A DNA stretch of 64,000 bases from an uncultured Aliarcobacter sp. (GTDB taxonomy: Bacteria > Campylobacterota > Campylobacteria > Campylobacterales > Arcobacteraceae): assembly GCA_963664305.2 (NCBI GenBank), contig CAXXLV010000001.1, positions 672,001 to 736,000 on the forward strand, in the 5' to 3' direction. Within the stretch, counting starts at the first letter, position 1. Each line of letters starts with the position of its first letter. Positions 1-64,000 of the stretch are shown piece by piece. Position numbers and translations under genes: made by a program. Below the pieces are notes generated by a model. The model was not told the origin of the DNA. It saw only the letters and a list, made by a program, of their open reading frames with translations, and made no database searches.

Positions 1-341
1 TTTGCAACAGAACAAGTGATTTTTATCGCATTATCATAATCTTTAAACTCTTCTATAAAAAGTTTTTGTAATTTTTCAGTTTCTACTGCTCTAAAAATAA
101 AATATCCTAAAACTTCAGTTCCTCTTGAACCTGCTTTTTCTATTCCAAAACTATCAAATTTCCAGTCAATTCCTCTTGTAAAAAAGAAAACTTCTGTAAT
201 TCTTTTTTCTAACTCTTCTCTTACTTTATTATCATAAGCTTTTAAATGTACGTAAAAAGCTACATTTGTATTAAATTCTGATTGAACTAATTTTTCTTGT
301 TCAGTTGTTGTTGGTTTTTCTATTAAGTTTATATTGCTCAT
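1..341 (-). CDS. Hypothetical protein, partial (3' end outside window)
   Basis: Manually translated open frame from ATG at 341 (MSNINLIEKPTTTEQEKLVQSEF...) running off the left edge; no family recognised. Confidence 0.7.
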   Translation of the reverse strand, partial: MSNINLIEKPTTTEQEKLVQSEFNTNVAFYVHLKAYDNKVREELEKRITEVFFFTRGIDWKFDSFGIEKAGSRGTEVLGYFIFRAVETEKLQKLFIEEFKDYDNAIKITCSVA

Positions 342-522
342 TTTTAAATGCTTTCCTAGTTTTTTCATATTATATTAAACTTTTTTGAAATAAAACTTGT
401 AATATTTAAATAAACAAATTTATTTTAGCTATTTTTCAAGTTTTAATAAAATAATTAATTTATTTATTCTCTTATTTAATATTTAATCATATATAATCTT
501 TTAACTACACAGAGGGTAAATT

Positions 523-1359
523 ATGGAACAAGAGATTAAAAATATTTCTATCGTTTGGAAATCAGAATATAATATAAATAACTTTTTAATAGATAGAGAA
601 CATCAAGACTTATTTTCTATAGCACGAGAAGCTTTAACTATTTCAAAATTGAAAAATGACAAAGAGCAAATTGAAAAGTTAAAAACAATCATAACAAAAC
701 TATTTACATACACAAAAATTCATTTCTCAAATGAACAACAATATATGGATTCAATATCTTATCCAGATTTAGAAGAACACAAGTTTTTACATAAAAATAT
801 GTTAAATATGCTTACAAATCTTATTTCAGAATTAAACACTATGGAATTAGAAAAAATCCAAAAATCTCTATTTAATTTTATTGAAGAATATTTTATTAGA
901 CATATTATTTTAGAAGATAAAAAAATTCAACTTTGGAATACAAATATTGATGATTTGAAAAAGAATTTTGGTTGGAAAGAGATTTATAGTGTGCAAAATC
1001 CTATGATTGATACTGAACACAAAAAATTATTTGAGATTGCACAAGAAGCTTTTATAGATGTTGATCCTCTTCAAAAATCAATAAAAATCAAAAATGTATT
1101 GACAAAATTGTACGACTATATGAAAACTCATTTTAAACATGAAGAAGAATATATGAAAGAGATTAACTATCCTTTAATAGAAGAACATAAAAAACTTCAT
1201 CACAAAATAATTGAAGATATAAATAGTTTAGTAAGAAGACTTCCAAGCCTAAATGAAGAATTATTTGAAAAAGAACTTGCAAAACTAATAGATATTGCAC
1301 TTGTTCATCATATAATTCAAGAAGATAGAAAAATAATTAGTTGGGTAAAAAATTATTAG
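523..1359 (+). CDS. Bacteriohemerythrin with two tandem hemerythrin domains
   Basis: Repeated W...ID.EH..LF, HF..E(E/Q).YM..I.YP..EEHK.LH and HI..ED motifs. Confidence 0.9.
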   Translation: MEQEIKNISIVWKSEYNINNFLIDREHQDLFSIAREALTISKLKNDKEQIEKLKTIITKLFTYTKIHFSNEQQYMDSISYPDLEEHKFLHKNMLNMLTNLISELNTMELEKIQKSLFNFIEEYFIRHIILEDKKIQLWNTNIDDLKKNFGWKEIYSVQNPMIDTEHKKLFEIAQEAFIDVDPLQKSIKIKNVLTKLYDYMKTHFKHEEEYMKEINYPLIEEHKKLHHKIIEDINSLVRRLPSLNEELFEKELAKLIDIALVHHIIQEDRKIISWVKNY

Positions 1360-1414
1360 CTTATTTTTATTCTAAGATGATACAATTCCGCACTTTATTT
1401 TAAGGATTATTATT

Positions 1415-1768
1415 ATGAAAAAAATTATTTTAGCATCTGCATTATCTGTTTGCACATTATTAGCTTTTGATATTGGTGGAGCATTAAAAAATGCTGGTAC
1501 AGCTGCTGGAACTGCTGCACTAAATGGTGACACAGATGTAAAATCACTTTCAAAAACTGCTGCAGGTTCAGCTGGATTAACATCAGAAGCTTTAGGAGAA
1601 AAATTAGCAACTACAGTAAAATCAAACAATACAGCTGTTTCTTCTATGGATAAAGCAAAAGAGTTATGTTCTCAAGCTTCAACTGTTCAATCAATCGCAA
1701 ATATTGATAGCACAATTGTAAAAGAAGCTATTTCAATCTGCTCTGAAAAAGTTATGGAAACTAAATAA
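1415..1768 (+). CDS. Exported hypothetical protein
   Basis: Signal peptide MKKIILASALSVCTLLA, AAGGA RBS, C-terminal Cys pair. Confidence 0.75.
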   Translation: MKKIILASALSVCTLLAFDIGGALKNAGTAAGTAALNGDTDVKSLSKTAAGSAGLTSEALGEKLATTVKSNNTAVSSMDKAKELCSQASTVQSIANIDSTIVKEAISICSEKVMETK

Positions 1769-1835
1769 TTATTTATAATTTATAAAAAGATGAAAGATTT
1801 ACCTCTTCTCTTTTTATAAAACTCAAATACTTCAC

Positions 1836-2027
1836 ATGAATATCGAATACAAATTTTTACAAAAAGCAATCAATGACAAAAACTATGTTAGTTTTAGTTA
1901 TGAAAACAAAATTTATAAAAATATCAAACCTTTAAAACTAGATGATGGAAATAGACTTCATAGTGATAAAGGTGTTTTTGAGTTTGAGAAGATTAAAAAG
2001 TTGGTGGTTTTGAAAGAGAGATTTTGA
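1836..2027 (+). CDS. Small stand-alone WYL-like domain protein
   Basis: LQKAI....VSFSY....IKPLKL....FEFEKI..L...ERF follows the WYL domain pattern; no HTH. Confidence 0.55.
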   Translation: MNIEYKFLQKAINDKNYVSFSYENKIYKNIKPLKLDDGNRLHSDKGVFEFEKIKKLVVLKERF

Positions 2028-2037
2028 TTTGAATATT

Positions 2038-2201
2038 ACTTTTCTTTTTAGTAAAGAAAAGTTGACAAAAGAAAAGCGTTCGCAAAGTTCCAAAATAGCT
2101 AAAAAATAAAATGAAATCTTAAAATTTGAAAACTCGGCTAAAGCCTCAAACAGTTCAAATTTCTTAACAGATTTAATTTGATTTTTCTTTACGCTATTTT
2201 G
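2038..2201. repeat. Structured intergenic element (nested inverted repeats; REP/MITE-like or sRNA)
   Basis: ACTTTTCTTT/AAAGAAAAGT (2038-2062); CAAAATAGC 2091-2099 pairs with GCTATTTTG 2193-2201; AAATCT/AGATTT; AAATTTGAA/TTCAAATTT; apical GGCT-AA-AGCC. Confidence 0.6.
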
Positions 2202-2208
2202 AAAATGC

Positions 2209-3036
2209 TCACTTTCTTAATCCACTTAAACTTGCTATTGAAGCTTGTAATACTTGCCAACTAATTAACGCCGTATGTTTATCAGGATTAAAATTTTGCA
2301 TTGCTTGAACTCTTGGATGAATATAATTCCTAAAATCTCTTACTTCATGACTAAATTTTTTTACATCTAATCCAATATAATTTAATTCATGAGAAACATC
2401 AATTAAAGAACTTAATGACCATTCACTTAATGGCTTAACATTACCATTTTTATCTTTGGGAGAACTTTTAGCACAATTAAATTCTTTAATATGTTTTGAG
2501 GCTTTCTCAATTAACAACCCTTCTAAGGTACTCCCACATAAAAAAACAACAGATAAGGATATATTATTTGACAAGCACATTTTTATTTCAGTTATTCTTT
2601 GACTTATAATTTTTTCATATTGAAAATCTAATTCTAAATAAGAAAGATTGATTTCATCAAATCTCAAATTTAAAAAATCTTCTTCTGTTTTTTCTTTAAT
2701 CTCTTTACCTAGTAATCTATCAACAATTCTTTTACATTCAAAATAAATATTATTATTTAATTCCTGTGATTTTTTTAATTCTTCAAATCTCCAAACTTCT
2801 AACATTTCATTCAAAACTTTTCCTACTATTAAATCACTTTCTATTTCCCAAAATGCTCGTAATCTTTTTGCTTTAGAATTACCATTATATTCATATTTAT
2901 CATCATAAATATGAATTCTAACTATGTCATAAATCAATTTTGCAAATTCTGAATTTGTAAAATCTAATACATATCCATTTCCCATGTCAAATAAATTTTC
3001 AAAATATCGCTTTTCTGTAGTTTTTAATTGTGCCAT
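2209..3036 (-). CDS. AbiJ-like N-terminal domain plus HEPN-like C-terminal domain protein (putative anti-phage/abortive infection)
   Basis: N-terminal GYVLDF...SKAKRLRAFW; C-terminal CGSTLEGLL and RDFRNYIHP HEPN-type motif. Confidence 0.65.
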   Translation of the reverse strand: MAQLKTTEKRYFENLFDMGNGYVLDFTNSEFAKLIYDIVRIHIYDDKYEYNGNSKAKRLRAFWEIESDLIVGKVLNEMLEVWRFEELKKSQELNNNIYFECKRIVDRLLGKEIKEKTEEDFLNLRFDEINLSYLELDFQYEKIISQRITEIKMCLSNNISLSVVFLCGSTLEGLLIEKASKHIKEFNCAKSSPKDKNGNVKPLSEWSLSSLIDVSHELNYIGLDVKKFSHEVRDFRNYIHPRVQAMQNFNPDKHTALISWQVLQASIASLSGLRK

Positions 3037-3081
3037 TGATTTCTCTTAAATAATTATTTTTAGTATTTCATTATACTTAGA

Positions 3082-3198
3082 AAATAGTAAATTTTGTTAA
3101 AGTTCAAGGCAAAAGGAAAAATTGGAATAGGAGCATACAGAAGTATGTGACTATTTCAATTTTGACGATAACGCAGAGATTTACAAAAAGAACTATTT
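3082..3198. repeat. Structured intergenic palindromic element
   Basis: AAAATTGGAATAG (ending 3130) pairs with CTATTTCAATTTT (3151-3163), inner CATAC-AGAA-GTATG, outer AAATAGT/ACTATTT. Confidence 0.55.
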
Positions 3199-4424
3199 TA
3201 TCTAGCTAGACTTTTCCCAACAAGATAACCACTCGCCCACGCAAAATGAAGATTAAATCCTCCCCTATTCCCAACTATATCTAAAACCTCTCCTGCAAAA
3301 TATAGATTTTTCACCAACTTGCTTTCATAAGTTTTATTATCAACCTCGATAGTTCGCACACCTCCACCACTTGCTTCTGCGTGGGCAAAACCTTGAGTAT
3401 CTATGATTTTCATTTTCCACTGATTTAGTTGATAAGCTATTGCTTTTATCTGTTTTGCATTTATTTCAGAGGCTTTTGTATTTATATCTATTTTACAAAT
3501 ATCTAATAAAGCTGGAGCTATTTTATTTGAAACCATTCCAGTTAAGATATCCACAACTCTTTGATTTGGTACAGTTTTTAATAAACTTTGTATTTGGTCG
3601 GCTAAGTCATTTTTATTTATTTTTGGAAAGAAGTTGATAGCGATTTTTACATCTTGATAAGAACTTAGATTTAAAACAGCAAGTTGTGAGATATCAAGTA
3701 TTGCAAAACCTGAAACTCCATAGCTTGTAAAAAGTACATCTCCAAATATCTCTTGCTCTAAATTATTATTTACAAACAAGCTTACATTACACTCTTTTTT
3801 TACTCCTTGAAGTTTTCCATTATAAGTGTTTTCAGTTTGAAGTCCTACAAGTGAAGGATAAGTTGGATTATAAGAGTGTCCAAATTTTGAAGCAAAATCC
3901 AAACCACTCTCATTTGCATTTAGTTGTGGAGCTGCACCTAAACCATTTGAGATTAGAACTTTGTCATAGTTTTTGTATTCATTTTCAGCTGTTTTTATTA
4001 CAAATTTATCTTCAACTTTTTCTATATCTTTTATAAAGTGCTCCAAATAAACATTAATATCTAGATTTTTTAAAGCAAGTTCCAAAAGATTTGTTACAGA
4101 TTTTGCTTCATTTGAGAGTGGATAAACTTTCCCACTCTCTTTGATATCTAGTAAAAGTCCAATACTTTTGCAAAACTTTTCAAAGGCTTTGAAATCAAAC
4201 TCTTTTAAAGCAAAATTTACAAACTCAGGATTTTCTCCAATATAGTTTTTTGATGTGATTTGATTATTTGAGATATTGCATCTTCCATTTCCGCTAGCTA
4301 GGATTTTTTTACCTATACCTTTATTTGCATCAAACATATCTATTTGTAAATTTTTATTTAATCTTTTAGCTGTAATTGCAGCCATAATTCCAGCTGCTCC
4401 ACAGCCAATAATCGCTATTTTCAA
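3198..4424 (-). CDS. HI0933/BaiN family NAD(P)/FAD-dependent oxidoreductase
   Basis: GxGAAG, GKKILASGNGRCN, LYFAGEVLD, GGFNLHFAWASG. Confidence 0.93.
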   Translation of the reverse strand: MKIAIIGCGAAGIMAAITAKRLNKNLQIDMFDANKGIGKKILASGNGRCNISNNQITSKNYIGENPEFVNFALKEFDFKAFEKFCKSIGLLLDIKESGKVYPLSNEAKSVTNLLELALKNLDINVYLEHFIKDIEKVEDKFVIKTAENEYKNYDKVLISNGLGAAPQLNANESGLDFASKFGHSYNPTYPSLVGLQTENTYNGKLQGVKKECNVSLFVNNNLEQEIFGDVLFTSYGVSGFAILDISQLAVLNLSSYQDVKIAINFFPKINKNDLADQIQSLLKTVPNQRVVDILTGMVSNKIAPALLDICKIDINTKASEINAKQIKAIAYQLNQWKMKIIDTQGFAHAEASGGGVRTIEVDNKTYESKLVKNLYFAGEVLDIVGNRGGFNLHFAWASGYLVGKSLAR

Positions 4425-4489
4425 TACTATTTCCTAAATCATTTTTTTGATTATAGCCAATGAACTCTTTTAGACTCTTTCAAAATATG

Positions 4490-4505
4490 AGGAACGTTAT
4501 TTGCA
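4490..4505 (+). promoter_or_regulatory. Putative sigma54 (-24/-12) promoter
   Basis: AGGAACGTTATTTGCA: GG(4491)-N10-GC(4503), about 30 nt upstream of the ATG at 4535. Confidence 0.7.
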
Positions 4506-4534
4506 TTACTTCTCCCATAAATAAAGGATAGTTT

Positions 4535-5536
4535 ATGAATCCACAAAAGATAAAACGTTCAGTTGAACACTTAATAGAAAGAAAAGTACCTATATTTTTA
4601 TGGGGACCTCCAGGTATTGGAAAATCATCAATTATTTCTCAAATAGCACGAGAAAAAGGCATAGCTTGTATAGATTTAAGGCTTTCTTTACTTGACCCAA
4701 CGGATTTAAGAGGTATTCCATTTTTTGACTCTTCTAATCAAACAGCTATTTGGGCACCTGCTTCATTTTTACCTGATGGTAGTATCAAAGAGGGAATTCT
4801 GTTTTTAGATGAGTTAAACACAGCTGCTCCGATGGTTCAAGCTTCTGCTTATCAACTTATCTTAGATAGAAAAATTGGAGAATACAAACTTCCTGACGGT
4901 TGGGCAATAGTTGCTGCTGGAAATAGAGAAAGTGATAAAGGTGTAGTTTTTCGTATGGCTGCACCACTTGCAAATAGATTTATTCACCTTGATATGGAAG
5001 TAAATGTAGATGATTGGAAGATTTGGGCAAGAGTCGCAAATATCGATTTATCGATAATCTCATTTATCTCATATAGACCTGATGCGCTTTTTACATTTAA
5101 CACTCACAGTGATTCAAAAGCTTTTGCAACTCCTAGAACTTGGGCTTATGTAAATGAGATTTTGCATTCAACTCCTGAAGATGACCTACTTATGCCACTT
5201 ATTAGTGGAGCGATTGGTGAAGAGTTAGCTGCTTCATTTTTAGGATTTAAATCAGTTGTAAAAGATTTACCAAATATGGATGCAATATTTGAAGGAACAA
5301 CGACTGAAACTCCAACTGATACTTCTGCTTTACATATTTTATGTACTGCTTTAACTTTAAAAGTAAATGATGAAACAAGAACAAAAGAGTTAGACAATCT
5401 TTTAAACTACTCTTTAAATCTTCCAGGAGAGTTTGCAGTTATGATAATCCAAGATTTAAGACAAAGAAGTATTGAACTTGATTATCTAAAATCTTGGCCT
5501 TTATGGATGAAAAAATTTAACTCTTTGCTTAGATAA
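4535..5536 (+). CDS. MoxR-like AAA+ ATPase
   Basis: Walker A GPPGIGKS, DLRGIP, Walker B LFLDE, AAGN, LANRF, TPRTW. Confidence 0.9.
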   Translation: MNPQKIKRSVEHLIERKVPIFLWGPPGIGKSSIISQIAREKGIACIDLRLSLLDPTDLRGIPFFDSSNQTAIWAPASFLPDGSIKEGILFLDELNTAAPMVQASAYQLILDRKIGEYKLPDGWAIVAAGNRESDKGVVFRMAAPLANRFIHLDMEVNVDDWKIWARVANIDLSIISFISYRPDALFTFNTHSDSKAFATPRTWAYVNEILHSTPEDDLLMPLISGAIGEELAASFLGFKSVVKDLPNMDAIFEGTTTETPTDTSALHILCTALTLKVNDETRTKELDNLLNYSLNLPGEFAVMIIQDLRQRSIELDYLKSWPLWMKKFNSLLR

Positions 5537-5539
5537 ATT

Positions 5540-6670
5540 ATGAACGCAGATATTTTACTAACAAAAGCTAAAAGCCAACTAACTACCAAACATCCATATT
5601 TTGGTATGTTAGCTTCGAGACTAAAACATGAAGAAAATGAAAGCATAAGAGCATATGCAAGTAATGGAAAACGATTTTTATATAATCCTTCTTTTGTGGA
5701 GAGTTGTAGTATTGAAGAGTTGTCTTTTGTTTTAACTAACTGCGTTATGCATCATATTTTATCTCACCAACAAAGAAAACTAAAAAGAAAAGGTTTTCTT
5801 TGGCAACTTGCAACTGATTTTGCAATCAATAATCTACTTTTTAAAAATGGAGTAAAAATCCCAAAAGGTGCAAATTTTGATAAAAAATATAAAAATATGT
5901 ACGCTGAAGAGATTTATGAAGAGCTAAAAAAAGAGCGAATAGAAGCTGGATTTGATGCCTATGAAGAAGATGAGGAAGAAAAAGAGCAAGAACAAAATGA
6001 AGAGAACAAATTTACAAAAGTAAAAAATATCGAAGAAAACCTTGATGAAAGAGATGAAGAACAGTGGGAATATGCTTCAACTTTAGCAAAAGAGGTAGCT
6101 ATAAGAAAATCTTTAATGCCTTTAGGTTTTGAAAGATTAGCAAAAAAAGTTGAAGCTAAAAATATCGATTGGAAGTTTGAATTATACAATGCCATAAATC
6201 GTCATATGAGGAACAACTACGCTTTTATGCCACCAAATAAAAAACATCTATATCGTGGTTTTGCTCTGCCATCACTTACAAGTGATACATTAAGTCTTAT
6301 AGTTGCTATTGATACATCTGGTTCTATTCAAGAAGAGATTTTAGGAGCTTTTGTTGAAGAGTTTAAAACTATTATGCAAAATTTTCCGGCAGTTAATATA
6401 GAACTTCTAATCGCTGATGCAAAAATACAAGGTCACTATAGTTTTAAAAATGCTCAAGATATTGATTTTGTTTTAAAAGGTGGTGGAGGAACTGACTATC
6501 GTCCTGTATTTGACTACATTGATGCAAACTTTCCTATGAGTAGTATGCTTTTATATTTTACTGATGGTGATGGAATTTTTCCAAGAATTCCACCATCATA
6601 TGAAGTTCTTTGGGCTTTATCAAATAGAAAAGATAGAATTCCTTTTGGTAGGTCAATTGTGATTTTTTAG
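5540..6670 (+). CDS. DUF2201-type metallopeptidase-like plus VWA domain protein
   Basis: W..ATD.AIN N-terminal domain, acidic linker, MIDAS DTSGS, GGGGTDYRPVF, YFTDG. Confidence 0.85.
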   Translation: MNADILLTKAKSQLTTKHPYFGMLASRLKHEENESIRAYASNGKRFLYNPSFVESCSIEELSFVLTNCVMHHILSHQQRKLKRKGFLWQLATDFAINNLLFKNGVKIPKGANFDKKYKNMYAEEIYEELKKERIEAGFDAYEEDEEEKEQEQNEENKFTKVKNIEENLDERDEEQWEYASTLAKEVAIRKSLMPLGFERLAKKVEAKNIDWKFELYNAINRHMRNNYAFMPPNKKHLYRGFALPSLTSDTLSLIVAIDTSGSIQEEILGAFVEEFKTIMQNFPAVNIELLIADAKIQGHYSFKNAQDIDFVLKGGGGTDYRPVFDYIDANFPMSSMLLYFTDGDGIFPRIPPSYEVLWALSNRKDRIPFGRSIVIF

Positions 6671-6981
6671 TAAAAAACTGCAAACCAAATAGTTGGCTCT
6701 ATTTGGCTTGTAAACTTTACTCTGTGTTTTTCAAATGCTTTTATATTTAAACAATCACCTTTTTTTAACTCAACTTCATAATCATCAAATTCAAGTATAG
6801 CAAAACCCTCAAGAAGTAAAATATATTCACTCTGTTCTTGCTCATACCAAAAATTTTCAGGTGATTTTTGACCATTTGAAACAATTTTTTCTATTTTTAT
6901 CTTCTCATTTTTAAAAATTTCAAAAAATTTTTCTTCACTTTTATCTATTGGAATTTCATCAAAGATATTATATTTTTCCAT
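6667..6981 (-). CDS. Cupin domain protein
   Basis: IEKIVSNGQKSP..FWYEQ..E..LLL.G.A, KHRV..T, W.AVFY. Confidence 0.85.
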   Translation of the reverse strand: MEKYNIFDEIPIDKSEEKFFEIFKNEKIKIEKIVSNGQKSPENFWYEQEQSEYILLLEGFAILEFDDYEVELKKGDCLNIKAFEKHRVKFTSQIEPTIWFAVFY

Positions 6982-7049
6982 ATTTATTTTGACCTAATAT
7001 ATTGATTTTTTGGTATTTTACCCTAATTCTTATAATGATGTGATATAAT

Positions 7050-7068
7050 CTTGATAGATTTAATCAAG
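7050..7068. promoter_or_regulatory. Candidate operator (Rrf2-type dyad) upstream of the sulfur operon
   Basis: CTTGAT-N7-ATCAAG. Confidence 0.45.
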
Positions 7069-7121
7069 TTAGATATATACACCTTATTTAAAGGGTATTA
7101 TATTAATTTTGATTAAACTAC

Positions 7122-7150
7122 TTGACATTAATTCAAAAATGTTCTATAAT
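7122..7150 (+). promoter_or_regulatory. Sigma70 promoter of the metY-cys operon
   Basis: Exact TTGACA-N17-TATAAT. Confidence 0.8.
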
Positions 7151-7194
7151 TTCAACATAATTAAAGTTGATTAATTTAAAAAGGATTAAGATAC

Positions 7195-8463
7195 ATGGAA
7201 AAAGAAACAATTGCAATACATGCAGGATATAATAAAAAACAAGGTAACGGAGAGATGTCTGTTCCAATTTCTCAAACAACAGCTTATGCGTTTAGAGATA
7301 GTGAACATGCAGCAAATTTATTTGCATTAAAAGAATTAGGACCAATCTATACAAGATTAACAAACCCAACAACAGATGTTTTAGAGCAAAGATTTGCACA
7401 ACTAGAAGGTGGAGCAGCAGCTATTTGTACATCTTCAGGACAAGCTGCAATTTTTTATGCGATTGCAAATGTTGCTGAAGCTGGTGATAATATCATTATT
7501 TCTGATAAATTATATGGTGGAGCAGTTACACTTTTAACTCATACTATTAAAAGATTTGGAATCAGTGCAAAAGTATTTAAAAGTGATGACGCTTCTAATT
7601 TAGAAGAGTTAATTGATGATAAAACAAAAGCAATTTTCTTTGAATCATTATCAAATCCACAAATTGCAATTACTGATGTTGAAAAAGTAGTTGAAATTGC
7701 AAAAAGACATGGTGTTTTAACTGTTTGTGATAATACAGTTGCAAGTGCAGCGTTATTTAATCCAATCGCTTGGGGAGTTGATGTTGTTGTTCATTCAACT
7801 TCAAAATATACAAATGGTCAAGGAACTGCAATTGGTGGAATCGTTGTAGAAAGAGATGGATTAGCAGAATTTTTCAAAGCAAATTCAAATAGATATTCTC
7901 ACTTTACAACACCAGATGAGTCATATCATGGATTAGTTTATACGGATGTTCCACTTCCAAACTTTTGTTTAAGAATTAGATTAGCATTATTAAGAGATAT
8001 CGGTGCAACTCAAGCTCCATTTAACTCTTGGCTTTTAATTCAAACATTAGAAACTTTAGGATTAAGAGTTGATAAACACTCTGATAACGCTTTAGAAGTT
8101 GCAAAATTCTTAGAGTCACATCCAAAAGTAAAAGCGGTAAATTATCCAGGGCTAAAATCAAATAAATATTATGATAAAGCTCAAAAATATTTCAAAGGTG
8201 GAAAAGCATCTGGATTAATTTCATTTGATGTTGAATCTTTTGAAGAAGCAAAAAGAATCATTGATAGCGTTAAACTGTTTAGCGTTGTTGTAAATATTGG
8301 AGATAGTAAATCACTAATTACTCATCCAGCTTCAACTACTCACTCTCAAATGAGTCCAGAAGAGTTAGTAAAAGCGGGTGTTAATCCTGTGACTGTTAGA
8401 CTTTCTATTGGTTTAGAAAATCCTGTTGATCTTATTGAAGATCTAAATCTTGCATTAAACTAG
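7195..8463 (+). CDS. metY: O-acetylhomoserine sulfhydrylase (OAH/OAS aminocarboxypropyltransferase)
   Basis: YTRLTNPT, HSTSKY PLP lysine, NIGDSKSLITHPASTTH, RLSIGLE. Confidence 0.9.
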   Translation: MEKETIAIHAGYNKKQGNGEMSVPISQTTAYAFRDSEHAANLFALKELGPIYTRLTNPTTDVLEQRFAQLEGGAAAICTSSGQAAIFYAIANVAEAGDNIIISDKLYGGAVTLLTHTIKRFGISAKVFKSDDASNLEELIDDKTKAIFFESLSNPQIAITDVEKVVEIAKRHGVLTVCDNTVASAALFNPIAWGVDVVVHSTSKYTNGQGTAIGGIVVERDGLAEFFKANSNRYSHFTTPDESYHGLVYTDVPLPNFCLRIRLALLRDIGATQAPFNSWLLIQTLETLGLRVDKHSDNALEVAKFLESHPKVKAVNYPGLKSNKYYDKAQKYFKGGKASGLISFDVESFEEAKRIIDSVKLFSVVVNIGDSKSLITHPASTTHSQMSPEELVKAGVNPVTVRLSIGLENPVDLIEDLNLALN

Positions 8464-8467
8464 AAAA

Positions 8468-8881
8468 ATGCCTCTAATATCAACAAAAGGGGTATATGGT
8501 TTAACTGCCATGTACGAGTTAAGTAAGCATCAAGAAGATAGTCCCATGCAAATCAAGGAAATATCTGCAAATGCTAACATTCCTCAAAATTACTTGGAAC
8601 AGCTCTTAAGTAAATTAAGACGAGCTGATTTAGTAAAAAGTATAAGAGGAGCAAGAGGTGGTTACACCCTTGCAAAGAGTCCAGAAGAAATCAAAGTAGT
8701 TGATATTTTGATTGCTTTAGAAGATGATATAAAAATTATTGACACAAAAACAGATAATCCAATTTTGAATATCTTTTTTGATGAGTCAAAAAATAGTATG
8801 AAAAAAATCTTTGATATTCAACTATCAAAACTAGATGAATATCAAGATAAATATAACGAATTTTTACATTACAATATTTAA
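8468..8881 (+). CDS. Rrf2 family transcriptional regulator, Cys-less (CymR-like)
   Basis: STKG.YG, YLEQLL..L, S.RGARGGY.LA. Confidence 0.9.
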   Translation: MPLISTKGVYGLTAMYELSKHQEDSPMQIKEISANANIPQNYLEQLLSKLRRADLVKSIRGARGGYTLAKSPEEIKVVDILIALEDDIKIIDTKTDNPILNIFFDESKNSMKKIFDIQLSKLDEYQDKYNEFLHYNI

Positions 8882-8893
8882 GGAAGGCAAGAA

Positions 8894-9826
8894 ATGAAAT
8901 ACGCAAATAACATAACGGAATTAATTGGTAATACACCTTTAGTAAAATTACAAGCTGCAAGTAATGCAAGCGGAGCAACTGTTTTAGGTAAATGTGAATT
9001 TATGAACCCATCACATTCAGTAAAAGATAGAATTGGAACAAACATGATAAACGCTGCTTTAAAAGCTGGTTTAATCAATAAAGATACAATCGTAATTGAA
9101 CCAACAAGTGGAAATACAGGAATTGCATTAGCTTCTGTTTGTGCTGCTTTAGGAATTAAATTAATTCTTACAATGCCTTCATCAATGAGTATTGAAAGAA
9201 GAAGATTATTAAAAGCATTAGGTGCAGAACTTGTTTTAACTGCTCCAGAAAAAGGAATGAAAGGTGCTATCGAAAAAGCTGATGAGTTACATGCGGAAAC
9301 TCCAAATTCATTCATTCCTCAACAATTTGCAAATGCTGCAAATCCAGAGATTCACAGACTTACAACAGCAAAAGAAATTTTAGCTGATACAGATGGTAAA
9401 GTTGATATCTTCATTGCAGCAGTTGGAACTGGTGGAACAATTACTGGAACAAGTGAAGTTTTAAAAGCTCACAATCCAAATGTACAAATTATTGCAGTTG
9501 AGCCAGAAGCAAGTCCTGTATTAAGTGGTGGAAAACCAGGACCTCACAAAATTCAAGGAATTGGAGCTGGATTTGTACCTGCAGTTTTAAATACTGGAAT
9601 TTATGATGAAGTAATTCAAGTATCAAATGATGATGCTATTGAAAGTTCAAGAAAATTAGCATTAACTGAGGGATTACTTGTTGGAATCAGTGCTGGAGCA
9701 AACGCTCACGTTGCAGCATTAGTTGCGGCTAGACCAGAAAATAAAGGTAAAACAATCGTTACAATTTTATGTGACACAGGTGAGAGATACCTAAGTTCTG
9801 GTTTATACAATTATGATGAAGAGTAA
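8894..9826 (+). CDS. cysK: Cysteine synthase A
   Basis: [35 protein letters not shown]. Confidence 0.96.
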
Positions 9827-9863
9827 GAACTCTTTATCATAAGAAATAAAATAGGGAAAATTT

Positions 9864-10094
9864 ATGCACGAAAAACCTTATAGGTCAGTTGTAAAAGCAA
9901 TATCTTGGAGAACAGTAGGAACACTTGATACGATGATAGTTTCTTACTTTGTAACTGGAAATCTAATAATGGCTGCTTCAATTGGTTCAATTGAAGTTAT
10001 AACGAAAATGGCTTTATACTATTTCCACGAAAGAGCTTGGAATAAGTTATCTTTTGGAAGAGTAAAAGAACCAGTAAATGATTATCAAATTTAG
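9864..10094 (+). CDS. DUF2061 domain protein
   Basis: RS..KA.SWR..GTLDT, K..LYY.HER.W. Confidence 0.85.
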   Translation: MHEKPYRSVVKAISWRTVGTLDTMIVSYFVTGNLIMAASIGSIEVITKMALYYFHERAWNKLSFGRVKEPVNDYQI

Positions 10095-10102
10095 GTTAGT
10101 AA

Positions 10103-10807
10103 ATGAGTAAAATAGAGTTAATAGCAAAAATAAATAAAGAACTTGAAAACAAATCAACACAAGAAGTTGTTGCGTATCTTTTAGATAATTTTAAAAATGT
10201 AGCTTTAAGTTCAAGTTTAGCAGCAGAAGACCAAGTTTTGACAGATTTACTACTTAAAAAAGATAAAAATGCAACAATATTTACATTAGATACAGGAAGA
10301 TTACATCCTGAAACTTATGATGTAATGGATGCTACAAATCTAAAATATGGTGTAAAAATTGATGTATTTTTTCCAAATAGTGAAAAAGTACAAGAGCTTT
10401 ATCAAACACAAGGTGTAAATGGTCAATATGAAAGTATTGATAATAGAAAAAACTGCTGTAATATCAGAAAAATTGAACCGTTAAAAAGAGCTTTACAAGG
10501 CGTTGAAGTTTGGATTACTGGATTAAGAGCATCTCAAAGTGTTACAAGAGTTGATATGCCTTTAGTTGAATGGGATGAAAACTTCAAAGTTATCAAAGTA
10601 AATCCTTTAATCAACTGGAGTGAAAAAGATGTTTGGGATTATATAAAAGAAAATAGAGTTCCATATAACAAACTTCACGATAAAGGTTTCCCTAGTATTG
10701 GATGTGCTCCTTGTACAAGAGCTATAAAAGAAGGTGAAGATATAAGAGCAGGAAGATGGTGGTGGGAGAACCCAGAACATAAAGAGTGTGGTTTACACAA
10801 AAAATAA
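10103..10807 (+). CDS. cysH: Adenylyl-sulfate (APS)/PAPS reductase, Fe-S type
   Basis: LDTGRL, CC..RK, SIGCAPCT, RAGRW, ECGLH. Confidence 0.93.
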   Translation: MSKIELIAKINKELENKSTQEVVAYLLDNFKNVALSSSLAAEDQVLTDLLLKKDKNATIFTLDTGRLHPETYDVMDATNLKYGVKIDVFFPNSEKVQELYQTQGVNGQYESIDNRKNCCNIRKIEPLKRALQGVEVWITGLRASQSVTRVDMPLVEWDENFKVIKVNPLINWSEKDVWDYIKENRVPYNKLHDKGFPSIGCAPCTRAIKEGEDIRAGRWWWENPEHKECGLHKK

Positions 10808-10819
10808 GAAAGGAAGAAA

Positions 10820-11734
10820 ATGCAAATAAGCCAAGATAGGTTAACTCATCTAAAACAACTAGAAGCAGAATCAATGCATATTATGAAAGAAGTAGTAGCA
10901 GAATTTTCTAATCCAGCAATGTTATATAGTGTTGGAAAAGATAGTTCAGTTATGTTACATCTTTTACAAAAAGCATTTTATCCAGCGCCTCCACCGCTAC
11001 CTTTAGTTCATGTTGATACAACATGGAAATTTAAAGAGATGATTGAGTTTAGAGATAAAAGAGCTAAAGAAGTTGGTATGGAACTTTTAGTTTATATCAA
11101 TCCAAAAGGAGCTGAAATGAATATCTCTCCTTTTACTCATGGTTCAGCGTTACATACAGATATCATGAAAACTGAAGGTTTAAAAAATATGTTAAACATT
11201 CAACAATTTGATGCTGTATTTGGTGGAGCTAGAAGAGATGAAGAAAAATCAAGAGCTAAAGAGAGAATTTACTCATTTAGAGATAAAAACCATAGATGGG
11301 ATCCAAAAAATCAAAGACCAGAACTTTGGAATATCTATAATGGAAGACACACAAAAGGTGAATCTATTAGAGTATTCCCTTTATCAAACTGGACAGAACT
11401 TGATATTTGGCAATATATCTATTTAGAAAATATTTCTATTCCAGATTTATACTTTGCAAAAGAGAGAGAAGTAGTAGAATATATGGGTACAAAAATCATG
11501 GTTGATGATGATAGAATGCCTGAAGAATTAAGAAAAACAGCTAAAAAAGAGATGGTAAGATTTAGAACTTTAGGATGTTATCCATTAACTGGAGCAGTAA
11601 ACTCTGAAGCTACAACACTACCAGAGATTATTCAAGAGATGCTTATTTGTACAACAAGTGAGAGACAAGGAAGACTTATAGACTCTGATGGGGATGCCTC
11701 AATGGAGAAAAAGAAACAAGAAGGATATTTTTAA
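10820..11734 (+). CDS. cysD: Sulfate adenylyltransferase subunit 2
   Basis: [34 protein letters not shown]. Confidence 0.97.
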
Positions 11735-11735
11735 G

Positions 11736-13193
11736 ATGGCACATCAATCAGATTTAATTTCACAAAATATTGAACAATATTTAAAAGAACACGAAAACAA
11801 AGAAATCTTAAGATTTATTACTTGTGGTTCAGTAGATGACGGTAAATCAACTTTAATTGGAAGATTACTTTATGATTCAAAAATGATTTTTGAAGACCAA
11901 TTAGCTGCTATTGAAAAAGATAGTAAAAAAGTTGGAACAACTGGTGATAAAATTGACTTAGCACTTTTAGTTGATGGATTAGCAAGTGAAAGAGAGCAAG
12001 GTATTACTATCGATGTTGCTTATAGATTTTTCTCAACAGAAAGAAGAAAATTCATCATAGCAGATACTCCAGGTCACGAGCAATACACAAGAAACATGGC
12101 AACGGGAGCTAGTACAGCTGATTTAGCAATTATTTTAGTTGATGCAAGACAAGGTATTTTAACACAAACTAAAAGACACTCATACATTGCAAGTCTTTTA
12201 GGAATTAAAAACCTAATCGTTGCTATTAATAAAATGGATTTAGTTGATTTTAGCCAAGAAGTATTTGAAAAGTTTAAAAGTGATTACAATGAAATTATTG
12301 AATATCTTCCACATAACAAAGATTTAAATATTCAATTTATTCCAATTTCTGCACTTGATGGAGATAATATTTTAACTATTTCACCTAAGTGTTCTTGGTA
12401 TACAGGACTTCCTTTAATGGAATTATTAGATACTACACCTATTAATAAACAAGAGTCATCTTCATTTAGATTACCTGTTCAATATGTAGTACGTCCTCAC
12501 TTAAATTTTAGAGGTTTTTCAGGAACAATAGCAAGTGGTGAAATCAAAGTTGGTGATGAGATTACAGTATTACCATCAAGAAAAACATCAAAAGTTAAAT
12601 CTATCGTATCAAATGATATTAAAGATTTAAGACCAATTGGAAAAGATGAAACTGTTGAAACTATAGATAGAGCATTTGCTCCAATGGCAACAACAATTAC
12701 ACTTGAAGATGAAATTGATATTTCTAGAGGAGATATGATTGTAAAATCAGACGATATTCCAAAAGTATCTAATCACTTATCTTGTATGGTTGTATGGATG
12801 GATGAAGCTCCTTTAAAATTAAATCAAAACTATATTATTAAAAGAGCAACTTCAGTATTAAATGGTGCATTTAATGCTATTGAATTTAAAAAGAATATCA
12901 ATACATTTGAAGAGATTGATGCAACAGAATTAGCTTTAAATGATATTGCAAAATGTACATTATCATTAGATAGAGAAATTGCAGTTGATCCATACCATGA
13001 AAATAGATACACAGGAAGTTTTATCATTATTGATAAATACAATAACTCAACTGTTGGTGCTGGTATGATTGTATCTTCTATTGAAGGTTTTGCTCATTTA
13101 GAAGAAGAGAAAAAAGTTTATTCAAAAGCAGAAATTGAATTAAATGAATTTATTAGAAGAAATTATCCTGAATGGGAATGTAAGGCAATATAG
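11736..13193 (+). CDS. cysN: Sulfate adenylyltransferase subunit 1 (probable start ATG 11736)
   Basis: GSVDDGKST, GITIDVAY, DTPGH, NKMD; ATG lies just after the cysD stop. Confidence 0.95.
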   Translation: MAHQSDLISQNIEQYLKEHENKEILRFITCGSVDDGKSTLIGRLLYDSKMIFEDQLAAIEKDSKKVGTTGDKIDLALLVDGLASEREQGITIDVAYRFFSTERRKFIIADTPGHEQYTRNMATGASTADLAIILVDARQGILTQTKRHSYIASLLGIKNLIVAINKMDLVDFSQEVFEKFKSDYNEIIEYLPHNKDLNIQFIPISALDGDNILTISPKCSWYTGLPLMELLDTTPINKQESSSFRLPVQYVVRPHLNFRGFSGTIASGEIKVGDEITVLPSRKTSKVKSIVSNDIKDLRPIGKDETVETIDRAFAPMATTITLEDEIDISRGDMIVKSDDIPKVSNHLSCMVVWMDEAPLKLNQNYIIKRATSVLNGAFNAIEFKKNINTFEEIDATELALNDIAKCTLSLDREIAVDPYHENRYTGSFIIIDKYNNSTVGAGMIVSSIEGFAHLEEEKKVYSKAEIELNEFIRRNYPEWECKAI

Positions 13194-14287
13194 TGTCTAA
13201 CAATTTAGCATTAAATATAGAAAAAATAAAAAAAGAGAAAAGTGGAGTAGATGTATTAGCAGACATCTACTTCTATGCAGTTTTTGGTGAAAGAATGAGT
13301 CTTGAAGATATGGAGAGATTCAAATGGTATGGACTTTATGCACAAGATGAAGAACAAAACTATTTTAAACTAAAAATTCCATTATCTATGGGAGAATTAA
13401 ATCTAATCCAATTAAAAACTCTTAGTTTAATATCTAAAAAATATAGTAATGAGACTTTGATTTTTTCAGATGAACAAAAAATAGAACTTACTAATCTAAA
13501 AATTTTTGATTTACCAGAGATTTTAAAACTTCTTCAAGAGATAAATTTAAACACTTATTTTGAAGCGGGTCATACAGTAAGAAGAGTTTTAACTTGTCCA
13601 GTAAATGGAATAGACCATACGCAACTTTTAGATGTTGAACCTCTTGCAAATAAGTTAAATGAAACATTTATTGGGAATAAAAATTTTGAAAATCTTCCAA
13701 ATAAACTTCAAATTGCAATTAGTGGTTATGAAGAAGGATGTGATGTTCAATTTACACCAGATGTTAGTTTTAATGCAACAAAAGATGAAAAAGATAAAAT
13801 TGTTTTTGCAGTTAAAATTTTAGACAAAATTATAGGTTATATCACACCTGCACAAGTTATAAAAACTGCAATTGCAATTGCTAATATTTATAAAGATTTT
13901 GGAGATAGAGAAAATCCAAGAAGAAGTACGTTTGAATATCTTGTAAATAATTGGGGATTCAACAAATTCTCTGATATTTTAAATGCAACTGTAAATTACA
14001 AAATTCAAAGAAATATAAATAAAAGTGAAAATATCATCCCAAGAAAACCTAGACTTGGAATTAATAAAAGTAAAATTGAAGGTCAAAGTTATATAGGTTG
14101 TAGAGTAAAATCTTCAACTATTTCTAGTACAAATATTGACACATTATCAACTTTGCTTGAAAAATATGAAGCAAGTAGAGTTAAAATCACGCATAAAGGG
14201 AATATTATTATTCTAAATGTTCCTACAATAAGTGCTGAAAACTTAGCAAAAGAGTTAGAAAAAATCAACTTTAATCCTTTTGTTTAA
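13193..14287 (+). CDS. Truncated/degenerate nitrite-sulfite reductase hemoprotein-like protein
   Basis: RFKWYGLY.Q, LPNKLQIAISG, FGDRENPRR; ends before the C-terminal siroheme/4Fe-4S Cys motifs. Confidence 0.7.
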   Translation: MSNNLALNIEKIKKEKSGVDVLADIYFYAVFGERMSLEDMERFKWYGLYAQDEEQNYFKLKIPLSMGELNLIQLKTLSLISKKYSNETLIFSDEQKIELTNLKIFDLPEILKLLQEINLNTYFEAGHTVRRVLTCPVNGIDHTQLLDVEPLANKLNETFIGNKNFENLPNKLQIAISGYEEGCDVQFTPDVSFNATKDEKDKIVFAVKILDKIIGYITPAQVIKTAIAIANIYKDFGDRENPRRSTFEYLVNNWGFNKFSDILNATVNYKIQRNINKSENIIPRKPRLGINKSKIEGQSYIGCRVKSSTISSTNIDTLSTLLEKYEASRVKITHKGNIIILNVPTISAENLAKELEKINFNPFV

Positions 14288-14314
14288 AAAAGAGCTTTTT
14301 ATTAAGCTCTTTTT
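14286..14314 (+). terminator. Intrinsic terminator of the cys operon
   Basis: AAAAAGAGCTT-loop-AAGCTCTTTTT. Confidence 0.75.
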
Positions 14315-14392
14315 ATTGAAGCCAACTCTTATACTAAATAACTTAAAATTATAAAACAGATAACAATAACTAATTATAAAGAGTAAAAATTT

Positions 14393-15694
14393 ATGGATAA
14401 AAATATTTTTAGACCTTTTTTCAATGAAAATACAGATTTATTAAACTTTATTAGATACAACACAATTGGAAAAAATAAAAAAGAGTATTTTGATTACACT
14501 GCTTCGGGACTTGCATTTAGACAAATAGAAAATAGAATTTTTGATGTTTTAGAAACTTATGCAAATACTCACTCTAAAGAAGCTTCAAATGCTGATACTA
14601 CATCAAATTATTATGAACTTGCAAGAAAAAATCTAGCAAAATCTTTGGAATTAAATGATGAATTTGCAATACTTCCTAGCGGTTGTGGAACAACTGCTGC
14701 TATAAAAAAATTTCAAGAATTATTAGGAATATATATTCCTCCTGCAACAATTAAAAGATTTGGAATAACAGTAGCTAAAAAGAAACTTCCACTAATCATC
14801 GTTGGACCTTATGAACATCATTCAAATGAAGTAAGTTATAGAGAAGCTTTATGTGAAGTAATAAGGATAAAACTAACAAGTGATGGATTGGTTGACCTTT
14901 TTCAATTAAAAGAAGTTCTGCAAGAAAATGCTCATAGAGAAATCATTGGTTGCTTTTGTATTGCTTCAAATGTATCTGGAATAATTACTCCTTATGAAGA
15001 GATATCAAAACTTATTAAACGTTATGGTGGGAAAGTTTTATTTGATGCAGCAGCAAGTAGTCCATATATAAATGTACCATGTGAATTATATGATGCTTTA
15101 GTTTTATCTCCTCATAAACTTCTTGGAGGTCCTGGAAGTTGTGGATTATTAATTATTAGAAAAAATCTTATTGATACATCAATTGCTCCAACATTTGCTG
15201 GTGGCGGAACGGTAGAGTATGTAAATAAAGATTCGCAATATTATCAAAAAGATATAGAAGCTAGAGAAGATGCTGGAACTCCACCTATTTTGCAATTTAT
15301 TCGAGCAAGCCTTGCATATCAACTAAGAAATGAAATAGGTTTTGATTTTATAAAAGATAGAAAAAATGAATTAAAAGAGTATTTTATAAGTGAACTAAAA
15401 AATATACCAAATTGTGTGATCTATGGAAATCAAGAAGTTGAAAATATAGGAATTGTTTCTTTTAATATAAAAGGTTTAAGTCCTTATGATTTATGTAACA
15501 ATTTGTCTTCAACTGATAATTTCCAAACAAGAGCTGGATGTTCATGTGCTGGACCTTATGGACATGATTTACTTGGGATAAAGGAACTAGATATAAATAA
15601 TCGTCCAGGATGGGTTAGAATTTCTATTCATTTTTCACAAACAAAAGAAGATATTAAAAATTTAATTGAGAGTATTAAAAAGATTGTTAAATAA
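14393..15694 (+). CDS. Class V PLP aminotransferase / cysteine desulfurase-like protein
   Basis: DYTASG, EHHSN, SPHK, GTP, RAGCSCAGPY. Confidence 0.88.
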   Translation: MDKNIFRPFFNENTDLLNFIRYNTIGKNKKEYFDYTASGLAFRQIENRIFDVLETYANTHSKEASNADTTSNYYELARKNLAKSLELNDEFAILPSGCGTTAAIKKFQELLGIYIPPATIKRFGITVAKKKLPLIIVGPYEHHSNEVSYREALCEVIRIKLTSDGLVDLFQLKEVLQENAHREIIGCFCIASNVSGIITPYEEISKLIKRYGGKVLFDAAASSPYINVPCELYDALVLSPHKLLGGPGSCGLLIIRKNLIDTSIAPTFAGGGTVEYVNKDSQYYQKDIEAREDAGTPPILQFIRASLAYQLRNEIGFDFIKDRKNELKEYFISELKNIPNCVIYGNQEVENIGIVSFNIKGLSPYDLCNNLSSTDNFQTRAGCSCAGPYGHDLLGIKELDINNRPGWVRISIHFSQTKEDIKNLIESIKKIVK

Positions 15695-15706
15695 TTTATT
15701 TTAGTT

Positions 15707-15744
15707 AAAAAGGTTAACTGAAAATTATTTCAGTTTCCTTTTTT
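15707..15744. terminator. Bidirectional terminator
   Basis: AAAAAGG..AACTGAAA/TTTCAGTT..CCTTTTT between convergent genes. Confidence 0.6.
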
Positions 15745-15753
15745 GATTCAAAA

Positions 15754-16344
15754 TTAGAATTTAAAATTTAAACCTGCAAACATTGATGTTGAATCTTCAA
15801 TTTCAATTTTAGCTGTCATATCAACACCGCCATCTGACCAATTGAAAGTTTTATCTAAATTATATTTTGTATATGCTAATCCTAACTCTAATTCAATATT
15901 TTTTGTAATATCATAAATCCCACCAACTTGTGCTCCATATGCTAAACCTGAGATTTTTGCAGTTCCTAATGTATCAATATTTGTTTCTTTATATTCTGCA
16001 TTACCAACATGTACACCAGCATATAATCTAAACTCATTATTTATTGGCATTAAATAATCATAATTCCCTAAAATTACTCTAAAATCTGTATCAGTTGCAT
16101 TAAAATTTGCATGAGATATTGATACTCTATGTGTATTATCTAATATTATCCCTGCTTTTAATTTTAAAGTAGAATCTGTTACATTATCTGATAAATTTAT
16201 AACATTACCATTTGAACCTGAACCATTGATTTTATAATCTAAATCTCCTCTTTCAACACCAGCACCTAAGAAATATTGTAAATCCATTGCCATCATTGAT
16301 GTACTTGCTAAAACTAAACTTGTCATAACTAATGATTTTTTCAT
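15754..16344 (-). CDS. Outer-membrane beta-barrel protein (probable start 16344)
   Basis: Signal peptide MKKSLV..., alternating beta-strands, terminal Phe (GLNFKF). Confidence 0.85.
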   Translation of the reverse strand: MKKSLVMTSLVLASTSMMAMDLQYFLGAGVERGDLDYKINGSGSNGNVINLSDNVTDSTLKLKAGIILDNTHRVSISHANFNATDTDFRVILGNYDYLMPINNEFRLYAGVHVGNAEYKETNIDTLGTAKISGLAYGAQVGGIYDITKNIELELGLAYTKYNLDKTFNWSDGGVDMTAKIEIEDSTSMFAGLNFKF

Positions 16345-16573
16345 TATTTTTCCCTTTATTTTTATTTGAAAATACATTAAAATATGTATACAAATCGAAG
16401 TCTATCAGGCAATTGACTCACAAATCACTCTTTTTTATATTTTATTATTAATTAATCATTAAAAACATTATTTATGTATAATTTTGTAACTTAATTTTTA
16501 TAATTTTATAAACTAAACAAAAACTAAACAATCCATTTAGAGTTCATTAACCTAAAATGTCTACAATTCCTCC

Positions 16574-17692
16574 ATGAGTTTTATAATATTTTTTTCAGTT
16601 TTTTTGACTGTTTTTGCTTTCCAAACATGGGTAATAAAAAAACGTCTTATAAATAAACTGGATTTTAATTATAAAACAAAAAAGTATCTTAGCTTTTTAC
16701 TATATCTAACATTTTTTGGGGTACTTATGTATCCAATAGCTAGATACTTTCCAATAGTGCCAAATTGGCTCTATTTTCTCCTTTCTTTGCCAATTGGGGT
16801 GATTTTTTTAACATTTATAATCACTTTATTTCATGAATTCATCTCATTTGGTTTATCTAAAACAAAATATACAAAAAATCGAAGAGAGTTTTTCAAAAAA
16901 GGTCTAGACATTGGTGTAATTTCAGCTGTAATTGCAACTAATGCAAAAGCCATTGATAATGCTAGAAATATTGAACTTGAAGTTGTTGATGTAAAAATAA
17001 AATATTTAAAAGAAGCCTATTCGATAGTTCAATTAAGTGATATTCATATTGGTGGATTAATCACAAAGGATTTTATAACTAATCTTGTAAAAAAAGTAAA
17101 TATTTTAAATCCAGATGTTGTTGTAATAACTGGTGATTTAGTTGATACAAAACTTGAATATGCAAAACCTGCACTTGATGAATTAAAAAATATAAACTCA
17201 AAATATGGAACTTATTTTATAGTGGGAAATCATGAGTATTTTCATGGAGTTAAACCAATAATTGATTATGTAAATACTCTAAATATAAAAACACTTGAAA
17301 ATGAAAATGTTTATATTGGAGAAAAAGATAAAGGATTTTATCTTTGTGGTGTTTATGATAGATTTGGAAATAGATATGGTTCTTTTGAGCCTAACATAAA
17401 TAAAGCTTTAGAAAATACTCAAAATGAACCAACTGTTTTATTAGCTCATCAACCAAAATTTGTTGAAGAAATTGATACACATGGAATAGATTTGATTCTT
17501 TGTGGTCATACACATGGTGGACAAATTTTTCCATTTAATTTTTTAGTAAAACTTCAACAACCATATGTAAAAGGTTTAAATCAACATAGTAATTCAACTC
17601 AAGTTTATGTTAATAAAGGTACAGGATTTTGGGGACCACCCATGAGATTGGGGGCTTCAAGTGAGATAACTATTTTAAAATTATCTGCTTGA
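16574..17692 (+). CDS. Membrane-anchored metallophosphoesterase
   Basis: N-terminal TM helices; DIH, GDLVD, GNHE, GHTHGGQ. Confidence 0.92.
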   Translation: MSFIIFFSVFLTVFAFQTWVIKKRLINKLDFNYKTKKYLSFLLYLTFFGVLMYPIARYFPIVPNWLYFLLSLPIGVIFLTFIITLFHEFISFGLSKTKYTKNRREFFKKGLDIGVISAVIATNAKAIDNARNIELEVVDVKIKYLKEAYSIVQLSDIHIGGLITKDFITNLVKKVNILNPDVVVITGDLVDTKLEYAKPALDELKNINSKYGTYFIVGNHEYFHGVKPIIDYVNTLNIKTLENENVYIGEKDKGFYLCGVYDRFGNRYGSFEPNINKALENTQNEPTVLLAHQPKFVEEIDTHGIDLILCGHTHGGQIFPFNFLVKLQQPYVKGLNQHSNSTQVYVNKGTGFWGPPMRLGASSEITILKLSA

Positions 17693-17695
17693 TTT

Positions 17696-17791
17696 TTACT
17701 TTTGTAAAATAAAAAATGAACTTAAAATTGATAAAGTATAAATACTCATCAAAATAATATAATCGATTTTATTTGTTTTGTTCTTTTCCAT
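17696..17791 (-). CDS. Putative 31-aa small membrane protein
   Basis: AAGGAG RBS 6 nt before ATG; MEKNKTNKIDYIILMSIYTLSILSSFFILQK. Confidence 0.55.
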   Translation of the reverse strand: MEKNKTNKIDYIILMSIYTLSILSSFFILQK

Positions 17792-17828
17792 TGAAATCTC
17801 CTTTGTAAGAAGGAGTTTTCACTCCCTC

Positions 17829-18242
17829 TTATTTTACTGTAATTGTTTTTTTCGTATTATCATCTTTTAGTTTCGGGATTATTACTTCTAAAACTCCATT
17901 ATCACTGCTTGCTTCAATATTTTCAATATCTGCATTATCTGGAAGCGTAAAACTTCTTGAGAATTTCCCAAAATATGTTTCTACTTTATAATAATCTTCT
18001 TCTTTAACTTCCTCTTTGAGTTTTCTTTCTCCACTGATTGTTAAAACACCTTTATTTATATCAACTTTTATATCTTCTTTTTTTACACCAGGTAAGTCAA
18101 CATCAACATGATAAGCAAACTCCCCTTCCCTTGTATTTACAACTGGGACGAAAGCACCAACACCTTCATTTTTAGATTGGTTATATAGATTTTTTTCTAA
18201 TTCTTTTAATTGTTTAAATGGGTCAAATTTTGTAATTAACAT
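17829..18242 (-). CDS. Hsp20/alpha-crystallin small heat-shock protein
   Basis: DLPGV.KEDI, LTISGER, GKFSRSFTLP, NGVLEV.IPK. Confidence 0.95.
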   Translation of the reverse strand: MLITKFDPFKQLKELEKNLYNQSKNEGVGAFVPVVNTREGEFAYHVDVDLPGVKKEDIKVDINKGVLTISGERKLKEEVKEEDYYKVETYFGKFSRSFTLPDNADIENIEASSDNGVLEVIIPKLKDDNTKKTITVK

Positions 18243-18268
18243 CTCTAACTCCTTAGATAAATTGTAAA

Positions 18269-18289
18269 CTTGACTTTATATTTATCAAG
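18269..18289. promoter_or_regulatory. HAIR-like (HspR) operator
   Basis: CTTGA-N11-TCAAG, same spacing as CTTGAGT-N7-ACTCAAG, upstream of hsp20. Confidence 0.55.
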
Positions 18290-18312
18290 CTGATGAAATA
18301 TTAACATATTTT

Positions 18313-18339
18313 TTAGCACTTGTCAATATATAGTGCTAA
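18313..18339. promoter_or_regulatory. CIRCE-like (HrcA) operator
   Basis: TTAGCACTt-N9-tAGTGCTAA. Confidence 0.8.
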
Positions 18340-18374
18340 CTATTTTATATAATTACTATTTGATGGAGATTTTT

Positions 18375-18407
18375 AATTTAGCACTAAAATATTTTTAGTG
18401 CTAAATT
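18375..18407. terminator. Hairpin after the hemerythrin gene that also matches CIRCE geometry
   Basis: AATTTAGCACTAAAA-TAT-TTTTAGTGCTAAATT. Confidence 0.6.
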
Positions 18408-18846
18408 AATGCATAGAACAAGGGCTCATTCCAGTTTTAAAGAACATTGCAGTAACAGTGTCCATACTTTGTATATGATTTATTAGCCAAGACACTAGAT
18501 TATTTTCAAAATAGCTTTTTAATTTAGAAATATCTTTTTCTACTTGGAAATTCTCTAAAACTCTGTTAATTTCATATAAATTTGAATCATGTTCTGCTTT
18601 ATGAAAAGAATATGCAAAAAAAACTTTTTCTCTCATCTCTTTTTCTTCTGTTGCAAAATGATTTTCAGTATGAACTATCCATTCTATATATTTTGATTTT
18701 AAATCTTCAAAGTTCAAATTAGAAGAATCTTTTTCATAATCTAAAATTTTTTCATAAAGTTCATTTATAATATCAACATCTTCAAAATGTGTTACATTCA
18801 TAAATTCCATAGCAACAAGTGGTAAATTATTTTTATTTATTAACAT
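18406..18846 (-). CDS. Single-domain hemerythrin family protein
   Basis: MN.TH.E, HF..EE..M, HK.EH, WL.NHI..MD. Confidence 0.85.
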   Translation of the reverse strand: MLINKNNLPLVAMEFMNVTHFEDVDIINELYEKILDYEKDSSNLNFEDLKSKYIEWIVHTENHFATEEKEMREKVFFAYSFHKAEHDSNLYEINRVLENFQVEKDISKLKSYFENNLVSWLINHIQSMDTVTAMFFKTGMSPCSMH

Positions 18847-18944
18847 TTAAATCTCCTAATTTTTACGAATTCTATTTAATTTAAAAATTTTTTTAATTGA
18901 TTGAAATCAAGTACTAAAATATAAACAATATATTTCAGTTACAA

Positions 18945-19000
18945 TTGTATTACTTCTATACAAAATTTAATAACTAACTTTTTATTATTTTTTGTATAAT
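18945..19000 (+). promoter_or_regulatory. Dyad operator plus extended -10 of amidoligase operon 1
   Basis: TTGTAT-N7-ATACAA (18945-18963) and TATAAT 18995-19000. Confidence 0.6.
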
Positions 19001-19028
19001 GATTTTAATTCAAAAAAAGGATTAAAAT

Positions 19029-22000
19029 ATGTCTTTAAAAGTAGTAATTTCTCATAAAACTCATTACAAATATGATAGAGCTATTTCATTGTCACCACAC
19101 ATTATAAGATTAAGACCTGCTCCTCATAGTAGAACCCCTATTGAAGCCTATTCATTAAAAATCAAACCTGATAATCATTTTATAAATTGGCAACAAGACC
19201 CTTTTGGAAACTATTTAGCAAGATTAGTTTTCCCAGAAAAAACCAAAGAATTTTGTGTTGATGTAGAAATAATTGCAGACATGATTACAATAAATCCTTT
19301 TGACTTTTTCGTAGAAGATAGTGCTAAAAACTACCCTTTTGAATATAAAAAAGATTTAAAACATGAATTAAAACCATATTTAAAAATAGAAGAAAAAGGC
19401 AAATTACTAAAAGAGTTTGTTAAAAAACTTGATAAAAAAGAAAAACCTATTATCGATTTTTTAGTTGAAGTTAATCAAAAAATCAATCAACACTTAAACT
19501 ATACAGTTAGACTTGAAGCTGGTGTGCAAACTTGTAAAACAACCTTAGAGAAAAAATTAGGAAGTTGTAGAGACTTTGCTTGGCTTTTTGTTCAAGTATT
19601 AAGACATTTAGGACTTGCTGCTCGTTTTGTTTCAGGATATTTAGTTCAATTAACAGCAGATGTTAAATCACTTGATGGACCAAGTGGTCCTGAAGCTGAC
19701 TTTACAGATTTACATGCTTGGACAGAAGTTTATGTTCCAGGTGCAGGATGGATTGGACTTGATAGTACAAGTGGACTTTTTGCAGGAGAAGGACACATAC
19801 CACTTGCTTGTACACCTCACTACAACAGTGCTCATGCAATTGAAGGATTTAGTGATAAATGTGAAACAGAATTTTTCTTTGAAAACACAGTAACAAGAAT
19901 TTTCGAATCACCAAGGGTTACAAAACCATATAAAGAAGAGCAATGGGATGAGATATATAAACTTGGATTTAAAGTTGATGAAGATTTAGTAAAAAATGAT
20001 GTTCGTTTAACTATGGGAGGAGAACCAACTTTCGTATCTATTGATGATATGGAATCTGCTCAATGGAATAGTGAAGCAGATGGACCTCATAAAAGAGAAT
20101 TAGCAAATAATCTATCAAGAAGATTACTTGAAACAAATACAAATGGTGGATTATTACATCATGCTCAAGGGAAATGGTATCCAGGAGAACCCCTACCACG
20201 TTGGCAAACAACTATCTTTTGGAGAAAAGACGGTAAACCTATTTGGAAAAATCCAGATTTATTAGCTGATATGAATAAAAGTTATGCTTACACAACGGCT
20301 GATGCAAAAGAGTTTATTTCAACACTTTCTTTAATTTTAGGTATAAGTGATGAAAATGTAATTCCAGCTTTTGAAGACCCTATTTATTATATTATGAAAG
20401 AAGCAGAACTTCCAATTGATATTGACCCTTTAAAATATGATTTAAAAGACCCACTTGAAAGAAAAACTATTGCTCAAAAATTAACTTATGGATTAAACAA
20501 TGAAGTAGGATACGTACTTCCAGTTAGTTTTGGATTTACAAAATGGATTACTTCAAAATGGGAATTTAGACGTGGACATCTATTTTTAGGAGCAGGAAAC
20601 TCTCCTATTGGACTTAGACTTCCACTTGAATCACTTATTGTTAAACCTCAAGTTGAATTAGAACAAGATTTTGAACCTGATTTATTTGCTTCTTATCCTG
20701 CACTTGGAGATTATATTAGTGCTGTTGAAAAACGTGCTAAGAAAATGAGCAAAAAAACTACTCTTAAAAATAAATATACAGCTTTTGTAAGAACAGCATT
20801 AAGTATTGAAGTAAGAGATAATAAACTTTGTATTTTCCTTCCACCTATTGAAAAAACTGAAGTTTTCTTAGATTTAATTGCTTCAATTGAAGAAACAGCA
20901 AGTAGACTTAATATGGCTGTTATAATTGAAGGATACGAACCACCTCATGATTTAAGAACAGATAGAATCAAAGTTACTCCAGACCCAGGTGTTATTGAAG
21001 TAAATATTCAACCAACAAGTTCATGGAAAGAGTTAAGTGATAATATTTTAAGTCTTTATGAAGATGCTAGATTATGTAGACTTGGAACTGAAAAGTTTAT
21101 GATAGATGGAAGACATACAGGAACAGGAGGTGGAAATCACGTGACAATTGGAGCTATGGAACCAAGTGATTCACCATTACTTAGAAATCCAAATTTACTT
21201 AGAAGTTTAATCACTTTCTGGCAACATCATCCAGGATTATCATACCTATTTAGTGGGGCGTTCATAGGACCAACTTCTCAAGCTCCAAGAGTTGATGAAG
21301 GAAGAATTGAAAATCTATATGAATTAGAAATTGCCTTTTCTCAAATACCTGAAAATGGAGATGTTCCTTATTGGTTAACTGATAGATTATTTAGACATAT
21401 GTTAACAGATATTACAGGAAATACACATAGAAGTGAGTTTTGTATAGATAAACTTTATTCACCTGATAGTGCAAGTGGAAGACTTGGTATTTTAGAATTA
21501 CGTGCTTTTGATATGCCACCACACTCACAAATGGCACTTTTACAAATGTTATTAGTTCGAGCTTTGGTATCTTGTTTTTGGAAAAGACCATATAAACACA
21601 ATCTTATTCGTTGGGGAACAAGACTTCATGATAAATTCTTACTTGAACACTATGTAAAAGAAGATTTAAGAAGTGTAGTTGAATATCTAAATGATGAAGG
21701 ATATGAGTTTAAACTTGATTGGTTTGACCCATTCTTTGAATTTAGATTCCCATTATATGGAATGACAACTATTGGTGGAATGCATGTTGAAATTAGAGCT
21801 GCTATTGAGCCTTGGCATGTTTTAGGAGAAGAATCTGGAAGTCAAGGAACAGCAAGATACGTTGATTCTTCACTTGAAAGATTACAAATCAAAATCCAAG
21901 ATTTTAATGAAGAGAGATATGTAATTACTTGTAATGGAGTTCAAGTTCCTCTTACAAAAACAAATGTTGAAGGTGAATATGTAAGTGGTATTAGATATAA

Positions 22001-22394
22001 AGCTTGGCAACCTTGGTCAGCACTACATCCAACTATTAAAGTTGATACACCTTTAACTTTTGATATAATAGATAAATGGAATACAAGATCTGTTGGCGGA
22101 TTTAACTATTTTGTTTCTCATCCTGGTGGAAGAAGTTATGATTCTTTCCCTGTAAATTCTTATGAAGCTGAATCAAGAAGAATAAACAGATATTGGGATT
22201 TTAACCATTCTCAAGGGGAAGTAACTCCTATGGAAGCAAAAATCACAGGTGAAACAAACTCTGTTTTTGCAGTTGAAGCATCAAGAGTTATGACAAGTAG
22301 AACAGGAAGTAAAAAATTATACTTCCATGAAATGCCAAAAAATAAAGAGTATCCTCATACATTAGATTTAAGACAAAGGTGGATGAAAAATTAG
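19029..22394 (+). CDS. Transglutaminase-like domain fused to DUF2126 putative amidoligase
   Basis: GSCRD, DLHAW.E, W.GLD triad; TMGGEPTF, VTPDPGVIEVN, GTGGGNH, ELRAF. Confidence 0.9.
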   Translation: MSLKVVISHKTHYKYDRAISLSPHIIRLRPAPHSRTPIEAYSLKIKPDNHFINWQQDPFGNYLARLVFPEKTKEFCVDVEIIADMITINPFDFFVEDSAKNYPFEYKKDLKHELKPYLKIEEKGKLLKEFVKKLDKKEKPIIDFLVEVNQKINQHLNYTVRLEAGVQTCKTTLEKKLGSCRDFAWLFVQVLRHLGLAARFVSGYLVQLTADVKSLDGPSGPEADFTDLHAWTEVYVPGAGWIGLDSTSGLFAGEGHIPLACTPHYNSAHAIEGFSDKCETEFFFENTVTRIFESPRVTKPYKEEQWDEIYKLGFKVDEDLVKNDVRLTMGGEPTFVSIDDMESAQWNSEADGPHKRELANNLSRRLLETNTNGGLLHHAQGKWYPGEPLPRWQTTIFWRKDGKPIWKNPDLLADMNKSYAYTTADAKEFISTLSLILGISDENVIPAFEDPIYYIMKEAELPIDIDPLKYDLKDPLERKTIAQKLTYGLNNEVGYVLPVSFGFTKWITSKWEFRRGHLFLGAGNSPIGLRLPLESLIVKPQVELEQDFEPDLFASYPALGDYISAVEKRAKKMSKKTTLKNKYTAFVRTALSIEVRDNKLCIFLPPIEKTEVFLDLIASIEETASRLNMAVIIEGYEPPHDLRTDRIKVTPDPGVIEVNIQPTSSWKELSDNILSLYEDARLCRLGTEKFMIDGRHTGTGGGNHVTIGAMEPSDSPLLRNPNLLRSLITFWQHHPGLSYLFSGAFIGPTSQAPRVDEGRIENLYELEIAFSQIPENGDVPYWLTDRLFRHMLTDITGNTHRSEFCIDKLYSPDSASGRLGILELRAFDMPPHSQMALLQMLLVRALVSCFWKRPYKHNLIRWGTRLHDKFLLEHYVKEDLRSVVEYLNDEGYEFKLDWFDPFFEFRFPLYGMTTIGGMHVEIRAAIEPWHVLGEESGSQGTARYVDSSLERLQIKIQDFNEERYVITCNGVQVPLTKTNVEGEYVSGIRYKAWQPWSALHPTIKVDTPLTFDIIDKWNTRSVGGFNYFVSHPGGRSYDSFPVNSYEAESRRINRYWDFNHSQGEVTPMEAKITGETNSVFAVEASRVMTSRTGSKKLYFHEMPKNKEYPHTLDLRQRWMKN

Positions 22395-24884
22395 ATGTCA
22401 ATTTTTGATAGTTGTAGGTTAGAATCATCATTTGATGAAATGTTTGATAACGAATGTAATATTAGACCTCACTGGAAAGATATTATAGCTGGACTTGAAA
22501 ATGCGGGAATCAAACAATTAGAACAAAAGCAACTAGAAATTGATTGGCGACTTGAAGATAATGGTGTTACATACAATATCTACAATGACCCTGAAGGAAA
22601 CAATAGAAGATGGAATCTTGACCCTATTCCTTTAGTTATAACTTCACAAGAATGGGAAGAAGTTTCTAAAGGTTTAAAACAAAGAGCCAAACTTCTAAAT
22701 CTAATTTTTAAAGATTTATATACTGAGCAAAAACTTATAAAAGAAGGAATTATTCCTGCTGAAATAGTTTTTGGTCATAAAAGTTTTATTCCAGAAGTTT
22801 TTAACTTTAAAAATAAAGATTATTACTCTCTAAGATTTTATGCAAGTGATATAAGTAGAGGTCCAGATGGTAAATTTTGGGTTATAAATGATAGAACTCA
22901 ATCTCCATCAGGTCTTGGATATGCAATAGAAAATCGTCTTACAATGAACTCTATTTCAAATGATTTATATCCAAATGTTGAGATAAAGAAAATGGCTAAA
23001 TTTATAGAAGGTTATAAAAATATGCTCAAATCTTTATCACCTTCAAATCAAGAAAATCCTTTAATCGCATTTTTAACTCCAGGTCCTTTAAATGAGACCT
23101 ATTTTGAACACTCTTATCTTAGTTCTTATTTAGATTTAACATTAGTTCAAGGTGAAGATTTACTTGTAAAAAATAATCACCTTTGGCTAAAAAGTTTAAA
23201 AGGCTTAAGACGTGTTGACACTTTAATAAGAAGAGTTGATGCACAATATTGTGACCCTCTTGAACTAAAAAATGATTCTCATTTAGGTGTTGCAGGTCTT
23301 GTAAATGTTGTTAGAGAAGATAACTTATCTATGATTAATCCAATTGGAGTTGGAATACTTGAGAATATTGGATTAAATCCTTTTATGAAAAATATTGCAA
23401 AATTTTTATTAGATGAAGAATTAATTCTTCCTCAAATAGCTACTTGGTGGTGTGGACAAAAAAAAGAACTGGATTTTGTATTAGAAAATCTAAAAAATTT
23501 AATTGTAAAAAAGATTGATAGAACTGACAATATTGAAGTCTATTTTGCAAATAAATTTGATGAACAACAATTATTAGAGTTAAGTGAAAAAATCAAAAAA
23601 AATCCACACTATTATGTTGGTCAAGAGATAATTGATTTTTCAACAACACCTTCATATTCAAAAGGAAAAATCGAACCAAGAAATACTGTAATTAGAGCTT
23701 TTTCATATTTAGATGAAGATGACTATCAAGTTTTACAAGGTGGATTAATCCGTGTTTCACCATCAAAAGATTCATTAGTTGTTTCAAATCAAAAAGGTGG
23801 AGCTAGTAAAGATTTATGGATTTTAGGAAAAGATGAAGAGTTTATTGGAAACAATATCTTTAAAAATAGAGCTTTTTTTGATTCTAGACTTGAAAACATC
23901 TCTACAAAAAGAGCTGAAAATCTATTTTGGATGGGAAGATATTTAAGTAGAGCCATTACAACAGCAAGAATGATTCGTTTTAATCTAAAATCTATGTTAA
24001 ATATCAACAGATATGATGATAATACTAACTCTAAACAAACAACAAGAATATTAAATACAGCATTGACTCACCTAACGATGTGTTATCCTGGCTTTTTAGA
24101 TGAGAAGTTAAAACAACCTCTTGCTGAAATTATTTCACTTATAAAAGATAAAAATAGAGTAGGAAGTCTATCTTTTTCACTTAGCCTTCTTTCAAATCTA
24201 AATGCAAGTGTAAAAAATCTTCTTACAATGGAAGCATGGAGAATTTATGAAAAAATGCAAAAAGAGTGGAATAACTATAATAAAAGAGAAGTTTTATCAT
24301 ATAAAGACCATATAAATGAATTAGATAGACTTCTTATTTATCTAATGGCTTATAAAGAGTTGATTGACGAAAGTATTTTTAAAGAACAAGGTTTAATTCT
24401 TTATGATATAGGATGTAAACTAGAGATTTCACAACTTTTAATATCTAAATTAAGGTCTTTACTTACTTTAAAACTTGATAAGCTTTTGGAATATGATGTT
24501 TTAGATTCTATGCTTAACTCTTATGAAAGTTATAACTCATATAGAGCCTATTATAAATCATCTTTAGATTTGAAAAATGTATTAGATTTTTTACTTTTTA
24601 ATACAAAATACCCAAAATCATTGATTTATATAATCACTCAATTATTAGAAGATTTAAAAGAATTACCAAAAAATGGTCATGCTTCTAGATTAAGTAATTT
24701 TGAAGAACCAGTATTTAAAGCATTTTCTATGATAACACTTACTAATTCAGATAAACTTTTAGAGATAGAAGAAGATGAATTTATATATAAAGAATTAGAA
24801 AATTTTCTTTCTATACTTTCTGATTTATTAAGTAAAACATCTGAAGAATTAACAAAAACATATTTTTCACATAACAACGAGTAA
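22395..24884 (+). CDS. Circularly permuted type 2 ATP-grasp protein fused to alpha-E domain
   Basis: LDPIP, DRTQSPSGLGY, TPGP.NETYFEH, RRVD, GG.SKD.W, ENLFWMGRY. Confidence 0.9.
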   Translation: MSIFDSCRLESSFDEMFDNECNIRPHWKDIIAGLENAGIKQLEQKQLEIDWRLEDNGVTYNIYNDPEGNNRRWNLDPIPLVITSQEWEEVSKGLKQRAKLLNLIFKDLYTEQKLIKEGIIPAEIVFGHKSFIPEVFNFKNKDYYSLRFYASDISRGPDGKFWVINDRTQSPSGLGYAIENRLTMNSISNDLYPNVEIKKMAKFIEGYKNMLKSLSPSNQENPLIAFLTPGPLNETYFEHSYLSSYLDLTLVQGEDLLVKNNHLWLKSLKGLRRVDTLIRRVDAQYCDPLELKNDSHLGVAGLVNVVREDNLSMINPIGVGILENIGLNPFMKNIAKFLLDEELILPQIATWWCGQKKELDFVLENLKNLIVKKIDRTDNIEVYFANKFDEQQLLELSEKIKKNPHYYVGQEIIDFSTTPSYSKGKIEPRNTVIRAFSYLDEDDYQVLQGGLIRVSPSKDSLVVSNQKGGASKDLWILGKDEEFIGNNIFKNRAFFDSRLENISTKRAENLFWMGRYLSRAITTARMIRFNLKSMLNINRYDDNTNSKQTTRILNTALTHLTMCYPGFLDEKLKQPLAEIISLIKDKNRVGSLSFSLSLLSNLNASVKNLLTMEAWRIYEKMQKEWNNYNKREVLSYKDHINELDRLLIYLMAYKELIDESIFKEQGLILYDIGCKLEISQLLISKLRSLLTLKLDKLLEYDVLDSMLNSYESYNSYRAYYKSSLDLKNVLDFLLFNTKYPKSLIYIITQLLEDLKELPKNGHASRLSNFEEPVFKAFSMITLTNSDKLLEIEEDEFIYKELENFLSILSDLLSKTSEELTKTYFSHNNE

Positions 24885-24886
24885 TT

Positions 24887-25780
24887 ATGATTTATGAAAT
24901 TTATCACGAAACAAAATTTGATTATGCATCACTTGTAACATTTAGCCATAATATTGCTAGATTAAAACCAAAAAATTTACCAACTCAAAAACTACTAGAG
25001 TATTCATTGGAAATTGACCCTACTCCATATGAAACTTCGGAATTTATTGATTATTTTGAAAATACAAACAATTTTATGTTAGTTCGAGAAGCTCATAAAA
25101 CTTTAAAAGTAATTGCAAAATCGAAAGTTGAAAGAATTGAAAGCGAAATAAATAAAGAAATTGAAGCTTTAAAAGATATCAATATTACAGTTAAAGAAAC
25201 TAGAGAAAGATTAAACAAATACTACAAAGACGATGTTCTTGCTAAACTTTTTTTATTTGAAACTGAATCTATTCCTACTCCATCTGCTCAGATTAAAGAG
25301 TATATATTAGAATCTTTTACTGATGAAAAAAAACTATTTGATGCTACTTATGAATTTATGGGAAGAATTTTTAATGATTTTGATTTCGTATCAGGTTTTA
25401 CAGATATTACAACTCCTATTGAAGTAGTGTTTAAAGAGAAAAAAGGTGTATGTCAAGATTTTGCTCAATTTGCAATTTCTGCTTTAAGAAGTATTGGAAT
25501 TCCTACTCGATATGTAAGTGGGTATATTCAAACTATTCAAGAAGAAGGAAAAGAAAAACTTTTTGGAGCTGATGCATCACATGCTTGGTTTTCTATTTAT
25601 ATTCCAACTTTTGGTTGGGCAGATTTTGATCCAACAAACAATAAAATTCCAAATGAAGAATATGTAATTTTAGGATATGGACGAGATTATTTAGATATTT
25701 CACCTCTAAAAGGTGTTGTTCAAAGTAGTGGAGGAAGTACTTTAAAAGTTAAAGTAAATGTTGAAGCTATAAAAGAGTAG
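24887..25780 (+). CDS. Transglutaminase family protein
   Basis: GVCQDFA, RYVSGY, ASHAW, FDPTN, GRDY.D..P. Confidence 0.92.
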   Translation: MIYEIYHETKFDYASLVTFSHNIARLKPKNLPTQKLLEYSLEIDPTPYETSEFIDYFENTNNFMLVREAHKTLKVIAKSKVERIESEINKEIEALKDINITVKETRERLNKYYKDDVLAKLFLFETESIPTPSAQIKEYILESFTDEKKLFDATYEFMGRIFNDFDFVSGFTDITTPIEVVFKEKKGVCQDFAQFAISALRSIGIPTRYVSGYIQTIQEEGKEKLFGADASHAWFSIYIPTFGWADFDPTNNKIPNEEYVILGYGRDYLDISPLKGVVQSSGGSTLKVKVNVEAIKE

Positions 25781-25788
25781 AGGAAAGC

Positions 25789-27768
25789 CTAGAAGCTTTC
25801 CCACTCATCATCATTTGATTTTGCTGATACAACTTTTGTATCTTTTTTTGCTGATACTGTTTGTGTATTATGTTTTGGTGCTGTCTTTTTAGCTGGTGTT
25901 ATATGAATCTCTTTTTGTGTACTTCTTAAATTCATATCTTTAGCTTTTACTTCATTTTTTCCATTAAACTCTTTTTCATCTGCATGTGTTACAACTAATT
26001 TTGCTATTTGGTCTGTTATTACTGCTACATCATGTGTTTGACTTGCTACCATTGCATTTTGTTGTGTTTGTTGATCAAGTTGTGTTACTGCATCATTTAT
26101 TTGTTCTATTCCTAACAATTGTTCTTTTGATGCATTTTGAATATCTGAAATTAAATTTATTGTATGTTGGATATTTTCATTTAATTGTTTATATCCTTCT
26201 ATCATATTTCCTGCTATTTGTTTCCCATAATCTGCTTTACTTGTTGCATTTTCTACTATTGTTTTTATCTCTTTTGCTGCTTCTGCTGAACGAGAAGCTA
26301 AGTTTCTTACTTCTTGTGCTACAACGGCAAATCCTTTTCCTGCTTCTCCAGCAGTTGCTGCTTCTACTGCTGCGTTTAAAGAAAGAATATTTGTTTGGAA
26401 TGCTATTTGGTCAATTACAGTAATTGCTTCATTAATCAAGTTAACTTGATTATTGATTTCATCCATTGCATTAGTTGTTTGATTTGCTAATTTTTCACCT
26501 TGATTTGCCGAGTTTGTTACTTCTGTTGAAAGCTTAGCCATTTTTGCAATATTCTCTGTATTATTTCTTACATTTGATGTTATCTCTTCTATTGCTGCTG
26601 CTGTTTCTTCTAAACTTGCTGCTGCTTCATTTGAGCTTTGATTTAATTTATCTACATTTACTAGTAATATATCCGAGCTTGCATCTAACGTTAATCCATT
26701 TGTTTTATTATCTACTAGCATTTGTGTGATTGAATCTTGTAGAGTATTAATACCAACAACTAATCTTTCAAACACTCCACCTTTTTCATCATTTGGATGC
26801 ATTTTTAATGCTTTTCTATAATCAAGTTTTGAGTACTCTTCTAAGATTACATCTACTTCTTCAAATCTTTTTCTTGTACTTTCAATCATTTGATTTACAT
26901 TATTTTTAAACTCTTCTAATGATGTATTTGCTGTTGATTTTTCAATAAATTGTCCATACCATCCATTATTTACTCTACTCATTACTATTTTTGCATCATC
27001 AATTAATAGGTTATCTTGGTTGATTGTTTTTTCAATTTGTTTGATATTATCATTAACAAATTTTGCCATTTCACCAAACTCATCTTTTGCTGAATCATCT
27101 AATAAAGAGATTTGATTTGAGCTTCTATTTAAGTATGAGAAGAACGATATTAATCCTGATTTGAAGTTGTCTAAAGAGTTAGAAACAATTCTTGCAACAA
27201 TTAATGAAAAGAAAAGGAAAGCAATAACTGCAACAATAGCAACTATCATCAACATACTATTTAATGAAGAATGAGCTTCTTCTTTTAATTCTAAAGCACT
27301 TTTGTTGATATCTTTAATTTTAGACTCAAGAACTCCACCAACATTAACCATCTCTGCTAATGTAGCCTTTAATTCAGCTGTTTCTTCAACATCTTTACTA
27401 TAACCTTTTGCATAAATTTCAAAAGATTCAATATATTTTTTTGAAGATGCAAGTATCTCGTCACATAAAACTTTATTTTTTTCAACAGAAACTTCTTCTT
27501 TTAATGCTGATACATTTTTATCTAAAGTCTTGAAATTATCTCTAACTTTTTGAATAGTTTCAGAATTTGGATTTCTCAAAAATTGATAAACTGATATTCT
27601 TCCTTTTAAAAGATCTTGAACAAAACCTTCTGTTTCTAATGCAACGGCATTTCTTTTTTCCGCTAAACCACTATAATTTAAGTAGATTAATGCAGACAAA
27701 ACAACTATCACAATAAACATAAAAGGAAACAATAATAGTTTCATTTTTGTATTTAGGTTCTTTAACAT
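25789..27768 (-). CDS. Methyl-accepting chemotaxis protein
   Basis: Two TM helices; [17 protein letters not shown]...[12 protein letters not shown]-terminal EWESF. Confidence 0.95.
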
Positions 27769-27951
27769 AAGTTTTCCTTATTTACAAATTATTATTAATT
27801 ATATACTTTTCTTAATGATAAGTAACATAATTTATACATAAGTTAAAAATCATAATCAATTTTATGTGTATATAATTTACAATTACTTATATAAATAATT
27901 TTTTTATGTGTCATAATAAGGATTAAATCATGGTAAAGAAAACTATTTTTA

Positions 27952-28896
27952 TTAACCAATTCTTGCTATTCTAAAAGCAACAGCATGTTCATAAATAAGT
28001 GAATTACTATAAAAACAAGTAATCATTCCATTACATGGTGCTAAAAATTGATGTATAACTTCACCTTCCAAAGAATGAACTATTTCACCAATTACTTGGT
28101 CTTTTGAAACATAATTACCTGCTAATTCTTTTGATATAAAGATACCACTATTTGGAGATTTTACAACATTGATTGTATTTCTATCCATTATTGTAGATTC
28201 ATAGCCATTGAAAATGTGATAATTTATAATTTTGCTTTTATCCATAAATCTGATAATTGCTTGATTTATTTGACTTGCTGTTTTTTTATCAACTTGATTA
28301 TCACTTGGGCACATTATAGAAAAAGCCTTTGTTCCCCAAAGTTGCCAGTTATACTGTAAAGTTACAGTATCAATTGATTTCATTGTTCTATGGTGAATTA
28401 ATTTAAAACCAAATCTTTTTGCTGCTAATAAATCTTCATATCCACTTTTATAAAGTTTTATATATGGTACACAAGTTGCAGGGTCTGGTCTTCTCTCAAG
28501 TATAATTCCATAGTCATATCCACTTATTGCATCAAAAACTTTTTTTGCAATTCTTTGTGTTGTTTCACCAAACTCATATCCTGGAAACATCATATTTATA
28601 TCTGTATTATCTAAAGGCCAGAATCGTTTTCCAATATTTAGAGCATAATGATTAATTGATGGAATAATTAATACATCACCTTTTATTTTTTCTTCTTCAA
28701 TTTTATTTTTAAAAAAATCAACTAAAGTAGAAGCACAATATAAAGGCAGTATAGAATCACCTTCCATTGCACCAACAATTGCAACTTTTGGAGCTTTTGG
28801 ATTTGAACCTTTAAATAAATAACCTTCAACAACCAAAGGTGCTCGACTTAATGATTCTATTCGTAAGATTTCAATTTTTTCCACTTTTTTCTCCAA
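27952..28896 (-). CDS. M14 (AstE/AspA-like) peptidase homologue with degenerate zinc site
   Basis: Paralogue of the neighbouring gene; MEGDS for IHGDE, ILER for IDIH; C-terminal biotinyl-like domain. Confidence 0.75.
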   Translation of the reverse strand: MEKKVEKIEILRIESLSRAPLVVEGYLFKGSNPKAPKVAIVGAMEGDSILPLYCASTLVDFFKNKIEEEKIKGDVLIIPSINHYALNIGKRFWPLDNTDINMMFPGYEFGETTQRIAKKVFDAISGYDYGIILERRPDPATCVPYIKLYKSGYEDLLAAKRFGFKLIHHRTMKSIDTVTLQYNWQLWGTKAFSIMCPSDNQVDKKTASQINQAIIRFMDKSKIINYHIFNGYESTIMDRNTINVVKSPNSGIFISKELAGNYVSKDQVIGEIVHSLEGEVIHQFLAPCNGMITCFYSNSLIYEHAVAFRIARIG

Positions 28897-29827
28897 AAAT
28901 TCTAGCTATTAAAGACCCTTCATAAACAACTGGATATTCTCTTAATGTAAATAAAATCCCATCATTAGGAGCAATTAATGTAGATAAAATTGTTCCGCTT
29001 AAAGGGTCAACAATATCTCCTATTTTATTTCCTTCTTTTATAATTGCACAGTGATCAAGTGTTGGTACAAACAAACCACTTTTTGGTGCATTTAAATAGA
29101 ACACATCTCCTACTTCTGAGCTAAAAGGAACTCTAACATCAAAGTTTTCTTCACACTCGATAATTCCTTCTTTTTTCATAAGATTTAAAATACCAATAAG
29201 AAGTTGATTTCCATACTCTTTTGTAAGTCTCATTCCAACACCCATTTCAACAACAAGTGTTTTAGTTCCCATTGAATTTAAGGTATGAGAGAAAGTTGCT
29301 TCAAGAACTGTTACTGCATCATGAATCCAAATAAAATCACAATTTAGCTCTTTTGCTAAAGGAAGAGTATCTTTTGAGAACTCTTTATTTATTCTAATTT
29401 GTGGAATTTCTCTTAAGAAAATATTACTAGAGTGAATATCTATAGCAATATCACTTCCTTTTACATCATAAGCTAACGCATGAACAACTTGACCTGGAAG
29501 AAATTCATCTGCACTTCCAGGGAATGTTCTATTTAAATCAACATCATATAGAGGAAAACCTCTTGTAATTGTATCTACTCCTAAAGAATTAACAGCAGGA
29601 TATAAATCAACAATTCCTTTTAGTTTTTCACTATTCTTGTTTAACCAATCAGCCAAAAGATAAATAACCAATTGTCCTTCTAATTCATCACCATGAATAC
29701 CACTTACAATTGAAATTCTTTTAGCTTTTTTATTATTATCTATTGTTGCCGATTCAAATCTAGCTCGTTTTATAGCTAGTTTTTCACCAACAGGTAAATT
29801 TGATGTAAAGATTTCTTCTATTACCAT
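28871..29827 (-). CDS. M14 succinylglutamate desuccinylase/aspartoacylase family metallopeptidase
   Basis: HGDE, DLNR.FPG, DIHS, VEMG. Confidence 0.9.
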   Translation of the reverse strand: MVIEEIFTSNLPVGEKLAIKRARFESATIDNNKKAKRISIVSGIHGDELEGQLVIYLLADWLNKNSEKLKGIVDLYPAVNSLGVDTITRGFPLYDVDLNRTFPGSADEFLPGQVVHALAYDVKGSDIAIDIHSSNIFLREIPQIRINKEFSKDTLPLAKELNCDFIWIHDAVTVLEATFSHTLNSMGTKTLVVEMGVGMRLTKEYGNQLLIGILNLMKKEGIIECEENFDVRVPFSSEVGDVFYLNAPKSGLFVPTLDHCAIIKEGNKIGDIVDPLSGTILSTLIAPNDGILFTLREYPVVYEGSLIARIFGEKSGKN

Positions 29828-30492
29828 TATTCCTCAACTATTATTTTCTTAATTTTATTGTTTACAGAATTCAAAATCGTTTCATATGATTCTTTTTCAT
29901 CATGAGGTTTGAATTTTGCATCGGGAGCTAATCTTATTACAATTTTATCTATTTCTTCCATAATAACTAGTGATAATTCTTTATCTTTTTCTATTCGTAA
30001 ATGAAAATCAACCTTTTCAACCAATTTTCCAAGTCTAATAAAATAATCACTATTATTTCTCTTTTGTCGTCTTGTTAATTCTCCCCAAATTTCGCTGATT
30101 AAAGACAGAACATAATCTATATATCTACAATCTATACTAAAACTTGAATGACTAGAATGTTTTAGTAAATCAGCAAGTTCTATTACAGAACCAAATGCTT
30201 CTGTATCCATATTAGACCGGCTTATAATTGCATTTTCTTTTGCAAAAGAGATTAAACTATGTACATTTGCACTATGATTTCCAAACACTGCTACATTTAA
30301 AAATTCTTTAGCATTTTCATATTCTAAATCAACACCTAATTTTTTATAAAATGTTTTACCAGAATCTTTATCAATATCAATTATTCTATCAAAATGATAA
30401 ACAGCTTCAATCAAAGTGGCTTCAATTCTTTCTAAATATCTTCCAAACCAATAAAGATTATTTGCTACATTTGCTGTTAATAATTGCTCCAT
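29827..30492 (-). CDS. Alpha-E domain protein
   Basis: A.NLYW.GRYLER, ENA...R, F.RLG..VE..D. Confidence 0.88.
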   Translation of the reverse strand: MEQLLTANVANNLYWFGRYLERIEATLIEAVYHFDRIIDIDKDSGKTFYKKLGVDLEYENAKEFLNVAVFGNHSANVHSLISFAKENAIISRSNMDTEAFGSVIELADLLKHSSHSSFSIDCRYIDYVLSLISEIWGELTRRQKRNNSDYFIRLGKLVEKVDFHLRIEKDKELSLVIMEEIDKIVIRLAPDAKFKPHDEKESYETILNSVNNKIKKIIVEE

Positions 30493-30493
30493 C

Positions 30494-31858
30494 TTAATCC
30501 TCCATTACCCAAGTATCTTTAAATCCACCACCTTGAGATGAATTAACTAAATAATTTCCTGCTTCCATCGCATATCTTGTTAATCCACATTGCCAAACTT
30601 TTGGTTCTTCTGCCATTACAACATAAGCTCTAAAATCAGCTTTTCTTGGAACAATTTCATCATTAATGAAACACTCTTCATCATAAAATTCTATTAATTC
30701 TTGAGCTATAAATCTTCTAGGATTTGCATTTATAATAGTCTTTAAATCTTCTAATTGGATTTTTGACATTGCATGTCCAAACATAACTCCATAACCACCA
30801 GCTTCTGCAACATCTTTGATAACTAATTTATGCATATTTTCAAATACATATTTTTTATCATTTTCAAAATATGGTAAATATGTTGGTGCATTTCTAAGAA
30901 TTGGTTCTTCACCTAAATAATATTCAATCATTTTTGGAACAAAATAGTAAATACCTTTATCATCAGCAATACCGTTTCCAGGAGCATTCATAATTGCTAC
31001 ATTTCCAGCTAAATATGCTTCCATAATTCCTGGAACACCTATCAAACTCTCTTCATTAAAGAATTTTGGGTCTAAGAATTCATCATCTAATCTTCTATAA
31101 ACAGCCCCTACTTTGATTAGTTGCCCATTATAATTTTTGAAATATAAAATCTTATCTTTTACAACAACTTCATCATTTCTTACAAGTTGTGCACCAATTT
31201 TTCTAGCTAAATAAGCATGCTCATAATAAGCAGAATTAAATCTACCAGGAGTTAAAACTACATTTATTCCTCCACAACTAACATAATTCATTGCTTCTTC
31301 TAAAATTGATGGATAACCTTTTATAGGTTTTATCTTTAGTTTTTCAAAAAAATCTGGATAGATTTTTCTATAAGTATCACGAACAGATAAAGGATAACTA
31401 GCCCCACTTGGAACTCTTAAGTTATCTTCTAAAATAACCCAATCATCTGTAATTGTATCTTTTACTAAATCTATACCATTTATATGTGTTCGGATTTTTT
31501 TATTTGGAGAGAAACCTTCAAGCTCTTTTAAATAGCCTTTGGCTTGAAAAATAAATTCTTCTGGAATAACTTTGTCTTTGATAATTTTTTTATCTGTATA
31601 TAAATCTTCTAAAAAAAGATTTAAAGCCTTAATTCTTTGAGATAGCCCTTTGTCCATCTTATCAAACTCTTTTGAATCTATTATTCTTGGAATAACATCA
31701 AAAGGAAGTGATCTTTCAATAAAATTTCCATCTTTATAAAGGTTGAAATTTACCGCGAACTTATCCATATATTTTTGGAATTCATCAATCTTCAATCTAT
31801 CTTGCTTAGAGAATATATCCCAAAACAATTCACTCTTTTCATTTTTTGTATCTAGCAA
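30494..31858 (-). CDS. Circularly permuted type 2 ATP-grasp protein
   Basis: PFDVIPR, LEDNLRVPSG.SY, TPG.FNSAYYEH, YRRLDD, VNSSQGGG.KDTW. Confidence 0.93.
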   Translation of the reverse strand: MLDTKNEKSELFWDIFSKQDRLKIDEFQKYMDKFAVNFNLYKDGNFIERSLPFDVIPRIIDSKEFDKMDKGLSQRIKALNLFLEDLYTDKKIIKDKVIPEEFIFQAKGYLKELEGFSPNKKIRTHINGIDLVKDTITDDWVILEDNLRVPSGASYPLSVRDTYRKIYPDFFEKLKIKPIKGYPSILEEAMNYVSCGGINVVLTPGRFNSAYYEHAYLARKIGAQLVRNDEVVVKDKILYFKNYNGQLIKVGAVYRRLDDEFLDPKFFNEESLIGVPGIMEAYLAGNVAIMNAPGNGIADDKGIYYFVPKMIEYYLGEEPILRNAPTYLPYFENDKKYVFENMHKLVIKDVAEAGGYGVMFGHAMSKIQLEDLKTIINANPRRFIAQELIEFYDEECFINDEIVPRKADFRAYVVMAEEPKVWQCGLTRYAMEAGNYLVNSSQGGGFKDTWVMED

Positions 31859-31937
31859 CTCACACCTCCTAAACTAATAAATTCTAGTCTTTATTATCTG
31901 AGAAATTACTAAATAATTACTTTCTTTTTTCTTTTTA

Positions 31938-31955
31938 TTGTATATTAAATAAACA
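31938..31955 (-). promoter_or_regulatory. Dyad operator upstream of amidoligase operon 2
   Basis: Minus strand TGTTT-ATTTAAT-ATACAA. Confidence 0.45.
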
Positions 31956-31982
31956 TTTTCCTTTGTTTAGTTTATAATCTAT

Positions 31983-32018
31983 AAAAAAAGGGAGAAGATG
32001 TATAATCTTCTCCCTTTT
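31983..32018 (-). terminator. Intrinsic terminator downstream of typA
   Basis: AAAAGGGAGAAGAT-loop-ATCTTCTCCCTTTT with A-tract on the + strand. Confidence 0.8.
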
Positions 32019-32122
32019 GAATAATTTTTGATAAAACTATTTTTTATTATGCAAATTTTTCTTTTTTTCTCAACATTGAAGCTAAAGCTTCAAGTTTCGC
32101 TTAAGAAAAACTTATTCTATTA

Positions 32123-33937
32123 TTAAGCGAACTTCTCTTTTTTTGCAGTTCTTTTTCTAACTGTTGGGTCTAATTCTCTTTTTCTTACTCTTACAGATAA
32201 AGGAGTTACTTCAACTAATTCATCATCTTCAATCCACTCTAAAGCATTTTCTAAAGACATTGTTCTTGGTGGAACTAATTTAATAGCTTCATCAGCACCT
32301 GAAGATCTAACGTTTGATTGAGCTTTTCCTTTAATAGGATTTACATCTAAATCGTTATCTTTTGCGTGTTGACCAATAACCATACCAACATATACTTTAT
32401 CTTGAGGTTTAATGAACATTACACCTCTATCTTGTAAGTTGAAAATTGAATAACCTAAAGCTTCTCCATTTTCCATAGATACTAAAGCTCCATATTTTCT
32501 AGATTCAACTGTTCCTGAATATGGTCTGAATTCTAAGAATGAGTGATTCATAACACCCTCACCTTTTGTTTCAGTTAAGAATTCTGTTCTAATACCGATT
32601 AATCCTCTTGCTGGAATTTCAAACTCAAGTCTTGTATAACCTTCACCCATTGGTACCATGTTAGTCATAGTAGCTTTTCTTTTTCCAAGTTTTTCAATAA
32701 TTGCACCTGAAAATTCATCTGGTAAGTCAATTACTAAATGTTCAAATGGCTCCATTTTAACACCATTTTCTTCTCTAATAATAACTTCTGGTCTTCCTAT
32801 ACAGAACTCAAAACCTTCTCTTCTCATATTTTCAGCAAGAATAGTAATTTGAAGCTCACCTCTTCCGTTAACTTTAAATTTACCTTCACCAATTTGCTCA
32901 TAACCCATAGCAATATTAGTGTTCATTTCTGCTTTTAATCTCTCATCAATTTTGTTTGAAGTAACAAATTTACCTTCTGTTCCTGCTAATGGAGAATCAT
33001 TAACTGCAAAAGTAACAGATAAAGTTGGCTCTTCAATATGCATTGGGTCAAGTGGCATTGGATTTGCTGGGTCACATAAAGAATCTCCAACATCAATTGT
33101 TTCAAAACCAGCAACAGCACAAATATCACCTGCACCAGCAGTTTTAATATCTATTCTTTCTAAACCTTTAAATCCAATAAGTTTAGAAACTCTTCCTTTT
33201 ACTTTTTCTCCATCTGCTTTACATAATAAAACTGTTTCACCTTGAGAAATTGTTCCATTAAAAATTCTAGCGATTCCGATTTTTCCAATGAAGTTATCAT
33301 AATCTAAAGTAAATACTTGAAGTTGTAATCCATTTTCATCATCACCTTGTGGTTTTGGAACTTCTTTTAAAATAGTTTCAAATAATGGTTTTAAATCCAT
33401 ATTTCCATCATTTGCATCATATCTAGCATATCCATCTCTTGCTGCTGCATAAATAACTGGGAATTCTAATTGCTCTTCGTTTGCATCCATTTGTGCGAAT
33501 AAGTCAAATACCTCATCAACAACTCTATCTGGCTCAGCTGCTGGTTTATCAATTTTATTTACAACAACGATTGGTCTGTGTCCTAAAGATAATGCTTTTT
33601 TAACAACGAATTTTGTTTGTGGCATTACTCCTTCTTGTGCATCAACAAGAAGTAAAACAGAGTCAACCATTTTTAAAACCCTCTCAACTTCTCCACCAAA
33701 ATCGGCGTGTCCTGGAGTGTCAATAATGTTAATTCTTACACCTTCGTAATCAATAGCTGTATTTTTAGAAAGGATTGTAATCCCTCTTTCTTTTTCGATA
33801 GCATTACTATCCATAACTCTTTCATCAACATTTTGATGTGAAGAAAAAGTTCCTGATTGTTTTAGTAATTCATCAACTAGTGTTGTTTTACCGTGGTCAA
33901 CGTGTGCAATTACTGCGATATTTCTAATGTCTCTCAT
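32123..33937 (-). CDS. typA: Translational GTPase TypA/BipA
   Basis: [41 protein letters not shown]. Confidence 0.98.
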
Positions 33938-34031
33938 TGGTTCTCTTTATTTAAATTTTCGCGATTATACTAAATTTTAGCTTAAATACAGATATTCACA
34001 TAAAATTTAAAAATATGAAAGATGAACAAAA

Positions 34032-34075
34032 ATTCATATTACATTCATCTTTTATTCATCAATTTAATATATACT
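34032..34075 (+). promoter_or_regulatory. Triple direct repeat (OmpR/PhoB-type site) and -10 of eptA
   Basis: ATTCAT at 34032, 34043 and 34054 (11-bp period), then TATACT at 34070. Confidence 0.55.
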
Positions 34076-34104
34076 TTCATAAAATTATTTTATAAAGGCA
34101 AATT

Positions 34105-35724
34105 TTGAAGAAACTTTCTCAATATAAACTAATAATATTAAGTGCAATATTTTTTGCAATATTTTATAATTACTCTTTTTTTACAAACGTTGTAAAAACT
34201 TATGGATTTGAGAGTTATAATAAAATTTATGTAATTTCTACTTTTATATTATTAATTAGTTTTCTAACTCTATTTTTCACAATATTAAGTTCGAAATATA
34301 CAACTAAACCTATTTTATTAACTACAATTGTTATATCTGCATTTACTGCATATTTTATGGATACATATCATGTAGTTATAGATAGTGAAATGATTAGAAA
34401 TAGTTTACAAACTAATCTTGCTGAATCTTCTGACTTATTCAGCTTTAAACTTGTTTTATATATATTCTTTTTGGCAATTATTCCTAGTTATTTTATTTAT
34501 AAAATAAAAATTGAATATAAGCCATTTAAACAAGAATTATTAGCAAAATTAAAAACTATTGTTTTATCTATTATGGTAATTCTAATTATTCTATTTAGTT
34601 TTAATAAATTTTATACATCTTTTTTTAGAGAACATAAACCTTTAAGATTTAATGTAAATCCTATTTATTGGATATATAGTATTGGAGACTATATCAATAA
34701 ATCTATAAATAGTGGACCTATTGTTTTAAAAGAGATAGGGCTTGATGCAAAAATAATTCCCGAAAAAACAAATGATGGAAATATAAAAAGAGAGTTAATA
34801 ATAATGGTTGTTGGAGAAGCTGCACGTGCTGATAGATTTTCTTTAAATGGTTATGAAAAAGAGACTAATCCATTATTAAAAAAAGAAGATATTATAAATT
34901 TCTCAAACATGTATTCATGTGGAACTGCAACTGCTCAATCAGTTCCATGTATGTTCTCTATTTTTGATAAGGCGGATTATGATTATAAAAAAGGAATTTC
35001 AACACAAAATGTATTAGATGTTTTAAATCATACTAAGGATGTTAACATTTTATGGAGAGATAATAACTCTGATTCAAAAGGAGTTGCATTAAGAGTTGAT
35101 TTTGAAGATTATCGAACTTCACAAACAAATACAATGTGTGATGATGTAGAATGTAGAGATGAAGGAATGATAGTAGGTCTTGATGAATATATCAAAAATC
35201 ACAAAGATAAAGATATATTAATAGTTCTTCATCAAATGGGAAATCATGGACCTGCATATTATAAAAGATATCCAAAAGAGTTTGAAAAATTCACTCCAGT
35301 TTGTAAAACAAATCAACTTGAAGAGTGTACACAAGAAGAAGTAAGTAATGCCTATGATAATGCGATTTTATATACTGATTATTTCTTATCAAAAGTAATC
35401 AACTTCTTAAAACCATACTCAAATGATTATGAAACAGCTATGCTTTATATGAGTGACCATGGAGAAAGTTTAGGTGAAAATGGATTATATTTACATGGAA
35501 TGCCATATATGATTGCACCAATTGAACAAAAACATATTGGTTCACTCCTATGGATAGGTGATGGAATGAAAAAAGAGATAGATATGGAAAAATTGAATTC
35601 TTATAAAAATAAAGAGTTCTCTCAAGATGATTTATTTCACACTCTTTTAGGATTTTTTGAAGTAAAAACAGAAGTTTATAAAAAAGATATGGATATTTTA
35701 AATGACGCAAGAAAACCTGAATAG
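34105..35724 (+). CDS. eptA: Lipid A phosphoethanolamine transferase
   Basis: N-terminal TM domain; VVGE.AR, CGT.TA.SVPCMFS, H.MG.HGP.Y, SDHGESLGE, YLHG. Confidence 0.93.
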   Translation: MKKLSQYKLIILSAIFFAIFYNYSFFTNVVKTYGFESYNKIYVISTFILLISFLTLFFTILSSKYTTKPILLTTIVISAFTAYFMDTYHVVIDSEMIRNSLQTNLAESSDLFSFKLVLYIFFLAIIPSYFIYKIKIEYKPFKQELLAKLKTIVLSIMVILIILFSFNKFYTSFFREHKPLRFNVNPIYWIYSIGDYINKSINSGPIVLKEIGLDAKIIPEKTNDGNIKRELIIMVVGEAARADRFSLNGYEKETNPLLKKEDIINFSNMYSCGTATAQSVPCMFSIFDKADYDYKKGISTQNVLDVLNHTKDVNILWRDNNSDSKGVALRVDFEDYRTSQTNTMCDDVECRDEGMIVGLDEYIKNHKDKDILIVLHQMGNHGPAYYKRYPKEFEKFTPVCKTNQLEECTQEEVSNAYDNAILYTDYFLSKVINFLKPYSNDYETAMLYMSDHGESLGENGLYLHGMPYMIAPIEQKHIGSLLWIGDGMKKEIDMEKLNSYKNKEFSQDDLFHTLLGFFEVKTEVYKKDMDILNDARKPE

Positions 35725-36412
35725 ACAGATTTTAATTACAACTATTTTATTAATAGTTGTAATCTGTCTATTCCAATTTACAAATCTTGATATTTATATT
35801 CAATCAACTTTTTATGATTTTGATACAAAAAGTTGGTTTATAAATAAAGATGAACCTATATTAAAATTCTTTTTATATGATGGGTTAAAAAAAGCTATTA
35901 TTATTTTTAATGTTTTAATATTAATAGCTTTACTATTTTTTAGAAAAAAGCAAATAGTTCAAGAGTATAAAAAAGGTCTTTTAATAGTTTTACTTTCAGC
36001 TATTTTTATTCCAAGTATCATTGGGAGTTTAAAAGCTATTACAAATACTCCTTGTCCTTGTAATATTGTAAAATTTGGAGGAACTTATCCTGAAAAAAAA
36101 GTTTTTGATTCATTTCCTTCAGATTTTGTACAAACTTCAAAAGCAAAATGTTGGCCAGCAGGTCATGCTAGTGGTGGCTTTGCTTTAATGTCACTATTTT
36201 TCTTATTTAAAAAACCAAAACATCAAAAAATTGCTCTTATAGGAACAATAATTTTAGCTTGGAGTATGGGAAACTATAAAATGCTTTTAGGGGACCATTT
36301 TTTAAGTCATACTATAATCACTATGCTTTTAGCTTGGATTATTATTCTAATAATTGTAAAATTCATTTCATTTAGACAAAAGGAAATTCTTGAGAAACCA
36401 ACCAAAATATAA
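35702..36412 (+). CDS. PAP2 family phosphatase
   Basis: K......CP, CWPAGHASGG, G.HFLSH. Confidence 0.88.
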   Translation: MTQENLNRQILITTILLIVVICLFQFTNLDIYIQSTFYDFDTKSWFINKDEPILKFFLYDGLKKAIIIFNVLILIALLFFRKKQIVQEYKKGLLIVLLSAIFIPSIIGSLKAITNTPCPCNIVKFGGTYPEKKVFDSFPSDFVQTSKAKCWPAGHASGGFALMSLFFLFKKPKHQKIALIGTIILAWSMGNYKMLLGDHFLSHTIITMLLAWIIILIIVKFISFRQKEILEKPTKI

Positions 36413-36749
36413 TTTTTTTAAAAATACATCTTATGCATTAAAAGGATTAGTTGATTTAATAAAAACGGAAACTTCATTTAAAATTGAGTTGATTATAACT
36501 CTTATTTTATTACCCGTTATCATCTTTATTGATACAACTTTGACAAACAAAGCTTTAATGTTTATTACCTTAATGGGTATGATATTAGCAGAAACAACAA
36601 ATAGTGCAATTGAACGTGTTGTTGATTTAGTAACTTTAGAACATCATGATATGGCAGGACGAGCGAAAGATGTTGGTAGTGCAATTGTGTTTTTAAGTAT
36701 TTTTATTTTTGTTATTACTTGGCTTATTATTTTAATAGATATTTTTTAA
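36390..36749 (+). CDS. dgkA: Diacylglycerol kinase
   Basis: E..F..E, E..NSAIE.VVD, AKDVGSA. Confidence 0.92.
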   Translation: MRNQPKYNFFKNTSYALKGLVDLIKTETSFKIELIITLILLPVIIFIDTTLTNKALMFITLMGMILAETTNSAIERVVDLVTLEHHDMAGRAKDVGSAIVFLSIFIFVITWLIILIDIF

Positions 36750-36752
36750 ACT

Positions 36753-36770
36753 TTGTCAAGAAATTGTCAA
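36753..36770 (+). promoter_or_regulatory. Tandem direct repeat, candidate OmpR-family site
   Basis: TTGTCAA-N4-TTGTCAA upstream of the cytochrome operon. Confidence 0.5.
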
Positions 36771-36837
36771 TTAACTTCACAACAAAAATTTAAACTATTC
36801 CTCTAAACTTCTAATAATAAAAATATTAGGAGGAATT

Positions 36838-37239
36838 ATGAAAGCTTTAATTATTACAGCTTTAGTTGCAAGTCTTGGTTTTAGTGCAACAGTTGATGAC
36901 TACTTAAACTCTCTAAAACAAGAAGTTTTAAAAGAGAATCCATCTTTTAAAGGTTTTGATGTAAAAAGAGGTGAAGAGATTTTCACTTCAAAACATATAG
37001 GGAAAAAAGGGAAAGAGATTTCATGTACAAGTTGTCATGGAACAAATTTACAAAAATCTGGAGAAAATATCTTTACAGCAAAAGTTATAGAACCACTTTC
37101 TCCAAAAGCTAATAAAGAGAGATTTACAGATGTTGCTACTATTGAAAAATGGATGAAAAGAAACTTCAATGACGTTTACAATCGTGAAGGAACAGCACTT
37201 GAAAAAGGTGATGTAACTACATACATCATAAATCAATAA
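36838..37239 (+). CDS. DUF1924 / SHP-like monoheme cytochrome c
   Basis: Signal peptide, CTSCH, I.PLSP.AN..RFTD, EKW.KRN. Confidence 0.85.
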   Translation: MKALIITALVASLGFSATVDDYLNSLKQEVLKENPSFKGFDVKRGEEIFTSKHIGKKGKEISCTSCHGTNLQKSGENIFTAKVIEPLSPKANKERFTDVATIEKWMKRNFNDVYNREGTALEKGDVTTYIINQ

Positions 37240-37249
37240 AGGATAAAAA

Positions 37250-37762
37250 ATGAAATATTTAATTTTTTTAGGTTTAATGATAAACGCTCTATTTGCTGAA
37301 GGATATTCTTCAACACCAGATGTAGCACCTGTTAAAAATGATTTATATATAAAAGAGTGTGGAAGTTGTCACTTCCCTTATCAACCAGGATTACTTCCAA
37401 GTAATGCGTGGAATAAAATGATGGCAAATTTAGATAATCACTTTAATAGTGATGCAACACTTGATGATAAAACTTTTCAAACTTTATCAAAATATTTAAA
37501 TGATAATAGTGCAGAAAAAAATATGCAATATAAAAGAAGTAATAGAATTGTTTCTAGTTTAAGTCCAAATCAAATACCTGATTCTATTTCTACTACACCT
37601 TATATGGTAAAAAAACACAGAGAAATTAGAAAAGATTTAATTACTCAAAAAGAGGTAAAAGGTCTATTTAACTGTATAGCTTGTCATACAACTGCTGATA
37701 AGGGAATATATAGTGAAAGAGATATAAAAATCCCAAATTTTGGTAGATGGGAAGATGATTAA
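37250..37762 (+). CDS. Diheme cytochrome c
   Basis: ECGSCH..Y.P.LLP, NCIACH. Confidence 0.9.
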   Translation: MKYLIFLGLMINALFAEGYSSTPDVAPVKNDLYIKECGSCHFPYQPGLLPSNAWNKMMANLDNHFNSDATLDDKTFQTLSKYLNDNSAEKNMQYKRSNRIVSSLSPNQIPDSISTTPYMVKKHREIRKDLITQKEVKGLFNCIACHTTADKGIYSERDIKIPNFGRWEDD

Positions 37763-37772
37763 AGGATAAATC

Positions 37773-38889
37773 ATGGAGAAATCATATATTTGGTCACTGC
37801 CAACAAGAGTTTTTCACTCTTTGTTTGCAGTTTTTATATTGTTAGCATATTTAACAGATGATGATAAATTATTGAATTATCACGCTGTTATTGGTTATGC
37901 AATATTAATTCTTTTGATTTTTAGAGTTTGTTGGGGCTTTTTTGGGCCTAAATATTCAAGATTTAAAGATTTTCCAATAGGTAAAAAAAATGTAAAAGAA
38001 TTTTTAAATAATCTTTTTGAAGAAAATCAAAAATATCTAGGACATAATCCACTTGCTTCTTATGTAATGATAGCTATGCTTGTAGTTGTATTTCTAACAA
38101 TATTTACAGGTGTTTTAGCTTTTGGGATACAAGAAGGAAAAGGAATATTATCTTTTTTAAACAACTCTTATTTCAAAGAGATGAAACTATTTAAAGAGAT
38201 TCATGAAATATTAGCAAATATTCTTATTGCTTTAATTGTTGCTCACGTAAGTGGTGTGATTGTAGATAGATTTTTACATAAAAAACATGAAACATTAAAC
38301 TCAATCGTTACAGGTTATAAAGTAACAAATGAAAATGAAAATATTAAACTAAATATTTTTCAAAAACTTTTTGCTCTGCTAATGTTTGTTCTGTTTATAG
38401 GATTTTTAGTATTTAATTTAATAGAGCCAAAAAATGTTCTTATTGCTTCAAAGTTTGAACCAATAGATTATAAAACACAAAATGAAGTTTTTGTAACCGA
38501 GTGTGGAAGTTGCCATACTCTGTATCCCTCCCAATCTTTTGCCTAAAAAATCATGGGAACTTATCATGGGTGATTTAGAAAATCATTTTGGAGATGATGC
38601 TTCACTTGATGTTGAAACAAACAAAAATATATTGGCTTTTTTAGTAAAAAATAGTGCAGAAACTTCTACGATGCAAGCTAGTTGGAATTTTTTAAATTCG
38701 ATTGGAAATAAAGATATAATAGCGTTAAGCCAAACTGATTATTGGAAAAGAAAACATAAAGAGATTCCAAAAGAGATTTTTGAAAATGAAAAAATCAAAA
38801 GCCAAGCAAACTGTAAAGCTTGTCATAGTGATATAGAAAAAGGATTAATTGAAAATGAAAATATTAAAAATATTTCTGATTTTAAGTAG
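37773..38889 (+). pseudogene. Cytochrome b fused to diheme cytochrome c, interrupted by a +1 frameshift
   Basis: TRVFH, GHNP, EIHE, ECGSCHTLY in one frame; PPNLLP...CKACH in the next; extra C in CCC 38526-38528. Confidence 0.8.
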
Positions 38890-39238
38890 TCTACTTTTAG
38901 TTCTAAATGCTGATGAAGATAAACATAAACACTCTTACAAGAATCTTGATTATTTAGATTTAAATGACTCTCAAGTAAAAGCTATAAAAAAAGCTTTACT
39001 TGAATTGAAAAAAGATTATAAAAATTTTTATGAATACAAAGATGAACAAGAACATATTTTAGAAAATATTATAGAAGCTGAAAATTTTAATGATGAATTA
39101 TATTATAAAACTTTAATAGATTTAAAAACAAAAGCAGCAAAACTTGAGATTGAAAGAATAAAAAGAATACATGAAATTTTAGATGAAAAACAAAGAAAAA
39201 AATTTGCTGATTATCTAGAGGAGTGGGAAATTGAATAA
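38855..39238 (+). CDS. Periplasmic Spy/CpxP-like protein
   Basis: Signal peptide, LDLNDSQ and IL.EKQRKKF (LTxxQ-like) motifs, next to a two-component system. Confidence 0.65.
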   Translation: MKILKIFLILSSLLLVLNADEDKHKHSYKNLDYLDLNDSQVKAIKKALLELKKDYKNFYEYKDEQEHILENIIEAENFNDELYYKTLIDLKTKAAKLEIERIKRIHEILDEKQRKKFADYLEEWEIE

Positions 39239-39893
39239 AAAAGTTTTATTGATTGAAGATGATTTACAAATGCAAAAATTCATAATCGAATATTTAAAAG
39301 ATTATGGATTTGATTGTACTGCTTTTGACCAACCTAAAGATGCAATTGAAAATTTTAAAGAAAACGATTATTCAATCATAATTCTTGATTTGATGCTTCC
39401 TGAAATGGATGGTTTTGATTTATTTAAGAAATTAAAACAAATCAGAAATACTCCAATAATTATCTCAAGTGCAAGAGGAGATATTGGAAATAAAATCCAT
39501 GGTTTTGAACTAGGAGCAGATGATTATCTTGCAAAACCTTATGAACCAAGAGAATTAGTTTTAAGAATTGAACATATTTTGAAAAAAAGTTTTAATAAAA
39601 CTATGAATATTGGTGATTTTGTAATTGACAAGGAAAATCGTACAGTTTTTATGGATAATTATCCTATTGATTTTACAAAAATTGAATTTGAGATTTTTCT
39701 ATTTTTAATTGAAAATCAGAATAAAATCTCTTCAAGAGAGCAAATTTTAAATGCAACTTCTTTAGATATCAATACAAAAAACAGAACAATTGATATGCAT
39801 ATTTCAAACATTAGATATAAGATTGGTGATGATTCAAAAAATCCAAAATATATCAAATCTGTTTGGGGTATAGGTTACAAATTTGTAGGTTAA
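39231..39893 (+). CDS. OmpR family response regulator
   Basis: IEDD, LDLMLP, GADDYLAKP, R.IDMHIS..R.K, VWGIGY. Confidence 0.95.
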   Translation: MNKKVLLIEDDLQMQKFIIEYLKDYGFDCTAFDQPKDAIENFKENDYSIIILDLMLPEMDGFDLFKKLKQIRNTPIIISSARGDIGNKIHGFELGADDYLAKPYEPRELVLRIEHILKKSFNKTMNIGDFVIDKENRTVFMDNYPIDFTKIEFEIFLFLIENQNKISSREQILNATSLDINTKNRTIDMHISNIRYKIGDDSKNPKYIKSVWGIGYKFVG

Positions 39894-39894
39894 A

Positions 39895-41085
39895 ATGTCA
39901 ATATTAAAAAAAATATCTTTTCTATTTATTATAAGTTTAGTCTTAATGACTATTATTGGTTCTTGGATTGATAATATCAATTCAAAAAGAATGGATAATC
40001 TTGTAAAAGAAAAATACCTAAAAGTAATAGAAGATATTTTTAGAAATATTGAAAATAAAAACTATATAAATTCAGTTTTTCAAAAAAATCAACTTGAACT
40101 TTTAAAAGATTTTGAACAATCAAATGAAGAGATAATTTATGAACAAAACTATACTTTAGGGCATATTATTATTCTAAAAAAATCTTTTGGTGATGAGTTT
40201 ATAATAAGAATAAAATATTTAGATGAAGAGTATATTTTAAAAACTCCCGATGAACAAAATCTAAATGACAAAACTATTTTAAATCTTCTTGTATTTTTGG
40301 ATATATTTACTCTTTTATTGATTTTTTTATATATCATAAAACTTTTATCTCCACTAAAAACTATAACTAAAGAGATAACAAATTTTGCTTCTGGTGATTT
40401 ATCAACAAGAATAAATATAAAATCAAAAGATGAGATAGGAACTTTAGCAAACACTTTTAATAGTATGGCTACTTCATTAGAAAACTCTATAAAAACAAGA
40501 GAAGAACTTTTAAGAGATATTGGGCATGAACTAAGAACTCCAATAGCAAAAGGAAAATTTGCTATTGAAAAAATAGATGATTTTTCTCAAAAAGAGTTAC
40601 TTAAAAAGATTTTTTCTGATTTAGAAACTCTAACAAATGAATTGATTGAATTAGAAAAATTAAATCTTGCCAAATTAAATATAACAACATTTAGTGCAGA
40701 AACTTTAGTTTTAGAATCATTAGGAAAATTATATTTGGAAGATGAATCAAAAATAGAAATAGAAATAAATGAAGATTTTAAAATAAATGCCGATTTATAT
40801 TATCTTTCAATTGCCGTAAAAAATCTAATTGATAATGCTTTAAAATATGCAACTTCATTCCCAATAATCATAAAAGTAAATAAAAATGAACTATCTATTT
40901 CAAATAAAGGAAAACAACTCTCTAAAGAGTTTGAATATTATTTAAAACCTTTTACCCAAGAGTTATCTCAAAGGGATGGTTTTGGTTTAGGATTAAGTAT
41001 TGTAAAAAAAATTATCGATAAACATAACTTCCAACTTTTATACTCTTACAAAGATGATTTTAATATTTTTCAAATCAAACTATAA
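39895..41085 (+). CDS. HAMP domain sensor histidine kinase (ArsS-like)
   Basis: Two TM helices, HAMP, HELRTP, NLIDNALKY, GFGLGL. Confidence 0.95.
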   Translation: MSILKKISFLFIISLVLMTIIGSWIDNINSKRMDNLVKEKYLKVIEDIFRNIENKNYINSVFQKNQLELLKDFEQSNEEIIYEQNYTLGHIIILKKSFGDEFIIRIKYLDEEYILKTPDEQNLNDKTILNLLVFLDIFTLLLIFLYIIKLLSPLKTITKEITNFASGDLSTRINIKSKDEIGTLANTFNSMATSLENSIKTREELLRDIGHELRTPIAKGKFAIEKIDDFSQKELLKKIFSDLETLTNELIELEKLNLAKLNITTFSAETLVLESLGKLYLEDESKIEIEINEDFKINADLYYLSIAVKNLIDNALKYATSFPIIIKVNKNELSISNKGKQLSKEFEYYLKPFTQELSQRDGFGLGLSIVKKIIDKHNFQLLYSYKDDFNIFQIKL

Positions 41086-41282
41086 AATTATTGGTAAATA
41101 ATATTTTACTTTTTCAATCATTATTAAGTAAGATTTGATTATTATTCCTCCAAGATTTGTGGTACAAATAGAGATATATAAATTATTTTAATCTCATCAA
41201 TTAATCAGGATAGTCATACTTTTAGACTCATAAAAGTTTTATCCAATTTCAAAATTAAAACATATTGTCAGGAGAATATTGA

Positions 41283-42485
41283 ATGAATTATTTCAATCAA
41301 TTTAAGCAAAACTATTTAGTTAGTTTTTGGCGTCCAATGCCTGCAGTTATTGCACTTGGTGTATTAGCAGCTTACTATTTTGGTATTACTGGAACTTATT
41401 GGGCCGTAACTGGTGAATTTACTCGTTGGGGTGGACATATTTTACAATTTGCTGGTGTTGATATAAGCAATTGGGGTTACTACAAAATCATGAAAATGGA
41501 AGGAACTTCCCTAACTCGTGTTGATGGAGTAATGATTATAGGTATGTTTGCTGGTTGTATTGCTGCTGCATTTTGGGGAAATAATGTAAAACTTAGAATG
41601 CCTGCTAGTAATATAAGAATTGCTCAAGCTTTAATAGGTGGAATAATTGCTGGATTTGGAGCAAGACTTGGAATGGGTTGTAATCTTGCTAGTTTATTTA
41701 CTGGTATTCCTCAATTTTCTCTTCATGCATGGTTTTTTACACTTGCGATGATTATTGGTGTTTATTTAGGAACAAAAGTAACAATGCTTCCTTTTTTCCA
41801 ATCAAAGATTAAATTACAAAAAGTTTCTTGTACTAAAGAATTAAATAAAGACAAAGAAAATGTTAAATCATTATTTACAATTGGTACTTTGGTATTTGTT
41901 GCTATGATTGCTTGGGCTTTATATCTAATATTCTTTGCAAATAGCCAAAAACTTGGTATTGCAATGCTATTTGGAAGTGCGTTTGGTTTATTAATTGCAA
42001 AAGCTCAAATTTGTTTTACTTCAGCATTTAGAGATATTTTCACAACAGGAAGAAGTGAATTAGCAATCGCAATTGTAATTGGTATGGCTGTTTCAACTAT
42101 TGGTGTATTTAGTTATATCATGATTGGCTCTCCTGCAAAAATTATGTGGACTGGACCAAATGCAATTCTTGGTGGATTATTATTTGGTTTTGGTATTGTT
42201 CTTGCTGGTGGTTGTGAATGTGGATGGATGTATAGAGCTGTTGAAGGACAAGTTCATTTCTGGATAGTTGGAATTGGAAATGTTATTGGAGCAACTTTAC
42301 TTGCATTTACTTGGGATAGTTTCTCTTTATCAATGGCAACAAGTTGGCCAAAAATAAATCTATTAGAATCTTTTGGTTCATATGGTGGATTATTTATGAA
42401 CTATATTCTTTTATTCTTACTATTTTTATTAATTCTAAAACTAGAAAAGAATTATCGATTAAAATTACAAAATAAAGGAAATTAA
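41283..42485 (+). CDS. yedE: YedE/YeeE family selenium/sulfur compound transporter
   Basis: WAVTGEFTRWGG, GARL.MGCN, ICFTSAFRD, AGGCECG. Confidence 0.9.
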   Translation: MNYFNQFKQNYLVSFWRPMPAVIALGVLAAYYFGITGTYWAVTGEFTRWGGHILQFAGVDISNWGYYKIMKMEGTSLTRVDGVMIIGMFAGCIAAAFWGNNVKLRMPASNIRIAQALIGGIIAGFGARLGMGCNLASLFTGIPQFSLHAWFFTLAMIIGVYLGTKVTMLPFFQSKIKLQKVSCTKELNKDKENVKSLFTIGTLVFVAMIAWALYLIFFANSQKLGIAMLFGSAFGLLIAKAQICFTSAFRDIFTTGRSELAIAIVIGMAVSTIGVFSYIMIGSPAKIMWTGPNAILGGLLFGFGIVLAGGCECGWMYRAVEGQVHFWIVGIGNVIGATLLAFTWDSFSLSMATSWPKINLLESFGSYGGLFMNYILLFLLFLLILKLEKNYRLKLQNKGN

Positions 42486-42489
42486 TCTT

Positions 42490-42726
42490 ATGAAAGAAAA
42501 TATAATTCCAGATTATAGACTTGATATGCAAGGTGAACCTTGCCCATATCCAGCTGTAAAAACTTTAGAAGCAATGGAAAGTTTAAAAGAAGGCGAAATA
42601 TTAGAGATAATCAGTGATTGTCCACAAAGTATAAATAATATTCCTATTGATGCAAAAAATCATGGATATAAAGTATTAAAAATTGATAGTAGTGGTCCTA
42701 CTATTCAATATCTAATTCAAAAATAG
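42490..42726 (+). CDS. yedF: TusA-like sulfurtransferase YedF
   Basis: LDM.GEPCPYP, SDCPQSINNIP. Confidence 0.92.
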   Translation: MKENIIPDYRLDMQGEPCPYPAVKTLEAMESLKEGEILEIISDCPQSINNIPIDAKNHGYKVLKIDSSGPTIQYLIQK

Positions 42727-42733
42727 ATTTTTG

Positions 42734-42757
42734 ACATAAACCTTTTTAGGTTTATGT
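42734..42757. terminator. Hairpin terminator between convergent genes
   Basis: ACATAAACCT-TTTT-AGGTTTATGT. Confidence 0.65.
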
Positions 42758-42758
42758 T

Positions 42759-43357
42759 TTACAAAAGTTTAAAAGTTTTTAAAACAGTTCTTGTTCCACC
42801 AGTTGCAATTGATTGTTCTGCTCTAAAAGTTAAATCTGACATCTCTTTTAACATATCAAAAAGCTCATCATAACTATATTTTGGAAAATCACTTTGCATC
42901 GCTAATTTATTATAATCAGTGTCAGTAATTCCTTTTTTTGTCCAGTTCTTTAAAGATTGATGAGAGATAGAGAATGCAAAATTTTCCAACCTATTATCAC
43001 TTTCAACTGCATCTAAAATTACACCTTTTAAACGTTTTTTATTTAAATTTCAATAAATTCATCATTTAAATCTTTTGAATCAATAACCAAAGAAAATCCA
43101 GAAACTTCATCTATTTGTTGAGTATCATTTATTCTTATTGCCACACAGTTTTTATCAATATCATCTAAAAATTGCAATGGTAAAGTATATTTAAATCTTT
43201 GATATTTTGATGTGATTTCCAGAGTTTTTATAACCTCTTCTTTACATCTTGGATTTATTATAAAGTATTCAACTCTTGTATCTTCTATAAAATCATCTAA
43301 CTCATTTAAAAAGTTTTCATCTATTCCAGCTAGATTTATATTCATATCTAAAATCAT
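42759..43357 (-). pseudogene. About 199-aa hypothetical (possibly TatD-like fold) split by a 1-nt deletion
   Basis: ORFs 43043-43357 and 42759-42989 join (…EFIEI-LNKKRLKGVILDAVESDNRLENFAF…) if one base is added to the run at 43045-43047. Confidence 0.65.
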
Positions 43358-43465
43358 GTTTTCCCTTGATTATTTTTACCAAGGTAAAGCATTTTTTATT
43401 CCATTTTATCAATAAACTAGATAGTTTTTTCAACTATTTATAAACTAGCTACAATTTAACTCACT

Positions 43466-45043
43466 TTAAAACTTATCTTTAAAAGTCTCTCTAATTTTTA
43501 AAAATTCATCTAAATGCTCAAAGAAAATATCAACAAGTTTTGGGTCAAAATGTTTTCCTCTTTCTTCTTTGAAAAGATTAAAGATTTTTTCATCATCCCA
43601 AGCTTGTTTATAAACTCTATCACTTCCTAAAGCATCAAAAACATCAGCAAGCGCCGTTATTCTTCCATAAATATGAATATTTTCACCACTTAATCCTCTT
43701 GGATATCCTGTTCCATCCCATTTTTCATGGTGTTCATTTGCTACAATTGCAGCTGTTTTTAAAAGAGGTCTATTTGAATGTTTTAGCATTTCATAACCTA
43801 ATACTGCATGTGTATTCATAATTTCTCTTTCACTCTCATCAAAACGACCAGGTTTATTTAATACTGCATCAGGAATTGCAACTTTTCCTATATCATGCAT
43901 TGGACTAGCTTGTTTTAACATCTCTGCTTCTTTTTCATTTAAACCATAATAAAAAGCCAAAAGTTTTGAGTATTCAGCAACTCTTTTTACATGATTTCCT
44001 GTCTCTTTACTTCTACTTTCTCCAATAGCACCCATAGTAAAAACTACTTCTTTTTGAGTTTTTTCTATTTCATGATTTAGATTTTTTATCTCTTCTAAAC
44101 CCTCTTGTACTTTTGTTTCAATTTCATCAACAGATAAACCTACATTTTTGTAAACTTTATAACCTAATACTATTATAAAAATGATTATTACAATAAGCAA
44201 AAGTAAAATCGTAAAATATGTATGATTTATGAAATTTGCAGATAGTTCTACTATTTTCTTTTCTATTTCAGAACTATAAATTTTATTTTGATTAATTACG
44301 TTATAAATTTTATTTCGTAAACTATTCTCTTTATCTTCTATATCTTTTAAAGAAACAACATAATTGCCTACTTTAGTAACTATTTGTTTATACTCTTCTA
44401 CTTCTTGATTATTATATTTTTCTTTAAATAACTCAATTTTATTAAGCCATTTATCTAAAGTAATTTGATTTTTATATTGATAAAGTGTCTCTTTACTATA
44501 ATATTTTATTTCACTAAATAATCTATATAATTCAAAATCTTTTAATTCTTGAATTTTTAAATCTAAACTTTTTCTACTATCATTTTCTATTGGATAATCT
44601 CTATCAAATAAATTTTTTAAATTAAGCTTTTCTTTTTCTAATTCATAGATAGTATCAAATGCCTCTTCTATTTGTTTTTCACTATCATAAAGTAAATGTA
44701 ATTTTGAAGAAATAACACTATCTTTATGAATATCTGAAATAAAGAAATCAACAAAATCATTTTCATCTCTTAAACTAAAAGTTTTTTCAATAGCTTCAAA
44801 CTCAAGTTCATATTTTATAAAATCAGCTTTTTTAGATTCTAATTCATTAAGTGAATTTACTAAAGTGGTATCCTTTAATAATTCATTCATTTTTTCTTGC
44901 ATTGATACTAAATCACTAATAAGCTGTTTAGTAATATTATTTTCTCTGATTTGATAAATAATTGTTGTATTTATCATACCAATAAGTAAAACAATAAATG
45001 AGATTATTATAAAACTAATTTTTACAATTTTTTTAATATTCAT
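43466..45043 (-). CDS. Membrane-bound HD-GYP c-di-GMP phosphodiesterase
   Basis: Two TM helices; ETGNHVKRV, HDIGK, HHEKWDGTGYP, ADVFDAL. Confidence 0.92.
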   Translation of the reverse strand: MNIKKIVKISFIIISFIVLLIGMINTTIIYQIRENNITKQLISDLVSMQEKMNELLKDTTLVNSLNELESKKADFIKYELEFEAIEKTFSLRDENDFVDFFISDIHKDSVISSKLHLLYDSEKQIEEAFDTIYELEKEKLNLKNLFDRDYPIENDSRKSLDLKIQELKDFELYRLFSEIKYYSKETLYQYKNQITLDKWLNKIELFKEKYNNQEVEEYKQIVTKVGNYVVSLKDIEDKENSLRNKIYNVINQNKIYSSEIEKKIVELSANFINHTYFTILLLLIVIIIFIIVLGYKVYKNVGLSVDEIETKVQEGLEEIKNLNHEIEKTQKEVVFTMGAIGESRSKETGNHVKRVAEYSKLLAFYYGLNEKEAEMLKQASPMHDIGKVAIPDAVLNKPGRFDESEREIMNTHAVLGYEMLKHSNRPLLKTAAIVANEHHEKWDGTGYPRGLSGENIHIYGRITALADVFDALGSDRVYKQAWDDEKIFNLFKEERGKHFDPKLVDIFFEHLDEFLKIRETFKDKF

Positions 45044-45172
45044 TTTTCACACCAATCAAGAATTTAAATTCATAAAATAATAATATCTAAAAAAAACCCT
45101 TTAAAATCTTCTAGTCAATAAATTCAAATAGTTTTTTGTATAATTCTTTCCAATTATAAACAAAGGTATAAA

Positions 45173-46012
45173 ATGATTCAACTAATAAATAAAAAAGAAA
45201 ATATTTTTGAGGATAATATCGCATTTGTAGAAAACTGGGATTTCTCAAAAGCAAATCTAAATGAAGAAAATAGAATCTTAGCTATTACTCAAGTTGCTTC
45301 AATTTGTTACCAATCTCCTAAAGCTTTAGGTAGTGAATCTTTATACAATAGACTTATGGCAGAATCTCAAGGACTACCTAGTTCATCTTTTGAATTCGTT
45401 CCAGTATTACTTGACCCAACAAATGAAAAACATAAAGAGATTTTAGCACCAGATTATTCAAACACTAAAAAATTTGGTGAATTAATTTGTGATGGAAAAT
45501 ATCTTCTTACAAATTATAGAGCTTTAGTTTATGATTTTGAAAATAATCCAAAAGCATATAGTTTTGATATTAGAACCACTTATAACACACCTGAAGAGTG
45601 TAAAATTATCAAAGAACATTTCAAAGTATTTTTATTTAAAGTTGATTTCCCAACAAGAAGCCAAATGGTAAGACATAGGGTAAATTGGCAAGAATTAAGT
45701 AGAAGATATGTAAGTGGGAAAAGAGTTCCTTTTGAATTTTATATATCAGAAAAAATGAAAGATGTAGCAAGTGAAGGTGGAACAACAGAACAGATTTTAG
45801 ATATCTGTTTAGAACACTATTATAAAGCTTTAGAAGATGGTGTAAAACCACAAGAAGCAAGAAGAATAATTCCACAAGCTGGTTATTCTCAAATTTGGGG
45901 AGGTTTCCAACCAACTCAACTTGAAAACTATTTCAAATTAAGACTTGATTCTCATGCTCAATGGGAAATTAGAAAAACAGCAGAGGCAATGAAAGAACTA
46001 TTAGGAGAGTAA
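45173..46012 (+). CDS. thyX: FAD-dependent thymidylate synthase
   Basis: Q.VRHR...QELSRRY, EARRIIP, LR...HAQWEIR. Confidence 0.9.
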   Translation: MIQLINKKENIFEDNIAFVENWDFSKANLNEENRILAITQVASICYQSPKALGSESLYNRLMAESQGLPSSSFEFVPVLLDPTNEKHKEILAPDYSNTKKFGELICDGKYLLTNYRALVYDFENNPKAYSFDIRTTYNTPEECKIIKEHFKVFLFKVDFPTRSQMVRHRVNWQELSRRYVSGKRVPFEFYISEKMKDVASEGGTTEQILDICLEHYYKALEDGVKPQEARRIIPQAGYSQIWGGFQPTQLENYFKLRLDSHAQWEIRKTAEAMKELLGE

Positions 46013-46929
46013 TGAATTATCAAGCAATTTTAGAAGAAATAGAAAGAGAAATCTTACCTCTTTTTGGTGAAGGTAAAGTTGCTGATTATATCCCAGCTCT
46101 TGCTAATGTAAATCCTAATCAATTTTCAATCTCACTCCAAATGTTTGACGGAACATCATTTGGAGTTGGAGAAGTAAATAAAAAATTTTCTATCCAAAGT
46201 ATCTCAAAAGTTTTCACATTTACACTAGCTTTAAACTATTATGGAAAAGAGTTATATAAAAGAGTTGGTCACGAACCTTCTGGAAATCCATTTAACTCTT
46301 TAGTTCAACTTGAATATGAAAATGGAATACCTAGAAATCCATTTATAAATGCAGGTGCAATAGTTACAGCTGATAGTTTAGTTTCTATTTATAAAGATGA
46401 TACATTCAATCAAATTTTAGAATTTATAAGAACTGTTGCAAATGATGACACAATAAATTTTGATGAAGAGATTTTTCACTCTGAATTAGAGCATGGATTT
46501 AGAAATTATGCACTTATAAATATGATAAAAAGTTTTGGAAATATTCATAATAAAATAGATGATGTAATTGAAACTTATTTTAAACAATGCTCTATTATGA
46601 TGAGTCCAGCCCAACTTGCAAAGTCTATGCTTTTTTTAGCAAATCATGGAGAAAATCCTCTTACAAATGAAACGATATTAACTGAATCAAAAGCAAAAAG
46701 AATAAACTCTTTAATGCTTACTTGTGGTCACTATGATGCAAGTGGTGATTTCGCATATAAAGTTGGACTTCCTGGAAAAAGTGGAGTTGGTGGAGGAATT
46801 GTTGCCATTGTTCCTAAAAAAATGGCAATTTGTGTTTACTCTCCAAGATTAAACACTCAAGGAAACTCACTTATTGGAACAAAAGCTTTAGAATTATTTA
46901 CTACAAAAACTGGTCTTTCAATCTTTTAA
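46012..46929 (+). CDS. glsA: Glutaminase
   Basis: GKVADYIPALA, QSISK, EPSG..FNS, NPFINAGA, KSGVGGG. Confidence 0.96.
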   Translation: MNYQAILEEIEREILPLFGEGKVADYIPALANVNPNQFSISLQMFDGTSFGVGEVNKKFSIQSISKVFTFTLALNYYGKELYKRVGHEPSGNPFNSLVQLEYENGIPRNPFINAGAIVTADSLVSIYKDDTFNQILEFIRTVANDDTINFDEEIFHSELEHGFRNYALINMIKSFGNIHNKIDDVIETYFKQCSIMMSPAQLAKSMLFLANHGENPLTNETILTESKAKRINSLMLTCGHYDASGDFAYKVGLPGKSGVGGGIVAIVPKKMAICVYSPRLNTQGNSLIGTKALELFTTKTGLSIF

Positions 46930-46982
46930 CTCAAATAGAGTATAATCGCAAAATTTATATCAATTTTTGGAGAATTTAATTT

Positions 46983-47591
46983 ATGAGTGCATTGGAAATA
47001 GCTGATATTATAGGAATTATTTGTTTTGCACTGAGTGGTTTTTTAATTGCTGTTCACTACAAACTTGATATTTTAGGTGTCTTTATCTCTTCTTTTTTAA
47101 CTGCTCTTGGTGGTGGAATGATTAGAGATGTACTTGCTGATAGAACCCCTTATGTTTTTACTACAAATTTACCTGTTATTTTAGTTGTTTTTACTGTTTT
47201 AATTGCTTTACTTTTTAAACTTCATAAGATTGATGATTTAGAAGGAAAAACTGCTTTTATAATCTCTGATGCCATAGGTTTAGTCTCTTTTTCAATTACA
47301 GGTTCAATTGTTGCAATTCAAAATGAATTCAATTTTTTGGGTGTATTAATCCTTGCATTTTTAACAGCAGTTGGTGGAGGAACAATAAGAGATATTTTAA
47401 TAAATAGAGTTCCTTCTATTTTAGTTTCAGAATTTTATGCAACAGTTGCATTAATCATTGCTTCTATTATGTTTATTTTAGAGGTACTTGAGTTAAGAAA
47501 TTTAGGAACTATAACTATTGTTTTTATTTTTGGAGTTGCACTTAGATTGTTAGCATATTATAGAAAATGGCATTTACCAAAACTCTCTTAA
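46983..47591 (+). CDS. TRIC/UPF0126 (YadS-like) membrane protein
   Basis: Repeated TA.GGG.IRD motifs, multiple TM helices. Confidence 0.9.
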   Translation: MSALEIADIIGIICFALSGFLIAVHYKLDILGVFISSFLTALGGGMIRDVLADRTPYVFTTNLPVILVVFTVLIALLFKLHKIDDLEGKTAFIISDAIGLVSFSITGSIVAIQNEFNFLGVLILAFLTAVGGGTIRDILINRVPSILVSEFYATVALIIASIMFILEVLELRNLGTITIVFIFGVALRLLAYYRKWHLPKLS

Positions 47592-47648
47592 CTTTTTGTT
47601 TACTTTTTATAGATAAAATCTCAACATTTTAAATACCAAAGGAAAAAT

Positions 47649-48104
47649 ATGATAAAAAAATTATTACTTACAGTTTTTTTAGGATTGAGTGCATTTGCTA
47701 ACTCTTTAACAGTTGGAAATAATCTTCCAGTACTTACAGTAAAAGATCAATTTGAAAAAGAGCACATTATTGATTCAACTGTAAAAACAATTATTTTCTC
47801 AGCTTCAAAAGCAGAAAGTACAACTATAAAAGAGTTTTTAAATACTAAAGAAAAAGATTTTTTAGAAACTAATCACATTTCATATGTTGCAGATATTACT
47901 GGAATGCCAAGTCTGATTTCTAAATTTATTGCTTTACCAAAAATGAGAGATTATACTTTCCCAATTTTATTAATTGATGAAGATAATAAAGCTTTATTCC
48001 CTGTTGAAGAAGATAAAATTACAATTATTACTTTAGATAACTCTAAAATAACTGATGTAAAATATATCAAAACAGCTGAAGATTTAGCTGCTACTTTTAA
48101 ATAA
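47649..48104 (+). CDS. Exported hypothetical protein (thioredoxin-like fold possible)
   Basis: Signal peptide; DQF, YVADI.GMP..I..F.ALPKM. Confidence 0.65.
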   Translation: MIKKLLLTVFLGLSAFANSLTVGNNLPVLTVKDQFEKEHIIDSTVKTIIFSASKAESTTIKEFLNTKEKDFLETNHISYVADITGMPSLISKFIALPKMRDYTFPILLIDEDNKALFPVEEDKITIITLDNSKITDVKYIKTAEDLAATFK

Positions 48105-48137
48105 AAAAACTATTAGCTTTTAAGCTAATAGTTTTTT
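48104..48137. terminator. Bidirectional terminator
   Basis: AAAAAACTATTAGCTT/AAGCTAATAGTTTTTT. Confidence 0.7.
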
Positions 48138-48698
48138 AAATGCTTCTATAATTGCCTCTTTTTCAAGTTCTTTAATTTTATTTTCTAAACTATCCACCGT
48201 TTCATTTTCATCTAAATCTAACTCTTTTACAAGAATTTTTTCACCTTCATCATAAACTTCATTTACAAAATGAATAGTTACACCAGATTTTTTCTCTTTG
48301 TTTTTTATAACTGCTTCATGAACAAATCTTCCATACATCCCTTTTCCACCATAAATTGATGGAAGAATAGCTGGATGAGTATTGATTATTTTATTAGGAT
48401 ATGCATTTAAAAGTTTTGATTCAATTTTTTTCATATACCCTGATAAAAATATATAATCACATCCAAATTCTAAAAGTAATCTTGTAATTTTATCATCAAT
48501 ATCTTGCCCTGGATATCTTTTATCATTTATAATAAAATATGGGATATTGTAAGATTCTGCTTTTTCTAAAATTCCAGCGTTTGTATTATTTGTGATAACA
48601 ACAACTACTTTTGCATTTAATATTTTATTTTCTATAGCTTTTTGAATAGTTTCAAATCCACTTCCATTATATGAAGCTAATATTCCTATTTTTATCAT
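48120..48698 (-). CDS. purN: Phosphoribosylglycinamide formyltransferase
   Basis: AS.NGS, LSGYM, IN.HP..LP.YGGKGMYG..VH, SG.T.H.V...YDEG. Confidence 0.9.
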   Translation of the reverse strand: MIKIGILASYNGSGFETIQKAIENKILNAKVVVVITNNTNAGILEKAESYNIPYFIINDKRYPGQDIDDKITRLLLEFGCDYIFLSGYMKKIESKLLNAYPNKIINTHPAILPSIYGGKGMYGRFVHEAVIKNKEKKSGVTIHFVNEVYDEGEKILVKELDLDENETVDSLENKIKELEKEAIIEAFKKLLA

Positions 48699-48746
48699 TA
48701 AATTTTTCCTAAATTTTTTAAAGTTTGGATTATAACTAAAATTAGT

Positions 48747-49211
48747 TTACAATCTTTGGGCATGTGTTAAAGCTATTGCAATTGCATCAGTAATATCAAG
48801 TGGTTTAATCTCTTTTTTAACGCCTAAAAGTCTCTTTACCATAAAAGCAACTTGTTCCTTTGTAGCTTTACCATTTCCTGTAACTGCTTGTTTTACTTGT
48901 AAAGGTGTATATTCAGAAAAATTACCAAACTCTTGTAAAATTTTTAAACTAATTGCTCCTCTAAATTGAGCAAGCTTAATAACTGTTTTTGGATTAAATG
49001 CATAAAACATATCTTCAATTGAGACTTCATCAACTTTATGCTTTTTAAATAGTAAATCAAAGCCTTCTGTCATCTCTACTATTTGCTCTTGTAAAATTTT
49101 TGTTTTAATTTTTATTAACCCTGCTTCTATAAGTTTAATTTCTCTTCCATTTTTTTCAATAATTGCATATCCACAGTTTCTAGTTCCTGGGTCAATTCCT
49201 AATATTTTCAA
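48747..49211 (-). CDS. ruvC: Holliday junction resolvase RuvC
   Basis: ILGIDPG, IE..F, EY.P..VK.AVTG.G.A.KEQV, D..DA.AIA. Confidence 0.96.
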
Positions 49212-49438
49212 CTTTTCACTCTTTTTGTTTATTTTTTATTCACATTAGTAAAAGTTCGATATAATCGTATTTTCATAGTATAATTTTATTTAAAAGAAAA
49301 AATTTATTCACTACTTATTCACTATGTGTATAACTTTAAATTTTTCACATTTATGAGCACATTAGTTCTATTTGAAGCTCTTTTATAAAAAATTTAGATA
49401 TAATATCTAGTAATTACAATTAAAGAGTTTATAAATAG
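49212..49438. other. Replication origin sub-region oriC1 (DnaA box cluster)
   Basis: TTATTCACA 49236, TTATTCACT 49304 and 49315, TGTGTATAA 49325, TTTTCACA 49342. Confidence 0.75.
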
Positions 49439-50755
49439 ATGACAAGCAAAGATTTTTTAACAATTATTCAAAAAGAAGCAAACAAAGTAGACTATGAAAG
49501 ATACCTAAAACAATTGGTATATAAAAAAGTTTCTTCTGATGAAAAAATTGCCATTTTTGAAGTAAATAACAAGTATATTGCCTCTTGGATAAAGAGTAAA
49601 TTTACTGGATTAATTCAACATTGTTTTGAAATTTATGACGGCTCAAAACCATCTATTGAAATAAAACTTGCTGGCGAAAAAAAATCTAAAAAAGAGATTA
49701 TTTCAGAAAAAGTAAAAAATGAAACTGCCGAAAGTACAATACTTAATCCATCTTACACATTCGATTCATTCGTAGTTGGACCATCAAATCAAATGGCATA
49801 TAATGCCTCTTTAGCAGTAGCAAATAAACCAGGAACACAATACAATCCACTTTTTATTTATGGTGGAACGGGTCTTGGAAAAACTCACCTTTTACAAGCA
49901 GTTGGAAATCATGCAATTGAAAAAGGAAGTACAGTTATTTATGTAACAATTGAACAATTTATGAATGATTTTACTTTCTCAATAAAAAATAAAAATATGG
50001 AACATTTTAGAAATAAATATAGAAAATGTGATGTACTTTTAATCGATGATATTCAATTTTTATCTGGAAAAGAACAAACTCAAGAAGAATTCTTTCACAC
50101 ATTTAATGAACTTCACAATGCAAAAAAACAAATTGTGATGACAAGTGATAGACTTCCTTCACAAATTGCAGGACTTGTTGATAGATTAAAATCAAGATTT
50201 GAATGGGGATTAACAGCAGATGTTCAAATTCCTGGACTTGAAACAAAAATTGCAATTATTGAAAAAAAATCAGACTTAAATGGAATTCATTTAACTAGAG
50301 AAATTATCAATTTTATTGCAACAACATTAGATAATTCAATTAGAGAAATAGAAGGTGTATTAATCAGAATTAATGCTAGTGCTTCTTTATTGAACCAAGA
50401 AATCACTCTTCCAATGGTTCAAAGTTTATTAAAAGAACAAATTAAAGAGACAAAAGAGAATATCAAACTTCCTGATGTTATTAATATTGTTGCAAATCAA
50501 TTAAATATCAAACCAAGTGATATCAAATCTAAAAAAAGAACAGCAACAGTAGCAAATGCAAGAAGAATAGTAATTTATCTAGCACGTGAGTTAACACATA
50601 ACTCTATGCCTGATATTGCAAAGTTTTTAGGTATGAAAGATCACAGTGCAATTTCGCACAATATTAAAAAAGCAAATGAGTTAATTGAAAAAGATGAAAA
50701 CTTTAAATTAATCATTGAAAATTTAAAAAATAAAATCATAAATAAGGAGTGGTAA
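49439..50755 (+). CDS. dnaA: Chromosomal replication initiator DnaA
   Basis: YNPLFIYGG.GLGKTHL, LIDDIQF, RLKSRFEWG, DHS. Confidence 0.98.
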   Translation: MTSKDFLTIIQKEANKVDYERYLKQLVYKKVSSDEKIAIFEVNNKYIASWIKSKFTGLIQHCFEIYDGSKPSIEIKLAGEKKSKKEIISEKVKNETAESTILNPSYTFDSFVVGPSNQMAYNASLAVANKPGTQYNPLFIYGGTGLGKTHLLQAVGNHAIEKGSTVIYVTIEQFMNDFTFSIKNKNMEHFRNKYRKCDVLLIDDIQFLSGKEQTQEEFFHTFNELHNAKKQIVMTSDRLPSQIAGLVDRLKSRFEWGLTADVQIPGLETKIAIIEKKSDLNGIHLTREIINFIATTLDNSIREIEGVLIRINASASLLNQEITLPMVQSLLKEQIKETKENIKLPDVINIVANQLNIKPSDIKSKKRTATVANARRIVIYLARELTHNSMPDIAKFLGMKDHSAISHNIKKANELIEKDENFKLIIENLKNKIINKEW

Positions 50756-50923
50756 AAGCTTTAAAATAAAAAAGTTTTAAAGACTTATGTGAAAAGATGT
50801 GAATATATAGTTTTTTTTAATCACTTGTAAAAGTCCTATTTTACAGTGCTTAGAAAAGTATTTTCATCTTTTCACATAGACTACTAATTCCACTAATTAA
50901 ATAAAAAAATATAGGAGAGAAAA
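50756..50923. other. Replication origin sub-region oriC2 (DnaA boxes, trio-like repeats, DUE)
   Basis: TGTGAAAA 50788, TGTGAATA 50798, TTTTCACA 50869, then CTA CTA ATT CCA CTA ATT and an AT-rich tract. Confidence 0.7.
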
Positions 50924-51994
50924 ATGAGGTTTGTAATCACAAAAAATGTTCTTGAAAATGTTATAGCTTCTATGCAGCCTTTTTTAGAAAAAAAAGATTC
51001 TAGTTCAATAACATCACATATTTATTTAGAAATTAATAATTCTAAATTAATTATCAAAGCAACTGATTATGAAATTGGTTTAGAATCACTTATTGATAAT
51101 ATCACTGATCCACTTGATGGAAAAACTACAGTAAATGGTTCTAACTTATTAGGTATTATTAAAAGATTAAAAAATGAAGATATTATTTTAGAAGCTACAA
51201 ATAACAATTTAGTAATTAAACAAAATAAATCAACTTTTAAATTACCAACTTATGATGCAAATGAATTTCCATCTCTTAATAAATCGGAAAATCTAAAAGA
51301 ATTATCAATGTCAACAATTAATTTTATTAATTCTATTAGAAAAATTACACCAGCAATTGATACAAATAATCCTAAATTTGAATTAAATGGTGCTTTACTT
51401 GATATAAAAAGTCAAAAAATAAATTTTGTTTCAACTGATACAAGAAGACTTGCTGTTTCATTTTTACAAAATATAAACAATGATGAAACACAATTTATTA
51501 TTCCTAAAAAAGCAATTATGGAAATTCAAAAATTATTTTTAGATGAAGCTAAAATTTCTTATGATGATACAAATTTAGTTATTTCAAATGAACATACAAA
51601 ATTCTTTACAAAATTAATTAATGGAAAATTTCCTGATTATGAAAGAATTATTCCTACAACATTAAAATATAATTTTCCATTACCAAAAAATATGTTAGTA
51701 GAATCAATCAAATTAGTAACATCACTTTTTTCAAATATTAAAATCACATTTAATTCTAAATCAATAATTTTTGAATCACTTGATGAAGATAGTGAAGCAA
51801 AAACACAAATTGATATAGATTTAAATATCGAAAAAGAATTCTATTTAGCAGTTAATGCTAAATATTTATTAGACTTTTTAAGCATGTCAAATAATGAAAA
51901 AATAAAAATTGGATTTAATGAATCTAATTTACCATTTTTATTAGAAGATGACAAATTTTTTACTATTGTAATGCCAATAGTTTTAGAAAAATAA
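50924..51994 (+). CDS. dnaN: DNA polymerase III beta sliding clamp
   Basis: ATD.E, STD.RRLA, LI.G.FPDY.RIIP, IVMP. Confidence 0.96.
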   Translation: MRFVITKNVLENVIASMQPFLEKKDSSSITSHIYLEINNSKLIIKATDYEIGLESLIDNITDPLDGKTTVNGSNLLGIIKRLKNEDIILEATNNNLVIKQNKSTFKLPTYDANEFPSLNKSENLKELSMSTINFINSIRKITPAIDTNNPKFELNGALLDIKSQKINFVSTDTRRLAVSFLQNINNDETQFIIPKKAIMEIQKLFLDEAKISYDDTNLVISNEHTKFFTKLINGKFPDYERIIPTTLKYNFPLPKNMLVESIKLVTSLFSNIKITFNSKSIIFESLDEDSEAKTQIDIDLNIEKEFYLAVNAKYLLDFLSMSNNEKIKIGFNESNLPFLLEDDKFFTIVMPIVLEK

Positions 51995-52006
51995 ATTAAT
52001 TAATAA

Positions 52007-54349
<2,343 letters not shown>

Positions 54350-54355
54350 TTTTTT

Positions 54356-54382
54356 AAAAGCATAGTTTTAACTATGCTTTTT
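54356..54382. terminator. Bidirectional terminator
   Basis: AAAAGCATAGTT-TT-AACTATGCTTTT. Confidence 0.75.
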
Positions 54383-55384
54383 TTATTTTGAAAACTTTTC
54401 TGTAAAAGAAAAAATCTCCCCTCTTTTTCTCAAAATATTGTTCACAATATGATAACCATGGTTTAAAGCAATTGCTATAGACCCACCACTTGCAAATGCA
54501 ATATCTCCAGCCACATATATATCTTTAGCAGTTGTTTCTTGATGTTCATTAAATATAGGTTTTAAATCCTCATCTACTTCAATATTACATGCTTTTAGAA
54601 AATCAATAGGTGTTGTTCCACCAATTGCATATATTATTCTGTCATAAAGAACTGTAAAACCATCTGTAAAAAGGACTTTTACTTTTCCTTCTTCATTTTC
54701 AAGTGATTCAATATCAGTATTCATTCTAAGTCTAAGTTTCTCTTCACCATTATATTTGTTTAAAAGGTCTTCATTTAGATCATTTAATCTTGTGAAAGTA
54801 GGTTTTCTATAGACTAAAGTCACATTGTTATTTTGGTCAGCTAAATGATAAGCATATTCAGCTGCACTATTTCCTCCACCAACAACCAATATTTTTTCAT
54901 TTGACGAGCATCTATCTAGGTTAAAACCAACTTGTGATTTTATAGATGGTGGAATTTTATAATCTGGTTTATTTGGTTTTCCCATTTTACCAATAGCAAC
55001 AATTGCATTTTTTGTTTGAATAATTCCTTTTGATGTATGAACTTCTAACAAATCTGTTTCTTGATTTCTTATAATCTTTTCAACTTCTGTATTAAATATG
55101 GAATCAATTTTATCATTGTCTAACAAATCATTAAAATAATCTAATGTTGTCTCTTTTGTACCATCGAAAAAATCAACATTACCTTGTAGAGTTATAACTT
55201 GACCTTTATAATCTTTATCAACTCTTTTATTGTCTTTATAAAATTTTCTTATTGTGTTTGAGTGATTTTCTGTTTTTTCAATTAATAAAATATTACCAAT
55301 TTTATGAGCAGATGCTTCAATCGCACAGCCTATTCCTCCTGGTCCTCCACCGATAATTACAATATCATAAATTTTATTTTTCAT
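54383..55384 (-). CDS. Thioredoxin reductase-like FAD/NAD(P) oxidoreductase without CxxC
   Basis: GGGPGG, GGGNSAAE, AGD; no redox dithiol. Confidence 0.85.
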   Translation of the reverse strand: MKNKIYDIVIIGGGPGGIGCAIEASAHKIGNILLIEKTENHSNTIRKFYKDNKRVDKDYKGQVITLQGNVDFFDGTKETTLDYFNDLLDNDKIDSIFNTEVEKIIRNQETDLLEVHTSKGIIQTKNAIVAIGKMGKPNKPDYKIPPSIKSQVGFNLDRCSSNEKILVVGGGNSAAEYAYHLADQNNNVTLVYRKPTFTRLNDLNEDLLNKYNGEEKLRLRMNTDIESLENEEGKVKVLFTDGFTVLYDRIIYAIGGTTPIDFLKACNIEVDEDLKPIFNEHQETTAKDIYVAGDIAFASGGSIAIALNHGYHIVNNILRKRGEIFSFTEKFSK

Positions 55385-55517
55385 ATAAATCTCTCTTATA
55401 TTATTGGGATAGTTAAAAATTATACTTTAAATAATTAATTTTTTCAATATGTAACACTTGTAAGGCAATTTTCGATAAAATGGGCAAAAATTTATATTTA
55501 TAAAGGTTATAAAAGAT

Positions 55518-55901
55518 ATGGAAATTAAATATGGTGAAAAAGAAATTTTAGAATTTGATATTAATAAAGATGAAAATTTTTGGCCAAATGAACATGAAAA
55601 AAATTATGTAATTGATATTGAACTACCAGAATTCATGGCAAAATGTCCAAGAAGTGGTTATCCAGATTTTGCTACAATCAAAATACAATATACTCCAAAT
55701 AAAAGAGTTATTGAATTAAAAGCTTTAAAAATCTATATTAACTCTTTTATGAATAGATATATTTCTCATGAAAACTCTGCAAATGAAATTTTTGATACTT
55801 TAAATAGCAAATTAGAGCCAAAATGGCTTAAAGTTATTGCAGACTTTAAACCAAGAGGTAATGTACATACAGTTATTGAAATAGATAGCTCAAAACTTTA
55901 G
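55518..55901 (+). CDS. queF: PreQ1 synthase (7-cyano-7-deazaguanine reductase)
   Basis: EF..CP.SG.PDFA, ELKALK.Y, SHE, PRG. Confidence 0.95.
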   Translation: MEIKYGEKEILEFDINKDENFWPNEHEKNYVIDIELPEFMAKCPRSGYPDFATIKIQYTPNKRVIELKALKIYINSFMNRYISHENSANEIFDTLNSKLEPKWLKVIADFKPRGNVHTVIEIDSSKL

Positions 55902-55911
55902 GAATTTAACC

Positions 55912-56526
55912 TTGGAAAGATTAGTTACTACATCACAAGCTGCTGAGATATTAGGCTTATCTTTACAAGGAATACATTATCGTATTAAAAAAAATCAATT
56001 AAAATCAATCAAAAAAGATGGTAAAGTTTTTGTTTATGTTGATGATACAAATAAAGTATATAAACAAGAAGAAAAAATAGAACCAGTTAAAGAAGAAAAT
56101 AGTTTTAATAATTTTAATGCGGTAATTGAAGTAAAAAATGAACAAATTGAACTTCTAAAAAAATCAATGAAATGGATGAAAAAACAGTATATTTCAGAGA
56201 TTTTTAGACTTGAAAAAAATCAAAAAAAGATTATAGAAGTTTTTAACTCAGAAATAAAATTACTTCAAAGTGCATTTAATGAAATGCGTTCGATTTATAA
56301 ACCTCAAATAGAACAAAAAATTGAAGAAAAGAGAGAAAAAAACAGTAGTGGTTTTTTATCTTTAAAAGATTTTTTTATTTTAATGAAAAGAGAAAATAAA
56401 ACAGAACAAGAGATAAAATTTACTATTTTTAATGCAATTAAAAAAGGTGATAGAAGATTTATCTATAACAAAAAAGAAAAAAAGTTGTTGATTTTAGATG
56501 CTAATTTTGAGGATTTGCTGAAATAA
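55912..56526 (+). CDS. HTH plus coiled-coil DNA-binding protein
   Basis: T.QAAEILG.S...I.YRIK N-terminal HTH followed by a coiled coil. Confidence 0.75.
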   Translation: MERLVTTSQAAEILGLSLQGIHYRIKKNQLKSIKKDGKVFVYVDDTNKVYKQEEKIEPVKEENSFNNFNAVIEVKNEQIELLKKSMKWMKKQYISEIFRLEKNQKKIIEVFNSEIKLLQSAFNEMRSIYKPQIEQKIEEKREKNSSGFLSLKDFFILMKRENKTEQEIKFTIFNAIKKGDRRFIYNKKEKKLLILDANFEDLLK

Positions 56527-56540
56527 ATGATTTTTTTTGC

Positions 56541-56571
56541 AAAAAAAAAGAGTACTTTTAAAAGTACTCTT
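56541..56571 (-). terminator. Intrinsic terminator of the ncRNA
   Basis: AGAGTACTTTT/AAAAGTACTCT with A-tract on the + strand. Confidence 0.75.
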
Positions 56572-56710
56572 CTCCAGATACCTAAACACAACACTAATAA
56601 AGGTGCCTTGCTATGTTCCCATCCTGGGGCGTTGTCTCTAGAAATGCTTGAAAAGGTCTAAAGAAGAGCATTCAAAATACTAAAGTATTCTCAATGTTCC
56701 TCTTTTAGGG
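56541..56710 (-). ncRNA. ssrS: Probable 6S RNA
   Basis: GC-richer non-coding 170 nt; TATAAT at 56721-56716; 5' CCTAAA..AACATTGA pairs with 3' TTAGTGTT..TTTAGG; GGGAAC..AGCAAGGCACC 3' bubble region; own terminator. Confidence 0.6.
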
Positions 56711-56767
56711 TTGCAATTATAACTTAGCAATCTTTAATTTATACTAAATTTTTATAAAAAGAGTTAT

Positions 56768-57175
56768 ATGACATATTTAATGCTGTTTTTTTCTGCTTTT
56801 ATATCAGCAACACTTTTTCCTTTAGGAAGTGAAGCTCTATTAATTTATGATATTAAAGAGGGATATAATATATATTTATTACTATTTTTTGCCACTTTAG
56901 GAAATAGTTTAGGTTCAATTTTAAATTATTATCTTGGTTTAAAAGGTGAAGAGTATTTAATAGAAAAAAAGCTTTTAAATGAAAAATATATAGATATTTC
57001 AAAAAAATATTTTGATAAATATGGTTTTATTACAATTTTATTTTCATGGTTACCAATTATTGGTGATCCAATAACTTTTGTGGCTGGAATATTAAAATAT
57101 GATTTTAAAAAGTTTGTGATTTTAGTAGTTATTTCAAAGTTTTCTAGATATTTATTTATAGCTTTAGTAGTTTAA
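56768..57175 (+). CDS. YqaA/DedA family membrane protein
   Basis: SAF.SATL.P.GSE, GNSLGS..NY.LG, SWLP.IGDP. Confidence 0.9.
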   Translation: MTYLMLFFSAFISATLFPLGSEALLIYDIKEGYNIYLLLFFATLGNSLGSILNYYLGLKGEEYLIEKKLLNEKYIDISKKYFDKYGFITILFSWLPIIGDPITFVAGILKYDFKKFVILVVISKFSRYLFIALVV

Positions 57176-57199
57176 AACAAAGGAAAACCTTTGTTTTAA
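57172..57199. terminator. Bidirectional terminator
   Basis: TTAAAACAAAGG-AAAA-CCTTTGTTTTAA. Confidence 0.7.
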
Positions 57200-57201
57200 T
57201 A

Positions 57202-57588
57202 TTAGAAATCAGATACGTTAGCGTGAGCTTCTCTTGTAGCCATTGTGATATCGGCTCTAAATTTTTGCTCTTTAACTTCTGGAAGCATTAAACCTTTTGC
57301 TTTATGTTCTCTAATTTTATATTCACCTTTTTCATTCCCACTTAAATAGTAAGAATTGAAGTCAACTGTGTAAGGCATATCCCAAACAATTGCACCTTCA
57401 GTTGGACATGCTTCTGCACATCTTGGAGAATCAGCATGGTCAACACACTCAACACATGATTCAGGTTTTACATATAAAATCCCATCTTTTGGATTTTTTT
57501 CATTTCCATCTGGTAATATAGCTGCAACTGGACATTCAGAAGCACAGGCCTCACAGCTTATACATTCTTCTGTAATTTTAACTGCCAT
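57202..57588 (-). CDS. 2[4Fe-4S] ferredoxin, nif-associated FdxN-like, with C-terminal extension
   Basis: CxxCxxCxxxCP and CxxC-x8-CxxxCP. Confidence 0.88.
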   Translation of the reverse strand: MAVKITEECISCEACASECPVAAILPDGNEKNPKDGILYVKPESCVECVDHADSPRCAEACPTEGAIVWDMPYTVDFNSYYLSGNEKGEYKIREHKAKGLMLPEVKEQKFRADITMATREAHANVSDF

Positions 57589-57624
57589 TTTCTATCCTTT
57601 TTTATAAAAATATAAAAATTACGT

Positions 57625-57640
57625 TGCAAAACCTATTCCA
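57625..57640 (-). promoter_or_regulatory. Sigma54 (-24/-12) promoter of the ferredoxin
   Basis: Minus strand TGGAATAGGTTTTGCA (GG-N10-GC). Confidence 0.75.
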
Positions 57641-57648
57641 TTCTAAAA

Positions 57649-58905
57649 TTAATTAGCTATTTTTTTGAATAAAATCTCTTTTGTTGACTCTTGAATATCA
57701 TTATTTTCTTTATAAACTAATTCAATATCTTTTTCTTTGTCTATATACTCTTTTGTAATAATACATTTTTCTAAATTATCTTCAGAAGGAATAATGTATT
57801 GTAAAGGAAGCATTATATTTTCTATAATACCTCTAAGTCCCCTTGCTCCAACATCTTTTTCATGTGCAATTTCAGCAATTCTTTCAAGTGCTTCATCAGT
57901 GAAAACAAGCTCAACACCATCAAGTTCAAATAAAATTTCATACTGTTTTGTAATTGCATTTTTAGGCTCTTTTAAAACACGTATTAAATCTTCTTTTGAT
58001 AATTTATTAAGTTCAGCAATAACGGGAATTCTTCCTATAAATTCAGGAATTAGACCAAAAGATATTAACTCTTTAGCTTCAATTGCTTTTTTATTTTCTT
58101 GAATCTCTTCTTTTTTCAAGAATCCCATTTTAGGAGCTTTTTTACTTTTTTTGTGGCTATCATCTTCTCTTAAACCTACAAAGGCTCCCCCACAAATAAA
58201 TAAAACATGAGTTGTGTCAAAAAGAATTGTTTCAGCACTAGAGTTTTTTCTACTTCCTTTAACTGGAACATAAACTTCAGCACCTTCAAGGATTTTTAAA
58301 AGTCCTTGTTGAACTCCTTCTCCTGAAACATCTCTTCCACTTGTTGAACTTTCACTTTTATTTGCAATTTTGTCTATTTCATCGATATAAACAATACCTC
58401 TTTTTGCTTTTTCTACATCAAAATCAGCTGCAGCTAAAAGTCTTGAAAGTATTGATTCAACATCTTCTCCAACATAACCAGCTTCAGTTAAAGCAGTTGC
58501 ATCAGCAACTGCAAATGGAACATCCATGATTCTTGCTAAACTTTTTGCAAGTAGAGTTTTCCCAGAACCTGTAGGTCCTATAAGCATAATATTTGATTTT
58601 TCAATCTCAACATTTTTAACTATTGGTTTATCAATTCTTTTATAGTGATTATATAAAGCAACGGCAAGAACTTTTTTTGCTTCAAGTTGCCCAATTACAT
58701 AATCATCAAGATGTTCTTTTATTTTAACTGGAACACTAAGTCCTTTTTGGAACTCTTTTTTATTATCTTTTATAAGTTCTTTTTCTAGAACTTTTGCACA
58801 CATAGTTACACATTCATCACAAATGTGAGCCTCTTCACTAGAGAATATTTTTTTTACTTCTGTTATCTCTTTTCCACAGAAATCGCAATTATGTATTTCA
58901 CTCAT
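57649..58905 (-). CDS. clpX: ATP-dependent Clp protease ATP-binding subunit ClpX (nif-associated paralogue)
   Basis: CxxC..CxxC zinc domain, GPTGSGKT, TEAGYVGEDVE, RDVSGEGVQQ, MGF loop, GARGLR. Confidence 0.92.
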   Translation of the reverse strand: MSEIHNCDFCGKEITEVKKIFSSEEAHICDECVTMCAKVLEKELIKDNKKEFQKGLSVPVKIKEHLDDYVIGQLEAKKVLAVALYNHYKRIDKPIVKNVEIEKSNIMLIGPTGSGKTLLAKSLARIMDVPFAVADATALTEAGYVGEDVESILSRLLAAADFDVEKAKRGIVYIDEIDKIANKSESSTSGRDVSGEGVQQGLLKILEGAEVYVPVKGSRKNSSAETILFDTTHVLFICGGAFVGLREDDSHKKSKKAPKMGFLKKEEIQENKKAIEAKELISFGLIPEFIGRIPVIAELNKLSKEDLIRVLKEPKNAITKQYEILFELDGVELVFTDEALERIAEIAHEKDVGARGLRGIIENIMLPLQYIIPSEDNLEKCIITKEYIDKEKDIELVYKENNDIQESTKEILFKKIAN

Positions 58906-59722
58906 GGTTTTTTATAAACTCATTAATGCTCATATTTAATGCTGTTAAATTATGAGTTTTAATAAATTTATCCTCTTTTTTAGTTAATTCATCTTTATTA
59001 AATAAAACAATCCCACTTTCTAGACCAATAGTAACTTCATTAGTAACCATTCTAAAAGTATCCCTTGAAAAATCTACACCTAAAAACAAATACTCTTTAT
59101 TTTTTCTATACTCTTTTAAAATTTCAGGCATTGCATACCCACCCATAGCTTCAGTTAACCAATCAACAAAATCTGCATCACTAATGATGAAATTCATTTC
59201 AGGTTTTGTAGAACCCATTGGTTTAAATAAAATAGGTAAATCTAAAGTTAATTTATCTTTTTCAATTCTTGTGTATGTTTTTGTTTCCATATCATAAGAA
59301 TAAATTAGATATCTGTCCCAATCAGCTGTTATTCTTGATACACCTGTAATTAAGAAGTGATTACAGTCACTGTAGATTTTTTGTAAGCTATCATCCATGT
59401 TTGTATCGATTACATATTTTGGTTTTAAAGTTGCTAACCATTTATATGTATCTGGTATTTCATACTCTTTTGAAGAGTAGATAAAATTTGTCATTTGAAC
59501 AATGAATTCTCTACCTTTTCTTTGTTCTAAACTCATAGCAGCTCGGCTATACTCATACATAAGTCTTGGACTCATGGCTCTTCCATTATTCAAAGCTAAA
59601 ATCATTGAATCGCTATCATAAGGAAGAGTTGACCCATCCTTACATTTTGTATCTTGAAATATTCCCATTCCTAAGAACGGAATAAGTTCCCCACTTTTTA
59701 TCTTTTCAACTATACTATCCAT
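58898..59722 (-). CDS. SIR2-like domain protein in nif cluster
   Basis: IPFLG.G, DTN.D, KP.GS, .SD.D, LFLG. Confidence 0.75.
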   Translation of the reverse strand: MDSIVEKIKSGELIPFLGMGIFQDTKCKDGSTLPYDSDSMILALNNGRAMSPRLMYEYSRAAMSLEQRKGREFIVQMTNFIYSSKEYEIPDTYKWLATLKPKYVIDTNMDDSLQKIYSDCNHFLITGVSRITADWDRYLIYSYDMETKTYTRIEKDKLTLDLPILFKPMGSTKPEMNFIISDADFVDWLTEAMGGYAMPEILKEYRKNKEYLFLGVDFSRDTFRMVTNEVTIGLESGIVLFNKDELTKKEDKFIKTHNLTALNMSINEFIKNHE

Positions 59723-60239
59723 GACAACCTGCTCCTGTGTATGACTGATAGACTTTGTTTAGTTCAACCCTTATTCTTTCGATGTTTAAAGGCTTTTCTA
59801 AATCATTAGGCATATCAATATGATAAACAGCACCATCTTTACCAATTAAAAAAAGTGCCTTTGTTAATTTATTTTCCAAAGTACCACTTACAATTTTTGT
59901 TCCGTACATCTCTGCAAATTCTTCATTTACGTCAAATATAGGAATTATTTTTTTAAATTGGTAAGGAATGTCGAATTCCTTGTTAAAAATAATATAAGTA
60001 AATATATCAACTTTTGCATCATTCATGAATTCATCAAACATAATAATTTCTTTTGAGAATTCATCAAAAGATGGAAAAGACATGAAAATTTGTATATTTC
60101 TATTTGGGCTAGCTCTTTTTATTTCAATTTTATTTTTATTTAAATCAATTGCTTCAAAATTTTCAGCCATATAACCAATATCTATAAAATCATCAGTTAA
60201 TTCCATTTCTTCATTTTTGTATGTTATTTTAGATTTCAT
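59715..60239 (-). CDS. Thiol peroxidase (Tpx)-like redoxin lacking the catalytic Cys
   Basis: G..A.NF, SFPS, FA..YG..I..G.L...L..A.F.I..DG.V. Confidence 0.65.
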
Positions 60240-61758
60240 ATTTTTTTATTTTATACCCAATTTGTCTAAGAGTTATTCCTAACTCATCTGCTGCTCTTGA
60301 ATGATTGTAATCATTGTTTTCAAGCGCCTCAATAATTGCTTCTTTTTCCATTTCATCTAAAGTCATAGTTCTTTTTGAAATAGGTTTATATTCACTTTTT
60401 AATTTTTGGTCATTAAGTGCTGGAAGAAGTAGTAACATATCAAATTTGCTAATACCATCTTCGTTACCCATTAAAACAATTCTTTCAATTGTATTTTCAA
60501 GTTCTCTTACATTGCCCGGCCACGGGTAACTACAGAGTGCATCCATTGCTTCATCTGTAATGGTTACTATTTTTTTATGGTTTTTCATAGAACGTTCTAA
60601 AAAGAAGTTAACAAGTTGTTTTATGTCATCACCTCTTTCTCTAAGTGGTGGTAAATCAATAGGAATTACATTTAATCTATAATATAAATCCTCTCTAAAT
60701 TTTCCATCTTTTACCATTTGTTCAAGATTTCTATTTGTTGCAGCAACAAGTCTTACATTTACTTTAATTGTTTTACTTCCTCCTACTCGCTCAAACTCTC
60801 TTTCTTGTAAAACCCTAAGAAGTTTTACTTGTGCAGAAGCTGATATATCGCCTATTTCATCTAAAAACAGAGTTCCACCATCAGCAAGTTCAAATCTTCC
60901 TTTTCTAGTCTCTCTAGCATCTGTAAATGCGCCTTTTTCATGACCAAAAAGTTCACTCTCAAGTAAAGTATCTGTAATTGCAGCACAGTTTAATTTAATA
61001 AATGGTTCATCTTTTCTATTACTTCTTTTGTGAATAGCAGCTGCAACTAACTCTTTTCCAGTTCCAGTTTCACCCCGAACTAATACAGTTACATCTGATT
61101 GTGCAATTCTTTGAATTACTTTGAAAACTTGTTGCATTTTTGGACTATCTCCAATAATATCTCCAAAGTTATGTACTTTTGAATCCCATTCCATTTTATA
61201 GTAAAGTTTTAACTCTTGAAGTCTTTCTTTCTCTTTTTTATTTAATTGAAATGAATAGATTGTTTGAGCAAAAATTGAACTAACAATAGTCAAAATTCTA
61301 ACCGTATCATCAAGTTGAATTTCTGCTGTTTTTGTTATAACTGTTCCTAAAACACCTATTGCTTCATTGTCTATCATTAATGGAACTGCTACATAAGATT
61401 TTCCATTAAAATCTCTTTTCCCTGATTTATTTAAAAAAAGAGAATTATTATGAATATTTTCAACAACAACTGGTTCTTTAGATTCTATTACCATTCCAGT
61501 TACACCTTCACCAACTTTATAAGTTGATAAGGTTTTTTGGAATTTTGATAATTCAATCGAAGCAAAAACATTTAGAACATCGTCCTCTAAAATATGTACA
61601 ACACAATTGTCTAAATTCAAACTATTTTTTAATACCCTCATTGATTTTTCTAATGAAGTTTGTAAATCGTAGTGATTTGAAATAATAGATGATATTTCAT
61701 AGAGTGTTGTTAGCTCTCTAATAGTTAGACAGCCCATACAGGCAGATTTATCAAACAT
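60229..61758 (-). CDS. nifA: Nif-specific sigma54 activator NifA
   Basis: GAF domain, [49 protein letters not shown]; next to nifT. Confidence 0.88.
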
Positions 61759-61786
61759 TATGCCTCCTTTTTATTCTTATTGTCTA

Positions 61787-61841
61787 ATTATAATGATTTT
61801 TTTGGTCAATAATGAATGACCATTTGTATATAAGATAGACA
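61787..61841 (-). promoter_or_regulatory. nifA promoter: dyad operator and -10
   Basis: Minus strand TGTCT-ATCTTAT-ATACAA (61841-61824) and TATAAT (61792-61787). Confidence 0.6.
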
Positions 61842-61844
61842 GTT

Positions 61845-62054
61845 TTAGTCGGCGATTTTTTTACAAACTTCTTCTTTAGGTAATTTTTTTGCTCCTGGTT
61901 GAATCCACCATGTTTCACCATTTGATAAAACTGCATTTCCACCCCATTTTTCTTCTGTATCAAACTCTATTTCTTCAATAGTCTCTTCCATATCTTTTTT
62001 TGCAAAATAAAAAGATACAACACCATCTACTTCTCTTAACATTACTTTTGCCAT
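61845..62054 (-). CDS. nifT: Nitrogen fixation protein NifT/FixU
   Basis: KVM.R, Y.AKKD.EE, WGG...L.NG. Confidence 0.92.
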   Translation of the reverse strand: MAKVMLREVDGVVSFYFAKKDMEETIEEIEFDTEEKWGGNAVLSNGETWWIQPGAKKLPKEEVCKKIAD

Positions 62055-62057
62055 TTT

Positions 62058-63704
62058 TTACTCCTTATTTATAAATAAATTTTTGATAATTTTTAAAATA
62101 TCATTCTCCTTGAATGAGATTTTAAAGAAACCTTTTTTTAGCTCTTTAACTACAAAACTTCTATCATATTCTTTAGAAGTTTGAGGATAATCTTCTCTGA
62201 AATGAGCCCCTCTGCTCTCTTTTCTTTTTAAAGCACTTAAAATTATTGCTTCTGAGATTTCTAGAGCATTTCTCAATTCTAAAATAGCTGTAAGTTCAAC
62301 ATTATTGTTTTTTTCTTTATTTATACAGTGAAGTGTATATGAGATTTGTCTTAGATATTTAACATAGTCAAAGGCCAATGTAAGACTTAGTTCATTTTTG
62401 ATAATTCCAACTTTTTCAAAAAGTGTTTTTCCTAAACTTATTCTAATAGCATTAAAGTTTTTAGTTGTATCACCTGAAAAAATAAAATCTATCATTTCTA
62501 TATCTTTTATCACAGTGTTATAATCTATTGGTGAGTATTCATTTTCTTGTGAATATTTTAAAGCTTCCATTCCAGCTAATTCACCAAATACACAACCTTC
62601 AAGTAAAGAGTTTCCTCCAAGTCTATTTGCTCCATGAACTCCATTTGATGCCATTTCTCCACAAACATATAAACCTTTTAGTTCACATTTTGTCATATTA
62701 ACGTCAACTCCACCCATTGTATAGTGAGCAACAGGTTTTATTTCAAGTAGTTCTTCTGCTAGATTAATTCCCGTTTGATTTAAAGCAGCATTGTATAAAG
62801 ATGGTAGTTTTTGTTGGATTTTTTCAACTCCAAGATGTCTTAAATCCATAAAAACTTTTTTACCTTCAAGTTGCTCTTTTAAAATAGCCCTTGCAACTTT
62901 ATCTCTAGTATCAAGTTCATTTACAAATCTATTTCCATCACTATTAACTAAGTAACCACCCTCACCTCGTGCAGCTTCAGTTACTAAATAGTTTGTTTTT
63001 ACAAAACCTGTTGGATGAAACTGAACAAATTCCATATCTTTTAAATATAATCCAGCTCGTAATGCAACAGCTAATAAATCTCCAGTATAATCAGGAGCAT
63101 TTGTTGAATATCCTCTATAAATCCCAGCATATCCACCACCTGCTAAAATGACAGCTTTTGAAGAATATATCATTATTTGAGAATTATCTTTATTTAAAGA
63201 TACTACTCCACTTACTCTATCTTGATATTTTGCAAGATTTAAAATATAGTTGTTTGGTAAAAAAGTTATGCCTTTAGCTTTAGCCTTTTTTATAAGTGCC
63301 ATAGTAATTGCACTTCCTGTTTTATCTCCAACATAACAAGTTCTATTAGAACTTCCTCCACCAAAAGGTCGTTGAGCTATTGTTCCATCTTCATTTCTAT
63401 CAAACTCTACACCATATTCAACTAATTTATTTACTATTTTAGAGGCTTGTTTACACATATATGTGATAGCTTTTTTATTTCCTAAACCTTTTCCTGAAAT
63501 TAAAGTATCATTTATATGTTGATTTATCTCTTTTGTATTATTTGAGTCAAGTACTGCATTTATTCCACCACTTGCCATTGAAGAGTTAGATTTGAAAACA
63601 TTTCCCTTTGTAATTAGTGCAACTTTGTTATTCTCATTTTTAGCTTCAATTGCAGCCATTAATCCTGCAATTCCACCTCCAACTACTATTACATCATAAA
63701 TCAT
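62058..63704 (-). CDS. SdhA/FrdA/NadB family flavoprotein
   Basis: GGGIAG, QFHPT, TEAARGEGG, HYTMGG, HGANRLGGNSL, ESRGAHFR.DYP. Confidence 0.88.
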   Translation of the reverse strand: MIYDVIVVGGGIAGLMAAIEAKNENNKVALITKGNVFKSNSSMASGGINAVLDSNNTKEINQHINDTLISGKGLGNKKAITYMCKQASKIVNKLVEYGVEFDRNEDGTIAQRPFGGGSSNRTCYVGDKTGSAITMALIKKAKAKGITFLPNNYILNLAKYQDRVSGVVSLNKDNSQIMIYSSKAVILAGGGYAGIYRGYSTNAPDYTGDLLAVALRAGLYLKDMEFVQFHPTGFVKTNYLVTEAARGEGGYLVNSDGNRFVNELDTRDKVARAILKEQLEGKKVFMDLRHLGVEKIQQKLPSLYNAALNQTGINLAEELLEIKPVAHYTMGGVDVNMTKCELKGLYVCGEMASNGVHGANRLGGNSLLEGCVFGELAGMEALKYSQENEYSPIDYNTVIKDIEMIDFIFSGDTTKNFNAIRISLGKTLFEKVGIIKNELSLTLAFDYVKYLRQISYTLHCINKEKNNNVELTAILELRNALEISEAIILSALKRKESRGAHFREDYPQTSKEYDRSFVVKELKKGFFKISFKENDILKIIKNLFINKE

Positions 63705-64000
63705 TTATACTCGATACATTAAATCATATTTAGCTCTTGATGTTGCAGGAACCTTTGTGATTTCTAAATTCTTTTTGATATGAACTGGAACTTTTGATGC
63801 AAAAAGTGATGAAATTAATCCAGGAGTTGAACGAACAAATTGAAGTGCTAGTTGGATGTCATTTTCTAAAATCATTTTAGAATCAAGCAAGTAACCAACT
63901 TGGGCATTAAACGATTTTTTAAATAGATTCATTTGTAAAAGAGAAGAACTTGAAATTACTCCTATTTTTAATCTATGAGCAGCTTGTAGTAAAGTACACT
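63705..64000 (-). CDS. Aldo/keto reductase-like protein, C-terminal part (5' end outside window)
   Basis: Frame stays open to the window edge (CTLLQAAHRLKIGVISSSSLLQ...); QLALQFVRSTPG...H...NL tail. Confidence 0.65.
   Translation of the reverse strand, partial: CTLLQAAHRLKIGVISSSSLLQMNLFKKSFNAQVGYLLDSKMILENDIQLALQFVRSTPGLISSLFASKVPVHIKKNLEITKVPATSRAKYDLMYRV

Follow-up and report, generated by a model that had tools for sequence, protein, structure and literature searches.

In this Arcobacter-like genome, a global regulon of nitrogen assimilation very probably has the dyad TGTWT-N7-ATACA as its operator. The case is built on how enriched, spaced and conserved the sites are and which genes they precede, and, for the candidate regulator, on protein domains, fold and gene context. 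In the window (the whole 64-kb stretch of DNA that was analyzed), an earlier note had pointed to three such dyads, upstream of two amidoligase operons (operons 1 and 2) and of nifA, and all three were found. Operon 1 is preceded by a perfect palindrome, TGTAT-N7-ATACA (18946..18962; as matched, TGTATTACTTCTATACAA, 18946-18963, plus strand), which extends to TTGTAT-N7-ATACAA over 18945-18963. Read gene-ward, the operon 2 dyad is TGTTT-N7-ATACA (31939..31955; as matched, TGTTTATTTAATATACAA, 31938-31955, minus strand) and that of nifA is TGTCT-N7-ATACA (61825..61841; as matched, TGTCTATCTTATATACAA, 61824-61841, minus strand). Their PWM scores are 14.4, 17.5 and 16.6, respectively, with a matrix that, like the spacing classes given below, derives partly from the same sites it describes. 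A fourth strict match, with a GC-rich spacer, lies inside gyrB codons (52104..52120) and was rejected as an operator; we judged it to be a coding-sequence coincidence, and similar 17-mers occur in relatives without the regulator. The strict pattern gave 5 strand-matches in the window, including one palindromic site counted twice and the gyrB match, against 0.32 expected, and none of 100 shuffles reached 5. The looser TGTNT-N7-ANACA was not enriched in the window (4 matches versus 2.42 expected). Because the strict pattern had been fitted post hoc to the window sites, the window statistic alone is little proof.

Across the 2.78-Mb genome, the strict pattern had 18 strand-matches. Within the upstream regions (n = 1290), it was observed 10 times, where chance predicts 0.31, and TGTWT-N7-ATACA was observed 15 times with an expectation of 0.61; 200 dinucleotide shuffles gave at most 2. 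The perfect palindrome TGTAT-N7-ATACA occurs nine times in the genome, six of them within the 6.9% that is intergenic DNA. Seven sites outside the window were classed as intergenic, including those of glnA and of both amtB-glnK promoters, and the probability of hitting these three by chance among 1290 upstream regions is about 1e-7. The earlier note had proposed a test for enrichment at glnA, amtB, glnB/K, ure and nas, and the outcome was strongly positive, with dyads before glnA, both amtB-glnK operons, nrtA, nasA, nirB and urtA, which opens the urt cluster adjoining urease. Outside the window, dyads are also found upstream of gdhA, eutB, an MFS transporter, hcp and two quinohemoprotein amine dehydrogenase operons. 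When nitrogen is limiting, the cognate factor would turn on glnA and the two amtB-glnK operons for the uptake and assimilation of ammonium, the scavenging of nitrate, nitrite, urea, ethanolamine and amines, and both ATP-grasp/alpha-E/transglutaminase amidoligase operons, as well as nifA, whose product would then drive the sigma-54 nif promoters in a two-step cascade.

The three transcription units of the window were annotated with Pfam. Operon 1 (19029..25780, plus strand) has three genes, coding for a transglutaminase with a DUF2126 amidoligase (19029-22394), a circularly permuted ATP-grasp and alpha-E fusion (22395-24884) and a transglutaminase-like protein (24887-25780). The four genes of operon 2 (27952..31858, minus strand) code for a circularly permuted ATP-grasp protein (30494-31858), an alpha-E protein (29827-30492) and two AstE/AspA-type deacylase-like proteins (28871-29827 and 27952-28896). 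The upstream limit of its promoter is a terminator-like hairpin with a T-run (31983..32014, minus strand) after typA/bipA (32123-33937, BipA by Pfam), and a similar hairpin is also present at orthologous loci. The third unit (57649..61758, minus strand) contains nifA and three overlapping genes for redoxin-like, SIR2_2 and ClpX-like proteins. The nifA gene (60229-61758, minus strand) codes for a true NifA by its NCBIfam equivalog score (TIGR01817, 534.0 bits, cut-off 528.85), its domains (GAF, sigma-54 AAA+ and HTH_8) and its nif context. The stop codon of nifT/fixU (69 aa, 61845..62054, minus strand) is 3 nt from the nifA dyad, and nifHDK and rpoN are located ca. 8 to 17 kb upstream of nifA, past the window's end. 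NifA is the sole full sigma-54 activator in the genome, which therefore has no classical NtrC.

Conservation in orthologous promoters, on which the earlier note had staked its claim, was found for glnA in 23 of 29 relatives (exact in 20, with one altered half-site in 3, none in 6); 16 further genomes had 7 exact dyads, 4 variants and 5 without any. For nifA, 15 of 16 relatives have the form TGNNN-N7-ANACA followed, after 30 to 32 nt, by a TAnnnT hexamer. Dyad-like elements are at the same place in four of nine operon 2 orthologues (one exact, three with one changed base), and the operon 1 dyad in only two of eight readable orthologous promoters.

The likely reader of the dyad is a 250-aa NtrC-like protein (G000 C2:1739740-1740489). 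It has a conserved Walker A, an AAA+ core shortened to ca. 110 residues and a Fis-type HTH at the C-terminal end, and is devoid of a receiver domain, a GAFTGA loop and a conserved Walker B acidic pair. Matches to NtrC, HTH_8 and Sigma54_activat (NCBIfam and Pfam) are weak, with HTH_50 also detected; the alignments cover HTH_8 and, of the AAA+ domain, just the ends, and TIGR01818 gives 29 bits versus a cut-off of 558.6. The family profile matches Aquifex NtrC1 (E = 1.6e-11) as well as VpsR, ZraR and Fis, and the structure model (pLDDT 88.3) has Brucella NtrX as its best structural match, the top matches being NtrX, NtrC1, FlrC and PspF. The gene forms an operon with glnD, which is downstream at 30 of 30 family loci (in relatives G001 and G007 the gene is beside amtB instead), and its own promoter has a dyad 30 nt from a TATAAT hexamer. 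Among 45 relatives, 32 have both the glnA dyad and the regulator, 2 the dyad only (G021 and G004, draft assemblies 93% and 91% complete in which no regulator was detected), 2 the regulator only (G001 and G059) and 9 neither (Fisher P = 3e-6, a value that overstates the case because the relatives are not independent). We infer that this protein binds the dyad and activates from it, and that a signal of nitrogen status reaches it by a route suited to a receiver-less protein.

The dyad could instead be a real nitrogen operator bound by another transcription factor, with the 250-aa protein doing something else, and this we regard as unlikely. Pointing that way, relative G023 has a perfect nifA dyad, yet no regulator was found in it even by profile search, and three small genus g9 genomes without the regulator have 10 to 11 perfect palindromes versus 3 to 6 occurrences of the control pattern. 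In other families of the order, the regulator gene adjoins fabD, not nitrogen genes, and part of the co-occurrence is confounded by shared descent. Against this, nothing else came forward as a candidate. Of the two MerR proteins, one is HspR, whose gene adjoins a dnaJ-like one, and the other, of 212 aa, is present in only 13 of 60 relatives; the regulators of AraC and OmpR type encoded close to regulon genes look local. The 250-aa protein has an NtrC-type HTH, besides its conserved linkage to glnD and its own dyad, and relatives G010 and G031 have amtB and glnD but neither this protein nor the dyads. Of 13 Campylobacterales families sampled, 11 have homologues of the 250-aa protein, and in two large ones none was found (0/64 and 0/83 genomes). 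A recognition-helix difference (NRITLRKK versus NRNTLRKK) follows phylogeny and does not account for the operator variant TGGTT-N7-AACCA.

The layout of the promoters bears on the sign of regulation. As the earlier note had described, a gap of 32 nt separates ATACA from TATAAT in both operon 1 (hexamer at 18995..19000, plus strand) and nifA (61787..61792, minus strand), and in operon 2 hexamers resembling a -10 lie at 40 and 52 nt. The candidate at 40 nt is GATAAT (31893..31898, minus strand), which puts operon 2 in the spacing class with one extra helical turn. Gaps from ATACA to the -10 hexamer are of 30 to 32, 40 to 42 or 52 nt; the hexamer starts at 30 to 32 nt in 11 of 19 sites (binomial P = 4e-8, with a background of 0.080 for a 3-nt window) and at 40 to 42 nt in 5 of 19. 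Taking the hexamer as -12 to -7, the dyads would be centered near -52, -62 and -73. The operon 1 promoter has no -35 match, and a sigma-70 scan requiring a -35 hexamer does not detect it. None of the three window promoters has a sigma-54 -24/-12 element (TGG-N8-TTGCW), unlike nifH, which has one of that type (TGGAAC-N5-ATGCA). Judged by their hexamers, the dyad promoters are of sigma-70 type. The phased distances fit a dimeric activator that would sit on one helix face and from there recruit RNA polymerase. At gdhA, the dyad is 8 nt from the -10 hexamer and overlaps the core promoter; the factor can therefore repress, and repression is what this position predicts for gdhA. This same overlap is consistent with the dyad binding a repressor throughout, the regulon being turned on by de-repression, and the sign of regulation at promoters other than gdhA is suggested by their layout. 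We consider such a general repressor improbable, since in 17 of 19 cases the dyad, outside the polymerase footprint, is separated by at least 30 nt from the -10 hexamer downstream of it, with distances helically phased at ca. 31, 41 and 52 nt in promoters without a -35 hexamer. Far-upstream phased sites and a missing -35 are the layout typical of activators. The earlier note had proposed that nifA and the amidoligase operons are under joint control of a sigma-70-dependent nitrogen activator; its shared regulon and TATAAT-type promoters stood, and we infer the activation and the nitrogen response.

The geometry also recalls Bacillus, where the TnrA/GlnR box has the 17-bp consensus TGTNA-N7-TNACA, and TnrA activates from about -50 and represses where its site overlaps the promoter. 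The likeness drawn in the earlier note was borne out for the geometry (17 bp, TGT-N11-ACA) and for the position, with centers near -52 as in TnrA-activated promoters, and the apparent duality of activation and repression is alike; no MerR protein fits. That a Firmicute-type GlnR/TnrA regulator of the MerR family binds the dyad is thus highly improbable: the inner bases differ, with T/A at positions 5/13 in all strong sites, not A/T, one of the only two MerR_1 proteins in the genome is HspR, and many genomes without the 212-aa one have the glnA dyad. NtcA (Crp family) was also rejected, its site being GTA-N8-TAC centered at -41.5, and the one here GTA-N9-TAC, odd-length and centered near -52 or -62. 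Finally, we give hardly any credence to the three window sites being chance matches in AT-rich promoter DNA or NifA upstream activator sequences (TGT-N10-ACA, serving sigma-54 promoters), a reading to which the post hoc choice of pattern, the unenriched looser form and the few orthologues keeping the operon 1 site lend something, and which is contradicted, as to chance, by the genome-wide enrichment, nitrogen gene content, fixed spacing and conservation and, as to NifA, by the N11 spacing and the missing -24/-12 elements.

Among known systems, proteobacterial NtrC (NR-I) has a similar regulon content (glnA, amtB-glnK, gdhA, nas/nir/nrt and urt, with nifA downstream) in the available portion of a comparative study (PMC5343134), the same portion stating that epsilonproteobacterial genomes were left out, orthologues of the target factors being absent. 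A Fis-type HTH and a 17-bp dyad are common to both. The differences from classical NtrC are that here there are no sigma-54 promoters, receiver domain, NtrB partner or GAFTGA loop, and that the operator is an AT-rich variant at about -52 or -62, not a distant enhancer. The candidate was rejected as a classical NtrC because it lacks receiver and GAFTGA, scores far below the TIGR01818 cut-off and has TATAAT-type target promoters. NtrC of Rhodobacter capsulatus also sits above nifA. The 250-aa protein fits, in modelled fold, Fis-type HTH and sigma-70 target promoters, with the GAFTGA-less, sigma-70-dependent NtrC/NtrX-type regulators, and binding and activation are predicted for it. Such regulators, according to a preprint, include R. 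capsulatus NtrC, Caulobacter NtrC, Brucella NtrX and Vibrio VpsR (bioRxiv 10.1101/2023.06.06.543975). These known members have a receiver domain, a full-length AAA+ and a dependence on phosphorylation or c-di-GMP, whereas the 250-aa protein lacks both the receiver domain and a conserved Walker B acidic pair.

We lean slightly toward a broader, joint reading, all of whose parts share this one degree of confidence: in free-living Campylobacterales, a receiver-less, GAFTGA-less and probably ATPase-less mini-NtrC would have replaced NtrB-NtrC as the master nitrogen regulator. Encoded with glnD in Arcobacteraceae, it would activate sigma-70 promoters from one helix face, with sites at about -52, -62 and -73, would repress gdhA, and would stand above NifA and sigma-54 in the cascade. 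Nitrogen status may be sensed without phosphorylation, via PII, GlnD or a nucleotide, and across the order the operator may have come to differ, with TGTAT-, TGGTT- and TGATT-N7 forms. In the literature, we found no description of the dyad operator, of the 250-aa protein or of any global nitrogen regulator or operator for Campylobacterota; the dyad supplies a regulon map and a specific protein candidate. If true, an NtrC-derived, receiver-less, sigma-70 nitrogen regulator would be a new design in a much-studied family, and the control of nifA in these diazotrophs would be placed under a defined upstream signal.

The uncharacterized ATP-grasp/alpha-E/transglutaminase/DUF2126 operons would also gain a physiological setting, nitrogen starvation, and these amidoligase systems may be nitrogen-starvation functions in two distant phyla. 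This setting agrees with the transcriptome data of Burkholderia cenocepacia H111, in the portion of that study available, where an ntrC mutant expresses a DUF404/407-DUF403-transglutaminase cluster at 6- to 9.4-fold lower levels (PMC5491218). That cluster is of the same ATP-grasp/alpha-E/transglutaminase kind and likewise under nitrogen control, but it uses classical NtrC and sigma-54, versus two separate operons here, with dyad-bearing promoters that look sigma-70-type. In marine metagenomes, ATP-grasp/alpha-E/transglutaminase domains co-vary with urea-metabolism domains, according to the accessible part of that survey (PMC3597751).

The classical NtrC box is TGCACC-N5-GGTGCA, and the nifA site of one relative has a TGCAC half-site, as in that box.

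The 17-bp dyad TGTWT-N7-ATACA, a proposed operator, precedes two ATP-grasp/alpha-E amidoligase operons and nifA in the window. Direct reading of the sequence confirmed all three sites where the earlier note had placed them: upstream of operon 1 (18946-18963, plus strand, TGTATTACTTCTATACAA, a perfect palindrome), operon 2 (31938-31955, minus strand, TGTTTATTTAATATACAA) and nifA (61824-61841, minus strand, TGTCTATCTTATATACAA). The spacings it had reported were right as well. ATACA and TATAAT are 32 nt apart at operon 1 (hexamer at 18995-19000, plus strand) and at nifA (hexamer at 61792-61787, minus strand); for operon 2, -10-like hexamers were seen at distances of 40 and 52 nt. Operon 1 (19029-25780, plus strand) encodes a transglutaminase-DUF2126 amidoligase, a circularly permuted ATP-grasp/alpha-E fusion and a transglutaminase-like protein, while operon 2 (31858-27952, minus strand) codes for a circularly permuted ATP-grasp protein, an alpha-E protein and two AstE/AspA-type deacylase-like proteins. 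The nifA product (60229-61758, minus strand), with GAF, sigma-54 AAA+ and HTH_8 domains, scores 534.0 with the NCBIfam nifA equivalog, above the 528.85 cut-off, and is the sole full sigma-54 activator encoded in the genome; its gene lies after nifT, with nifHDK and rpoN some 8-17 kb upstream of it, past the window end. A fourth strict match, at 52104, falls inside gyrB codons. The strict pattern gave five strand-matches in the window against 0.32 expected, and the looser TGTNT-N7-ANACA showed no enrichment there (4 matches against 2.42 expected). Since the strict form had been fitted to these very sites and the looser one was not enriched, the window alone could not settle whether the dyad is real.

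We therefore rely on the whole genome (2.78 Mb, 27% G+C), in which the window is C1:672001-736000 and for which a crude ORF map with 93% coverage yielded 1290 upstream regions. The strict pattern has 18 strand-matches genome-wide, and its count in the upstream regions was 10 against 0.31 expected; for TGTWT-N7-ATACA the figures were 15 and 0.61, with a maximum of 2 in 200 dinucleotide shuffles. Of the nine perfect palindromes TGTAT-N7-ATACA, six fall in intergenic DNA, which makes up 6.9% of the genome. The strict pattern has 12 distinct sites beyond the window: three are truly coding, and nine are in promoter regions, namely those of glnA, gdhA, amtB1-glnK, amtB2-glnK, a nasA-like nitrate reductase, two paralogous quinohemoprotein amine dehydrogenase operons, hcp and a DUF808 gene. 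Seven out-of-window sites were classed as intergenic, and the chance of reaching glnA and both amtB operons is about 1e-7. A one-mismatch search, or a coordinate-derived position weight matrix, added the promoters of an nrtA-like ABC transporter, an MFS transporter, nirB, eutB, urtA (first gene of a urt cluster that adjoins urease), a dCache-CheW protein and a 250-aa ORF preceding glnD. Judged by the genes it precedes, the dyad marks a nitrogen-assimilation and nitrogen-scavenging regulon. The enrichment at nitrogen genes that the earlier note proposed to look for is thus present (glnA, both amtB-glnK operons, nasA-like, nirB and urtA). Its interpretation, an unidentified sigma-70-dependent nitrogen activator shared by nifA and the amidoligase operons, is supported at the level of comparative genomics; the finding is larger than it had stated, and the activator now has a specific candidate, the 250-aa protein. 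From the same comparisons we infer binding of this protein at dyad promoters, the sign of regulation, the response to nitrogen and the route of the signal. The sequencing runs found were wastewater metatranscriptomes available as contigs, with a word match of at most 0.13 apiece, alongside two runs of unstated kind at 0.99; contigs show neither transcript starts nor levels. The two amine dehydrogenase operons (dyads at about 7835-7851 of locus L002, C2:1438835, and about 6689-6705 of L004, C2:851689) encode an alpha subunit, a radical-SAM protein and a gamma subunit and have in common a promoter module of ca. 40 bp that includes the dyad; one of them is divergent from an AraC-type regulator gene.

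The promoters also share an architecture. With 19 sites oriented to their genes, and a -10 element called at five or more of six matches to TATAAT with A2 and T6 fixed, 11 had the hexamer 30-32 nt after ATACA (operon 1, nifA, glnA, eutB, MFS, nirB, amtB1, amtB2, the 250-aa ORF, dCache-CheW and nasA). Chance would place such a hexamer in a 3-nt window with a probability of 0.080, which gives P = 4e-8 for 11 of 19. Five others had it at 40-42 nt (operon 2, hcp, both amine dehydrogenase operons and DUF808); in the remaining sites the distance is 52 nt for urtA and 8 nt for gdhA, and the hexamer of nrtA, 32 nt away, matches at just 4/6. Whole helical turns separate the classes near 31, 41 and 52 nt, and these distances would put the dyad centres near -52, -62 and -73 if the hexamer occupies -12 to -7. 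No -35 match was found at dyad promoters, and a sigma-70 scan requiring a -35 hexamer misses that of operon 1, which we read as activator-dependent and lacking a -35 element. Nor do the three window promoters carry a sigma-54 -24/-12 element, whereas nifH has TGGAAC-N5-ATGCA (L076, ca. 10451-10466). A 4Fe-4S ferredoxin gene (57202-57588) is preceded at 37 nt by a similar element, TGGAATAGGTTTTGCA (57625-57640, minus strand), and both this gene and nifH are probably NifA targets. In the proposed mechanism, a dyad-binding activator would act from one helix face at sigma-70 promoters. At gdhA the dyad (L073:3757-3773; C2:1665757-1665773) ends 8 nt before the -10 hexamer TAAAAT and thus overlaps the core promoter, where the same factor would repress; glutamate dehydrogenase looks like a gene repressed under nitrogen limitation. 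These signs, activation in general and repression at gdhA, we infer from site position. The true start of the gdhA ORF is probably 19 nt downstream of the one initially assigned. In the hcp promoter, a perfect FNR-type box (TTGAT-N4-ATCAA; L001:4023-4036; C1:789023-789036) is centred near -41.5, with the dyad (L001:4042-4058) on one side of it and the -10 hexamer on the other; this arrangement suggests that both the nitrogen regulator and an Fnr/HcpR-like factor control hcp.

Among 29 relatives of the family, glnA had an exact TGTNT-N7-ANACA at the same place in 20 (followed some 31 nt later by a GATACAAT-type -10 element), one altered half-site in three and none in six; 16 further genomes gave seven exact sites, four variants (three of them TGGTT-N7-AACCA) and five without. 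At nifA, TGNNN-N7-ANACA was kept 30-32 nt before a TAnnnT hexamer in 15/16 relatives, with distal halves reading TGTAT, TGAAT, TGATT, TGCAC or TGGGT, which agrees with the earlier note in making the proximal half-site the conserved one. The exact dyad was found in one of nine orthologous promoters of operon 2 and a copy with one base changed in three, all directly after the upstream terminator. Orthologues of operon 1 occur in 9/60 relatives; dyad and 31-32-nt spacing are kept in only two of eight readable promoters, so this operon is a peripheral, lineage-specific member. In other families of the order, TGATT-N7-AATCA lies at amtB and glnA in three genomes (G126, G127 and G069) and in half-altered form in G147, and TGTAT-N7-ATACA at both amt genes of G176. 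The operator thus varies by lineage (TGTAT-N7-ATACA, TGGTT-N7-AACCA, TGATT-N7-AATCA) at constant position, as read from L183, L187 and L188 (glnA promoters of G012, G022 and G046) and L116-L130.

As to the factor reading the dyad, a TnrA/GlnR-type (MerR) regulator was excluded, the only two MerR_1 genes being those of HspR and of a 212-aa protein found in 13/60 relatives. The classical NtrC box is a dyad of the same 17-bp geometry, here met in an AT-rich form. We consider it likely that the factor is the NtrC/NtrX-like 250-aa protein (P0001; C2:1739740-1740489). In this protein, matches to the NtrC/Fis HTH and to the sigma-54 AAA+ domain (first 50 residues) are weak but coherent; a 12-sequence profile of its family matches Aquifex NtrC1 (E = 1.6e-11; Walker A region and lid) and also VpsR, ZraR and Fis. 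The best structural matches of its AlphaFold model (mean pLDDT 88.3) are Brucella NtrX, NtrC1, FlrC and PspF. Walker A is conserved, and no GAFTGA loop, receiver domain or conserved Walker B acidic pair was found in the sequence. The protein resembles the GAFTGA-less, sigma-70-dependent NtrC-family members named in bioRxiv 10.1101/2023.06.06.543975 (R. capsulatus NtrC, Caulobacter NtrC, VpsR and NtrX), but, unlike them, it lacks a receiver domain and its AAA+ core is shortened. Its ORF overlaps the glnD start with its stop, glnD being next in 30/30 family loci, and has the two amtB-glnK operons 3 kb away; the gene is divergent from amtB in G001, upstream of amtB-glnK in G007 and beside fabD in other families of the order. 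Its own promoter has a dyad 30 nt from a TATAAT hexamer. Seven of 30 regulator promoters match the pattern (its own locus, four relatives in place and two, G037 and G017, overlapping the -10 region), and four more have degenerate copies in place. The predicted complex with GlnK scored 0.00, which bears on binding neither way. The recognition helix reads NRITLRKK in TGTAT-type genomes, G176 included, and NRNTLRKK in four TGATT-type genomes; TGGTT-type genomes likewise read NRITLRKK, and the split tracks phylogeny. The residue after NR (I or N) does not explain all three operator variants, and the covariation is consistent with the regulator model, not proof of it.

Regulator homologues were detected in 49/60 family genomes and 11/13 families sampled in the order, and in none of the 64 and 83 genomes of two large families. 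Across 45 relatives, glnA dyad and regulator occur together in 32, the dyad alone in two, the regulator alone in two and neither in nine (Fisher's test, P = 3e-6, overstated because the relatives are non-independent). G010 and G031 keep amtB, glnK and glnD, and have neither the regulator gene nor a dyad at glnA or amtB. Exceptions are a perfect nifA dyad with no detectable regulator in G023, a glnA dyad with none detected in the draft assemblies G021 and G004, a regulator with no glnA dyad in G001 and G059, and the gene's fabD neighbourhood in other families. Palindrome counts per genome separate regulator-bearing from regulator-less genomes only partly: no excess over the control pattern was seen in G010, G031, G014 and G043, and an excess was present in G023, G021 and, as a further exception, the regulator-less genomes of genus g9.

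The gene content matches that of the NtrC regulons reconstructed in PMC5343134, a study that left out epsilonproteobacteria for want of orthologues of its target factors. In Burkholderia cenocepacia, the same kind of amidoligase cluster is nitrogen-controlled via classical NtrC and sigma-54 (PMC5491218), and in marine metagenomes amidoligase-cluster domains co-vary with urea-metabolism domains (PMC3597751). The literature searched, with most subscription journals outside its reach, held no description of the operator or regulator in Campylobacterota.

Some features lie beside the regulon. A hemerythrin-like gene (18406-18846) divergent from operon 1 is not claimed as a member; with ca. 71 nt between the dyad and its likely -10 hexamer, it fits none of the spacing classes. 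A weaker matrix hit (49226-49242, TGTTTATTTTTTATTCA, score 14.0) between ruvC and dnaA, 196 nt upstream of dnaA, is probably due to chance; dnaA, dnaN and gyrB place the chromosome origin region in the window. The nifA gene and three overlapping downstream genes (57649-60239, minus strand), for redoxin-like, SIR2_2 and ClpX-like AAA+ zinc finger proteins, an unusual set of companions, look like one operon. Finally, the amtB leaders of the regulator-less G031, G043 and G010 (L205, L206 and L207) have no dyad before amtB and share a conserved hairpin, tccagcgctgga, directly before the ribosome-binding site; an Rfam scan of it matched no family, and it may be a different cis-regulatory element.
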